Below, piece after piece: positions 1 to 36,506 of a stretch of DNA of 36,506 nucleotides. Positions within the stretch are counted from its first letter, which is position 1. Each line of letters begins with the position of its first letter. The stretch comes from a virus. Lineage: Duplodnaviria; Caudoviricetes. The stretch spans positions 1 through 36,506 of the IMG/VR virus record IMGVR_UViG_3300020045_006155; one strand, given 5' to 3'. Under the pieces are notes generated by a model that was not told where the DNA came from, did not search any database, and saw only the letters and a list, made by a program, of their open reading frames with translations. The position numbers were made by a program, and so were the translations under genes.

Positions 1-30
1 TTTATCCTGAAGGAGATACACAGCTTTGCG

Positions 31-674
31 TTATACACCATCAAACAGCGTTCTTTGCGCTGTCGATAATTCAAACCGTTTCTTTGCTGCATTGTAGTAA
101 TCATCGTCAATTTCACAGCCCACAAAATCAACACCGAAGTAATGCGCGGCTATGGCGCTTGATCCACTGCCCAGGTGCGTGTCTAAAATACGCTGTCCGG
201 GCTTGGCATAGTTGTGCAGTAGCCAGTCGTAGAGTTTTACGGGTTTTTGGGTGGGATGTATTGTTCTGTCTTTTAAAAGCTCAACCCTGTTATAAGTCAC
301 TTGCCGTGTTGGTTTATTGAATGAACTGTAAGCAAGTTCACCATCGCTCATCGTTAAACCTTCCTGGCCTTTAAACCAAAATATCCATCCTTTCGACGGT
401 TTTGTTAAATGCTCAACAAAGTAATTGCCCCAAATATTATTTGGTTATTACTGACCCTGGCCAATTCGTTAAAATATTCCTTAGTAGGTATGCAATTATC
501 CCATTCTTTTCTTTCGTGATGCTTCCTATTGTGCTTTGGGTTTCTGTTCTTTAATTGCTGTTTTTGTCCATCAATTCCAAGTCCGTAAGGCGGATCAACA
601 ATCGCCAAATCAAAAGCCTTATCCGGCAATGTTGCCATATACTCCATGCAATCTATGTTTAGCAACTCAATCAT
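31..674 (-). pseudogene. N4-cytosine/N6-adenine DNA methyltransferase (beta-type motif order) split by a 1-nt frameshift
   Basis: ORF 405..674 has DPPY; ORF 31..351 has HPTQKP and LDTHLGSGS. Adding one G to the G4 run (+ strand cccc 428-431) restores a single frame ...IIFGGNYFVEHLTKPSKGWIFWFKGQEGLTMSDGELA... Confidence 0.8.
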
Positions 675-742
675 TAAAACCTAACTGTGTTTCTGTTTTT
701 TCCATAGCATTATTGATTATTTTGGTAGGTGCCTAATTCTAG

Positions 743-988
743 TTATGCGACTACTGGCCTAATAGTATTTATATACGCATCATATCCTTTGTTAATTGTT
801 ACGACCCCTTTTTCAGTACGGATTATAAAATCAATTCCATCATGATCAAGTACCCCTTTTGTTGGCCCCACCCACATGTTAGGATTTTCTACGCTAAAAT
901 ACACATTAGTGCCTATTGCGATTGCTCCATATGCGTTGTGCATAACAGTGCGCTCAACCGGAGCGCGGTCGTTTGGTTCTTTGTTCAT
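743..988 (-). CDS. Hypothetical cassette protein (MNKEPNDRAPVERTVMHNAYG...)
   Basis: 3' part of ORF 743..1150; ATG at 988 is preceded by GGAG inside attC 940-1028; stop TAA lies in GTTATGC at 742-748. Confidence 0.65.
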   Translation of the reverse strand: MNKEPNDRAPVERTVMHNAYGAIAIGTNVYFSVENPNMWVGPTKGVLDHDGIDFIIRTEKGVVTINKGYDAYINTIRPVVA

Positions 989-1028
989 ATTGTCTCCTGG
1001 GCCGAGCCCGGTTAGCTTTGCGTTAGGC
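940..1028 (+). mobile_element. attC site (type 1)
   Basis: GCATAAC-agtgcg-CTCAACCGG...CCGGTTAG-ctttgc-GTTAGGC; the extra C in L'' (CTCAAC vs GTTAG) fixes the top strand as +. Confidence 0.88.
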
Positions 1029-1199
1029 ACCAAGTTTTTTGTCACCAATGCGCTTAATAGTTTGCCGAAAACCACACCACTTACACCAAAGCTGTGTATC
1101 TCCTTCAGGATAAATTGGGGGAGCATAATGCCAATTGTAGCGATGGGCAATTCGCATTAATGGCCTGTAAAGCCATCTGTAAAATAGCGTTTTAATCAT
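1023..1199 (-). CDS. Small hypothetical cassette protein (MIKTLFYRW..., CxxC)
   Basis: Part of ORF 1023..1247; stop codon falls in R' of attC 940-1028; the frame is open back into attC 1205-1301. Confidence 0.6.
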   Translation of the reverse strand: MIKTLFYRWLYRPLMRIAHRYNWHYAPPIYPEGDTQLWCKWCGFRQTIKRIGDKKLGA

Positions 1200-1204
1200 G
1201 TGTT

Positions 1205-1301
1205 GTATAACTCTTAGTTCAAGCGGACAAGCCGCCATGTAGCGCATTTGCGCGGTTAAAGTTCAGTGTGTGGCGGCTTTCCGCTTAACACGGCGTTAGC
1301 G
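1205..1301 (+). mobile_element. attC site (type 2)
   Basis: GTATAAC-tcttag-TTCAAGCGG...CCGCTTAA-cacggc-GTTAGCG; same box layout as classical aadA-type attC. Confidence 0.9.
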
Positions 1302-1803
1302 CATCAACACCGCTCACCATCCCGGTCTGTGGCGTATATACCGCGCTCGGCGCATACCCGCCTTGTGCCACGCGCAGCCAGCCCTCGTAACTAGCACCTT
1401 CGTTGCCAAATGCACTTGCGTTGTTGTCCGTCAACCACCGCGCCAGTTCTTCAGCCGTCTCAAAAGCGGGGCTTATTGGCGTGCCTTCACTGGTGTTCTC
1501 GTACAGCATAAGGTGCGTTCGCTGTTCTGCCGGCCAGTCTGGCATGTAGTCGTCGCGGTGCGGGCGCTGGCCTGCCCACTGCTCGTAGCACATTGCGCGG
1601 CTCTCCGCATCGTCGCAGTAGTCGGGCCTCCATCCTGCTTTCCACTTGGCGCATTCTTCGTCCCACTCATCCACTCTTGGCTTGTAGTCCTCGCCCGGAT
1701 ACAGCGGCTTGTAGAACTCCCCCATGCTCCCGGTGCGCCAGTCGTGTTTCTGTTCTTTCGGGTGTTGCCAGTTGGCCGGTACGCGCCTTACTTCTCTTCC
1801 CAT
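1285..1803 (-). CDS. Phage-type hypothetical protein, cassette-borne
   Basis: 172-aa GC-rich ORF MGREVRRVP...; reads through R' and stops at TAA in L' of attC 1205-1301. Confidence 0.8.
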   Translation of the reverse strand: MGREVRRVPANWQHPKEQKHDWRTGSMGEFYKPLYPGEDYKPRVDEWDEECAKWKAGWRPDYCDDAESRAMCYEQWAGQRPHRDDYMPDWPAEQRTHLMLYENTSEGTPISPAFETAEELARWLTDNNASAFGNEGASYEGWLRVAQGGYAPSAVYTPQTGMVSGVDALTPC

Positions 1804-1926
1804 CGTCGTCTCTTTAAAATGCTCTCTAAATAATCAATCAACCCGGACGTTCCGAGTTTTCAATTCGTACTTTCTTGGTCATGTGTTATTTCCTATCAGT
1901 TATGCCGAGCTTTGTTTAGGGTAGTC

Positions 1927-1995
1927 GGCTAACCCTACGCTCAAGGTGACGCTTCGCCGCTATCGCGGCTCGCGCACCTTAGCTCTGCGTTATAC
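1927..1995 (+). mobile_element. attC site (short)
   Basis: GGCTAAC-cctacg-CTCAAGGTG...CACCTTAG-ctctgc-GTTATAC with a central GC hairpin. Confidence 0.88.
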
Positions 1996-2619
1996 CCCAA
2001 AGTCCCGGCACTTGATTTTCGTAATAATCCGGTGGCCGTTTCGTGTATTTAGTTCCGTCTTGGGCCTCGCCACAATCCCTTCCGCCTGAAATTCGCCCCA
2101 CGTCGAAATAATCCCGGTCTTCGCCGCTGCGATTGCATCATGCAGCGTTCCTTCCCCGATGATCGGAACTATGTCAACCCCAAGTTTATGCGCCACATCC
2201 TCAACGTCTGCGCGTTGTAGCCACCAGTCGCCCACTTTCACGTCAAACAACACAAAGTCTTGGTCTTGCCGGTAGTTGCCTCCGCCTTTCTGAATCTTCG
2301 CGCCGTAGCCCTCCCCGTAGAGGCAAGCGTCACAACCAAACACATCTTGTATCTTCTCCGCCAATGGTAAAAACTTTTCGTTTAGGCGTGTCACCAGTTG
2401 CGCCGGTATCTGCGCTGAGTCCGTTTTCCCGCCAAATGTAATCCCTCCGCCCTGCGACATCACGCGGATGTTGGTTCCATCGACCTTCTCGGTAAAAACC
2501 CAAGTGTTTCCGGCAAGGAATTCAAACTCTGGAAGTGTCCATTGACCTTCCAAAAGCGTCTTTCCGTTGTGCTCCATATCGCGTTTAAAAAGCGTTTGTA
2601 TCTTGGGGTACTCTTTCAT
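1990..2619 (-). CDS. ATP-dependent RNA ligase (Rnl2-like adenylation domain only), cassette-borne
   Basis: Nucleotidyltransferase motifs EKVDGTN (I), LYGEGYG (III), FVLFDV (IIIa), EGIVARP (IV), KIK (V); stop in R' at 1990. Confidence 0.85.
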   Translation of the reverse strand: MKEYPKIQTLFKRDMEHNGKTLLEGQWTLPEFEFLAGNTWVFTEKVDGTNIRVMSQGGGITFGGKTDSAQIPAQLVTRLNEKFLPLAEKIQDVFGCDACLYGEGYGAKIQKGGGNYRQDQDFVLFDVKVGDWWLQRADVEDVAHKLGVDIVPIIGEGTLHDAIAAAKTGIISTWGEFQAEGIVARPKTELNTRNGHRIITKIKCRDFGV

Positions 2620-2644
2620 TTTTTACTCCGTAGTTGGGTTTGTT

Positions 2645-2740
2645 GTATAACTCTTAGTTCAAGCGGACAAGCCGCATTTAGCGCATGTGCGCGGTTAAAG
2701 TTCTTCGTGTGGCGGCTTCCCGCTTAACACGGCGTTAGGC
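2645..2740 (+). mobile_element. attC site (type 2, near copy of 1205-1301)
   Basis: GTATAACTCTTAGTTCAAGCGGACAAGCCGC...GCGGCTTCCCGCTTAACACGGCGTTAGGC. Confidence 0.9.
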
Positions 2741-2953
2741 CGCACATTGAAAACATCTGGTTACTATCCCAACAAATACACCGCGCGCTATATTTGCCGT
2801 CGATTTTCTATTCCGCTTTTGGATGCTGCAAGACCTCCAAAACTTTAGTTTTCTGGCAGTACGTGCAACACTCCAAAAAACACGGTCAATTTCCTTCGCA
2901 GATGTTTTTAATGTGCGGCCTAACCCATCATTCAACGCGACGCCGTTGAGCAT
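2735..2953 (-). CDS. Small basic hypothetical cassette ORF starting inside attC
   Basis: 72-aa ORF; N-terminus MLNGVALNDGLG is the antisense reading of attC 2918-3005; stop in R' at 2735. Confidence 0.4.
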   Translation of the reverse strand: MLNGVALNDGLGRTLKTSAKEIDRVFWSVARTARKLKFWRSCSIQKRNRKSTANIARGVFVGIVTRCFQCAA

Positions 2954-3005
2954 CGCGGTATTGTTTAAAATTCATCGCACGGCGCCCGCTTAACAGGCGT
3001 TAGCA
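2918..3005 (+). mobile_element. attC site (type 3)
   Basis: GCCTAAC-ccatca-TTCAACGCG...CGCTTAA-caggc-GTTAGCA; centre gtattgtttaaaat is shared with 19574-19658. Confidence 0.8.
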
Positions 3006-3202
3006 CTCATGGCTTCAGCATCACCCACCATCTGCCCGATCTTCCACGGCCCGATGTTCGCGCCGAAGAAGAGTTTTTCTGCGGGTATCGGTTCTTTTGC
3101 TAACGGCGGCAGCAATTGAAACTGGTAGTGGCAAAGCAGTTTTCCAGATTGCCAGCATTCCCGCGCCATTGTTGCCGGGTTGTCATAGATGCAAACTGCC
3201 AT
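2990..3202 (-). CDS. Hypothetical cassette protein (MAVCIYDNPATMARECWQ...)
   Basis: Part of ORF 2990..3238; stops in L' of attC 2918-3005. Confidence 0.6.
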   Translation of the reverse strand: MAVCIYDNPATMARECWQSGKLLCHYQFQLLPPLAKEPIPAEKLFFGANIGPWKIGQMVGDAEAMSANAC

Positions 3203-3205
3203 GAT

Positions 3206-3250
3206 TTTTAACTTCACATTCCCCGACTTCGGAGGCAATTTGCGTTACAC
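3206..3250 (+). mobile_element. Collapsed/degenerate attC
   Basis: TTTTAAC...GTTACAC only 45 bp apart; the flank left of AAC is partly complementary to the cassette start at 2999 (tcatggc...gcatc). Confidence 0.5.
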
Positions 3251-3481
3251 GGCTTCAATGTATATTTCAATGCTAAATCCATCGCCATGATACTCAAGCT
3301 GCACAGCAGATGATGAACATGGCACTGCTTGCCAGTTGTAACAAGGTAACAATGAGGCAATTTCTTTTGCCTTTAATACTGCCATTTTGTTGATTGGAAC
3401 GCCGTCATAGCCATCCCAGCGCCTGGGAAGATTTAAAAAGCTATCTAGTCTGTCATTAATGGAATTTATTTCGATATTCAT
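3245..3481 (-). CDS. Hypothetical protein (MNIEINSIND...WDGYDG)
   Basis: Part of ORF 3245..3532; GGAG precedes ATG 3481; stop in GTTACAC. Confidence 0.65.
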   Translation of the reverse strand: MNIEINSINDRLDSFLNLPRRWDGYDGVPINKMAVLKAKEIASLLPCYNWQAVPCSSSAVQLEYHGDGFSIEIYIEAV

Positions 3482-3560
3482 TACAAATATGCTCCTGTAT
3501 TTGTTTTTAGATACATTTAGACAATTACGCAATGTTTTACGACTATTAGGATGGCTAATT

Positions 3561-3755
3561 CTAGTTATGTTTCACAAGCCCGCAGCTAAATTCTGGCTTT
3601 ATTCCATTTTGCGGTTCAAATGCACCGTGCTTATCTACGCAAGACTTGCAGCGCGTTATCTCACGGTCAGGCGTTGGCGGGTATCCTGAGTAAACCATTT
3701 TCCATGCGCTACCCGGCGCATGGTTGTGAAACTTTCCGCAACAATCGCAATTCAT
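3561..3755 (-). CDS. Small Cys-rich (Zn-binding-like) cassette protein
   Basis: 64 aa with CDCC...CKSC; GGAG RBS; bounded by 12-bp complementary cassette ends. Confidence 0.7.
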   Translation of the reverse strand: MNCDCCGKFHNHAPGSAWKMVYSGYPPTPDREITRCKSCVDKHGAFEPQNGIKPEFSCGLVKHN

Positions 3756-3774
3756 GGTATCTCCGTATCGTGAA

Positions 3775-3865
3775 ACATAACTTTCCGCTCAAGCGGGACG
3801 CGGTGAACGGCATGGTTTTTCAATCGGAGCTTGGGAGCGCCGCGCCCCTTAGCTCCACGTTAGAA
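3775..3865 (+). mobile_element. attC site
   Basis: ACATAAC-tttccg-CTCAAGCGGGACGCGG...CCGCGCCCCTTAG-ctccac-GTTAGAA. Confidence 0.88.
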
Positions 3866-3898
3866 CTCATCCCGTTAGGGCTGCCCATCACTTCCACG

Positions 3899-4150
3899 TT
3901 AGTCATAAACAACTTCTATCGTTATTTTCACTTTTTTATACAAAATATTTGACATCGCCATGATATCGTGCCTAGCAAATCCGGTGAGTTTTATAAAAAC
4001 TTGTGGGCGTATCTCTACTAGCAATCCTCTTTCAAATTCTTCTAAATCTCCCATTTCAACAACACTTCCAGAATATTCCATAATGTATAATCCGTCATTC
4101 AACGTAGACCCGCCGACCTGCGGCGGTTTCGTAGTTTCGCTTGTGTTCAT
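3899..4150 (-). CDS. Hypothetical cassette protein (MNTSETTKPPQVGGSTLNDGLY...)
   Basis: Part of ORF 3899..4186; GAGG RBS and ATG 4150 lie inside attC 4085-4203; stop in GTTAGTC at 3898. Confidence 0.65.
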   Translation of the reverse strand: MNTSETTKPPQVGGSTLNDGLYIMEYSGSVVEMGDLEEFERGLLVEIRPQVFIKLTGFARHDIMAMSNILYKKVKITIEVVYD

Positions 4151-4203
4151 AATTCCTCGCTTTGTTAAATGGCCGTGCCGCGCCAATTACCAGGGTGTTA
4201 TAC
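4085..4203 (+). mobile_element. Degenerate attC site
   Basis: GTATAAT(AAC>AAT)-ccgtca-TTCAACG...GTTATAC; right arm is poorly paired. Confidence 0.6.
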
Positions 4204-4383
4204 ACCAAGATTCCTAGCTAATTGCCTACATAGGCTGCTTGCTTCGCAGATACGAGAATAGACATCATGTAGAAGGTGGGCCATGCATTGATATTTGTCT
4301 AATTCCGGTAAGTTTAATTTTCCTGACAACATTAATAAAATTTTTCTATCTTCTGGATTTAAGTTTTCATGCCACATATTCAT
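4198..4383 (-). CDS. Hypothetical protein, paralogue of 19653..19838
   Basis: MNMWHENLNPEDRKI... conserved in both copies with mostly synonymous changes. Confidence 0.75.
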   Translation of the reverse strand: MNMWHENLNPEDRKILLMLSGKLNLPELDKYQCMAHLLHDVYSRICEASSLCRQLARNLGV

Positions 4384-4565
4384 AAATTCATATCCTTAAG
4401 AGATTTTCTTATTAATGGCGCTATTTCATCCCACAAATCAACGTTAACTAGCATTTTAATGCTGACATTGGCGGCCATACTATCAAACATTTCAACAACA
4501 AATAGCAAGTCCATTGTATCATCGTCAATACACTCAAACCGCGTTGGATATATTTTAGTGCTCAT
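4380..4565 (-). CDS. Hypothetical protein, paralogue of 19835..20020
   Basis: YPxRFEC...VNVxLWDEIAPLIR conserved in both copies; 4-bp overlap with the next gene. Confidence 0.75.
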   Translation of the reverse strand: MSTKIYPTRFECIDDDTMDLLFVVEMFDSMAANVSIKMLVNVDLWDEIAPLIRKSLKDMNL

Positions 4566-4626
4566 TGTAATACCACAATTTTGATAATGTAGCTGGCCGC
4601 AAAATAGCCAGCTACGATAAAAAACT

Positions 4627-6249
4627 TTAATAATAATAATAAAAAAATGGCACTGTCACATTGGTGCAAAATAATTCATCCGGGGTTCCAGCTAATCCAT
4701 AGCTGACCGTGAAACCGGCCAGTTGACAGGCTTTTGCTGCTTCGGAAATGACTTGTGGAGGAAAATTAGCAGGACTCCATCGACATGTTGAAGGCCAGCA
4801 CCACGCCAATGTTTTAGGCGGCTCAACTGGAGCCGTACAAACATCAGTGAGTAATTTATTTAACGCAGCAACCGGCTGAATAACGCCACACCTCGCATTG
4901 ACATAACTGTTCTGATTATTAATAACCCAATTAGCTATATTCAACCCGGTGTCAGGAAGGTTAGTTGAGAACACAGGTAATTTAACGGCGGTATCACAAA
5001 GCGCTTTTTTGATTTGATCCGGTGTTGCATGAATTTTTCCTCCTGATTTTAACCGGCACTGATCCTGTAAAATACTCTGAATGGCGTTGCCCTTGTTAGC
5101 TGCCTGTGATGACCCACCGTATTTACCGTCAGCATAAGCGACGGAATCCTGGGATTCACTGTAAAAAACGGGCATATTAGGGTTGCCATCAACGATACTG
5201 ATGCTGCCATCGGCATTAACGACCGGCCTGCTACCGTCCTGAGGGATTACCAGATCAGGGCCATCGGGGCCGTAGCTGGTCGTTTGCTGATAGCCATACA
5301 GGTATTTTTTAACTGCTCCGTAAGTGATGATATTGTCGTCATATGTGTTTGTATCAGCCTTTTGTTTGTTTTTATTGCCGATGGCTTGCGCAATAACGAT
5401 ACCCTTGTCATGGGCTCGTTTAAACGCATTCTTCTCTTTAGCGGATTTGGAGTGATAGTTACCAAACGGTCTACCTATACTGCACTCATCCGCTAGGGTG
5501 CATTTGTCTATAATATCGTTCATGGCCTTCATAGATAGGGCGTGTAGGACATCTTCACCCGAAATTTGCGTTACTTCGAGTCCGATTTTGCCGTAGGATA
5601 ACGACGCGATAGCATTAACCCCCATAGTGCCGTGACTGGTGGTTGTTAATTCGTTAGTGAATTGCAGCGGGGCCTCATTATCAACAAAACTTTTTGCAAT
5701 GATTTTATCGAAATAGCCCGGCAATAATTGATTTTGCCAAACCACAGAGTCAATGGTGTACGCAATGGGTTTTTTATCGTCTGTGGGTAGCAACTTGCTT
5801 TGCAATTCCGTGTAATTAACGCTTGAACCTAGGCCTTTCAAATCATACGGGCCAACTAATGAAAATGTTTTATCATCTTCATCGATGCTATCGAATACCA
5901 GACATGGGGCATTTTCCTCAATAAATAATTTCGCCATAAACAAAACCATATCAAATATGTCATCTTCAATCTCGTCATGAACTGTTGGTAAATTTCGATA
6001 GTATTTTATTGGTGTTGACCATACCTCCAGCTGTGTCCATTGATTTCTGTCCAGATAGAGAATATCTCCGACATAAGGATCAGTGTCAGCCGATATGACA
6101 TACATCCCTTCGGAATTGGCCTGAGTATTAAACTCCTCAGTGGTACAGTTAGGGGCTTTAACGACCCTGATACCGTCAACATTAGCGGCATTAGCATTAG
6201 TGTGAGCGGTTATTGATACCAGCGCTATTAACGCTATTAGTGTTTTCAT
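4627..6249 (-). CDS. Secreted subtilisin-like (S8) serine peptidase, divergent
   Basis: Signal peptide MKTLIALIALVSITAHTNANA; ordered S8 motifs YTIDS (Asp), SHGTMG (His), AIGN (oxyanion Asn), GGSSQAA (Ser); Cys-rich C-terminal tail. Confidence 0.75.
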   Translation of the reverse strand: MKTLIALIALVSITAHTNANAANVDGIRVVKAPNCTTEEFNTQANSEGMYVISADTDPYVGDILYLDRNQWTQLEVWSTPIKYYRNLPTVHDEIEDDIFDMVLFMAKLFIEENAPCLVFDSIDEDDKTFSLVGPYDLKGLGSSVNYTELQSKLLPTDDKKPIAYTIDSVVWQNQLLPGYFDKIIAKSFVDNEAPLQFTNELTTTSHGTMGVNAIASLSYGKIGLEVTQISGEDVLHALSMKAMNDIIDKCTLADECSIGRPFGNYHSKSAKEKNAFKRAHDKGIVIAQAIGNKNKQKADTNTYDDNIITYGAVKKYLYGYQQTTSYGPDGPDLVIPQDGSRPVVNADGSISIVDGNPNMPVFYSESQDSVAYADGKYGGSSQAANKGNAIQSILQDQCRLKSGGKIHATPDQIKKALCDTAVKLPVFSTNLPDTGLNIANWVINNQNSYVNARCGVIQPVAALNKLLTDVCTAPVEPPKTLAWCWPSTCRWSPANFPPQVISEAAKACQLAGFTVSYGLAGTPDELFCTNVTVPFFYYYY

Positions 6250-6366
6250 GTTTTCTCCGGGGTTGTAAATAGGTATTATTTCTTAAATGACTCTAACTAC
6301 TAACTGCAAAGCGCTTTGGTTTTTGGTAGAGCCATTTAAAAATAAGAACCCGTCTTGTGGGTAATA

Positions 6367-6435
6367 CGGTAATCTCCCGAGCCAAAAGGAGGTAGAACTA
6401 ACTACAAACTCGTGATTACTGACAGTGTTTTTCAG
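6367..6435. repeat. Exact 69-bp direct repeat, second copy 7304-7372
   Basis: cggtaatctcccgagccaaaaggaggtagaactaactacaaactcgtgattactgacagtgtttttcag occurs twice. Confidence 0.95.
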
Positions 6436-6450
6436 GCCGGCGGTGTAAAA

Positions 6451-6586
6451 TGGGACGAGGGGAGGGATTCGAACCGCCAACCTCCGCTATGTAAATTAGA
6501 GTTTCCGTGATCAGCGGCCCCTCTAGGGGTACTTTATTCATGACTATTTCCCCCAGCGGCGCTCTAACCAGTTGAGCTACCCCCGT
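6451..6586 (-). tRNA. tRNA-Val(UAC)-like gene with a 59-nt insertion in the anticodon arm
   Basis: Acceptor ACGGGGG/CCCTCGT plus CCCA; D-arm GCTC-AACTGGTTA-GAGC; stem CCGCT/AGCGG; loop remnant TTTACAT; T-arm GGCGG-TTCGAAT-CCCTC. Confidence 0.7.
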
Positions 6587-6589
6587 AAA

Positions 6590-6982
6590 TTAATGGTGCC
6601 CGTACTTAAAAAAGTATCGTCGGGCACGAAGCCAGATTGGGTTTCCTGTGGCATTCTTAACCCAGAAACCCCATCTACGCTTGGTTTTTCCTGTTACAAC
6701 TATCGTCCAACATCCGTTCGTTTTCACGGTATGTTTGTGTTCCGCTTTCCTAAAACGAACCGTGCCAAAAGACATAAACTCTTCGCCCTGTTCGGTCACA
6801 TCGAAATATGAGCCTTTTATAACAAAACAAACAAAATCCCAAGCGTGATCGTGAAAAGCTCTTGGGTCATCCCCGTAAAACCAATGGTGCAACCGGATCG
6901 AAAAGCTATCGTTACCAACCACCCATCTTTGCAAATACGGTTTGCCTTCCTTGCCTAGTTTCTGTCCCCACACGACTTGCAT
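6590..6982 (-). CDS. Phage cupin-fold protein
   Basis: RLHHW...FHDHAWDF...GSYFD...EHKHTV resembles a metal-binding cupin; GGAG RBS. Confidence 0.65.
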   Translation of the reverse strand: MQVVWGQKLGKEGKPYLQRWVVGNDSFSIRLHHWFYGDDPRAFHDHAWDFVCFVIKGSYFDVTEQGEEFMSFGTVRFRKAEHKHTVKTNGCWTIVVTGKTKRRWGFWVKNATGNPIWLRARRYFFKYGHH

Positions 6983-7001
6983 CGAACATTCTCCAATTTT
7001 G

Positions 7002-7224
7002 TAAAGTAGCCAGGATCCTTGCCGTTAAAGGGCTAACGGTAACACGCTGTGGTTTCCAACCGTCGGGGAGCCCGGTACGCCCACACTAAGCCTTTTCCTA
7101 TATCCCAAGCCCGATGCTGCAATCCCCTGGCACCGTCGTCGCTTAAAGCTCTTTGGCTACTTTAGAAAACTCTACAAGGCTGTAGTAATCAATAGCTTGC
7201 AGCCGTCTCGTAGAGTTTTCTAAA
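7002..7224. ncRNA. Candidate structured non-coding RNA(s)
   Basis: Intergenic; 11-bp closing stem 7002-7012/7154-7164 around a GC-rich core, and a 15-bp stem 7161-7175/7210-7224. Confidence 0.4.
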
Positions 7225-7467
7225 ATAAGCCGCCCTCCGGGGTGCGCTGATCTTACGAGAAGCGTAGAGGGTTTTTCAATCACTGTTCGTCTCGTGAACA
7301 ACTCGGTAATCTCCCGAGCCAAAAGGAGGTAGAACTAACTACAAACTCGTGATTACTGACAGTGTTTTTCAGAAACCCCGCACCTCTGCCTGACATCAGG
7401 GTCTGGGATACGCCCAGCTCGTAGTTCCAAACTATGTTAAATATTCTACTCTCATTTAAGCTGTAGG

Positions 7468-7701
7468 TCAAGTGCTATTTGTTAAATGTTTCAAAAGAGT
7501 ATCTATTTCTCGTTTCGGGGCCATGAGCAGTCGGGTATAAATGCGGCGCATTAACCCTGCGCCATGCCGATTCTTTGCGCGGCGCAGTATAGCGCGGTGG
7601 TCACTGCCCAATTCAAAAGCTACGCCCATTTCTACTAGCGTATCCTGAAGTGCATGTAGTTTATCTGGGGGTAGATTAAATATCTGGTTAGCCAGAGACA
7701 T
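7468..7701 (-). CDS. Hypothetical protein
   Basis: 77-aa ORF co-oriented with neighbours. Confidence 0.6.
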   Translation of the reverse strand: MSLANQIFNLPPDKLHALQDTLVEMGVAFELGSDHRAILRRAKNRHGAGLMRRIYTRLLMAPKREIDTLLKHLTNST

Positions 7702-7827
7702 AGACGTACCCCCGCAATAATATTATCGCCCAGATAAAAAACGATGCCCATAACGCGGACAGTGCTCCGTATATCCACCACAGCATGAATACTTTACGAG
7801 ATTTTTTAAGTTGCATTAGCGGCCCTT

Positions 7828-8193
7828 TTATACGCTATTTCCCAGGTATTTATCTGATTTTTGTGCTCTGAGCATCAGTTTATACCCGCCAAAGAGGAGT
7901 CCTGGAAGTTCGCATGAGTATTCTTTAAGCGTTTCGATGCAGTCTTCAATCATACTACCATGACTCCAGCAGACGCATTTAATGCTATCAGTAGTGTAAC
8001 TTCTAAGACTCAGGCACCGAGCGCACGTCTTGTAGCTTGTAATCGCTCCATCCCACTTTGCCGAAACGTGCTCGTATTTCTCTTTAATAGCTATTAACCC
8101 ATAACACTCATCGCATCTGTGGGTTTTGCGGGCAGTTCTTATTGTAGCCACATAAAATTCTGGCTGCTCCCAATCACAATCGCATGGCATCAT
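7828..8193 (-). CDS. Cys-rich phage protein (probable Zn-binding)
   Basis: RTARKTHRCDEC...KTCARC pattern. Confidence 0.7.
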   Translation of the reverse strand: MMPCDCDWEQPEFYVATIRTARKTHRCDECYGLIAIKEKYEHVSAKWDGAITSYKTCARCLSLRSYTTDSIKCVCWSHGSMIEDCIETLKEYSCELPGLLFGGYKLMLRAQKSDKYLGNSV

Positions 8194-8221
8194 TTACCCT
8201 CTTTCGTAAAGCCTACTGATT

Positions 8222-8548
8222 TCATTGATCTTCACAATATCCGCAGATACCGTTTTCATCGACTCCTTCTTCCCCGAATAGGCCACATTGAGGGCAAACG
8301 TCCATATCGACAATAACGTGGGCTTCTCCGGCGGCTAATTTAGTTTGGTTCGCATTTTTAGACAGCATTACGGTATTTTTCCGCAATACTCGGACGGCCA
8401 TTTGCATCCAAGAAGTGTCGAATAATCCCCGCATTACCGGCCAGCCTATCTTCCGCGCTTCTTTGGAGTCATGCGCGAAAATGAGCACAGCGCCTTCTGC
8501 GGATCCTTCAGCAGAATCATACCCCATATAAATCTTAAGTGGTTTCAT
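8222..8548 (-). CDS. Hypothetical protein with C-terminal CxxC pairs
   Basis: CPQC...CGYC; overlaps the upstream gene. Confidence 0.65.
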   Translation of the reverse strand: MKPLKIYMGYDSAEGSAEGAVLIFAHDSKEARKIGWPVMRGLFDTSWMQMAVRVLRKNTVMLSKNANQTKLAAGEAHVIVDMDVCPQCGLFGEEGVDENGICGYCEDQ

Positions 8549-8741
8549 ATATTTTCCAGCAGAAGTAGGTGCCCGGTGCAGGATAAGGTTGCCAATCTTT
8601 ATCGGGCCTAAGCGAAGGAGTCTTACCGAATATCTGACCAGATTCTAGTCTTAGGATATCCGGATTTTTAGAGCACGAATTTGTTATGTGCTTACCTGTA
8701 AGTAATGCCTCTACCATCTCTTTATACGTCTTGAAATTCAC
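8535..8741 (-). CDS. Hypothetical protein
   Basis: 68-aa ORF, GAGG RBS, GTG start. Confidence 0.55.
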   Translation of the reverse strand: MNFKTYKEMVEALLTGKHITNSCSKNPDILRLESGQIFGKTPSLRPDKDWQPYPAPGTYFCWKIYETT

Positions 8742-8763
8742 TAATTCCTCTCTTTAATTTTTA

Positions 8764-9027
8764 TCATGCTCGTATCTCGTCTACCGGTAGTAGCGAAAAC
8801 ACTACGTACCCAGATCGTTGATAATAGTCGCTCACGTAGCCTATCTTGAAAGTCAGTTCAGCGCCGGTGTACGCGCCCTGAATAGCGCCTCTCACCCATT
8901 CTCTTAGAACTACAGTATCCCCTGCTTGGAATCCCCTATCAGAATTATCTCGTGTCTCGAAGGTCTTCTTACCCGATTTAACGGCTTCGAAAAAGGGAGG
9001 TAGGATTTTTAGTTCATGGATAGTCAT
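8764..9027 (-). CDS. DUF3850 / ASCH-PUA domain protein
   Basis: HELKILPPFFEAVKSGKKTFETRDNSDRGFQAGDTVVLREW. Confidence 0.85.
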   Translation of the reverse strand: MTIHELKILPPFFEAVKSGKKTFETRDNSDRGFQAGDTVVLREWVRGAIQGAYTGAELTFKIGYVSDYYQRSGYVVFSLLPVDEIRA

Positions 9028-9482
9028 TTCTTCTCCAGATGTGTTTCCAATATTGCGCCTATTTGCGCAACTAAAGAAGGCGCATATTTACCCTGATGCC
9101 AAAAACCGCCTTTAGGATCCGCTATGCACTTTAATTCTTCTATTAGGAATTTAATATCGCCGCCTTTCCGGAATACCGCCGAAATAACTCGTGTTAGTGC
9201 CGTTACCCATTGGTAGTATTCCATTTCTTTTGAATTTATGAAAATCTCATAAGGGTGAAGCACTTCATGATCTGTACCTTCATTTAAAACGACATCATTG
9301 ATCGTTACATACAGAGCATGGTTGGACAACGGCGTTTTCATCTTGTAGGTACTTCCCCGAAGATGCTCTGGTCGCGCTATACTCTCGTGCATTACTTCCT
9401 TCGAGGGTTCTTCGGGTATTGCGTTTTGAGCGACTTTATAGCCCGTTATTTTTTTATCAATTTTCATAGGTCGAGTACGCAA
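9024..9482 (-). CDS. NrdJb-like / TSCPD-domain protein (C-terminal piece of class II ribonucleotide reductase)
   Basis: RPEHLRGSTYKMKTP...ALYVTIND...PYEIFINSK...ALTRVISAVFRKGGD. Confidence 0.8.
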   Translation of the reverse strand: MRTRPMKIDKKITGYKVAQNAIPEEPSKEVMHESIARPEHLRGSTYKMKTPLSNHALYVTINDVVLNEGTDHEVLHPYEIFINSKEMEYYQWVTALTRVISAVFRKGGDIKFLIEELKCIADPKGGFWHQGKYAPSLVAQIGAILETHLEKK

Positions 9483-10276
9483 TCTTTATGCGAAAAGCCA
9501 GCGGCATTTTTATGGCCGCCCCCACCAAACTGCGCAGCTATTTTCGACACATCTGTCTCCCCTACGGATCGTAGGGAATAGTCAAATTGCTTTGTTGCAC
9601 CGTTATACGAATAGATAACCGCCGGAATATTAGAGGCCAACGCTAATTTATTCCCTAATTCGGACGCATATTTTGGAGGAGCGTTGCATGTAATTACTGG
9701 AGCAGCACCTAGTGTTGCCGAACGCGCTCTTTTAATAAGAGAATCTATATCCACATTAAAAACAGTAAGAAGATCTTCGCCTCTGGCGCTAAGTTTCCTA
9801 GCGCCAGAAGTATCCAAGTGCTGCGACCAATCTTCAAACGTTTGAGGTACTAAATTTCGCAAAGCTTCGTTGAAAGCTTTAGTTTTATGGAAATTAAAGC
9901 GCCATAGATCCCGATCCTGTATTAACTCCAAGCCAAAAGGCCGAGTTCGGTAGTCAAAAAAATAGTCCCACGTCATGATGCAACCAGATCTATCCATATC
10001 GAACTTAGCGAAATCCAACCCTTCTAACGCTTCCTTCGCTGATTTATGATGATCTAAAACTAAGATGCTCTTGGCCTCGCTTTTCATACCCACCAAGATG
10101 TCTCTCGGGTAGCTGAAGTCTAAAATATAAACATCTTTACCTTTGACTTCCGGGGGTGGCTGATTATATTGGACTGGAACATATTCAGCGGTACTCCCGA
10201 ATTTCTTCCAGGCAGCATATGCTGCTCCGAAACCATCCATGCAGTTAGCGTGATATAAAACTAAAGTATTTTTCAT
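9464..10276 (-). CDS. DHH/DHHA1 family phosphoesterase
   Basis: YHANCMDG, ILDFS, LDHH, DRDLW, SLRS, GGGGHKNAAGF. Confidence 0.9.
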   Translation of the reverse strand: MKNTLVLYHANCMDGFGAAYAAWKKFGSTAEYVPVQYNQPPPEVKGKDVYILDFSYPRDILVGMKSEAKSILVLDHHKSAKEALEGLDFAKFDMDRSGCIMTWDYFFDYRTRPFGLELIQDRDLWRFNFHKTKAFNEALRNLVPQTFEDWSQHLDTSGARKLSARGEDLLTVFNVDIDSLIKRARSATLGAAPVITCNAPPKYASELGNKLALASNIPAVIYSYNGATKQFDYSLRSVGETDVSKIAAQFGGGGHKNAAGFSHKDCVLDL

Positions 10277-10491
10277 TGGGAAACCTTTTGGAAATTCAGA
10301 ACGTTAGTTACTAAGCCATTATCTAAAATGGCGGCACAAACTACGGTATAATTCCCTTCAGCTTTAGGAAAAGATATATCCCCCGATAAGATAGAATAAG
10401 GTATTCTTCGGTATCCGGGGTCATCAACCTCCCCAATAGGATTTATCTCTCCTATCTCTACGGGTTGGGTGTAAAGGGCGTATTCGATCAT
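10273..10491 (-). CDS. Hypothetical protein
   Basis: 72-aa ORF with 4-bp overlaps on both sides. Confidence 0.6.
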   Translation of the reverse strand: MIEYALYTQPVEIGEINPIGEVDDPGYRRIPYSILSGDISFPKAEGNYTVVCAAILDNGLVTNVLNFQKVSQ

Positions 10492-10727
10492 TGGTTATCC
10501 CATCGCAGAGCGTCATATCTACCTGTAAAGACGCCCCAAGCTAACCGTACGCGGGTTAAAAAACCGCCGAGCGATAAGGGACGTGCGGGGAACCATGTTT
10601 CTTGGTCTGAAAAAGTAAAAGTGGTTAGCCCAACGCTATCCGTCTTAGGAGCTAATTTAACTAGCGGCCAAGGGAATTCCCGGTCAGCTAGATCCCGTGC
10701 TAGGATTATCTGAGGTGCCTGCTTCAT
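10488..10727 (-). CDS. Hypothetical phage protein
   Basis: WFPARP...RLAWGVFTGRYDALRW; GGAG RBS. Confidence 0.7.
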   Translation of the reverse strand: MKQAPQIILARDLADREFPWPLVKLAPKTDSVGLTTFTFSDQETWFPARPLSLGGFLTRVRLAWGVFTGRYDALRWDNQ

Positions 10728-10842
10728 TCTACAATCTCCTGATAAACTATCCTAACGCTCTTATAGAAATACCAATCAGGTTCCTGCGGGAACAACGTGG
10801 GGAAATCGGTATCCTCGTAATCCCAAACTAGCCAGCCTATTT

Positions 10843-12321
10843 TCATTTCAGCCCCCTTCGTGCTAACCCTTCTTTTAGCGCTGCTTGTACTGTCATCTTC
10901 GTCTCCAGTCGTCTGAGGATGATTTCATCTACTGTATTACGGGCAATAATCTGGTGGATAAAAACCGGTCTATCTAAACCGGCTTGAAATTGTCTGACTT
11001 TACCTATTCTAGCTATTACCTGATCTCGCGTTTCGGCGTTCCAGTCAACTGAGAAGAAGCACATAATATTCGTAACGTGCTGCCAGCCGTCTATCCCGTG
11101 CCCCGCACTTGCCGGGTGGATGAATAAAATAGGAATTTTCCCAGCTTTAAAATTATCCTCTGTTTCTCGCCTCGTGTCAAGTGCTCTACCCTCGGGGAAA
11201 GCTTTTTGTAGTCTGGCTAGATCGGATTTAAATTGGTAAACTACGATAACCGGCATTCCCCCAGCTTCTCCAATCACGTCTCTCAAGGCTTCCAGCTTCT
11301 CATCGTGAATTGCCTCCCAAGTGCCCTTATCGTCGTGGTATAAAGCTCCGTTAGCGAGCTGGTGGCACTTCATGCTCTTGGTAGCCGCCGTAAATGCCTC
11401 GACCTCACCCGCTTTAATCACGGTGTAAAGCTCCTTTTCCATTTCGTCGTAATGCTTACGCGCCTTGCCAGTAATATCAATGTAGATCGTATTAACGATT
11501 TCTTCCCCCAGATCTAGGTAATCTTCGGCTCGAAGTGTAAAAGTGGTCGGTGCGATAGCGGCGCGTATTTCTCTTTCCGCATGGGGTAGCATAATTTTAT
11601 CGTAGCCATTGTAATCGGTTTTATACCAGCGATCTTCAAAAGCTGTGTAACTAGTGCCTAAAGAAGCGCCTTTATCGATAAACCAGTTCGGGCCCCACAG
11701 ATCGCCTAGGGAATTAGGGGAAGGCGTACCGGTGAGGTTAATCCACCGGCGTGTCTTCTTCCAGGCCAGATGCGTTAGCGCCTTAGTACGCGCACCGCAG
11801 CTCGGGGAGTGGCAAAGATATCTAGTTCCTTGCTTATTCGTTTGCCAGTATACGCGATGACTTTTTAATTTGGTTGATTCGTCTGCGACAATAGTGCGAA
11901 ACGGCCATTTGCTCTGAAGGTATTTAGTTAACCAAACAATATTTTCGTAGTTAATGGTGTAGATTGGTACATCGCGCTTTAAAGCAGCTATGCGCTGTAA
12001 AGGATCTCCGACAATAGGCGAAATCTCTAAGCCGTATAGATGGCTCCATTTTTCTAATTCGGCACTCCATGTCGATCTGGCGACCCGCGACGGGGCTAAG
12101 ATCAATGTAGGCTTATATTCGCCGCAGGTATAGAGAGTATCTAGGGCATTCAGTACCATAATCGTCTTCCCTAATCCCATATCGACATGGAGATTACATC
12201 GCTCATGCTCCAGGATAAATTTAGTGCCTGCAGCTTGATAAGAGCGGGGCGTGAAGGGTTTGCGGATCAAAGCAAGTCCTTTTGTAAAACGATCCACGGT
12301 AGCCCTGATAGCCATCCACAT
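10843..12321 (-). CDS. SNF2-family (SF2) DNA helicase; true start may be near 12270
   Basis: DMGLGKT, ADEST, LTGTPSPN, HPASAGHG, QVIARIGKVRQ. Confidence 0.92.
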   Translation of the reverse strand: MWMAIRATVDRFTKGLALIRKPFTPRSYQAAGTKFILEHERCNLHVDMGLGKTIMVLNALDTLYTCGEYKPTLILAPSRVARSTWSAELEKWSHLYGLEISPIVGDPLQRIAALKRDVPIYTINYENIVWLTKYLQSKWPFRTIVADESTKLKSHRVYWQTNKQGTRYLCHSPSCGARTKALTHLAWKKTRRWINLTGTPSPNSLGDLWGPNWFIDKGASLGTSYTAFEDRWYKTDYNGYDKIMLPHAEREIRAAIAPTTFTLRAEDYLDLGEEIVNTIYIDITGKARKHYDEMEKELYTVIKAGEVEAFTAATKSMKCHQLANGALYHDDKGTWEAIHDEKLEALRDVIGEAGGMPVIVVYQFKSDLARLQKAFPEGRALDTRRETEDNFKAGKIPILFIHPASAGHGIDGWQHVTNIMCFFSVDWNAETRDQVIARIGKVRQFQAGLDRPVFIHQIIARNTVDEIILRRLETKMTVQAALKEGLARRGLK

Positions 12322-12478
12322 GAATACTGATGAATTCTTACAGTGGAACCAATATCATTTACGATGATCCACATTGGCCCGTAGTCATGCTGCGCCGCGT
12401 ATAACCTATACGGCGTTATATATCGCCTACAGATTTTAGAGGGCACTTTTCTCACATAAACAAATGCTGTTCGCTTGG

Positions 12479-12625
12479 TCAAAGCAACTCCTCGTAGTTA
12501 CCCGTATAGCTATCCGTTAATACCGGATTAATTCGGTTCCCAACCCACTGCATAACGGGTTCCGCGAAATCTTTCCAGGCCATAGACGCGGCTTCTATGC
12601 CGCTAAATAAGGATAAATATCTCAA
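12479..12625 (-). pseudogene. Internally deleted C5-cytosine DNA methyltransferase remnant (48 codons)
   Basis: Translates LRYLSLFSGIEAASMAWKDFAEPVMQWVGNRI...: motif I (FSGIE) joined directly to a C-terminal helix like that after motif X (PVMxWxGxRI). Confidence 0.7.
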
Positions 12626-12728
12626 AACTCTTCACCTACCGAACATTTAGGTTACTGAACAAAAAGGATTGCGAGCAACAGGTGTTCAGGCTGCTTTTGG
12701 CCGCTAAGCCTAGCTCGCAAATTTGGTT

Positions 12729-13781
12729 TTAGCCTAACAAAAAGTTAAGCCATTTACCCATCGACCTAACATTATATCGATGAAGATCCAACCAATTTTT
12801 CTTAGCGATGGTAAATTTATCCCCTGTGTGAAGATTCATTAACTTTTCTAAAATAGAATCAGATAACGAGGTATCCGCATACCTTGAAGAATCAAGCCAA
12901 TTGATGTCCTTGCCTACGATCACGGGTACTAGCTCATTGACGGCATCCGCAGCGGTGATATTGAATGTTTCAGTCAGAGAGACTTGTAAGCAAACGTCCA
13001 TTTGGCGAATTAGGGTCAGAAAATCTTTACGCTCAAGCCAGGGATGTTCCATCAGGACGTGCCCACTGTTTTCAAATAACGCTCGTAGATTTTTCAGTAC
13101 GTTATTTCCGCGTTGCTCTACACGAGCACTATTAATATGGAACACTAATGCTTTACCGATGTCGTTAGCAAAACGGATTGCGGCCATCGCCTGAATCAAT
13201 TGATTCTTTAACGGCCTTACAGCGCCGAAACATCCGATGTGAACCTCTGTTTCAGAAAGTATCTTCTGTTTTCGACCTTTGGTGAATTCGAAATAGTTAG
13301 GTAGTAGAACTGTTTTATCTGTAGAAAGCGGTATGGCTAACAGGTCTTTGATTAATAGGGGTGAATTGGGCGCTACAAGGACATTGCCAAGAGGAATAGC
13401 GTAATATTTTTTAAGCCATTCTATCGCCACTCCTTCATTGGCCAGAAAAGGCGTATTGCTATGGACGCGTACCACCCACGTTATTTTAGGATATAGTCGC
13501 GCCAGCAGTTCTACTTTTTCTGGTACAACCCATAGGGCTTCAATGAATACGTGCGTTGGCCCAACACGAACGACTTCCCGCTCTATACTATTGTTGTCTA
13601 CGACGGCTACCGTCTCGGAAGCGATACCCGCACTATTCAGCATGTTCGATACAAATTTCGCGGAATTAAAAAGACCTGAAGTTAATTCTTTCGCATAGCC
13701 CTCGGTTGTCGTAGCACTGTATTCGTGACGAAGTTTCGTTATAAAGAGGGCGGACGGTAAATCGCAATGCGCGGACAACAT
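12729..13781 (-). CDS. Glycosyltransferase, GT-B/GT4-like
   Basis: HIGCFGAVRPLKN, MDVCLQVSLTETFNITAADAV...VPVI. Confidence 0.75.
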   Translation of the reverse strand: MLSAHCDLPSALFITKLRHEYSATTTEGYAKELTSGLFNSAKFVSNMLNSAGIASETVAVVDNNSIEREVVRVGPTHVFIEALWVVPEKVELLARLYPKITWVVRVHSNTPFLANEGVAIEWLKKYYAIPLGNVLVAPNSPLLIKDLLAIPLSTDKTVLLPNYFEFTKGRKQKILSETEVHIGCFGAVRPLKNQLIQAMAAIRFANDIGKALVFHINSARVEQRGNNVLKNLRALFENSGHVLMEHPWLERKDFLTLIRQMDVCLQVSLTETFNITAADAVNELVPVIVGKDINWLDSSRYADTSLSDSILEKLMNLHTGDKFTIAKKNWLDLHRYNVRSMGKWLNFLLG

Positions 13782-14082
13782 TTATTAGCTCCGAATAAAA
13801 AAAATAATAGTATACCGTATTTCGTATACCGTTGCGTAGCGGTTGCTATCTAAAATAGCCTCTTCTGTCCTGGATCCAGGAACCAGTCTATCCAGATATG
13901 GCAAGTTTTTGAAGAACAATATTTTTTGTTTAGTGAAGTGAAAAGCCCCAGGTTTTCGCTTCCGCAACGGGGGCATTTTTTAGTTGTTACCTTAACGGGA
14001 TCTTTTCTTTTTGACATACTTCCCCTTCGGCCACGCCAAAATAAGTGCGAGGGCCATTAAAAACAAGACATCGCCGAAATGG

Positions 14083-14391
14083 TCAAAATGTATTAGTGTC
14101 AGGAGCATAATATTTCACCTGGATATAGTAGAGTAATTTGTCTATTTTATCCTTAGTGTCACACATAAAGCATTCGAATCCTAGGGTACGCAATCGGATA
14201 AATGCGCGTTTTTGAGCCGCCCTAAGATCTTTTCCAGGGCGTTTCGTTTCGACAAAAAGGCAAACTGCATTGGGCAGCAAGCAAATTCGATCTGGCTCAC
14301 CCCGACGAATTTCGTACTTATGGATCTGAGCATCAGGGAACTGTCGTTTAAAAGAACCGACTAGATGCTCTTCAACAGTTGCTTCCTTCAT
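14083..14391 (-). CDS. VRR-NUC domain nuclease
   Basis: MKEATVE...GEPDRICLLP...FVETKRPGK...Q; standard partner of the SNF2 helicase in these phages. Confidence 0.85.
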   Translation of the reverse strand: MKEATVEEHLVGSFKRQFPDAQIHKYEIRRGEPDRICLLPNAVCLFVETKRPGKDLRAAQKRAFIRLRTLGFECFMCDTKDKIDKLLYYIQVKYYAPDTNTF

Positions 14392-14484
14392 TAACGGTAT
14401 ATCCGGCACAGCAGGAGCGCTACTAGGTATACCAGCGCCATCAGTTCTACGCCGTGCTTGAATGTGTCCCAAATTTCTGGCATA

Positions 14485-14667
14485 TCATTTCTCCGAATTT
14501 ATTTTAAAATCGCAGGTGTCCAATAGCGGGAGTATTAGCGTATTGACGTAGGAGTAAACGCGCATCGGATCGTCCAGCGGGATTGTCAAGAAGCGTTTAC
14601 ACGATTCTTTCTCACCGCATCGATAGCCGTAGCACCGGGTTATATCAGAATATAAGGGCCTACTCAT
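14485..14667 (-). CDS. Small Cys-rich hypothetical protein
   Basis: DITRCYGYRCGEKESCKRF; part of ORF 14485..14700. Confidence 0.55.
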   Translation of the reverse strand: MSRPLYSDITRCYGYRCGEKESCKRFLTIPLDDPMRVYSYVNTLILPLLDTCDFKINSEK

Positions 14668-15277
14668 AGAAAGCAGCCTCCCCCGTATAGGGCAAAACAT
14701 CGCGAAAGATAAGCCGTATCGCGTTAGCGATATCTCTATGCTCTTTTTGGGTATATCTTTCCGAGCGCAATCGCGAAAAATGAATCCAGCTTCGGATAGA
14801 TCCAGTCATATATAATCGAGTCGTTGCCGTTTCCAACAACAAAAATCTAGCGCATTCTTTCGATACCCCGACGGCCAGAGCGAAACGATACGCTGTGAAA
14901 GATAGCCACTGCATAACTTTTTGGGTAGCTCTAAACACCCAATTCTTGAAAGGCGATAACGGGGTCTCTGAGGATTGTCTTTCTTTAACCCCTGGCATCC
15001 GGCCATCGTAGGTTTCGAAACTACACGCCTCTGCGTACCGTTGGCTGAACTCCGAGAAGACAAACGAACGATGCCGCAATATTTGCCGTCCTATAGTCCT
15101 CGAGGTGGTTATCTCAATCGTCATGTGCGCATGCTCGAACACTGACCAATGCCCTCGGCGAATACAAGAGCCGAGTAATTCAGTTTTTCCCGAAGTTTGG
15201 TCGTTACTGGATACCCGAGCAATATAGAGCATAGTTTGCTCAGCATCAGGGGTGAGCGCAATTAGTCTTACTTGCAT
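14660..15277 (-). CDS. thyX: Flavin-dependent thymidylate synthase
   Basis: GHWSVFEH, RQILRHRSFVFSEFSQRY (RHRx7SxR), ECAR, TQKEHR. Confidence 0.93.
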   Translation of the reverse strand: MQVRLIALTPDAEQTMLYIARVSSNDQTSGKTELLGSCIRRGHWSVFEHAHMTIEITTSRTIGRQILRHRSFVFSEFSQRYAEACSFETYDGRMPGVKERQSSETPLSPFKNWVFRATQKVMQWLSFTAYRFALAVGVSKECARFLLLETATTRLYMTGSIRSWIHFSRLRSERYTQKEHRDIANAIRLIFRDVLPYTGEAAFYE

Positions 15278-15488
15278 TATCTACCTCATTTGCCTCTGAA
15301 TTTTAAAGTATTTCGGTATTCACCGATTTCGCGTAAGCGCTCTAAACGTGCTTTTTGTGAAGCGTCCTTTTCAGGGGACACCAATGTAAATAGCCGCATC
15401 CACGGACTGCGTTTTTTAGGGGGATTGGACATTATTTCTCCTGATAAATATACGTTACTAGTATAGCATATGCTAGGTGAATTATCAA

Positions 15489-17687
15489 TTATTTGTGGTA
15501 AGCGTAATCGCTAAAGCCTTCAGCGGCCAGCGGAATGCCTTCCGCCCACGGCGGTACAGTTGCCATGATCTTTTCCAGGTGCTGAACAGAATATTCCTCG
15601 GTATCGGGTACTTCACAAACTAATTCATCGTGGACGGGCAGGATAACGTTATAGCCTTGTCGTTCAGCTTCTAGCTGGCCGTACTTAAAAATATCACGGG
15701 CTAAAGCCTGTGTTGCATTTTCCACCAGCTTTCCTGCGAAAGTTTCTATCCAGCCCCACTTTTTAGTAAACTGGTTAACACCCTTAAATCGCAATTTCCC
15801 TTCGTGTATCTCCATGCCCGGATAACAGAGCGAATGCCCACTCGGTAACACCATACGCACCCATTTTCCGGTTCGTCTAGCGTAACAATTATTCCCAAAA
15901 TAAAAATTCTTATTGGGTATTTCCACGGCATTTCTACAAGCCGCTTCAGTATCAGCCCACAGTTTGACCGTCGCGGGGTGTTCCCGACGCCATAGCCGTT
16001 TCAAGCTGTCACACACTGTAAAAACATCGAAGTCCAAGTATATCGTTCGTTTACGATCCATGTGTTGCAGCCATGACTTAGGGGTGTCCGTCTTTTCAGC
16101 TTTTTTTCTAGCGTCTTTAATGTCTTGCTCTTCTAGCCACCCATAGAAGCTGATAGCTTCGTCCATAATACTTTTAGGGATACTGCTCTTGGCTAAACTA
16201 ACTAAATCTTCCAGGTTAACACCCACCGATGTCGCAAAAGTGATGAACGCGGATACGCCCCCATGATAGCCCATACTCAGTTCCAAAGGCTTACCGATTC
16301 CGTTTCGTTGCTCTTTAGTAACGTTATCCGGTAGGACGTTAAATGCTTTTGCATACGCTAATTTATATAAATCTGATCCTATCCCGGCATCGTATTCCCG
16401 GTAAGCTTGTAACTTCCATTCTTCCCCCGCTAGAAAGGCCAAAACTCGACCCTCGATACCGGCTAAATCCGAGATCAGTAGTTTCTTACCTACCGGGGCG
16501 GTGATTGTGTAACGTAACGCGGACTGTGTTAGCCACATCACATCCAGATTGAAAATTTCTTCTAACCCCTGTTTTAATGCTTCGATGCCAAATTTAGTAT
16601 CGTCTATATTCATTAATCCCCGCGAGGGGAGATTTTGCGGTTGGAATCCATTAGTACCGGCATCTCTCAGTGTTCTGGATGCGCCTGCGAATTTTATAGT
16701 CCCTCGTAATCTACCATCTTTTGAAGTTGCTTGTACCATACGCTTATACTTAGCCGTTGACGTAGTACAAGTGCTTAATCGCACTTCTAATAGATCGCGT
16801 AACGCAGGGGGTGTCTCTTCATCTTCTATCAGGCGATTTAGGGTTGCTTTTTGCATATTTGGCAGCTCTAGCCCATACTCTGCCAGAATATGCTTTAGCA
16901 TTTCATCGCGTTGGGAAGCGTTATCCACTGCGCCATTTGTCATCGCTTTAGTCGAGCAGGATAACTGCGCTTGCGCCGTCGATATGGCGTTCATAGCCCC
17001 TTGGACTAATTTCAGATCAATATTCATGCCGCGATTATTGACGCGCTGATCCATCCGCCATAACTCGACCTCATGCGCGTTACCTGGGTAATTCCATTTC
17101 GGGATTTTCTTAACAATCTCGCGCATGGCCTCGGTGTCATTTACGCAATAGTCTTTGTACCGCGCCCAATCTTCAGGGTGGGTTTCCGGTGTGTTCCATC
17201 TGTATGTGATCCCGTCTTTCAGATAGCCGCAAGGTTTGCAAAATAATCTCACCAAGCGGTGTCCATCTATTATCTTCTTAGCGTCCTCCCGGATGCCTAG
17301 CACTTCGCCTAGTTTTTCTAATCCTCCCGGTAGCCCATGCGATAGAGCCTGCGCCATTGAGCACTGAAAACGCTCGATGCTTAGATCCCAGTCTTTCTTG
17401 CGGCGCGATAACCGGCGAAGATGCGGCTTGGTAGCTATTAAAACGGAACGGTCAAAAAATACGTTATGGAATTGTAAAATCACTGACGGATCTTCTAAGG
17501 CACTTTCCAATTCTTCCGGCATTATTTCACCATCTTCAGGACTCCAGATTTGTACGGGGTCGTCATTCCGCGCAAAAGAAAAAAGCTGAACCCTTGTAGA
17601 AGGATGTTCAGCATATTTCGCGGTGCCAGCGGATTTTAAGTCACATTCGCTTTTTGTTTCTGTGTCTGACCATAGAATATCGGGCAT
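15489..17687 (-). CDS. Phage family A DNA polymerase with 3'-5' exonuclease
   Basis: DTET (ExoI), YCVND, QPQNLP, DLAGIEGR (motif A), RNGIGKPLELSMGYHGG (B), VHDELV (C). Confidence 0.95.
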   Translation of the reverse strand: MPDILWSDTETKSECDLKSAGTAKYAEHPSTRVQLFSFARNDDPVQIWSPEDGEIMPEELESALEDPSVILQFHNVFFDRSVLIATKPHLRRLSRRKKDWDLSIERFQCSMAQALSHGLPGGLEKLGEVLGIREDAKKIIDGHRLVRLFCKPCGYLKDGITYRWNTPETHPEDWARYKDYCVNDTEAMREIVKKIPKWNYPGNAHEVELWRMDQRVNNRGMNIDLKLVQGAMNAISTAQAQLSCSTKAMTNGAVDNASQRDEMLKHILAEYGLELPNMQKATLNRLIEDEETPPALRDLLEVRLSTCTTSTAKYKRMVQATSKDGRLRGTIKFAGASRTLRDAGTNGFQPQNLPSRGLMNIDDTKFGIEALKQGLEEIFNLDVMWLTQSALRYTITAPVGKKLLISDLAGIEGRVLAFLAGEEWKLQAYREYDAGIGSDLYKLAYAKAFNVLPDNVTKEQRNGIGKPLELSMGYHGGVSAFITFATSVGVNLEDLVSLAKSSIPKSIMDEAISFYGWLEEQDIKDARKKAEKTDTPKSWLQHMDRKRTIYLDFDVFTVCDSLKRLWRREHPATVKLWADTEAACRNAVEIPNKNFYFGNNCYARRTGKWVRMVLPSGHSLCYPGMEIHEGKLRFKGVNQFTKKWGWIETFAGKLVENATQALARDIFKYGQLEAERQGYNVILPVHDELVCEVPDTEEYSVQHLEKIMATVPPWAEGIPLAAEGFSDYAYHK

Positions 17688-17754
17688 ATTTTCTTGATAT
17701 CTAGTATGTTATTTGTGAGGGGGAATGAGTGGGGTGCGTTTGGTAAATCGGCAT

Positions 17755-18135
17755 CTACGTACTCCTGCTCTTAGTCAGCGCTTCCAAGAATTCGCGCACC
17801 CTCGGCATCACGTATTTGTCGCGCACACGCTCAACAACACAGCAACTTCCGTTGTGACGCTCCTCCCATCGGCGACAGCGCCACTTGTGAGTTTCCAGTT
17901 CCTGGCTAAATCGATAGGTGTTCCACTCGATGTTCATACCGCCATCCCATCGCCAAGACCAGTCCGCTGCCATCTCGTGTTCTTCGAGCGCCATCAGTTC
18001 CGCGTCTGATCTATCTACCAGTCTAGTCAGCACCTCGTTAACATCTTCCACTGTCACAGCAACCATTTCATTCTCCTTTTTCGTCTCCGGCATAACTCGG
18101 CGCTCAACCGGAGCGCGGTTATAATCTTCGTTCAT
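17755..18135 (-). CDS. Hypothetical cassette protein starting inside attC
   Basis: N-terminus MNEDYNRAPVERRVMP is the antisense reading of attC 18090-18178. Confidence 0.7.
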   Translation of the reverse strand: MNEDYNRAPVERRVMPETKKENEMVAVTVEDVNEVLTRLVDRSDAELMALEEHEMAADWSWRWDGGMNIEWNTYRFSQELETHKWRCRRWEERHNGSCCVVERVRDKYVMPRVREFLEALTKSRST

Positions 18136-18178
18136 TATTCACTCTTCAGGGCCGCGCCCGGTTAGCTTTGCGTTATAC
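18090..18178 (+). mobile_element. attC site (type 1, same family as 940-1028)
   Basis: GCATAAC-tcggcg-CTCAACCGGAGCGCGG...CCGCGCCCGGTTAG-ctttgc-GTTATAC. Confidence 0.9.
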
Positions 18179-18335
18179 ATATCGAAACAGGCAGGTAGGG
18201 GATCGAACCCTGACAACGCACTTCGTTCATGACCCCGCGCGCCGCCTTGCAAATGCCGCCATCCGGCCTACTTCGCACAAATCGTATGCATCCAACTTGT
18301 GTCCAATAGTTGCTACCTGCTTCGATATGTATAAC
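18172..18335 (-). ncRNA. Apparently non-coding cassette with tRNA-like T-arm and acceptor-like stem
   Basis: 15-bp complementary ends; minus strand GCAGGT...AGGG-TTCGATC-CCCT-ACCTGC; no convincing minus-strand start codon. Confidence 0.45.
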
Positions 18336-18403
18336 CCATCATTCAAGCCATCACCGCCATGCAATCCTCATTAAGCAGCTTTATTGTCATGTATAACCCT
18401 TCG

Positions 18404-18580
18404 CTAGTCTTCATCAGCTACAATCACAATAGACATATTTATAGGGTCTAAATATGCCGATACAGGCCGACCTGATTCATCTGTCACAATGCTTGATTGG
18501 TCAGCTTGCTTTAGTATTGCAACCATGTCGGCAACTGAATTTTTTTGGAATTCTTGCGTTGTTGTTACTGTTTCGTTCAT
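18404..18580 (-). CDS. Hypothetical 58-aa cassette protein (not in the ORF track)
   Basis: MNETVTTTQEFQKNSVADMVAILKQAD...; GAGG RBS supplied by the left arm of attC 18582-18666. Confidence 0.55.
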   Translation of the reverse strand: MNETVTTTQEFQKNSVADMVAILKQADQSSIVTDESGRPVSAYLDPINMSIVIVADED

Positions 18581-18581
18581 T

Positions 18582-18666
18582 TATAAACCCTCATTAAAGC
18601 AGACATGTAGCGCATTTGCGCGGTTAAAGTTCAGTGGGCGGTTTCCCGCTTAACACGGCGTTAGTC
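18582..18666 (+). mobile_element. attC site (type 2 centre and right arm, degenerate left arm)
   Basis: Shares catgtagcgcatttgcgcggttaaagttcagtg and ccgcttaacacggcgttag with 1205-1301. Confidence 0.75.
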
Positions 18667-18675
18667 ATTGCAGTC

Positions 18676-18951
18676 TCAGTATGCTTTACGCTCAAGGCGC
18701 TTTGCAATTCTTTTAACAAGGTCTTGCGCAGGCCATTGGAACCTATCATAGCTCTTGTCCTGTCCGTAACGCCCGTCATGATACGTTGCATACTCAAGCA
18801 AGGTCATGCACTCAGAAAGAAGTGCATAATATGCGGTTTCTTCCGGCTCCGATAGGCATTCTTCTATTTCATTAATTAGACTATCTGGTAAATCTGACAT
18901 TTCGACCATATGGTCAATAACTCTTTTAAGCAACTCTCTTTCTTTACTCAT
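18676..18951 (-). CDS. Hypothetical protein (MSKERELLKR...)
   Basis: 91-aa ORF between attC-derived boundaries. Confidence 0.7.
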   Translation of the reverse strand: MSKERELLKRVIDHMVEMSDLPDSLINEIEECLSEPEETAYYALLSECMTLLEYATYHDGRYGQDKSYDRFQWPAQDLVKRIAKRLERKAY

Positions 18952-18956
18952 TTTTT

Positions 18957-19151
18957 TTAATCCTTCTGGCAGCTCCCGGTTAGCTCTGCGTTATACATAA
19001 ATATCAATCTATATCTCAATCGCTCAGCTCTGGCTGTTAATTTCTTTTGAGCATGGCAAGGCTTGCCGCGATAGCCTTTATCGCCTATGCGCTTCGCTCC
19101 CCATTCGATCCCTTGATCTATTTGGCTTTTATGTCGCGTTGTTTTACTCAT
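18957..19151 (-). CDS. Small basic hypothetical protein
   Basis: C-terminus YNAELTG is read-through of an attC right arm (18975-18996). Confidence 0.6.
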   Translation of the reverse strand: MSKTTRHKSQIDQGIEWGAKRIGDKGYRGKPCHAQKKLTARAERLRYRLIFMYNAELTGSCQKD

Positions 19152-19189
19152 TTTTTACCTTGAGCGCCCGGTTAGCTCTGCGTTAGGCA

Positions 19190-19537
19190 TCACTGAATAC
19201 GCTCTGTGCGGCCACCGTGGCGCAGAACTTCACCGCGCTCGCCAATGGTCACATGCGCGTCGTCGTACTGGCGCAGCGCCTTCTTCACGGCGGTTTCGGC
19301 GTTGTTCCGGTAGGCATCAAACTCGGCTTGCAGGCGCTTCAACTTGTCGGCGGCCTCGCGCTCAATGTCGCCCATGCGGTCGCTCCACGGCGGCGAGTAG
19401 AACGCCATGCCATAGTGTTCGTGCCCACCTTCTGCACCGCCTGCCAAGCACTCCAATTGCTCGGGCGTCAGCTTCAGGTCGCACTCGGCAGCGGCTTCGG
19501 CGATGCAGTCTTTCCAGTAGTCTTTGTGTGCGGTCAT
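19190..19537 (-). CDS. Hypothetical cassette protein (GC-rich)
   Basis: 115 aa, GAGG RBS; bounded by 13-bp complementary ends GTTAGGCATCACT/AGTGATGCCTAAC. Confidence 0.75.
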   Translation of the reverse strand: MTAHKDYWKDCIAEAAAECDLKLTPEQLECLAGGAEGGHEHYGMAFYSPPWSDRMGDIEREAADKLKRLQAEFDAYRNNAETAVKKALRQYDDAHVTIGERGEVLRHGGRTERIQ

Positions 19538-19573
19538 GTTTCCTCGCTTCGGTAAAAGTGATGCCTAACTAAT

Positions 19574-19658
19574 GTATAACCCGTCATTCAAGCCGACGCT
19601 CTAAGCATCGGCGTATTGTTTAAAATCCGTTCCGGCGCAGCTTAATTTCGCGTTATGC
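19574..19658 (+). mobile_element. attC site (type 3)
   Basis: GTATAAC-ccgtca-TTCAAGCCGACGC...GCGCAGCTTAA-tttcgc-GTTATGC. Confidence 0.88.
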
Positions 19659-19838
19659 ACCAATATTCATAGCTAATTGCCTACATAGGCTACTTGATTC
19701 ACAAATGCGAGAATAAACATCATTAAGAAAATGCGCCATGCTTTGATATTTATCTAATTCCGGTAAGTTTAATTTTCCGGACAACATTAAGAAAATTTTT
19801 CTATCTTCTGGATTTAAGTTTTCATGCCACATATTCAT
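19653..19838 (-). CDS. Hypothetical protein, paralogue of 4198..4383
   Basis: Near-identical protein; stop in R' at 19653. Confidence 0.75.
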   Translation of the reverse strand: MNMWHENLNPEDRKIFLMLSGKLNLPELDKYQSMAHFLNDVYSRICESSSLCRQLAMNIGA

Positions 19839-20020
19839 AAATCCATGCCCTTAAGGGCTTCTCGTATTAATGGCGCTATTTCGTCCCACAGCTCAACGTT
19901 AACTAACGTTTTAATGCTGATGTTGGCCGCCTTATTATCAAACATTTCTACAATAAATAGTAAATCATCTGTTTCATTATCCACACACTCAAACCGTATT
20001 GGATACATTTTCATGCTCAT
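19835..20020 (-). CDS. Hypothetical protein, paralogue of 4380..4565
   Basis: Part of ORF 19835..20032; aligns with 4380..4565. Confidence 0.75.
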   Translation of the reverse strand: MSMKMYPIRFECVDNETDDLLFIVEMFDNKAANISIKTLVNVELWDEIAPLIREALKGMDL

Positions 20021-20079
20021 TGTATACACCATTTTGATAATGTAGCTGGCCGCGAAATAGCCAGCTACGATAAAAAATA

Positions 20080-20373
20080 TTAATAATAGTAAAAAAAAAA
20101 AAAAAAAAAAACGGCTCCGTTACATTAGTGCAAAATAATTCATCCGGGGTTCCAGCTAATCCATAGCTGACCGTAAAACCGGCCAGTTGGCAAGCTTTTG
20201 CGCCTTCGGAAATGACGTGTGGCGGAAAATTAGCAGGACTCCAACGACAGGTAGATGGCCAGCACCAGGCCAATGTTTTAGGCGGTTCAACTGGAACCGT
20301 ACAAACGTCTGTTATTGTCGGCATTAACTGCCGTTGAAATAATAAACAATAGCCATAAAAAATATTTAGTCAT
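20080..20373 (-). pseudogene. Internally deleted subtilase paralogue
   Basis: GGAGG plus signal peptide MTKYFLWLLFIISTAVNA joined out of frame to TDVCTVPVEPPKTLAWCWPSTCRW..., the C-terminal tail of 4627..6249; A21 tract at 20091-20111. Confidence 0.7.
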
Positions 20374-20444
20374 GATGATGTCCTCCTGTTGATTGTTGCA
20401 TATAAAGCATTTGCGATTGATCCTGAATTTGAACCGGCTTGGCA

Positions 20445-20714
20445 TTAGCCACCAACCTTCACCCAGCCCCGGCGCGTCACCTGATACTGCGTTCCGTCCG
20501 CCATCGTCTTGATTTCGCCTTCGCCGTGCAGCTCCACCGTTACCGGCTGCTCGGCAAGATTCGCCAGTTCTTTCATTTGGCGCTGGCTCACTTCAGCCAT
20601 GTCCTCGTACAAAAACGATTTGCCATCGGTAAACTCGGCCTGTCCAAGCATATTCTCCATGAATTCTTTGGCCAGCGGGTTTGGGGTGTTGTTAAAGCTA
20701 ATGCTCATTTTCAT
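20445..20714 (-). CDS. Hypothetical cassette protein
   Basis: 89 aa, GGAG RBS; ends TTAGCCAC/GTGGCTAA are complementary. Confidence 0.7.
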   Translation of the reverse strand: MKMSISFNNTPNPLAKEFMENMLGQAEFTDGKSFLYEDMAEVSQRQMKELANLAEQPVTVELHGEGEIKTMADGTQYQVTRRGWVKVGG

Positions 20715-20733
20715 GCTCCTGTGGTTATGCCGT

Positions 20734-20797
20734 GGCTAACACGGCGTTCTAGCGGGACTGTCCGCAAGCGGCCAGCCCCTAAACTTTGCCGTTATAC
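20734..20797 (+). mobile_element. attC site (short, 64 bp)
   Basis: GGCTAAC-acggcg-TTCTAGCGGGACTG..CCGCAAGCGG..CAGCCCCTAAA-ctttgcc-GTTATAC. Confidence 0.8.
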
Positions 20798-20813
20798 GGC
20801 TTCAATGTATATT

Positions 20814-21068
20814 TCAATTGCTAATAATCCCATAAGCCCGCTCAACGGCGCGCGCCACTTGTACGGCCCAAAGCATATCTCCTATGCGCTGCACCGGGCC
20901 ACATTCTCGCTCAATAATGGCGCGCAATTCATCCTTTGTCATTGGTGCTGGCATTGCTCCGTTGATAAGGTTAGCTAGTTCAGCCACGTCTCCGGAGCTC
21001 AATTGCTGGGATTCGGGCCTGCCCGTAATACGCTCAATCATGTCGCGGGCCTTCTGTTCTGCTGTCAT
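20814..21068 (-). CDS. Hypothetical protein
   Basis: 84 aa, GGAG RBS; C-terminal ARAVERAYGI phage-type ending. Confidence 0.65.
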   Translation of the reverse strand: MTAEQKARDMIERITGRPESQQLSSGDVAELANLINGAMPAPMTKDELRAIIERECGPVQRIGDMLWAVQVARAVERAYGIISN

Positions 21069-21109
21069 AGTTTGTGCTCCCGTGCTAAAGTTAAAGTGCC
21101 TTACCTACA

Positions 21110-21370
21110 TTAACAACCCTCGTTCGCTATTATTTCGGATGGTTTGATCCTGGAAGCACAAGTCTCCGACTGCTCTCGTGGCTTAACATATAGACTATCT
21201 TCAAACGTGCCTTTATGGTTACAGCAAAATATTCTAGCTTTTGGGTATAACTCCATTACCCTTTTTACTGCATCTACCATTTCGGGTGCTAAAACATGAA
21301 TGTCTTTCGTGCATTTGTATGCTCTTTGGGGATCGCTTATTTGTAATTGCCAGTGGCTTATGTTGCTCAT
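21110..21370 (-). CDS. Hypothetical protein
   Basis: 86-aa ORF in the same operon orientation. Confidence 0.55.
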   Translation of the reverse strand: MSNISHWQLQISDPQRAYKCTKDIHVLAPEMVDAVKRVMELYPKARIFCCNHKGTFEDSLYVKPREQSETCASRIKPSEIIANEGC

Positions 21371-21382
21371 AAATGGCTTCCG

Positions 21383-21586
21383 TTACCTTATCCCTTTAAG
21401 GACAAGGTATAATTCGCAGATTCCAACGAGGGGCCATGCTATAAATATAAAACTTAACGGGAACAGATTATCCCTAAAAACCGATGTTGACTCCCTATTC
21501 GCTTCAAAAAACTCACTGCTATTATAGATACTAATCGCAGTAGTAAATCCTGCCCATAGATATATAAGTACCAAAATTATAAGCAT
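21383..21586 (-). CDS. Small membrane protein
   Basis: Two hydrophobic segments in 67 aa. Confidence 0.6.
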   Translation of the reverse strand: MLIILVLIYLWAGFTTAISIYNSSEFFEANRESTSVFRDNLFPLSFIFIAWPLVGICELYLVLKGIR

Positions 21587-21589
21587 CTT

Positions 21590-22048
21590 CTATCCTCTCT
21601 CGGTATTGCGTAGTGTTAGTTCGAGAACGGCGAGCGCGTTCCAGGCTACTTGGGCAGCGTGCAAGCACTGGCTATCTGAGTCTATCGGGCCTCCAATGTT
21701 TTCAGCTAACTGATGCCTGACCATCGCATCGCGATAGCGAGTAACGCCATCTGGTACGAATTGCCAGCCCCCACGACTGTATTTATTAGCGCCGAACGTA
21801 CCCACCTCGGCAACGGCTAACAGCGCGTGCGAGAAATCGAACAGTACCCCGGCCAGCACTTTACCAGAATCTAATTTAGCTCCTGGATCATTCGCACTCC
21901 GCCCATTAGGATCCGCTTCGGTGCCAACGTTAGGCATCGGGGTGTTTAGACTTTTCATTATCATATTACTAACTCCTTGTCGTCGGGCTTTTACCCAGAT
22001 TACTCGTTCAGAGATACAAGATAGTACCTTGGCAGATTCAGATATCAT
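21590..22048 (-). CDS. dATP/dGTP diphosphohydrolase-like (DUF5664) protein; start uncertain
   Basis: GAKLDSGK...AVAEVGTFGANKYSRGGW...YRDAMVRH...DSDSQCLHAAQVAWNALA. Confidence 0.8.
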   Translation of the reverse strand: MISESAKVLSCISERVIWVKARRQGVSNMIMKSLNTPMPNVGTEADPNGRSANDPGAKLDSGKVLAGVLFDFSHALLAVAEVGTFGANKYSRGGWQFVPDGVTRYRDAMVRHQLAENIGGPIDSDSQCLHAAQVAWNALAVLELTLRNTERG

Positions 22049-22238
22049 CAGTATTGTGCGTCTTAACTTCTGTTAATGTAAAACTCGCAAGGTAATCCCC
22101 TCCTCCTGGTTCGAACTCAAATACTCCGGAAGGCATGTTGAAATGCGCTCGTAAAATCGTCTCCAGGTCGTCTTCAGTTAGTTCGATTACCTGTTTGGTA
22201 GTTATCACCTTAGTACAGATTTTTTTCATAGGTTTCAT
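22038..22238 (-). CDS. Hypothetical protein
   Basis: 66-aa ORF overlapping its neighbours. Confidence 0.5.
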   Translation of the reverse strand: MKPMKKICTKVITTKQVIELTEDDLETILRAHFNMPSGVFEFEPGGGDYLASFTLTEVKTHNTDDI

Positions 22239-22449
22239 ATTTTGCGCAGCCTAAACAGCAAGGAAAATCGAGGAAAAAATATTGTTCGCCGACCGCTATC
22301 TTACAACCGCAACATCCACAAATAGCCGCAGATTTACTGACGAAGCCTAACGCGCTTCGTCTGCCCTTACCCCGGATAGAAATTTTAGCTTCTACCGGTG
22401 GGTTGTAAGCGGTATTGCCAACAGCGATTATTTTAAACGATTGGCGCAT
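22210..22449 (-). CDS. Cys-rich hypothetical protein
   Basis: CGCC...CCLGC. Confidence 0.5.
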   Translation of the reverse strand: MRQSFKIIAVGNTAYNPPVEAKISIRGKGRRSALGFVSKSAAICGCCGCKIAVGEQYFFLDFPCCLGCAKYETYEKNLY

Positions 22450-22681
22450 AACCGTTCTCTTCCAGAATTTCGCGGATCGCGCTCGCCTGAACTTTTTGGA
22501 GAGATTTACTCAATCCTTTGTGGAGGTTATACGCTACCAACCACATAAAATCTTCGTATTCTTTTATTCTTTCAGCATCAGTTTTCATAATTTTCCCGAA
22601 AAAACGCCCGGTGATTACAGCCGGGCTAGTTGCCTTCAGAGGAGTGGTAGACAATATCCCGGTCTGCCAGCGGTCAGAAAT

Positions 22682-23257
22682 TTAGATATCGTCGTTTAGG
22701 TCTTCATCGTCTTCGAAAGACAAATCTTCCAAATTAGCCGCCGTAGCCGGAGCTGCGCCGCCAAAGGATTCACCTTTTTTAACATACTGGACGTTCACCA
22801 GAGTAGCACGGATTGCTTTACCGAAACTGTTATCTTGCGCCCAAACCTCGATTGTCCCGTTGACATAACAACCCGAATAAATCTTGCCATCACTGGCGGA
22901 TAGCACGTCATTTTTACCGCCCCGGCCAACGACTAACGGAGCTCCGTTTTCTTGATTTCGCGTCGCTGTTACCGCCCAATTACCCGCGTATCCGCTATAG
23001 ACTTTTGTATCGCCATCTACGAAAAAACATTTCCCGGATGTCACTAAAATTTGTTTTAAAATAGGGCCTGCTTTTGCGCCCCATTTATCATCCGCAACTT
23101 TTTTTATCGCAGCGTTAATCTGCTTGACCGCTGGGTTCTCAGGATCGATCAGAAATGTGCAGCGATACTGAAACGGCCCCTGCCCTTGAAATTGCACTGC
23201 TTCAAAAAGATCGGGGAAAGCGATTCTCGCGTCCCGTATTAAAATTTGTTCTGCCAT
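22682..23257 (-). CDS. DUF2815 family ssDNA-binding protein
   Basis: RIAFPDLF, IYSGCYVN, NVQYVKKGESFGG, acidic C-terminal tail; position next to DUF2800. Confidence 0.88.
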   Translation of the reverse strand: MAEQILIRDARIAFPDLFEAVQFQGQGPFQYRCTFLIDPENPAVKQINAAIKKVADDKWGAKAGPILKQILVTSGKCFFVDGDTKVYSGYAGNWAVTATRNQENGAPLVVGRGGKNDVLSASDGKIYSGCYVNGTIEVWAQDNSFGKAIRATLVNVQYVKKGESFGGAAPATAANLEDLSFEDDEDLNDDI

Positions 23258-23273
23258 TTTGTTCTCCAGTTAA

Positions 23274-24854
23274 TTAAATAAAATCATATTCATCGGCCTT
23301 CGGGTTACTAACCGGAGGCTTATTTTTATTCAGCCTAGCGGCCTTAGCCAGCATCGCCGGTTCCGGGGATAAATCTACATCCGGTAGCAGGTCTTGTATT
23401 TTCACCTCCCGTAGCTTCTGTAGACCCTGTATATCCTCAGCATCCAAATCCGGTAACTCCGGCAGGTTAGCATAGGGGTTAATCGGCGGCCGTTTATCCG
23501 ACATTGGTACTACAATCGTTTTGCCGGGTGCCCGGCCAATCAACGGTGTTAATTTCGCCCATAATTTAGGGCGTGTCTTGGACAAGAGCTTTTCGGCTAC
23601 CGGCGCAGTTATAACGGTCTTCGAATACATTTCATCGACTTTTAACCGCATCGCCTTCATCATTTCTTCAGCTTCTTTTTTATCCTGCCATGCGCGGTTG
23701 CCTTCTCGCCCTGTTACTAATTTGAACTCTGAACTCTGTTCGCCTGCCATCAATTCCGCGTGAAATTTGGTAGCGATAGCGTCTTTCCAAGCATCGATAC
23801 GTTCAAGAGCCTTATACGCTTTCTCCAGATCCGCGAATGACAGGCTGTTAATACGACCAGTGGCCGCTTCAACGGCTGTCTTCAGATCCGGTTCCTGCCC
23901 TATAACGGGCGCATCCAGATCATAAAGGCCATCCGCTGTTGCCGGAGTCAGAATAACGCTTAAGCTTTCCTCGGTTCTGGCCGAACAGAAGCCACCTGCT
24001 TTACACCATTTACAACCTTTTTCGCTCGGTTTTAGATACTTTTTGAACCAAGCGCGTTGAGCGGCATTAATTTCTTCCGAAGAAAGTAGATCCTTGAAAG
24101 ATTCTGCTGTAGCGAGGGCTTCTTCTGAGCGAGTTATCGCGGCCTTACAGGTATCGATAAACCATTCCAAAATCGTCTGCCCATCACTGTTTTCAGTGGC
24201 TAAGTTCATCTCCCAAGAAGGAAAACTATTAATGCGCGGTTGCGCGATAATAAGCTCTATAGTTTCGAGGTTAGTCAAATCATAGAACTCATTTTCAAGC
24301 TCAAAGCATGTACCAATGGCATATAACATTAACTGCGGGTTTAGTTCGGCTTCTACGGGTGAATAACCGTACTTCAGGTCTATAATAGTAAGTTTCTTAC
24401 CATCATCCGAGACTATGGCCGCGTCTGAGGTGCCGAAAGCGCCGGGGAGCCCTATGGCTTCCCCGAACTCAACTCGCCGCTCTACAAACAACTCACCGCC
24501 TTTTACGTTATCCAGCACAAGCTGAACGTATTTCGCTACTTCTTCAACCATTTCATGACTAACTTCCCAGCGACTACGTTCCGTAACGCCTTCGGGAAAC
24601 GGTTCTGTTGTAAAGACTTGCCCATCCCGACCGCCAGGAACCTCCCAGCAAATTATTGTTTCACCCAGATAACTATTTATATCGTTACCTGTCGTTAAGA
24701 CAACGGAGCCTAGATAGTGGGCTGCGCTGCCTTCATCGGCATACGGGCTGTATGACTCCTTCTGCCCTCGCTCCATTGTTATCTTGCCCGCACAGGACAA
24801 CCAGCCCTCGGAACCGGAGGCGCTGTATCGATGGTGTTGGACAGTCGATGACAT
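23274..24854 (-). CDS. DUF2800 family Cas4/PD-(D/E)xK-like exonuclease
   Basis: HHRYSASGSEGWLSC, ADEGSAAH, FGTSD, IIDLKYG, NPQLMLYA, CKWCKA...C. Confidence 0.9.
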   Translation of the reverse strand: MSSTVQHHRYSASGSEGWLSCAGKITMERGQKESYSPYADEGSAAHYLGSVVLTTGNDINSYLGETIICWEVPGGRDGQVFTTEPFPEGVTERSRWEVSHEMVEEVAKYVQLVLDNVKGGELFVERRVEFGEAIGLPGAFGTSDAAIVSDDGKKLTIIDLKYGYSPVEAELNPQLMLYAIGTCFELENEFYDLTNLETIELIIAQPRINSFPSWEMNLATENSDGQTILEWFIDTCKAAITRSEEALATAESFKDLLSSEEINAAQRAWFKKYLKPSEKGCKWCKAGGFCSARTEESLSVILTPATADGLYDLDAPVIGQEPDLKTAVEAATGRINSLSFADLEKAYKALERIDAWKDAIATKFHAELMAGEQSSEFKLVTGREGNRAWQDKKEAEEMMKAMRLKVDEMYSKTVITAPVAEKLLSKTRPKLWAKLTPLIGRAPGKTIVVPMSDKRPPINPYANLPELPDLDAEDIQGLQKLREVKIQDLLPDVDLSPEPAMLAKAARLNKNKPPVSNPKADEYDFI

Positions 24855-24855
24855 C

Positions 24856-25356
24856 CTAGACCTCTTCTTTAGCGGCTTCGGCTTCGGCTATCTTGGCATT
24901 AACTACTTTTATAACCCGCTCAAGATCTGCTGGCTTCAAGTCGGTTGACTTTGAAACCTTAGAGCCATCGGCTGTTTTAAATTGCCCAAGTAATTTGAGG
25001 ACAGCTTCTTTGTCGGTCAGTTTGGCCAGTTGCAGCAATGACGGCATGATGTGAGCGCGAATATATGCCTCGTTGCGCTCGCCTTTAGGTAGCGCGGACG
25101 TGTCTTCTTCCTCGGCATCTTCGCCGTTAGCCATCGCTTCTTCGAGGACGGCATCCATATCTTCTTTCTGCTCGGCTTCCGGCGTTTTCGCTTTTGGCTT
25201 AACCGATTGCTGTTTAGCCGCTTCTGTTTTTGGTTTTTCTGCGGATGGCGGCGTTGAGGCTCTTACTTCTGCGGACGGCATTTTAAACCCTACCAAGGCG
25301 GCTGTCAGTGCTTTTATGGCGGTGGTTTGTTCTTGGATCACTTCTTCTAAGGACAT
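24856..25356 (-). CDS. Ala/Glu/Lys-rich protein typical of the position upstream of DUF2800
   Basis: MSLEEVIQEQTTAIKALTAAL...; GGAG RBS; part of ORF 24856..25380. Confidence 0.75.
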   Translation of the reverse strand: MSLEEVIQEQTTAIKALTAALVGFKMPSAEVRASTPPSAEKPKTEAAKQQSVKPKAKTPEAEQKEDMDAVLEEAMANGEDAEEEDTSALPKGERNEAYIRAHIMPSLLQLAKLTDKEAVLKLLGQFKTADGSKVSKSTDLKPADLERVIKVVNAKIAEAEAAKEEV

Positions 25357-25475
25357 TCTATTCTCCAGGTGAATTATCAAATTTTAAAGTCGGGTACTTC
25401 TTAAGCGGTTACATAGCGAAACCCTCCGTAATAGCATTAAAAAATTCAAAGTGTTTTTTCAAACTGACGAGAGAT

Positions 25476-25504
25476 ATTCTACGGGCTTATTTTTCTGCTG
25501 TCAA
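25476..25504 (-). promoter_or_regulatory. sigma70-like promoter for the leftward replication operon
   Basis: Minus strand TTGACA-N17-TAGAAT in the divergent intergenic gap. Confidence 0.7.
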
Positions 25505-25518
25505 GTGCTATTTATTTC

Positions 25519-25547
25519 TTGGCAAGTATTTGTAATCGTGCTATCAT
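25519..25547 (+). promoter_or_regulatory. Divergent sigma70-like promoter for HTH/primase
   Basis: TTGGCA-N17-TATCAT. Confidence 0.5.
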
Positions 25548-25584
25548 TTGCTATGCTCTATTAAATTTGACTCCAAAAACGCTT

Positions 25585-25884
25585 ATGCCACAAACATCAA
25601 AATGTAAATACCCCCCTGCCCATGCCCTTCGTAAGTGGCTAGAAGCGGCTCCCCCTGAAGCAAAACGGCTTCTGGCTGAACTCGGTAATGCGTCTAAGGA
25701 TATGCGCCAGCAATGGGTGACGGGCCGCCGAGCGTTATCAGCGGCTAAAGCCGGTGATCTGGAAGCTGCTATGATCGAAATCAGCTCAGTTTGCATAGAT
25801 GCCCCCGCGCCCCTCTATCGGGGTGATTTATGCGCAACCTGCGCCAAGTGTTCGTACTACCTGAAAGACAAAAACGAAATTTAA
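25585..25884 (+). CDS. Cro-like HTH transcriptional regulator
   Basis: LRKWL...LLAELGNASKDMRQQWVTGRRALSAAKA...RGDLCATC; position before the primase. Confidence 0.6.
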   Translation: MPQTSKCKYPPAHALRKWLEAAPPEAKRLLAELGNASKDMRQQWVTGRRALSAAKAGDLEAAMIEISSVCIDAPAPLYRGDLCATCAKCSYYLKDKNEI

Positions 25885-25909
25885 CCGAGTTATACTATCG
25901 GAATTAGCT

Positions 25910-25932
25910 CCTGGCTTTATGCCGGGTTTTTT
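25910..25932 (+). terminator. Putative intrinsic terminator
   Basis: CCTGGC-tttat-GCCGGG followed by T6. Confidence 0.45.
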
Positions 25933-25960
25933 ATCGAGTACCTAATAACAATAATCGTTT

Positions 25961-28567
25961 ATGTCTTCTACCGTATTAAGACCCGATTTAAATCAGGCCC
26001 TTCGTTTTTTGAATACGCTAGATCCCAATGCCGAGGTACGCTCAATTTTTGAGGGTATTCCCGATGGGTTCACTTTCCAGACATTTTCAGATGTAAGGGA
26101 TAAAAAAGATCCTGCTTTAACACGCATCCTTCATGGAAACTTATCCGCGTTATCGAAAGAGCTGTTAGCTCTTAATAAGAAACGCGCCGGTGTTTTTGTA
26201 TCCATCAATGAAACAGATATGCGAGGACGGAAACTAGCCAACATCACTCGTGTCCGCGCTATATGGGTCGAAGATGACGGGGGACAAAATACCCGATTAC
26301 CTATCGAGCCGCATCTTGTTACCGAAACAAGCCCCGGAAAATTTCATCACATAATCCTGGTTGACGGGGTATCCCCTACCGAACACGAACGCCTACAAGC
26401 GATACTGGTTTTATATTTTGGATCTGACCCTAATGCCAAAGATCTATCCAGAGTTTTGCGTGTTCCTGGGTTCTACCACTGTAAAGGTGAGCCGTTTCGC
26501 GTTTCGCTAATTCACGAATCGGGGGCCGCTCCGTTTACTGCTGAAGAATTACTTGTCGCATTCCCTCCTGCGAAATACCCTATTACAGAAAAACAACGCG
26601 CATTACCCGCCCCCGCAACTCCAGGATATGCCGAGAATACGGAAAGCGACTATATTCCGCTGACAGAATCGGATGCTGTTTCTGGTCGTTTACCGGACAT
26701 TACACTAGAAAATGCCGAACAATATCTGCCCAAAGCGGGTGAGCAATCATACGCCCAATGGCGCGATGTTGGTATGATCCTGCATCATCAGTTTGATGGC
26801 TCCTACGAAGCGTTAGCGCTTTTTGACAAGTGGTCGCAGAATGTCCGAGAGTATCAAGGCTTTGAAGATGTCTCGAATGCCTGGATGGGGTTTGGACGAC
26901 GGACGGACGGGCCTCGTATTACATTCCGCACACTGATACAGGCGCACCGGGAAACCCACCAGGAAGTAAAAAAGACCCAGGATGCCGAGGCTGCTGAGAA
27001 AGCTAGAGAGCTTTTAGCAAATTGCCAGGACTACATGACTTTAACCCGAGAGGTTGCCCCCGCGCTTTGGAAACTAGCGAAGGGTAATGTCGTTCTGGAA
27101 AAAGATTTCACACGCAGTCTGATTGCCCGATACGCGGAACTACGGGAAGGGGATACATTATCCATCGCAGAAGCGCGACGAGCGATGAAAATGCGGCACA
27201 CTAACGCCGCCTCGACCAATGCGCCGGAAGCGGCGTTCGTCAACCCGGCTGCTCCAGCGTGGGCCGCTGATTGGGTCTGGGTATCATCGGATGAAATTTT
27301 TCTTAATACCGTTACCGGAGTCCGGTTAACGACGCGCGGGTTTAACGGGCATTTTGATTCTCGGTTGCCTCGTGGAGAGGATAGCCCAACTGCTGCGGCC
27401 ACTTTTGTAAGAGATAATTATTTTGTGCCTAAAGTCATGTCTAAAAAGTACATGCCGTCATGTGCCAAGTTCTTTTTTGAAGCAGGCGTTTCTTGTGTCA
27501 ATACGTATTCTGACCGTTTCCGTTGCGAGATACCGGAAGCTATCGATAGTTCGGAGGCGAAAAGAGCTTCCAAGTTAATTGAGAGACATATTGCCCTAGT
27601 TTGCGGCGGTTGGAATCGGGAAGCTCAATTGCTTTGTAATTTTCTCGCGGCGTGTATAGGGGCGCCACCTACTAAAATACGATGGGCTCTTCTATTACTC
27701 GGTGATGAAGGGGACGGCAAAAGTTTATTTTTCAAATTACTAATGCGAGCCTTGGGCGCCAATAATACGAAAGCGATTAAAGGATCTACTATCGCAAACA
27801 GCGCAAAAACTTCATTTAGCGGATGGGTAGAAGGGCATTGCTTAGGATTCATTGAAGAAATCAAATGGCACGGGCATAACCGACACGAAATTACTAACTC
27901 TATCAAGGATGTGTTGACAAACGATGCCATAGAATGCCATGAAAAGGGTAAAGAGACACGAACGGTGGCAAACACCGCTAATTACATATTGACCACGAAT
28001 TACGAAGACGCTATCCCGCTAGGGGATAAAGATCGGCGCTATTTTGTTCTGAAATCAGCTTTTCCCCTTAAGGATTTACAGAATACAGAACCTGATTATT
28101 TTGACATCCTGCACGATGCCATCATATCCGATCAGTGCGGCGCTATGCTCCGTTGGATCTTGGATGTGCCAAAACACAAGGACTTCAACCCGAACGGACA
28201 TGCGCCTAGGACGGATGCTAAAAACAATATCATCAGAGTATGCCGGGATGAATTATCCGATGTCGTTTCCGAGATTATTGAAGATGACGGAAATCCGCTA
28301 TTTAGCCCAGAAGTCATCTGTTTTACCCCACTGTTTAATAGGCTAATGGCCCAATCAAATGGGGCCATTAAAGCAGATCAGGGCTACCGACTGACCTCGG
28401 CTCTGCTCCAGCTTGGGTATGTTAAATTGGATAGGGTACGTATACAGGGTGAGCGGCAATGCTTGTGGGCTAAGAAGGAAGCAGGGATAGTTCCCGTTAT
28501 CGAAGACGCAAAGCGCGTAGTATTGAATAAGCTAGATGTGTATAACGCTAAAGAAGGTTTAATATGA
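25961..28567 (+). CDS. Primase-helicase (RepB-type primase, PriCT-2, SF3/DUF5906 ATPase)
   Basis: ETSPGKFH, DPNAKDLSRVLRVPGFYH, WRDVGMILHH...FDKWS, Walker A GDEGDGKS, IEEI, TTN, DRRYFV. Confidence 0.9.
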   Translation: MSSTVLRPDLNQALRFLNTLDPNAEVRSIFEGIPDGFTFQTFSDVRDKKDPALTRILHGNLSALSKELLALNKKRAGVFVSINETDMRGRKLANITRVRAIWVEDDGGQNTRLPIEPHLVTETSPGKFHHIILVDGVSPTEHERLQAILVLYFGSDPNAKDLSRVLRVPGFYHCKGEPFRVSLIHESGAAPFTAEELLVAFPPAKYPITEKQRALPAPATPGYAENTESDYIPLTESDAVSGRLPDITLENAEQYLPKAGEQSYAQWRDVGMILHHQFDGSYEALALFDKWSQNVREYQGFEDVSNAWMGFGRRTDGPRITFRTLIQAHRETHQEVKKTQDAEAAEKARELLANCQDYMTLTREVAPALWKLAKGNVVLEKDFTRSLIARYAELREGDTLSIAEARRAMKMRHTNAASTNAPEAAFVNPAAPAWAADWVWVSSDEIFLNTVTGVRLTTRGFNGHFDSRLPRGEDSPTAAATFVRDNYFVPKVMSKKYMPSCAKFFFEAGVSCVNTYSDRFRCEIPEAIDSSEAKRASKLIERHIALVCGGWNREAQLLCNFLAACIGAPPTKIRWALLLLGDEGDGKSLFFKLLMRALGANNTKAIKGSTIANSAKTSFSGWVEGHCLGFIEEIKWHGHNRHEITNSIKDVLTNDAIECHEKGKETRTVANTANYILTTNYEDAIPLGDKDRRYFVLKSAFPLKDLQNTEPDYFDILHDAIISDQCGAMLRWILDVPKHKDFNPNGHAPRTDAKNNIIRVCRDELSDVVSEIIEDDGNPLFSPEVICFTPLFNRLMAQSNGAIKADQGYRLTSALLQLGYVKLDRVRIQGERQCLWAKKEAGIVPVIEDAKRVVLNKLDVYNAKEGLI

Positions 28568-28845
28568 AAATTAATATCTCAGTAGAAGTCCCCGATAATT
28601 GGAAAGATAGATTCGATATGCAACCTTATATTGAAGCAGAGATTAAGGCGGATAGATGGTCTTGGAACTATATAAAATCTGAAAATAGTGCCCCTATAGA
28701 AGAAGTTCGGCTATGGTTTGCAAGAGGTAAATACACGCTTTTAGACATTATCCATGTCCAAAATATCAACGGGGGATTATATATCCATTGCAAGAAGCCG
28801 AATACAATAAATGCACTATCGGAAGAAGTTAAAAACGATAGCTAA
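28564..28845 (+). CDS. Hypothetical protein
   Basis: 93 aa, directly follows the primase. Confidence 0.55.
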   Translation: MKINISVEVPDNWKDRFDMQPYIEAEIKADRWSWNYIKSENSAPIEEVRLWFARGKYTLLDIIHVQNINGGLYIHCKKPNTINALSEEVKNDS

Positions 28846-28914
28846 CGAATAGCTAAGCTGTGCTAAGCAATAGCAGCGATTTCTTGCATACTCGGCTAAC
28901 TGTTTGTTAGATAT

Positions 28915-29073
28915 TTACTTTTCGGCAACGTAAGCAACTCTCCCGCAATGCGGGCAAATAATTTTATTAATTGCCGAATCCCAATCACTTACTGACCACC
29001 ATTTTTTACATTGCCAACAGTTAAAATGATACAGTTTTTCGATGGAATATTCGTGCAGCTTAATTCCGGTCAT
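28915..29073 (-). CDS. Small zinc-ribbon protein (52 aa, not in the ORF track)
   Basis: MTGIKLHEYSIEKLYHFNCWQCKKWWS...CPHCG. Confidence 0.5.
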   Translation of the reverse strand: MTGIKLHEYSIEKLYHFNCWQCKKWWSVSDWDSAINKIICPHCGRVAYVAEK

Positions 29074-29134
29074 TAAGTGTGTTTACGGTGTGATATACGC
29101 GGTATGTAGTACCTAACTGGTTATACCCCACACT

Positions 29135-29554
29135 TCAATTTATCTCGTTATCCGTAATCCCTAATAGCGTTGCTAAATCTGCCATTAGTCTAGCTTTAAG
29201 AATTTGTTTGTACTCGAAGCCTTTTAATATTTTCCCGTCCGCTCGTTTCTCGACAGCACCGCGAACTTTAGATAAATTTGATTCGTGGACTAAATTCCAA
29301 GCCGTTTGCGCACCTACAACGCCTAAAGCGCTTATCAGATACCCTGCTGCAACCACGATGACATCTACCGCTTCTTTTATAGTTTCGGGCGTAGCGAAAT
29401 CAGGCTCATCAACGGTTTCGGTATCCGCCAGTAGAAATTCAGTGGCCTCTTCCTCGATCAGTTTGGTATAAAGGGTAACTTGTTCTGCATTGCCCGGAAT
29501 TATCGTTTGATTTCCTGCGGACATAAAATCCGCTTGGTCTTTGAAAATACTCAT
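29135..29554 (-). CDS. MazG/PRA-PH-like nucleotide pyrophosphohydrolase
   Basis: LIEEEATEF...KEAVDVIVVAAG...VHESNLSK...RADGKILK. Confidence 0.8.
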   Translation of the reverse strand: MSIFKDQADFMSAGNQTIIPGNAEQVTLYTKLIEEEATEFLLADTETVDEPDFATPETIKEAVDVIVVAAGYLISALGVVGAQTAWNLVHESNLSKVRGAVEKRADGKILKGFEYKQILKARLMADLATLLGITDNEIN

Positions 29555-29723
29555 TTTTTCTCCTATTGCAGAGGGAATCGGATTGTATGTGTTTCGCTTT
29601 CTAACGCTTCTATACGCTCTTCTAGTTGCATTATCCTTTCAGAAGCCTTTACAAGTACCAAAGATAGCTCGTGTAAAGTTTCAACGGTTTCTTTCAGCAG
29701 CGCGTTATTATCTTCAGAACTCA

Positions 29724-29969
29724 TCACACGCCTCGCCTACGTTGTTGCAACTCTTCAAGTTGTTTTTTCATGTCGTTAAGCGCGGCTTGGTAGCCGCGTT
29801 TATAGGCTAAATCGGCTTCGTGATCCGCGTCGGATACCGGATCGCGCGGTACGCCGTCTTCATCCCTGATTAAGCCCCTAGCTCTTAAGTTGGCGTTTAT
29901 AGAGGCTTCCAGTTTTTCCTGAAGGGTGGGCGCATACTTTCCCTCCATGTATTTCCAAGACTCGCTCAT
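29724..29969 (-). CDS. Hypothetical protein
   Basis: 81-aa ORF with RBS. Confidence 0.55.
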   Translation of the reverse strand: MSESWKYMEGKYAPTLQEKLEASINANLRARGLIRDEDGVPRDPVSDADHEADLAYKRGYQAALNDMKKQLEELQQRRRGV

Positions 29970-29972
29970 GGC

Positions 29973-30380
29973 TTATTCCCCTTTCCTGTTGTGTAAAAAA
30001 TAATCACAATACGCTTTGTGCAAATTTCGTTGTAGTTTCCGCTCACGCTTCGCTTTGGCGCGATCCAAAGCGCCCTGGTGATCATGTGCGTTAGCGGAAA
30101 GCGTATCATGTACGGTAGGCTCACTAGGGAAGTCTCCCGAAGGTACGCCCCCTAACATAGCCATTGCAGCCGCCAGTTGTGCGCCTCTACCAAATCTCCT
30201 TTTTCGAAATCCTTCTGCGGCATAAACTTCCAAAGGTACTCTACGGCTGGTAAGCTCTGGCTCTTCGTCCTCTGCGGTTTCGGCTAGAACATCTATGTTA
30301 TTTTCTGTTATATATGCCACTGTGCGTGCTTCTATTTCAGCCATGTCCACTTTGATTAAAACCTTGGGCAATGTTGTCAT
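29973..30380 (-). CDS. Hypothetical protein
   Basis: 135 aa, GGAG RBS. Confidence 0.6.
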   Translation of the reverse strand: MTTLPKVLIKVDMAEIEARTVAYITENNIDVLAETAEDEEPELTSRRVPLEVYAAEGFRKRRFGRGAQLAAAMAMLGGVPSGDFPSEPTVHDTLSANAHDHQGALDRAKAKRERKLQRNLHKAYCDYFLHNRKGE

Positions 30381-30445
30381 TGTCTCTCCAGTTGTCCTAA
30401 ATGTTAGGAGCTAATGGTTTAACCCATTAGCCCCTATCTGTCAAA

Positions 30446-30817
30446 TTAACCCAACGCTTCTAGCTCTTTCAACAGTTCTTCGGTCGATTTAGCAAGTAAC
30501 CCTTCGTCCTGTTTTTTCGCCAGGACTTCCAGGATACGGGCTTTTTGTGTTGCTTTTTCCGCTTGGTTTCGCGCCGCTTCTTGCGCGGCCAGTTTAGTGT
30601 CAATGACGTGCTTTACGATGTCAAATTTCAATTTAGTCGTTTCGTTAGCTGCGGTTACTGGTTTAATAAAGCTGACTTCAGATTCTTCCAGGGCTTTATG
30701 CAGCGCCCGCGCTAAAACATCCAAGGCCGCGAGTTTCAAATCCCAAAGGTCTTCGGTCGCCAGTACCCCTTGAGAAGTTGAGAAACGTAATTTCAATTTT
30801 GCTGCTTTTTCGAACAT
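30446..30817 (-). CDS. Conserved-looking phage coiled-coil protein (MFEKAAKLKLRF...EDLWDL)
   Basis: GGAG RBS before ATG 30817; helical and charged. Confidence 0.75.
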   Translation of the reverse strand: MFEKAAKLKLRFSTSQGVLATEDLWDLKLAALDVLARALHKALEESEVSFIKPVTAANETTKLKFDIVKHVIDTKLAAQEAARNQAEKATQKARILEVLAKKQDEGLLAKSTEELLKELEALG

Positions 30818-30833
30818 GGTTTTCTCCAGTTTT

Positions 30834-32843
30834 TTAAAAATTAACTTTAATAACACGAGTTGTTTTGCCAAATACTTTCATCGTAACGCTATGGCGCTGC
30901 GTTGATGAGAAGCCCAGACCGGATAATTGCTGGTCTGAATCCTCTACTTTCATTTTACTACCGAGTAATTCAAACACCCGTTTATGAACCAGCAATTCAG
31001 GTTTTAAATACTCGTTAAAGATTCCGCGCGGGGAATCGGGATTAGTAGCACCGTCCAAGATAAAGAACGTGTGTCGGTTGCCTTTAGCGTTGCCTTCCCA
31101 GTGATTCGGTGAGTTCAACACCATAGATACCGGTTGGAAGCGGTTAGTAAATAGTCCCCAGATTTCTTTAGACGGCGCTTGTTTGCTACCAACGTGTTTA
31201 ACCACTTCCGTAATGCCGCGCTCTTTGGAGTAGTGGATATCCACCGCCCTAACGCGTTCGTTGTCCTTAACCGGCGTGTCTTGACCGAGTAATAAGGTTT
31301 CGCCACGGCATTCGATCTCCAGATTAAAGCCCACATCAATGTTTTCACGTTTCTTATAGTTGTGTACTACTACGGTATAAACGCCATCCCGCATTTTGCT
31401 TTTATCTTTGAAAACGATGTTTTCCACCGCTTCGCGAGATTGTGGGCCACCAGCATTCATATCGACATCCAAGAAACCGCCAGATATGTGAGATACCTTA
31501 GCGCGGTACATAATGGTATTGCCGGACGGTTCAACCACGCTTAAATCCAAGTCGTCGCCGTTGAACCACTCCAAGGAAATGCGAAGTTCCCCTTCCACCG
31601 ATCCGCCTGCCGCTTTCACGCGCTCTTTTACAGAATCTGATAAGCCGTCCTGGTAAGCCCATGAGATGCCGTTATCCCATTGGAATATATGCGGCGCCTC
31701 TTCGTAAACTGGCGCTACTAAGCTCATGAAGTTACTAGCGTGCTGCCGTTCGAGTAATACTTCCAAGCGCGTTGCGGTCGGCAACACGTTGGTTAAGAAC
31801 GTGTCGATTGGTACTTCTTCAACCCGGGAGAACTCTTTAGGGGATACCGGAACTTCTGCTTTCAACTCGGCAAAAGCGTCAAATACAGGCATTCCGACGG
31901 CGCGATTAACAAATAATACCTTGCTCACGGGAATGTCCGTTGCCATTGCGTGTCGGCGATATAGCGATTGCTCTAGCCCCAGGGTTTTGATTTCTTTTTC
32001 CGCGCTTTCGATCATGCTCTTTGTCACCAACGCGGTAGGGCGTTTGTAATTACTTGGCGCTACTTTAGCTTCGTAAGAACGCACGGCGCGATCCAGCTCA
32101 ATGCCATTGGATAAGTCATCGAGTAACGTGCCAATTACCGAATTGCGGATGTTTAAACCTTTGTTGTAGTTTTCAAGGGCGTATAGCGTTCGTTCTACGG
32201 GATTTTTTAATTTCGCGTATTCCTTCTTAGCGTATCGAAATTTAACCAATGCGTTTTTGAACTCAGCGCCACGGTATAAACTGTTTTGTTCAATCAGCTC
32301 TAGCACTGTTTCAACAGCATCCAGGGTCAACTCACTTAACGCCCGTAGCGTCGTGTCTACTGCGGCCGTAAATAGCCCGTTAACGCTTGCTGTACTCTTG
32401 CCTGACTTATTGACTTTGTTGTCTGGTAACACTAAACAGAAATGATCGTAACGAATAAACGATTCGGGGCCGGTTACTTTTAAATTATGATCCGTCCCCA
32501 CGGTTTTAATATCAAAACGCAATAGTCGGTTTATGCCTGCGCCGTGTACCGCGTCGAGTACGAGTTTGTTCAACACCTTTGGCACTTCCGTGTAGGGATA
32601 GCTCACTTCGAAGTCCCATAACGTTTCTACCTTGCCGTTCACGATAGCCACTGCCCCGCCAATATCTCGTAGGAAATGACGGCAGCAAGAACAATTGTGT
32701 TCTTGGTGAACTTCTTCAGGAAGAGCTGCTAAGTAAGCATCGTTGATCGTGTTGCGATCTAAATCGACCAGAAACATTTCGTGCTGCGCCAGTTCGTTGA
32801 ACCGAACTCTTACACGAGTTTTTATTTCGCTAAATTCAGACAT
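30834..32843 (-). CDS. Large phage protein with N-terminal HNCxCC and a YfaP/DUF2135-like domain
   Basis: 669 aa; LRISLEW...DDLDLSVVEPSG...GGFLDVD...AVENI. Confidence 0.7.
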   Translation of the reverse strand: MSEFSEIKTRVRVRFNELAQHEMFLVDLDRNTINDAYLAALPEEVHQEHNCSCCRHFLRDIGGAVAIVNGKVETLWDFEVSYPYTEVPKVLNKLVLDAVHGAGINRLLRFDIKTVGTDHNLKVTGPESFIRYDHFCLVLPDNKVNKSGKSTASVNGLFTAAVDTTLRALSELTLDAVETVLELIEQNSLYRGAEFKNALVKFRYAKKEYAKLKNPVERTLYALENYNKGLNIRNSVIGTLLDDLSNGIELDRAVRSYEAKVAPSNYKRPTALVTKSMIESAEKEIKTLGLEQSLYRRHAMATDIPVSKVLFVNRAVGMPVFDAFAELKAEVPVSPKEFSRVEEVPIDTFLTNVLPTATRLEVLLERQHASNFMSLVAPVYEEAPHIFQWDNGISWAYQDGLSDSVKERVKAAGGSVEGELRISLEWFNGDDLDLSVVEPSGNTIMYRAKVSHISGGFLDVDMNAGGPQSREAVENIVFKDKSKMRDGVYTVVVHNYKKRENIDVGFNLEIECRGETLLLGQDTPVKDNERVRAVDIHYSKERGITEVVKHVGSKQAPSKEIWGLFTNRFQPVSMVLNSPNHWEGNAKGNRHTFFILDGATNPDSPRGIFNEYLKPELLVHKRVFELLGSKMKVEDSDQQLSGLGFSSTQRHSVTMKVFGKTTRVIKVNF

Positions 32844-32885
32844 GGTTTTTTCTCCAGGTTTTAAAAAGTTAAACGCCGGTTGAGC

Positions 32886-33119
32886 CTAGGCGTAAGTCTT
32901 TTGTTCTTTTTCCAAAAATTCTTGGCAATCGAGACACCGAACTACCCATTTCAGTTCGGCCCGCGCTTTAGGAGTTACTTCTTCACCGCAGTCAAGGCAG
33001 TATTTTATGCCACATTCGATATGTGGGGCTTCGATACTACTAGAACGGCGGTGTTCGTGTAGGGCCCTAGCGTTATCAAAAATTTCCTGTTCCGAACTAA
33101 AGTCCGCATCGTCACTCAT
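32886..33119 (-). CDS. TraR/DksA-like C4 zinc-finger protein
   Basis: MSDDADFSSEQE...CLDCGEEV...RCLDCQ. Confidence 0.85.
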   Translation of the reverse strand: MSDDADFSSEQEIFDNARALHEHRRSSSIEAPHIECGIKYCLDCGEEVTPKARAELKWVVRCLDCQEFLEKEQKTYA

Positions 33120-33188
33120 TTATATCCTCTTAACTTAAAGTAATATTTGGTCAATCTTACTGTACCCCATACCCGTATACGGCTTCTT

Positions 33189-33410
33189 CTAGCAATAAGG
33201 GTCGCAGCAATGCCCGTCCAAATCACGCGCTTCAAATTCAGCAATAATTTCTTCGTCGGTTAAAACTGCGAGTAATTGTTCTGTTGTGAAAATATCTTTT
33301 GGATTAACGGAATGCTTACAGCACAGATGCTTAATTGTTTTACAGACAACTTCAGGCTTATGATGACTAAACAAGCTTTCAAAAAAGCCTTGCGCTAAAT
33401 GATTTAACAT
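33189..33410 (-). CDS. Hypothetical protein
   Basis: 73 aa, GGAG RBS. Confidence 0.55.
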   Translation of the reverse strand: MLNHLAQGFFESLFSHHKPEVVCKTIKHLCCKHSVNPKDIFTTEQLLAVLTDEEIIAEFEARDLDGHCCDPYC

Positions 33411-34001
33411 GATTTTCTCTCCCCCAGAAAGTTCGGTTGATGTGTTCGGTTAATCGTGATTATCCGACGTACATAACGCTTGTCGGTCGGGGGCCGCGAA
33501 CGCTGAGCACGGGTTACTCTCTGAAGCAAAGATGCAAATAGCCGAAATCACTAAAACCATAGCGACTATAGTCAAAGCAAAACCTTCCAGGATTTTAAAA
33601 TAATCACGCATTATTATCTCTCCCGTTATCTGATCTAATTCTTGCTATAAGATACGCCAAAGCTACCAAATTAAAAAAAGCGCTGATAAGCGCTGTCGTC
33701 ATTTTTAAAATTTTCATTCTTATTGTCCTTAAAAAATTCGAATAATTATACTAGAAAACGATCAATTAAGCTAGTAACTTAGGCCTTACAGGACTGATCG
33801 TTTTCCGGTATCCTGGTTATCTGTATATCCTCGCTGTTAAGTCAATCCCGCTTTTCGTTAATACCTGATGGCCTGTTGCGAAATAAAGTCGTATAGACCC
33901 GCAATCTGCATTTAAGATTCGAGTAGTCATGACGGTACGTTGGTTTTTTACAATTCTTACTTTCATTTTGGATGATCCTCTTTAGTTAGGGTGTTCGGAT
34001 T

Positions 34002-34235
34002 TTAGGTTAATCGTTTTATTTTCATTAGCTGCTGAATGCCGTTTTCGATGCGCGAATGCGAAACAGCCGTGTAGACTTCGCATGAAAAAGTTCTAGTCCG
34101 CAATAGCTTGTGTCGCCTATTTTTCGGCTTTGTAGTAGCGTGGTATAGGATTATCCTTTCAGCTTCTGAATTTACGTCTATGTAAATATGCTCTAATGGT
34201 TGTAGAGTTATCAGTAGTTTTGTTATAGGGCTCAT
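34002..34235 (-). CDS. Hypothetical early protein
   Basis: 77-aa ORF. Confidence 0.5.
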   Translation of the reverse strand: MSPITKLLITLQPLEHIYIDVNSEAERIILYHATTKPKNRRHKLLRTRTFSCEVYTAVSHSRIENGIQQLMKIKRLT

Positions 34236-34264
34236 CAGGGTGCCTTTAGTTGTGCCGTTCAGAT

Positions 34265-34561
34265 TTAATCTGAACTACGTGTAACCATATTTTTTATTGT
34301 TTTTTGGGGTGCGCTTTCTTTTTGCACTAAGGTAAATACAATTAGTGTTTCTACCGCGATAACAAAAGATAAAAACGCAACCGCGCTCAGCGACCGTATC
34401 ATAAATTTCTGATAGCTTTTCTCCAGGGCTTTGCGTTGGAACCTGGACTCGACTAGAAGTCTATTGAACGCTTCTGATTTAAGCCGTTCAGCCTCTTCTT
34501 GGCGAAGTTGAGCTTTACCGATTATCTGGTTATGGCTTAGCGTGTAGTTTCCTATTTTCAT
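34265..34561 (-). CDS. Hypothetical protein with one TM segment
   Basis: GAGG RBS; hydrophobic stretch near the C-terminus. Confidence 0.6.
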   Translation of the reverse strand: MKIGNYTLSHNQIIGKAQLRQEEAERLKSEAFNRLLVESRFQRKALEKSYQKFMIRSLSAVAFLSFVIAVETLIVFTLVQKESAPQKTIKNMVTRSSD

Positions 34562-34568
34562 TTTACGT

Positions 34569-34614
34569 AATCCTCTTTAAGTTAGTTGTTTGGGTTTATA
34601 TTATTTATCCATTA
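34569..34614 (-). repeat. 46-bp near-exact repeat containing an A-rich leader and RBS, second copy 36265-36310
   Basis: aatcctctttaagttagttgtttgggtttatattatt(t/c)atccatta occurs twice. Confidence 0.9.
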
Positions 34615-35102
34615 CTTCTTCTAAATCTATCGTTTCAAAATCTGTAGCATTTTCTGTGGTTACGTTGAAAACAGTAGCTGTGCTGAAAACGTCTCGCTGT
34701 ATTCTCAAAGCTTCCTCTGCTGCTTCACGCGGTGATGTTGCTAAAATGTCGATATGCCAAGAAACTAGGTATTCTTTCATTTTCTTAATCCTTTTTGATG
34801 CTAGATGTCTAAATTTGCGAATTGTAAAGCCGTCCCTGGCGCTATATCTACCGATTAGTTCCAGATATATGCGTCCGATATATCCCAATCGCCTGTGTTT
34901 TTTATTTTAACGTCTATAAAATCGAATCTATCCAAGCGTGTAATGTTTGCGTCAGGGCTGAGGAATGCACCTTCGTTGTCGGAGTCATCCAGAAAATAGA
35001 AGTCTGTTGTAAGACCTGTTTGGGTTTTATTTTGATGTTGTACCTTCATGACTTTATTCCTTTTGGTTAGATTAAAATTAACGTTTCTACACCGCGCTAC
35101 AC

Positions 35103-35372
35103 TTACAAGAACATGTGTAGATTTTTTATATTCTTTACTGTTTGTTTACTGATCATGGAAAAACATAGTCCTTCATCCCGAAATAATGAGTCTAAAATTG
35201 CCCATGTTAAGAAGTGATCTCCTTCACTTAGCCACTCTTCAGGTATAGCCCCACTCTTGAACGCTTTATCTATTTTATCTAGCGCCACGCTATATAGCCG
35301 CGCCATTTTCGCATTCATCTGTAGGATAACTTCCTGCTGTTTTTGCTCAGTGTTTAATTTGTCTGGGTACAT
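35103..35372 (-). CDS. Hypothetical early protein
   Basis: 89 aa, GAGG RBS. Confidence 0.6.
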   Translation of the reverse strand: MYPDKLNTEQKQQEVILQMNAKMARLYSVALDKIDKAFKSGAIPEEWLSEGDHFLTWAILDSLFRDEGLCFSMISKQTVKNIKNLHMFL

Positions 35373-35397
35373 TGTTAATCCTCTATGCTGTGTAGTT

Positions 35398-35592
35398 TTA
35401 TGAATGTCTGTTTGCTAAAATATAATTGATTCGGTCAATCGGCTTATCGTCACATAAGTCTATTACTATTGCGTTGCCTTCATCGCGCTCGTTATTTAGT
35501 TCTATAGTATGTAAAATGGCATCATTGAGGTCATGGAAAAAGGCTATCGTTTCGTTTTCCGCTTTTTTGTAAACTAGCCAGCGATACCACAT
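35398..35592 (-). CDS. Hypothetical early protein
   Basis: 64 aa, GAGG RBS. Confidence 0.55.
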   Translation of the reverse strand: MWYRWLVYKKAENETIAFFHDLNDAILHTIELNNERDEGNAIVIDLCDDKPIDRINYILANRHS

Positions 35593-35595
35593 TAT

Positions 35596-35838
35596 CTAAT
35601 CCTCTTGTTTAGTTAGTTTTTTGAACGTCAGCTTATCAAAATAAACGCTAGTTTTTAGGCCATGCTTTACGGGTCGTTTGCGGTATAGTTCCCAACATTC
35701 GACGCCGTTGTTTATCCCTGCGTGTCTAACTCCGTAATTTTGCATGGTATCCCCAGCGAATTTCATATTCTCACGGCAGAAAAAATGCCCATCTGGATTG
35801 TAGGCTAGATATTTTTCTTTTAGCTTATAGGGTGTCAT
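35596..35838 (-). CDS. Hypothetical early protein (GHFF...MKFAGDTM family)
   Basis: 80 aa, 4-bp overlap with the upstream gene. Confidence 0.65.
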   Translation of the reverse strand: MTPYKLKEKYLAYNPDGHFFCRENMKFAGDTMQNYGVRHAGINNGVECWELYRKRPVKHGLKTSVYFDKLTFKKLTKQED

Positions 35839-36266
35839 TTGGCACCTTTCAGCACTTTCAATCCGTGTATATGTACCGCTTGAAGGGTTGATACCAGTGT
35901 AAGTTCTTGTTCCGATAAGGTATCTAGCCGTTCCCTAAACATTTTGTCGATGTCTGGGTATAGGTCATGCCTATCTTTAATCCAGGCGTACGTGGTTTCT
36001 AATTCGCGCATTTCTTTACGCAATCTCAGGCGGTCGGCTTCGAGGCCATTGTAGAACTTTAGGTTTTCTAATGTTGATAGGCGCTCTTCGCACGCTGCTT
36101 TATCGATTTTAGATATAAAATCGCGTGATCGTATAATGAGTTCCCTATTTTCTTCACAAATAAAAAACCCACCATAACGATCCTCGTTTATAACCGCGAG
36201 TATTGCCCTGAGTAGATTTTCTGTATTTTCTTCGCTGTTATCCGTTGCCATGTTCATGATATTCAA
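35835..36266 (-). CDS. Hypothetical early protein
   Basis: 143-aa ORF downstream of the repeated leader. Confidence 0.55.
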   Translation of the reverse strand: MNIMNMATDNSEENTENLLRAILAVINEDRYGGFFICEENRELIIRSRDFISKIDKAACEERLSTLENLKFYNGLEADRLRLRKEMRELETTYAWIKDRHDLYPDIDKMFRERLDTLSEQELTLVSTLQAVHIHGLKVLKGAK

Positions 36267-36506
36267 TCCTCTTTAAGTTAGTTGTTTGGGTTTATATTAT
36301 TCATCCATTAGCGGCTATCCAAATTATCCGCGTTAGGTTTTCTGTATGATTTTCTAATTGCCTTTTTATCTTCGGCACGGCAGTGAGTATTTTAGTTTAG
36401 ATTCGAATTACCGCCATTCCTCAATAAGCCAAGGGCTGCACGATAGTTCCTTAACTCCTCGCAAAATATCACGCTTTCTTTCTAACGTTTCTTCTATACT
36501 GCCTTT

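Follow-up and report, generated by a model that had tools for sequence, protein, structure and literature searches.

Reversed-cargo cassette arrays with host-type attC and attI sites in a phage genome fragment

Introduction

Integron cassettes are usually regarded as a bacterial gene pool, with their genes on the top strand of attC. The phage record IMGVR_UViG_3300020045_006155, whose 36,506 nt form the window analysed here, contains small genes arranged in two rows, with integron attC sites and attI docking sites between them, and raises the question of whether phages carry cassettes in the opposite orientation and, if so, which integrase would move them. The record is a 39%-complete phage fragment, and array 1 extends to its left end. 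A preliminary description of this DNA had proposed antisense cargo throughout, no integrase in the record, and shuffling by a host integron integrase (IntI) in trans.

Results

Detection and polarity of attC sites

A box scanner for strict attC sites found six on the + strand and none on the - strand, against a mean of 0.33 in 30 shuffled controls. An attC covariance model (CM) was trained on the bottom strands of 33 attC sites taken from bacterial integrons and arrays. It matched nine full sites, six in array 1 and three in array 2, all with the - strand as bottom strand (25-75 bits; + strand maximum 20.4 bits). All nine have R''/R' boxes with the conserved AAC/GTT and complementary L''/L' boxes. 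The extrahelical base on the L'' arm, which fixes the recombinogenic bottom strand, sits in the host position, and the CM scored - above + at 9/9 sites, in agreement with the earlier assignment of + as the top strand. These results confirm the attC arrays in this record.

In array 1, the full sites (all +) lie at 940-1028 (of the Methylobacter chromosomal-integron type; 65.5 bits), 1205-1301 (33.4 bits), 1927-1995 (42.4 bits; pfold 0.5), 2645-2740 (38 bits; 93% identical to 1205-1301), 2918-3005 (25.4 bits) and 3775-3865 (48.7 bits; pfold low, 3e-5). Those of array 2, also +, lie at 18090-18178 (Methylobacter type, with a bottom-strand RBS and ATG built in; 75.3 bits, pfold 0.63), 19574-19658 (38.9 bits) and, at the right end, 20734-20797 (27.1 bits). 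The count of 11 full or near-full sites in the preliminary description is reached with two near-full + sites: a long one with a degenerate L' at the right end of array 1 (4085-4203; no CM match) and a partly deleted member of the 1205 family (18581-18666; 10.6 bits). A decayed attC (1823-1905, +) was read from the sequence and had no CM match; half-sites were also present (a left arm at 18329 and right arms with ends at 18996 and 19188), as were two bare G|TT junctions, at 30 and 3243. As in a CALIN, at least two same-strand CM-detected sites lie less than 4 kb apart. A weak site on the opposite strand (28840-28912; 14.8 bits) was not accepted as attC.

Among the nine full sites, pfold was at least 0.1 in four and below 0.01 in four, and constrained folding favoured the bottom strand in five only; folding energy alone does not fix attC polarity. 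As a lead only, the negative GC skew fits the bottom (coding) strand being the lagging-strand template, a location that favours attC folding according to PMC5371416.

The family of site 1205-1301 is tied to antisense cargo, with 24 antisense, 8 ambiguous and 3 sense among 35 sites spanning 26 cargo families. No GenBank phage matched the 1205 site; among the matches listed for the shared attC motif, 71 of 80 belong to Methylococcales-labelled records.

attI sites and host integrons

Two short sites near 731 and 3553 had been taken for attC, and comparison with host attI sites ruled out that they are collapsed attC sites and pointed instead to the attI type. Judged by its sequence, the second (3527-3570, +; crossover G3564|T3565) is an attI of Methylobacter type: it is identical at 35 of 41 positions to two host attI sites, each adjacent to intI (in L050 and L070), with a PWM score of 23.8 against a shuffle maximum of 13.8. 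The first (core 727-748, +; crossover G742|T743) is probably an attI. It fits the host attI pattern, which had no match in 100 shuffles, and complements R'' at 940 over 7/7 positions; its PWM score of 13.6 was equalled or passed by 1 of 20 shuffles. A PWM scan of the left end of array 2 found no recognisable attI. According to PMC8946536, attI sites are co-evolved with the cognate integrase.

A Methylobacter-type bacterium is the likely host. The host integrons come from MAGs. The chromosomal integron L042, located beside leuS and with a TIGR02249 integrase, has antisense cassettes in the first two positions after attI, and a phage-type attC lies to the right of each; one such cassette is present in L050 and one in L080. 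The predicted antisense placement of such cassettes in host integrons is therefore borne out.

Integrase genes

Neither a PF00589 match nor any tyrosine recombinase was found anywhere in the record, so its reported lack of an integrase holds for the fragment, which is 39% complete. Array 2 has no intI within more than 15 kb on either side; array 1 meets the contig edge, and intI, if any, would lie just past coordinate 1. An IntI encoded by the phage to the left of coordinate 1, within a complete integron and co-transcribed, would account for the same reversed cassettes. This gains from the contig cut and from records G043 and G044, which encode IntI where this fragment is cut off, have an RNA ligase cassette in common with the window, and carry cargo, attI and intI in that order on a single strand, with standard attI/intI geometry to attC; L187 is a third viral record with IntI. 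We nevertheless consider it rather unlikely. Of 47 records with reversed sites, chosen by hand, 2 encode an IntI above cut-off; both are among the 12 near-complete ones, and the other 10 of these have none above it. The attI sites of the window resemble host chromosomal attI, and the genes to their left are of cargo type, an MTase gene and a small ORF, not intI. Complete phages G005 and G034 have a host-type attI and no IntI, and complete phage G002 combines reversed sites with the absence of a tyrosine recombinase. Such a recombinase is also lacking in the complete syntenic relative G001, and so are the arrays: G001 has no attC match and no homologue of any cassette gene. The interpretation that a host IntI acts in trans is thus supported by the host-type attI and by complete phages with attI and reversed attC but no intI, and is qualified by those phages with similar reversed cargo that encode their own IntI at the matching cut position.

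Cargo of the two arrays

All seven cargo genes with homologues or family matches lie on the - strand, namely the MTase and RNA ligase genes, ORFs 1285, 3561, 3899 and 17755, and phrog_21617. Applied to the window, the crude longest-ORF rule gave 3 antisense, 2 sense and 3 ambiguous calls, so strand assignments rest on homology. The assertion that every ORF is on - stands for these seven genes, whereas some units have no proven ORF.

The N6/N4 DNA methyltransferase (MTase) unit (30-674, -; PF01555/phrog_67) starts at G|TT junction 30, has the attI-like site 742 as its right-hand boundary, and carries a one-base frameshift near 418. An 81-aa ORF (743-988, -), for which no homologue was found and which has the same start in the protein collection, takes its RBS and ATG from inside attC 940-1028, and the R box, read as its reverse complement, provides the stop codon. 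It is followed by a 59-aa ORF (1023-1202, -; no homologue seen) and a 172-aa phage protein cassette (1285-1803, -), which has homologues at 24 viral loci, 12 with reversed attC sites; complementary R boxes frame the gene in several loci, and ESM Atlas matches were unnamed viral clusters only. The unit after the decayed attC (1899-1933) is empty, at 35 bp. Beyond the Rnl2-like RNA ligase cassette (body 1989-2651, ORF 1990-2619, -; PF09414) lies a possibly non-coding cassette (2734-2924, strand unassigned) with 15-nt complementary ends and an interior folding at z -3.3; its minus ORF (2735-2953) yielded no homologue. A further unit, with a 78-aa ORF (3243-3481, -), has a bare G|TT start and attI 3564 as its other boundary; the initial 35 bp of this unit are repeated at 20791. 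A 64-aa Cys-rich ORF (3561-3755, -) has homologues in L223 and L204, and its cassette ends are complementary over 12 nt. An 83-aa ORF (3899-4150, -) starts inside the long site 4085-4203 and has 87% nt identity to L447, where a similar long site occurs.

In array 2, a 126-aa ORF (17755-18135, -; 123 matches including itself) starts inside attC 18090-18178. The left G|TT boundary of its unit was not recognisable, and 46 of 109 scorable homologues have His/Tyr-Asn at the position expected for a reversed R box. The adjacent cassette (18172-18335, -), with 15-nt complementary ends and its own attC reduced to the left arm at 18329, contains a tRNA-like folded element (z -3.2; 0/200 shuffles folded equally well). 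It had no Rfam match at gathering score, the only one across the record being tRNA-like (6454-6586), and ARAGORN found no genes. Three small - strand ORFs without detected homologues (18404-18580, 18676-18951 and 18957-19151, together region 18404-19151) precede the phrog_21617 cassette (body 19182-19569, ORF 19190-19537, -), which has 13-nt complementary ends. PADLOC matched 0/17 cargo proteins. A predicted sigma70-like promoter (25476-25504, -; 11/12 consensus match) heads the leftward replication operon containing array 2, in a scan whose counts are near chance level (19 vs 12.6, 12 vs 12.8); no Pc is evident in the window.

Polarity in other viral and bacterial loci

When loci were retrieved by cargo protein, not by attC site, the bottom strand was the anchor gene's coding strand for 46/46 matches in one set (sites at 12 of 25 loci) and 12/12 in a second (sites at 6 of 41). 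The longest-ORF rule, which miscalls high-GC loci (probably L187 among them), gave 70 antisense, 23 sense and 33 ambiguous viral sites, compared with 15, 101 and 20 bacterial ones (Fisher p 1e-20, with sites that are not independent). An in-frame bottom-strand ATG lies within attC at 16 of 27 viral but 5 of 142 bacterial sites, four sites from suspected prophage contigs, two of them with an ATG, being set apart.

Cassette borders and exchange

Homology to other phages begins at G|TT for three cassettes: MTase (78% nt identity to L322), RNA ligase (85% to L331 over exactly 1987-2651; 71% to L239) and phrog_21617 (82% to L202, over a stretch that opens with the left site's right arm and runs through R''). 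R boxes bound the shared bodies on the left and on the right. Of 11 units, 6 have cassette ends with 7/7 complementarity; the corresponding figure within sites was 0 of 10. The same unit thus occurs in differing contexts, bordered by G|TT with complementary R boxes, as expected of a mobile gene cassette.

A backbone block next to array 1 (4197-4848, strand unassigned), comprising two 61-aa ORFs, a hairpin and the 3' end of a secreted S8-like gene, is duplicated in array 2 (19652-20312). The copies are 86% identical over 663 nt and start at G|TT in both places, with differing left sites; the right junction of copy 2 (20311) is again G|TT and interrupts a signal-peptide-like ORF. Together with the cassettes shared with unrelated phages, this upholds the claim of exchange at G|TT. 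The duplication also suggests that IntI, by cutting at G|T, may turn phage backbone DNA into new cassettes.

One body can carry differing attC sites of its own among phages (L331, L202 and the ORF 1285 homologues), a pattern not accounted for by simple G|TT shuffling. This loose linkage is one reason to ask whether the arrays are relics, their blocks gained from other phages by homologous or illegitimate recombination and their sites kept mainly as short homologies and translation starts instead of present-day IntI substrates. The half-sites, deletions, frameshifted MTase and low pfold in 5/9 sites fit such decay, as do the many cargo homologues at loci without sites (12 of 24 and 35 of 41). 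Yet breakpoints fall exactly on G|TT, attI is kept at 85% identity to host attI, and antisense cassettes lie immediately after a host attI, which makes relics an improbable account.

Recombination in the phage could alternatively use mainly the top strand, so that a unit would be an attC plus the gene to its right and polarity would be functionally ordinary. According to PMC5027507, cassettes are inverted by top-strand recombination, which takes place at a low rate, and both sides of the bodies end in R boxes; occasional top-strand events may explain site swapping, or even the origin of the inversion. As the main route it is highly improbable, given the host position of the extrahelical base, the standard geometry in G043 and G044, and the phage-type site to the right of the antisense body in host arrays. 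The MTase also keeps a single attC family on its right in 6/6 listed loci (5 distinct, found by that motif) while left sites vary; across all loci, left-versus-right linkage could be compared in 5 viral pairs only.

Discussion

These are reversed-cargo arrays with host-type attI and attC sites, and we think it probable that the chromosomal integron integrase of the host, likely a Methylobacter-type bacterium, shuffles them at G|TT. IntI would act, as usual, on the folded bottom strand of attC, inserting, excising and reshuffling phage cassettes at G|TT. The bottom strand is here the coding strand, and the phage's leftward early operon would therefore read the cargo towards attI, so that the newest cassette would come last, not first, in the transcript. 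Many phage attC variants would supply an RBS and start codon from the loop, making each cassette self-sufficient for translation. In a host array, a reversed cassette would be antisense to Pc and silent. Activity may be episodic, because the arrays in this genome are partly decayed.

More tentatively, and with rather less than even confidence, we propose that one integrase serves two mirror-image pools of cassettes, one of phages and one of their hosts, with ORF polarity relative to attC as an address label, a phage attI that taps the pool, and new cassettes derived from the backbone. Reversed cassettes, whose attC has a translation start built in, would then be expressed from early operons of the phage and kept in silent storage within host chromosomal integrons, host defence cassettes would not be expressed in the phage, and phages would keep host attI docking sites to tap this pool. 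The data point to a parallel pool of opposite polarity in unrelated phages, exchanging with host chromosomal integrons. Such a pool would explain antisense or 'gene-less' cassettes in chromosomal arrays and would allow site-specific swapping of counter-defence genes (methyltransferase, RNA ligase) via a host enzyme. It would also be a tractable system in which to study cassette formation, a question that is still open.

We found no paper that describes this reversed cargo polarity. Among the closest known systems are phage CALINs such as that of Tetrasphaera phage TJE1 (Qi et al. 2023, PMC9892861), which, like this record as far as it extends, have attC arrays without intI and DNA methyltransferase cargo, and phage attC sites have been shown to recombine with IntI1 (PMC9892861). 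The TJE1 methyltransferase is 57% identical to the N-terminal fragment of the window MTase. However, the three TJE1 sites are canonical, with the top strand as coding strand, whereas the cargo in the window is antisense; the host-type attI and the start codons within attC are also features of the window. The sedentary chromosomal integrons of Methylococcales (IntI TIGR02249) match the window in attC family, attI type, polarity and G|TT junctions, but their cargo is mostly sense, while the window has phage-type cargo read towards attI, no intI and no evident Pc.

Class 1 integrons have attI-type and delta-attI-type cassettes (PMC12901181), with which the units at 30-742 and 3243-3564 compare, each being closed by an attI or probable attI in place of an attC; the window differs in its phage setting, antisense cargo and non-class-1 attI. 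Off-target cassette insertion at attG (bioRxiv 10.1101/2022.09.11.507474) could seed arrays and mobilise flanking DNA, and the duplicated block, which ends at a G|T junction, resembles it; unlike in the window, such insertion leaves the ORF uninverted relative to its attC. The inverted-integrase integrons of Treponema (PMC4889954) likewise depart from the textbook orientation. There, intI is flipped relative to attC, whereas in the phage system the cargo is flipped and the geometry of attC, attI and, where present, intI is standard.

attC sites and strand of the cassette genes

In the preliminary description the attC sites' top strand was assigned to the plus strand, and two methods supported both this polarity and the identity of the sites. 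A box scanner returned six strict sites on the plus strand and none on the minus strand, against 0.33 per shuffle. As an independent polarity standard we used bacterial genomes searched with the shared attC motif (at least 141 loci, with about half of the collection covered). Among the matches listed, 71 of 80 were labelled Methylococcales, and Methylococcales-type arrays carrying the motif had the textbook layout with a divergent intI. A covariance model of 33 bacterial bottom strands, selected from 67 candidates against redundancy and with structure assigned by hand, matched nine sites of the window, all on its minus strand, with scores of 25-75 bits; plus-strand scores were at most 20.4. 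Two near-full sites, one decayed site and three half-sites were also present. Predicted folding was good in four of the nine sites and poor in another four, suggesting that the arrays are partly eroded. A weak attC-like hairpin of opposite polarity was also seen at 28840-28912, at the junction of the primase unit and the leftward unit; the adjoining ORF (28915-29073) has a homologue within a cassette of comparison locus L322.

The proposal that all cargo is encoded on the minus strand, and so reversed relative to attC, held for every array gene with a homologue (7/7), but could not be extended to one unit empty of genes, to a unit with a tRNA-like fold, or to several other ORFs for which no homologue was found. 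The tRNA-like unit (18172-18335, minus strand) is ORF-poor and folds (z -3.2) into an acceptor-like stem, an arm resembling a T-loop and a pair of long hairpins; it had no Rfam family and no relative among the fetched loci. Assigning strand by the longest ORF, a crude rule, placed 70 viral sites as antisense, 23 as sense and 33 as ambiguous, and 15, 101 and 20, respectively, in bacteria; that the window itself scored 3, 2 and 3 shows the rule to be noisy. In a less biased test, using loci fetched via a cargo protein, the bottom strand was the coding strand in 46/46 model matches in one set (12 of 25 loci, including two duplicate pairs) and 12/12 in a second (6 of 41 loci). One attC family, with two copies in array 1 (approximately 30-4203), accompanied 26 cargo families over 35 sites, of which 24 were antisense, 8 ambiguous and 3 sense. 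The main host attC had an in-frame ATG in its bottom-strand loop in 16 of 27 phage copies versus 5 of 142 bacterial copies, and three window ORFs start at such an ATG (988, 4150 and 18135).

Several further observations concern reversed cassettes. A gene outside the arrays (21110-21370, minus strand) has a homologue in locus L198 that is a reversed cassette bounded by attC, and is possibly a domesticated cassette. In the complete phage G049 (locus L447), sites of the reversed type form two separate clusters and occur on both strands. The protein collection includes a variant of ORF 3899-4150 that differs by one residue (P0124) and is encoded on a contig of 17 kb; this close relative could reveal array differences.

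Cassette exchange and attI sites

Recombination through attC had been proposed, and homology breakpoints at the crossover point G|TT support this. Homology of the methyltransferase cassette to L322 (78%) begins at G|TT, that of the RNA ligase cassette to L331 (85%) is exactly the R-box-to-R-box body, and that of the phrog_21617 cassette to L202 (82%) begins in the G|TT region and reaches R''. A 663-nt block is present in both array 1 and array 2 (approximately 17755-20797), each copy beginning at G|TT behind a different site, and a duplicated 35-bp remnant likewise begins at G|TT behind different sites. Perfect complementarity of the cassette ends was seen in 6 of 11 units of the window versus 0 of 10 within sites, and in 57/99 versus 23/99 across viral loci. 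The same cassette body was also found with different attC sites of its own in different phages, which counts against a simple model and suggests that sites are exchanged at R'' too. Such exchange could come from top-strand events, from homologous recombination or from cassettes being formed repeatedly.

Antisense phage-type cassettes were also found in Methylobacter arrays. In the chromosomal integron L042, attI is directly followed by two antisense cassettes (6949-7518) with phage-type sites to their right, and L050 (10617-10904) and L080 (5039-5323) each contain one, with PHROG matches to proteins termed LysM-like and MazG-like here, names that are our interpretation of "endolysin/tail" and "pyrophosphatase" matches. 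These cassettes are the strongest genomic sign that host IntI may insert reversed cassettes in standard polarity.

A short site at 3527-3570 is an attI of host type: it shares 35/41 identity with the intI-adjoining attI of L050 and of L070, and its matrix score was 23.8 versus a shuffle maximum of 13.8. At 742 the host attI pattern also fits, with no matches in 100 shuffles; its matrix score of 13.6 was equalled by 1 of 20 shuffles, so this site is a probable attI only. With attI at both positions array 1 would comprise two sub-arrays, with two units that end in attI in place of attC. An attI of the window type heads reversed arrays in 5 of 16 viral records, including the window.

Source of the integrase

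The window, a complete IMG/VR virus record of 36,506 bases with an estimated completeness of 39%, contained no PF00589 match, in agreement with the reported absence of an integrase. However, array 1 meets the contig end at the position of intI in IntI-bearing phages, and an enzyme encoded by the phage itself could lie in the DNA missing left of coordinate 1, so this absence is not established. IntI was detected above cut-off in 2 of 47 records picked for reversed sites, both within the 12 near-complete ones; both have cargo, attI and intI on one strand and standard attC geometry. Three phage records, G043 (L445:14449-18344), G044 (L444:5131-10824 with L240) and L187:4620-7256, encode an IntI of their own where a long reversed array ends, and in them cargo and intI are co-oriented. 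A phage integrase comes after IntI in G044 and L187. In the complete genomes G005 and G034 a host-type attI is present and IntI absent, and the complete genome G002 has reversed sites and wholly lacks a tyrosine recombinase. Since the available text of PMC8946536 describes attI as having specificity for its cognate integrase, supply by a host enzyme in trans, as first proposed, is the best reading.

Genome setting and relatives

The leftward replication module encodes PolA, DUF2800, an Enc34-type SSB, an SNF2 helicase, VRR-NUC and ThyX, and the primase runs rightward. Array 2 is immediately upstream of the polymerase gene, and array 1 is at the distal end of the leftward region, extending past the contig edge. 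At this edge, bases 1-28 exactly match 1087-1114 in reverse complement and adjoin an R' box, which probably reflects a chimeric assembly. The sole close relative among 13 PolA loci, the complete 87.8-kb genome G001, has a syntenic backbone; neither an attC match nor a tyrosine recombinase nor a homologue of any window cassette gene was found in it. It follows that, after the two split, either both arrays were gained or G001 lost them.

Other features were noted outside the arrays. A tRNA-like element of 133 nt (6454-6586, minus strand; RF00005, 38 bits), whose middle carries a long insertion, is 81% conserved in G001, was not called by ARAGORN, and lies between copies of an 85-nt direct repeat (6351-6435 and 7288-7372). 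The gene at 4627-6249 (minus strand) encodes a secreted subtilase-like protein of 540 aa (PF00082 score under cut-off), and G001 has three unrelated secreted-looking proteins in its place. Repeated intergenic motifs of 47-66 nt at 33954-36310, upstream of small early genes, are possibly phage promoters.

Comparison with known systems

Antisense cassettes that carry a promoter of their own are known to occur occasionally, toxin-antitoxin pairs of Vibrio arrays being one example. We found no description of reversed cargo in phages in the literature covered, which included few subscription journals. The available text of Qi et al. 2023 (PMC9892861) reports 17 phage CALINs, calls the layout of TJE1 and PH101 typical, and demonstrates IntI1 recombination for five phage sites. 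The three TJE1 sites were all canonical when checked, unlike the reversed cargo of the window, and PH101 gave no significant match within its first 50 kb; other phages in this set could share the reversed polarity unremarked. Promoter-facing cassettes are stated to be unobserved in integrons in the available text of Nivina et al. 2016 (PMC5027507); that statement concerns inversion of the whole cassette, whereas in the window the ORF alone is reversed.

Together, these arrays represent a real, widespread integron variant with standard sites, reversed genes and host-type attI, for which the integrase is likely supplied in trans. They are predicted to work like an integron, yet depart from a complete one in intI and in ORF strand, and they also differ from the published phage CALIN as tested in TJE1.

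Follow-up and report, generated by a model that had tools for sequence, protein, structure and literature searches.

Inverted phage cassettes whose own attC sites likely supply a translation start

Phages carry integron cassettes in inverted orientation, and in a subset with long attC sites, a ribosome-binding site and ATG in the loop of the site probably start the cassette's own gene. Integron cassettes are usually viewed as bacterial, promoterless units that are read on a single strand. Judged from sequence comparisons, long phage attC sites genuinely carry a strand-specific translation start, which forms one mobile unit together with the gene. The arrangement occurs in a minority of cassettes, both in this phage and in dozens of others; because the loop likely launches the gene, a moving cassette would bring its own translation start. 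A single element of 90 to 120 nt would then be a single-stranded DNA recombination substrate, a ribosome-binding site, and coding sequence at once. We found no description in the literature of inverted phage arrays or of start codons inside attC hairpins; the cassettes would form a phage-adapted class on the bottom strand with a translation start inside the recombination hairpin.

Among 258 viral attC sites, 58 carry an SD motif and an ATG in the loop, compared with a mean of 10.6 and a maximum of 21 when the site interiors were shuffled 300 times; in bacterial sites, the combination occurs once in 179. For sites of 86 to 160 nt, it is present on the bottom strand in 56 of 158 viral sites (50 of 137 sequence clusters) versus 4 on the top strand. 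Bacterial sites of this length have it on the bottom strand in 3 of 119 cases (2 of 68 clusters), in a control set drawn largely from one order; of 201 Burkholderiales genomes, one had long attC sites. An SD also goes with coding sequence: of 65 cases with SD and ATG, 50 open a reading frame (ORF) that continues for at least 40 codons beyond the site, versus 51 of 163 with an ATG lacking an SD. A second, downstream SD start is present in 4 of 47 loop-started ORFs. Eight of the 47 match a PHROG, always from the R'' exit on and twice at profile positions 2-3; the other 39 have no PHROG match. The same gene can keep an in-frame loop ATG despite different loops (L385/L102/L364/L416, L338/L454, and L450/L488), and this is also true of the window ORF with ATG 4150 and its counterpart in L537. 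The full attC filter, which was trained on this window, accepts many of the loop-start sites. One unpublished genome (G047, L475) was excluded from all counts and supports no claim.

The 89-nt family, to which window sites 940 and 18090 belong, has relatives in bacterial chromosomes: the attC of a Methylobacter integron is identical to site 940 at 63 of 89 positions and to site 18090 at 69 of 89. In a pattern survey that covered viral contigs, 19 of 33 viral copies of the family have an ATG 46 to 49 nt from the R'' end, and none of the five copies in Methylococcales integrons does. Ten of these 19 loop ATGs satisfy the SD rule, and eight yield short peptides.

The window, which is the whole 36,506-nt stretch analyzed, represents part of a phage genome and contains two attC arrays that fall under the CALIN definition (at least two attC sites without a nearby IntI). 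It holds eight full attC sites, exclusively on the plus strand. A two-arm attC pattern matches five times in the window and not once in 100 shuffles; RYYYAAC/GTTRRRY boxes lie 5 nt outside the paired L''/L', and an extrahelical base is present. No PF00589 match was found in the 36.5-kb window (the record is 39% complete), and we therefore infer the recombining enzyme; an IntI is present in 1 of 50 viral records searched and absent from 14 of 15 near-complete phage records that bear cassettes. Near the polymerase, no attC was seen in one syntenic relative (L328, polymerase 67% identical) or in 12 more distant relatives. ARAGORN and Rfam searches returned nothing within the arrays, plasmid BLAST searches with two window sites yielded chance-level matches only, and the attI-like 15-mer showed no enrichment in 121 Methylococcales genomes (2 matches).

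Array 1, with genes on the minus strand and sites on the plus strand, extends to the end of the record. A DNA methyltransferase cassette gene (31..674) is split into two frames (405-674 and 31-351) and ends in the TAA of the R' core at 30-36; G402 has an intact homologue within an inverted cassette. An 18-nt attI-like core (TAA-N5-GTT, 731..748) provides the stop of an 81-aa ORF (743..988), for which the likely start, ATG 988 with SD AGGAG at 998-994, lies in the loop of the 89-nt attC at 940..1028. SD and AUG of this site fall in a predicted RNA loop, and its DNA fold is weak (z -0.71). A 58-aa common phage gene (1023..1199) has its stop in R' of site 940 and a weak-SD start just beyond R''. 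After the 97-nt attC at 1205..1301, a 172-aa ORF (1285..1803) has its stop in L', and the 69-nt attC at 1927..1995 has a canonical bottom-strand fold (z -4.5). The RNA ligase cassette gene (1990..2619) has fully complementary R'/R'' and its own SD outside the site; several other phages have it as an inverted cassette and others as a plain gene, and both it and the 58-aa gene are plain genes in most phages and cassettes in few. A 96-nt attC (2645..2740) is followed by a likely noncoding cassette (2734..2924, minus strand) with structured RNA and a 26-bp terminal helix, by an attC (2918..3005) that provides stop 2990 and whose L'-R' spacer is short by one base through a deletion, and by three small ORFs (2990..3755; stops 2990, 3245, and 3561), with a decayed right half (3229-3250) and another attI-like core (3553-3570) between them. 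Beyond the 91-nt attC at 3775..3865, an 83-aa ORF (3899..4150) likely starts at ATG 4150 (SD GAGG) in the loop of a degenerate long attC of 119 nt (4085..4203), in which SD and AUG are unpaired in the predicted RNA fold; the family core starts at ATG 4081. Two overlapping 61-aa ORFs (4198..4565) have a second copy at 19653-20032.

Array 2 has the same strands. Its 103-aa gene (17755..18066) likely starts at ATG 18066, outside the adjacent 89-nt attC (18090..18178), which has a whole canonical fold and an in-frame loop ATG, 18135, with a weak SD. A likely noncoding cassette (18172..18335) has a tRNA-like fold and a perfect R'/R'' match. The 58-aa ORF at 18404..18580, without a match among GenBank phages, takes its SD, GAGG, from the spacer between R'' and L'' in a degenerate attC (18581..18666) related to sites 1205 and 2645 by family. 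For a 91-aa ORF (ATG 18951; 18676..18996), the SD sits in the loop remnant of a half attC (18962-18996) that feeds the ORF directly, a 64-aa ORF (ATG 19151; 18957..19188) is fed by the half attC at 19155-19188, and a 115-aa ORF (phrog_21617; 19190..19537) has its own SD outside the site. An 85-nt attC (19574..19658), which provides stop 19653, and, as the final site, a 64-nt attC (20734..20797) complete the array.

We expressed start strength as anti-SD duplex energy, a scale on which the window's well-formed phage genes lie near -6 kcal/mol. Five in-site starts had been named in a sequence-only reading of this DNA, and three of them stand, with a good SD in the site: ATG 988 (-7.4 kcal/mol, compared with -2.2 for the next in-frame ATG, 943), ATG 4150 (-7.8, compared with -3.3 for ATG 4081), and ATG 18580 (-6.1). 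We rejected the other two as main starts. ATG 18135 scores -2.4 kcal/mol versus -8.7 for ATG 18066, and 66 of 119 homologues of the 17755 gene begin at query position 25, adjoining Met 18066; 18135 is probably wrong as a start. ATG 2953 scores +1.7 kcal/mol, and its frame (ORF 2735-2953) overlaps a hairpin RNA with a z of -7.4 and found one weak repeat-type match (E 8e-4) among 1.84 billion proteins; this ORF is probably spurious. The proposal that each cassette carries its own start within its site was overstated: 16 window ORFs have their 5' end at a site or remnant, of which 5 have the SD inside (988, 4150, 18580, 18951, and 19151), and the figure for viral sites of 85 nt or less is 3 of 109. 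The in-site starts at 18951 and 19151 had gone unnamed in that reading.

What had been said of the stops is borne out. Those at 743, 1023, 1990, 2735, 3245, 3899, 4198, and 19653 are the TAA complementary to the GTTA core, the TTA of L' provides those at 1285 and 2990, and ORF 18957-19151 continues across the next half site, where it encodes YNAELTG; 3245 and 3899 lie within decayed right halves, and 743 lies within the 18-nt attI-like core, where there is no attC. We do not regard the R' stop as a novelty, as it mirrors the usual stop in R'' of bacterial cassettes, an arrangement described in the available portion of PMC11511950, and a stop in the core site occurs in 21 of 49 viral and 27 of 78 bacterial cassettes. 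The peptides RAPVERTVM, RAPVERRVM, LNDGLY, and LNDGLG do occur in the conceptual translations. We rejected them as the barcode of the system that had been suggested, because the bottom strand of attC encodes PVERxV in 31 of 267 viral sites and in 30 of 242 bacterial ones; such peptides mark attC DNA, not translation.

Every cassette gene in the window is encoded by the bottom strand of attC, the reverse of canonical polarity. Our detector missed the 60-nt aadA1 site of R100, and polarity there was therefore read directly from the sequence: aadA1 is read on the TAAC-N5-GTTCAAGC strand, and the window genes are on the opposite strand. Among 114 viral cassettes, 49 are inverted, 19 normal, and 46 ambiguous, versus 8, 78, and 23 of 109 bacterial cassettes; contigs are mostly inverted in 32 of 70 viral versus 1 of 42 bacterial cases, and median cassette length is 258 versus 532 bp. 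Inverted viral cassettes match R' and R'' within their own cassette in 36 of 49 cases, compared with 11 of 49 for a linear-site match and a shuffle maximum of 14. Such complementarity can be read directly in the window cassettes from 743, 1990, 2735, 3565, and 18173. Where contig pairs were compared, the interior was common with the R'' flank only in four and with the R' flank only in none; similarity between phages breaks at the canonical G|TT point, and the loop stays with the gene. Identical site-plus-gene units stand beside different neighbors (L121/L153, L365/L383, and L399/L422). A normal bacterial integron (G299) also has an inverted cassette in first place; the cassette's body protein is 97% identical to that of viral L450, and the homology stops at the AAC of R'. 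As DNA, sites 1927 and 18090 fold into the whole canonical structure, 1205, 2645, and 20734 form the central stem, 19574 folds partially, and 940, 2918, 3775, and 4085 gave no canonical fold. For 940 and 4085, folding is no better than in shuffled sequences, so these sites may no longer recombine.

We propose that an IntI integrase, mostly that of the host, would excise and insert the cassettes, and that inversion would bring the 5' end of a gene against its own attC. The purine-rich loop may then acquire an ATG and an SD by point mutation. The gene would be translated through one hairpin arm as a leader of 15 to 30 residues, and selection may keep the loop start because the gene body often has no other. 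Some loop ATGs may give a short leader peptide only, possibly passing ribosomes to the next start. Should the R''/L'' arm decay or disappear later, the start would remain and the gene would become fixed.

Loop starts could instead be a by-product of purine-rich bottom strands and tight packing, with real initiation at an ATG at R'' or downstream. This explanation holds for 18135/18066, the purine skew of attC bottom strands is already known (PMC5027507, in the portion available), and most homologues of ORF 3899-4150 start at Met 4081. As a general account it is quite unlikely, however, given that composition-keeping shuffles fall well below the observed count (at most 21 against 58), that length-matched bacterial sites reach only 3 of 119, that an SD predicts in-frame ORFs, and that 43 of 47 loop-started ORFs have no other SD start. 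A mainly regulatory role is unlikely as well. The mRNA hairpin would here hide the start until a ribosome ending at the R'/L' stop opens it, thereby coupling cassettes, and several observations fit: stops lie 35 to 55 nt upstream of loop starts in the same hairpin, only 14 of 47 predicted folds leave most of the SD unpaired and 25 of 47 the ATG, and the eight short leaders terminate near the next start. In class 1 integrons, according to the accessible part of PMC8876359, top-strand attC hairpins and small ORFs influence downstream translation. Against such gating, SD and AUG are predicted to be unpaired in sites 940 and 4085, starts remain in half or decayed sites without a hairpin, and, in the sections of PMC11511950 available, attC deletion barely changed downstream expression in most of 10 cassettes, albeit for the other strand.

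It is very unlikely that the arrays are immobile fossils in which loop starts arose after decay to rescue stranded genes, outside a working mobile unit. The window's half and degenerate sites and its weak DNA folds point that way, as does the scarcity of IntI in near-complete cassette-bearing phages; mobility is nevertheless indicated by the identical units with different neighbors, by the bacterial integron whose first cassette has an in-frame loop ATG, and by the many loop-start sites that satisfy the full filter. The likely explanation, in our view, is loop starts that serve the cassette's own gene. If so, many phage proteins are predicted to have misannotated N termini. The findings also suggest that phages shuffle accessory genes via host integrases, and they offer a testable handle on cassette origin. 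A more tentative and rather doubtful extension is that long phage attC sites are capture and expression devices: a built-in loop start would translate any frame joined at R'', so phages might mint backwards cassettes from ordinary genes and trade them with host integrons. The RNA ligase and 58-aa genes, with their mostly plain and occasionally cassette-borne occurrence in phages, gene bodies that start at the R'' exit, and the one cassette inside a host integron are compatible with this extension, which, if true, would make the unsolved question of how cassettes arise tractable.

Several known systems invite comparison. Phage cassettes share with canonical integron cassettes the R''-L''-L'-R' anatomy, the extrahelical base, the G|TT crossover, complementary R boxes at the ends, and a stop that is often in the core site. 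Unlike class 1 and sedentary chromosomal cassettes, they have a bottom-strand gene, a shorter cassette, and possibly a start inside their own attC. Chromosomal attC sites of Methylococcales (89 to 93 nt; L459, L463, L468, and L473) have normally oriented genes and no loop ATG. The phage CALINs of Qi et al. 2023 (PMC9892861) are similar in being integrase-less attC clusters in phages with methyltransferase cassettes, and five of six tested sites recombined with IntI1, with a preference for the bottom strand; the available portion of that paper mentions neither gene inversion nor in-attC starts. Two sites detected in one such CALIN phage, TJE1, have normal polarity, unlike the window. A functional parallel is ORF-11 of attI1 and the small ORFs of attC (Jacquier et al. 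2009; PMC8876359, as far as its available text goes), in which a start in a recombination site helps start-less genes. Those mini-ORFs are on the top strand and act on the next cassette by reinitiation, whereas the phage starts are on the bottom strand (56 versus 4 of 158), are mostly in frame with their own gene, and would move with it.

The attC clusters of this phage fragment are likely an integron cassette variant in which some sites double as translation starts. The window is the entire record, a linear fragment with a completeness estimate of 39%, and no tyrosine recombinase gene is encoded in its 36.5 kb. Its genes, including those for a polymerase, helicase, primase, and thymidylate synthase, lie nearly all on the minus strand. 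There are two attC-type clusters (1 to 4203 and 18090 to 20797); eight full attC sites lie on the plus strand of the window and none on the minus strand, besides degenerate and half sites. A two-arm attC pattern matched five times in the window, versus never in 100 shuffles. The closest relative, viral locus L328, is syntenic around the polymerase yet lacks attC there, so array 2 is lineage specific.

For polarity, the reference is aadA1 of R100, which is read on the strand running TAAC-N5-GTTCAAGC. That strand is the plus strand of the window, whose cassette genes lie on minus; therefore, every window cassette gene is inverted. Pattern scans of viral contigs and of bacterial genomes supplied samples for a survey, using an attC detector trained on the window sites plus the initial pattern hits of each set; orientation was assigned by a mechanical rule based on ORF coverage. 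Among the viral matches listed, 49 cassettes were inverted, 19 normal, and 46 ambiguous (n = 114), and bacterial cassettes were distributed as 8, 78, and 23 (n = 109). Inverted cassettes predominated in 32 of 70 viral contigs among the matches listed versus 1 of 42 bacterial genomes. Not all phage arrays are inverted, because the two sites detected in the published phage TJE1 both have normal polarity.

A Shine-Dalgarno-type motif (SD) together with an ATG within the interior of the site, on the bottom strand that carries the window genes (a loop start), occurred in 58 of 258 viral sites among the matches listed (shuffle mean, 10.6; maximum, 21; 300 shuffles) and in 1 of 179 bacterial sites. 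Long bacterial sites were added later for a comparison within the 86- to 160-nt class. Among the viral matches listed, this class had bottom-strand SD+ATG in 56 of 158 sites (50 of 137 clusters) and top-strand SD+ATG in 4; the bacterial figures were 3 of 119 (2 of 68 clusters) and 16, the latter all in one cluster. Short viral sites among the matches listed had SD+ATG in 3 of 109 cases. Beyond the site, an ORF continued for 40 codons or more from 50 of 65 SD+ATG starts versus 51 of 163 ATGs without SD (P = 5e-10), and such ORF-opening loop starts were found in 42 of 153 viral contigs among the matches listed and in 0 of 97 bacterial ones. Of 47 loop-start ORFs, 34 are in the VERxV frame and 13 in the LSxxL frame, while 4 have a second SD start; PHROG matches, obtained for 8, all run from the R'' exit onward. 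As regards the proposal that the mRNA hairpin may gate translation, predicted folds of these 47 starts leave the SD mostly unpaired in 14 and the ATG in 25. Homologous genes keep the in-frame loop ATG despite differing loops; also, three homologues of viral locus L385 have an ATG only at or after R''.

Within the window, the sequence-only reading, that each cassette gene starts inside its site, holds for 5 of 16 genes; the other 11 start outside their own site. Among the starts it named, ATGs 988, 4150, and 18580 stand, each with a strong SD within its site and no better start downstream, and RNA folds of the isolated sites predict SD and AUG to be unpaired at 988 and 4150. ATG 18135 is weak, and its family begins beside 18066; ATG 2953 has no SD and no real homologue and overlies structured RNA. 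The sole homologue of ORF 743-988 lacks the attC peptide. Of the 10 homologues of ORF 3899-4150, 7 begin at the Met of 4081 and another begins MNKDYNRAPVERRV. A further one of the 10 is extended in a similar way, and the DNA encoding this extension is a decayed site in which an in-frame ATG lies 20 codons upstream. Two half sites run directly into SD+ATG at 18951 and 19151; the first of these half sites matches the loop in a longer copy at viral locus L493.

Among the inverted viral cassettes in the matches listed, R boxes agree across the cassette in 36 of 49 cases versus 11 of 49 across the linear site (shuffle maximum, 14). Four contig pairs have the site interior in common together with the R'' flank, and no pair has it in common together with the R' flank; in 11 pairs, a flank is shared without the interior. 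R-box agreement across the cassette and interiors shared with the R'' flank only therefore indicate canonical crossover, with the loop traveling with the gene. A search of 50 viral records (49 cassette bearing and one control) gave IntI in one, and IntI was absent from 14 of 15 near-complete cassette-bearing records. The exception is a near-complete provirus record, G402 (L522, L530, and L532), in which IntI is accompanied by an attI-like core and by inverted cassettes that lie on the same strand as IntI. Incoming cassettes would join the transcript there at its 3' end, and the position of this IntI at the record end makes a host origin possible. Bacterial genome G299 carries a phage-type inverted cassette as the first cassette of a normal integron (C5 78820-79150; L488; L536 14821-15150). 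It is close to viral locus L450 and has an in-frame loop ATG, with no SD by the analysis rule; the homology stops at the R' AAC. The window's RNA ligase gene occurs as a cassette in at least L004, L005, L006, and L011; in its closest relatives, L001 to L003, it is a plain gene. For the window's 58-aa gene at 1023-1199, 1 of the 25 relatives that were examined shows an attC arm on the upstream side. The boldest reading, that cassettes are generated on the phage side, seems to us rather improbable.

Sites 940 (940 to 1028) and 18090 (18090 to 18178) match the attC of a Methylobacter integron, whose genes have the normal orientation, at 63 and 69 of 89 positions, respectively, and the host of the window phage is suggested to be Methylococcales-like. 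In their 89-nt family, 19 of 33 viral copies and 0 of 5 bacterial copies have an ATG at a distance of 46 to 49 nt from the R'' end; of these 19, 10 have an SD by the analysis rule, 11 open long ORFs, and 8 open short leaders. Viral and bacterial loops differ by two or three substitutions, and the simplest reading of this unrooted comparison is that the loop ATG was gained in the phage lineage. The purine skew described for the attC bottom strand in part of PMC5027507 would ease such a gain.

Every stop codon that had been placed at the window's sites is present, but these stops are not a special feature: genes end at the R' TAA in 21 of 49 inverted viral cases among the matches listed versus at the R'' TAA in 27 of 78 bacterial cases. 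A stop overlapping attC is the majority case in integron cassettes, according to a portion of PMC11511950, and the phage stop module is this ordinary bacterial arrangement, mirrored. Likewise, the proposal that attC-encoded peptides are a barcode for the system fails, since 31 of 267 viral bottom strands among the matches listed encode PVERxV, as do 30 of 242 bacterial ones. With no occurrence in 255 kb of control DNA, PVERxV marks attC DNA, and it points to the phage loop-start system only as a predicted N terminus.

The clusters have further features. A duplicated module of ~650 bp (4197-4848 and 19652-20312; 87 to 89% identical) comprises two small ORFs, a hairpin, and upstream noncoding DNA; both copies start exactly at an R' core and head an array's end. 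Tandem R''-like boxes lie at 19561-19580 (GCCTAAC, then GTATAAC), the first matching the cassette's own R'. Two copies of CTAATTCTAGTTATG form attI-like cores (731-748 and 3553-3570) resembling the TAA-N5-GTT cores that precede IntI in G402 and viral locus L224; judged by sequence, they are possible attI sites or scars inside the phage array. The DNA methyltransferase gene at 31-674 is split over two frames, and related methyltransferases recur next to viral attC sites. On the minus strand, cassette 2734-2924 is predicted to fold into an RNA whose three-way junction is closed by a 26-bp helix (z = -7.4), and it has no match in Rfam and no copy among the loci examined; cassette 18180-18325 has a tRNA-like predicted fold with a T-loop-like GGUUCGAUCC (z = -3.6) and no ARAGORN or Rfam match. 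Repeated intergenic motifs other than attC (6351-6435 and 7288-7372; 33954-36310), some with SD, precede small early genes.

Overall, the sequence-only reading is partly confirmed as an observation and partly supported as an interpretation. We found no description of cassette inversion in phages or of loop starts on the bottom strand in the literature covered, from which subscription journals were mostly absent. Phage CALINs (attC clusters without integrase) have been published, as part of PMC9892861 attests, as have mini-ORFs in attI1 and attC, in a section of PMC8876359; those mini-ORFs, however, are on the top strand, whereas the phage loop starts are on the bottom strand.
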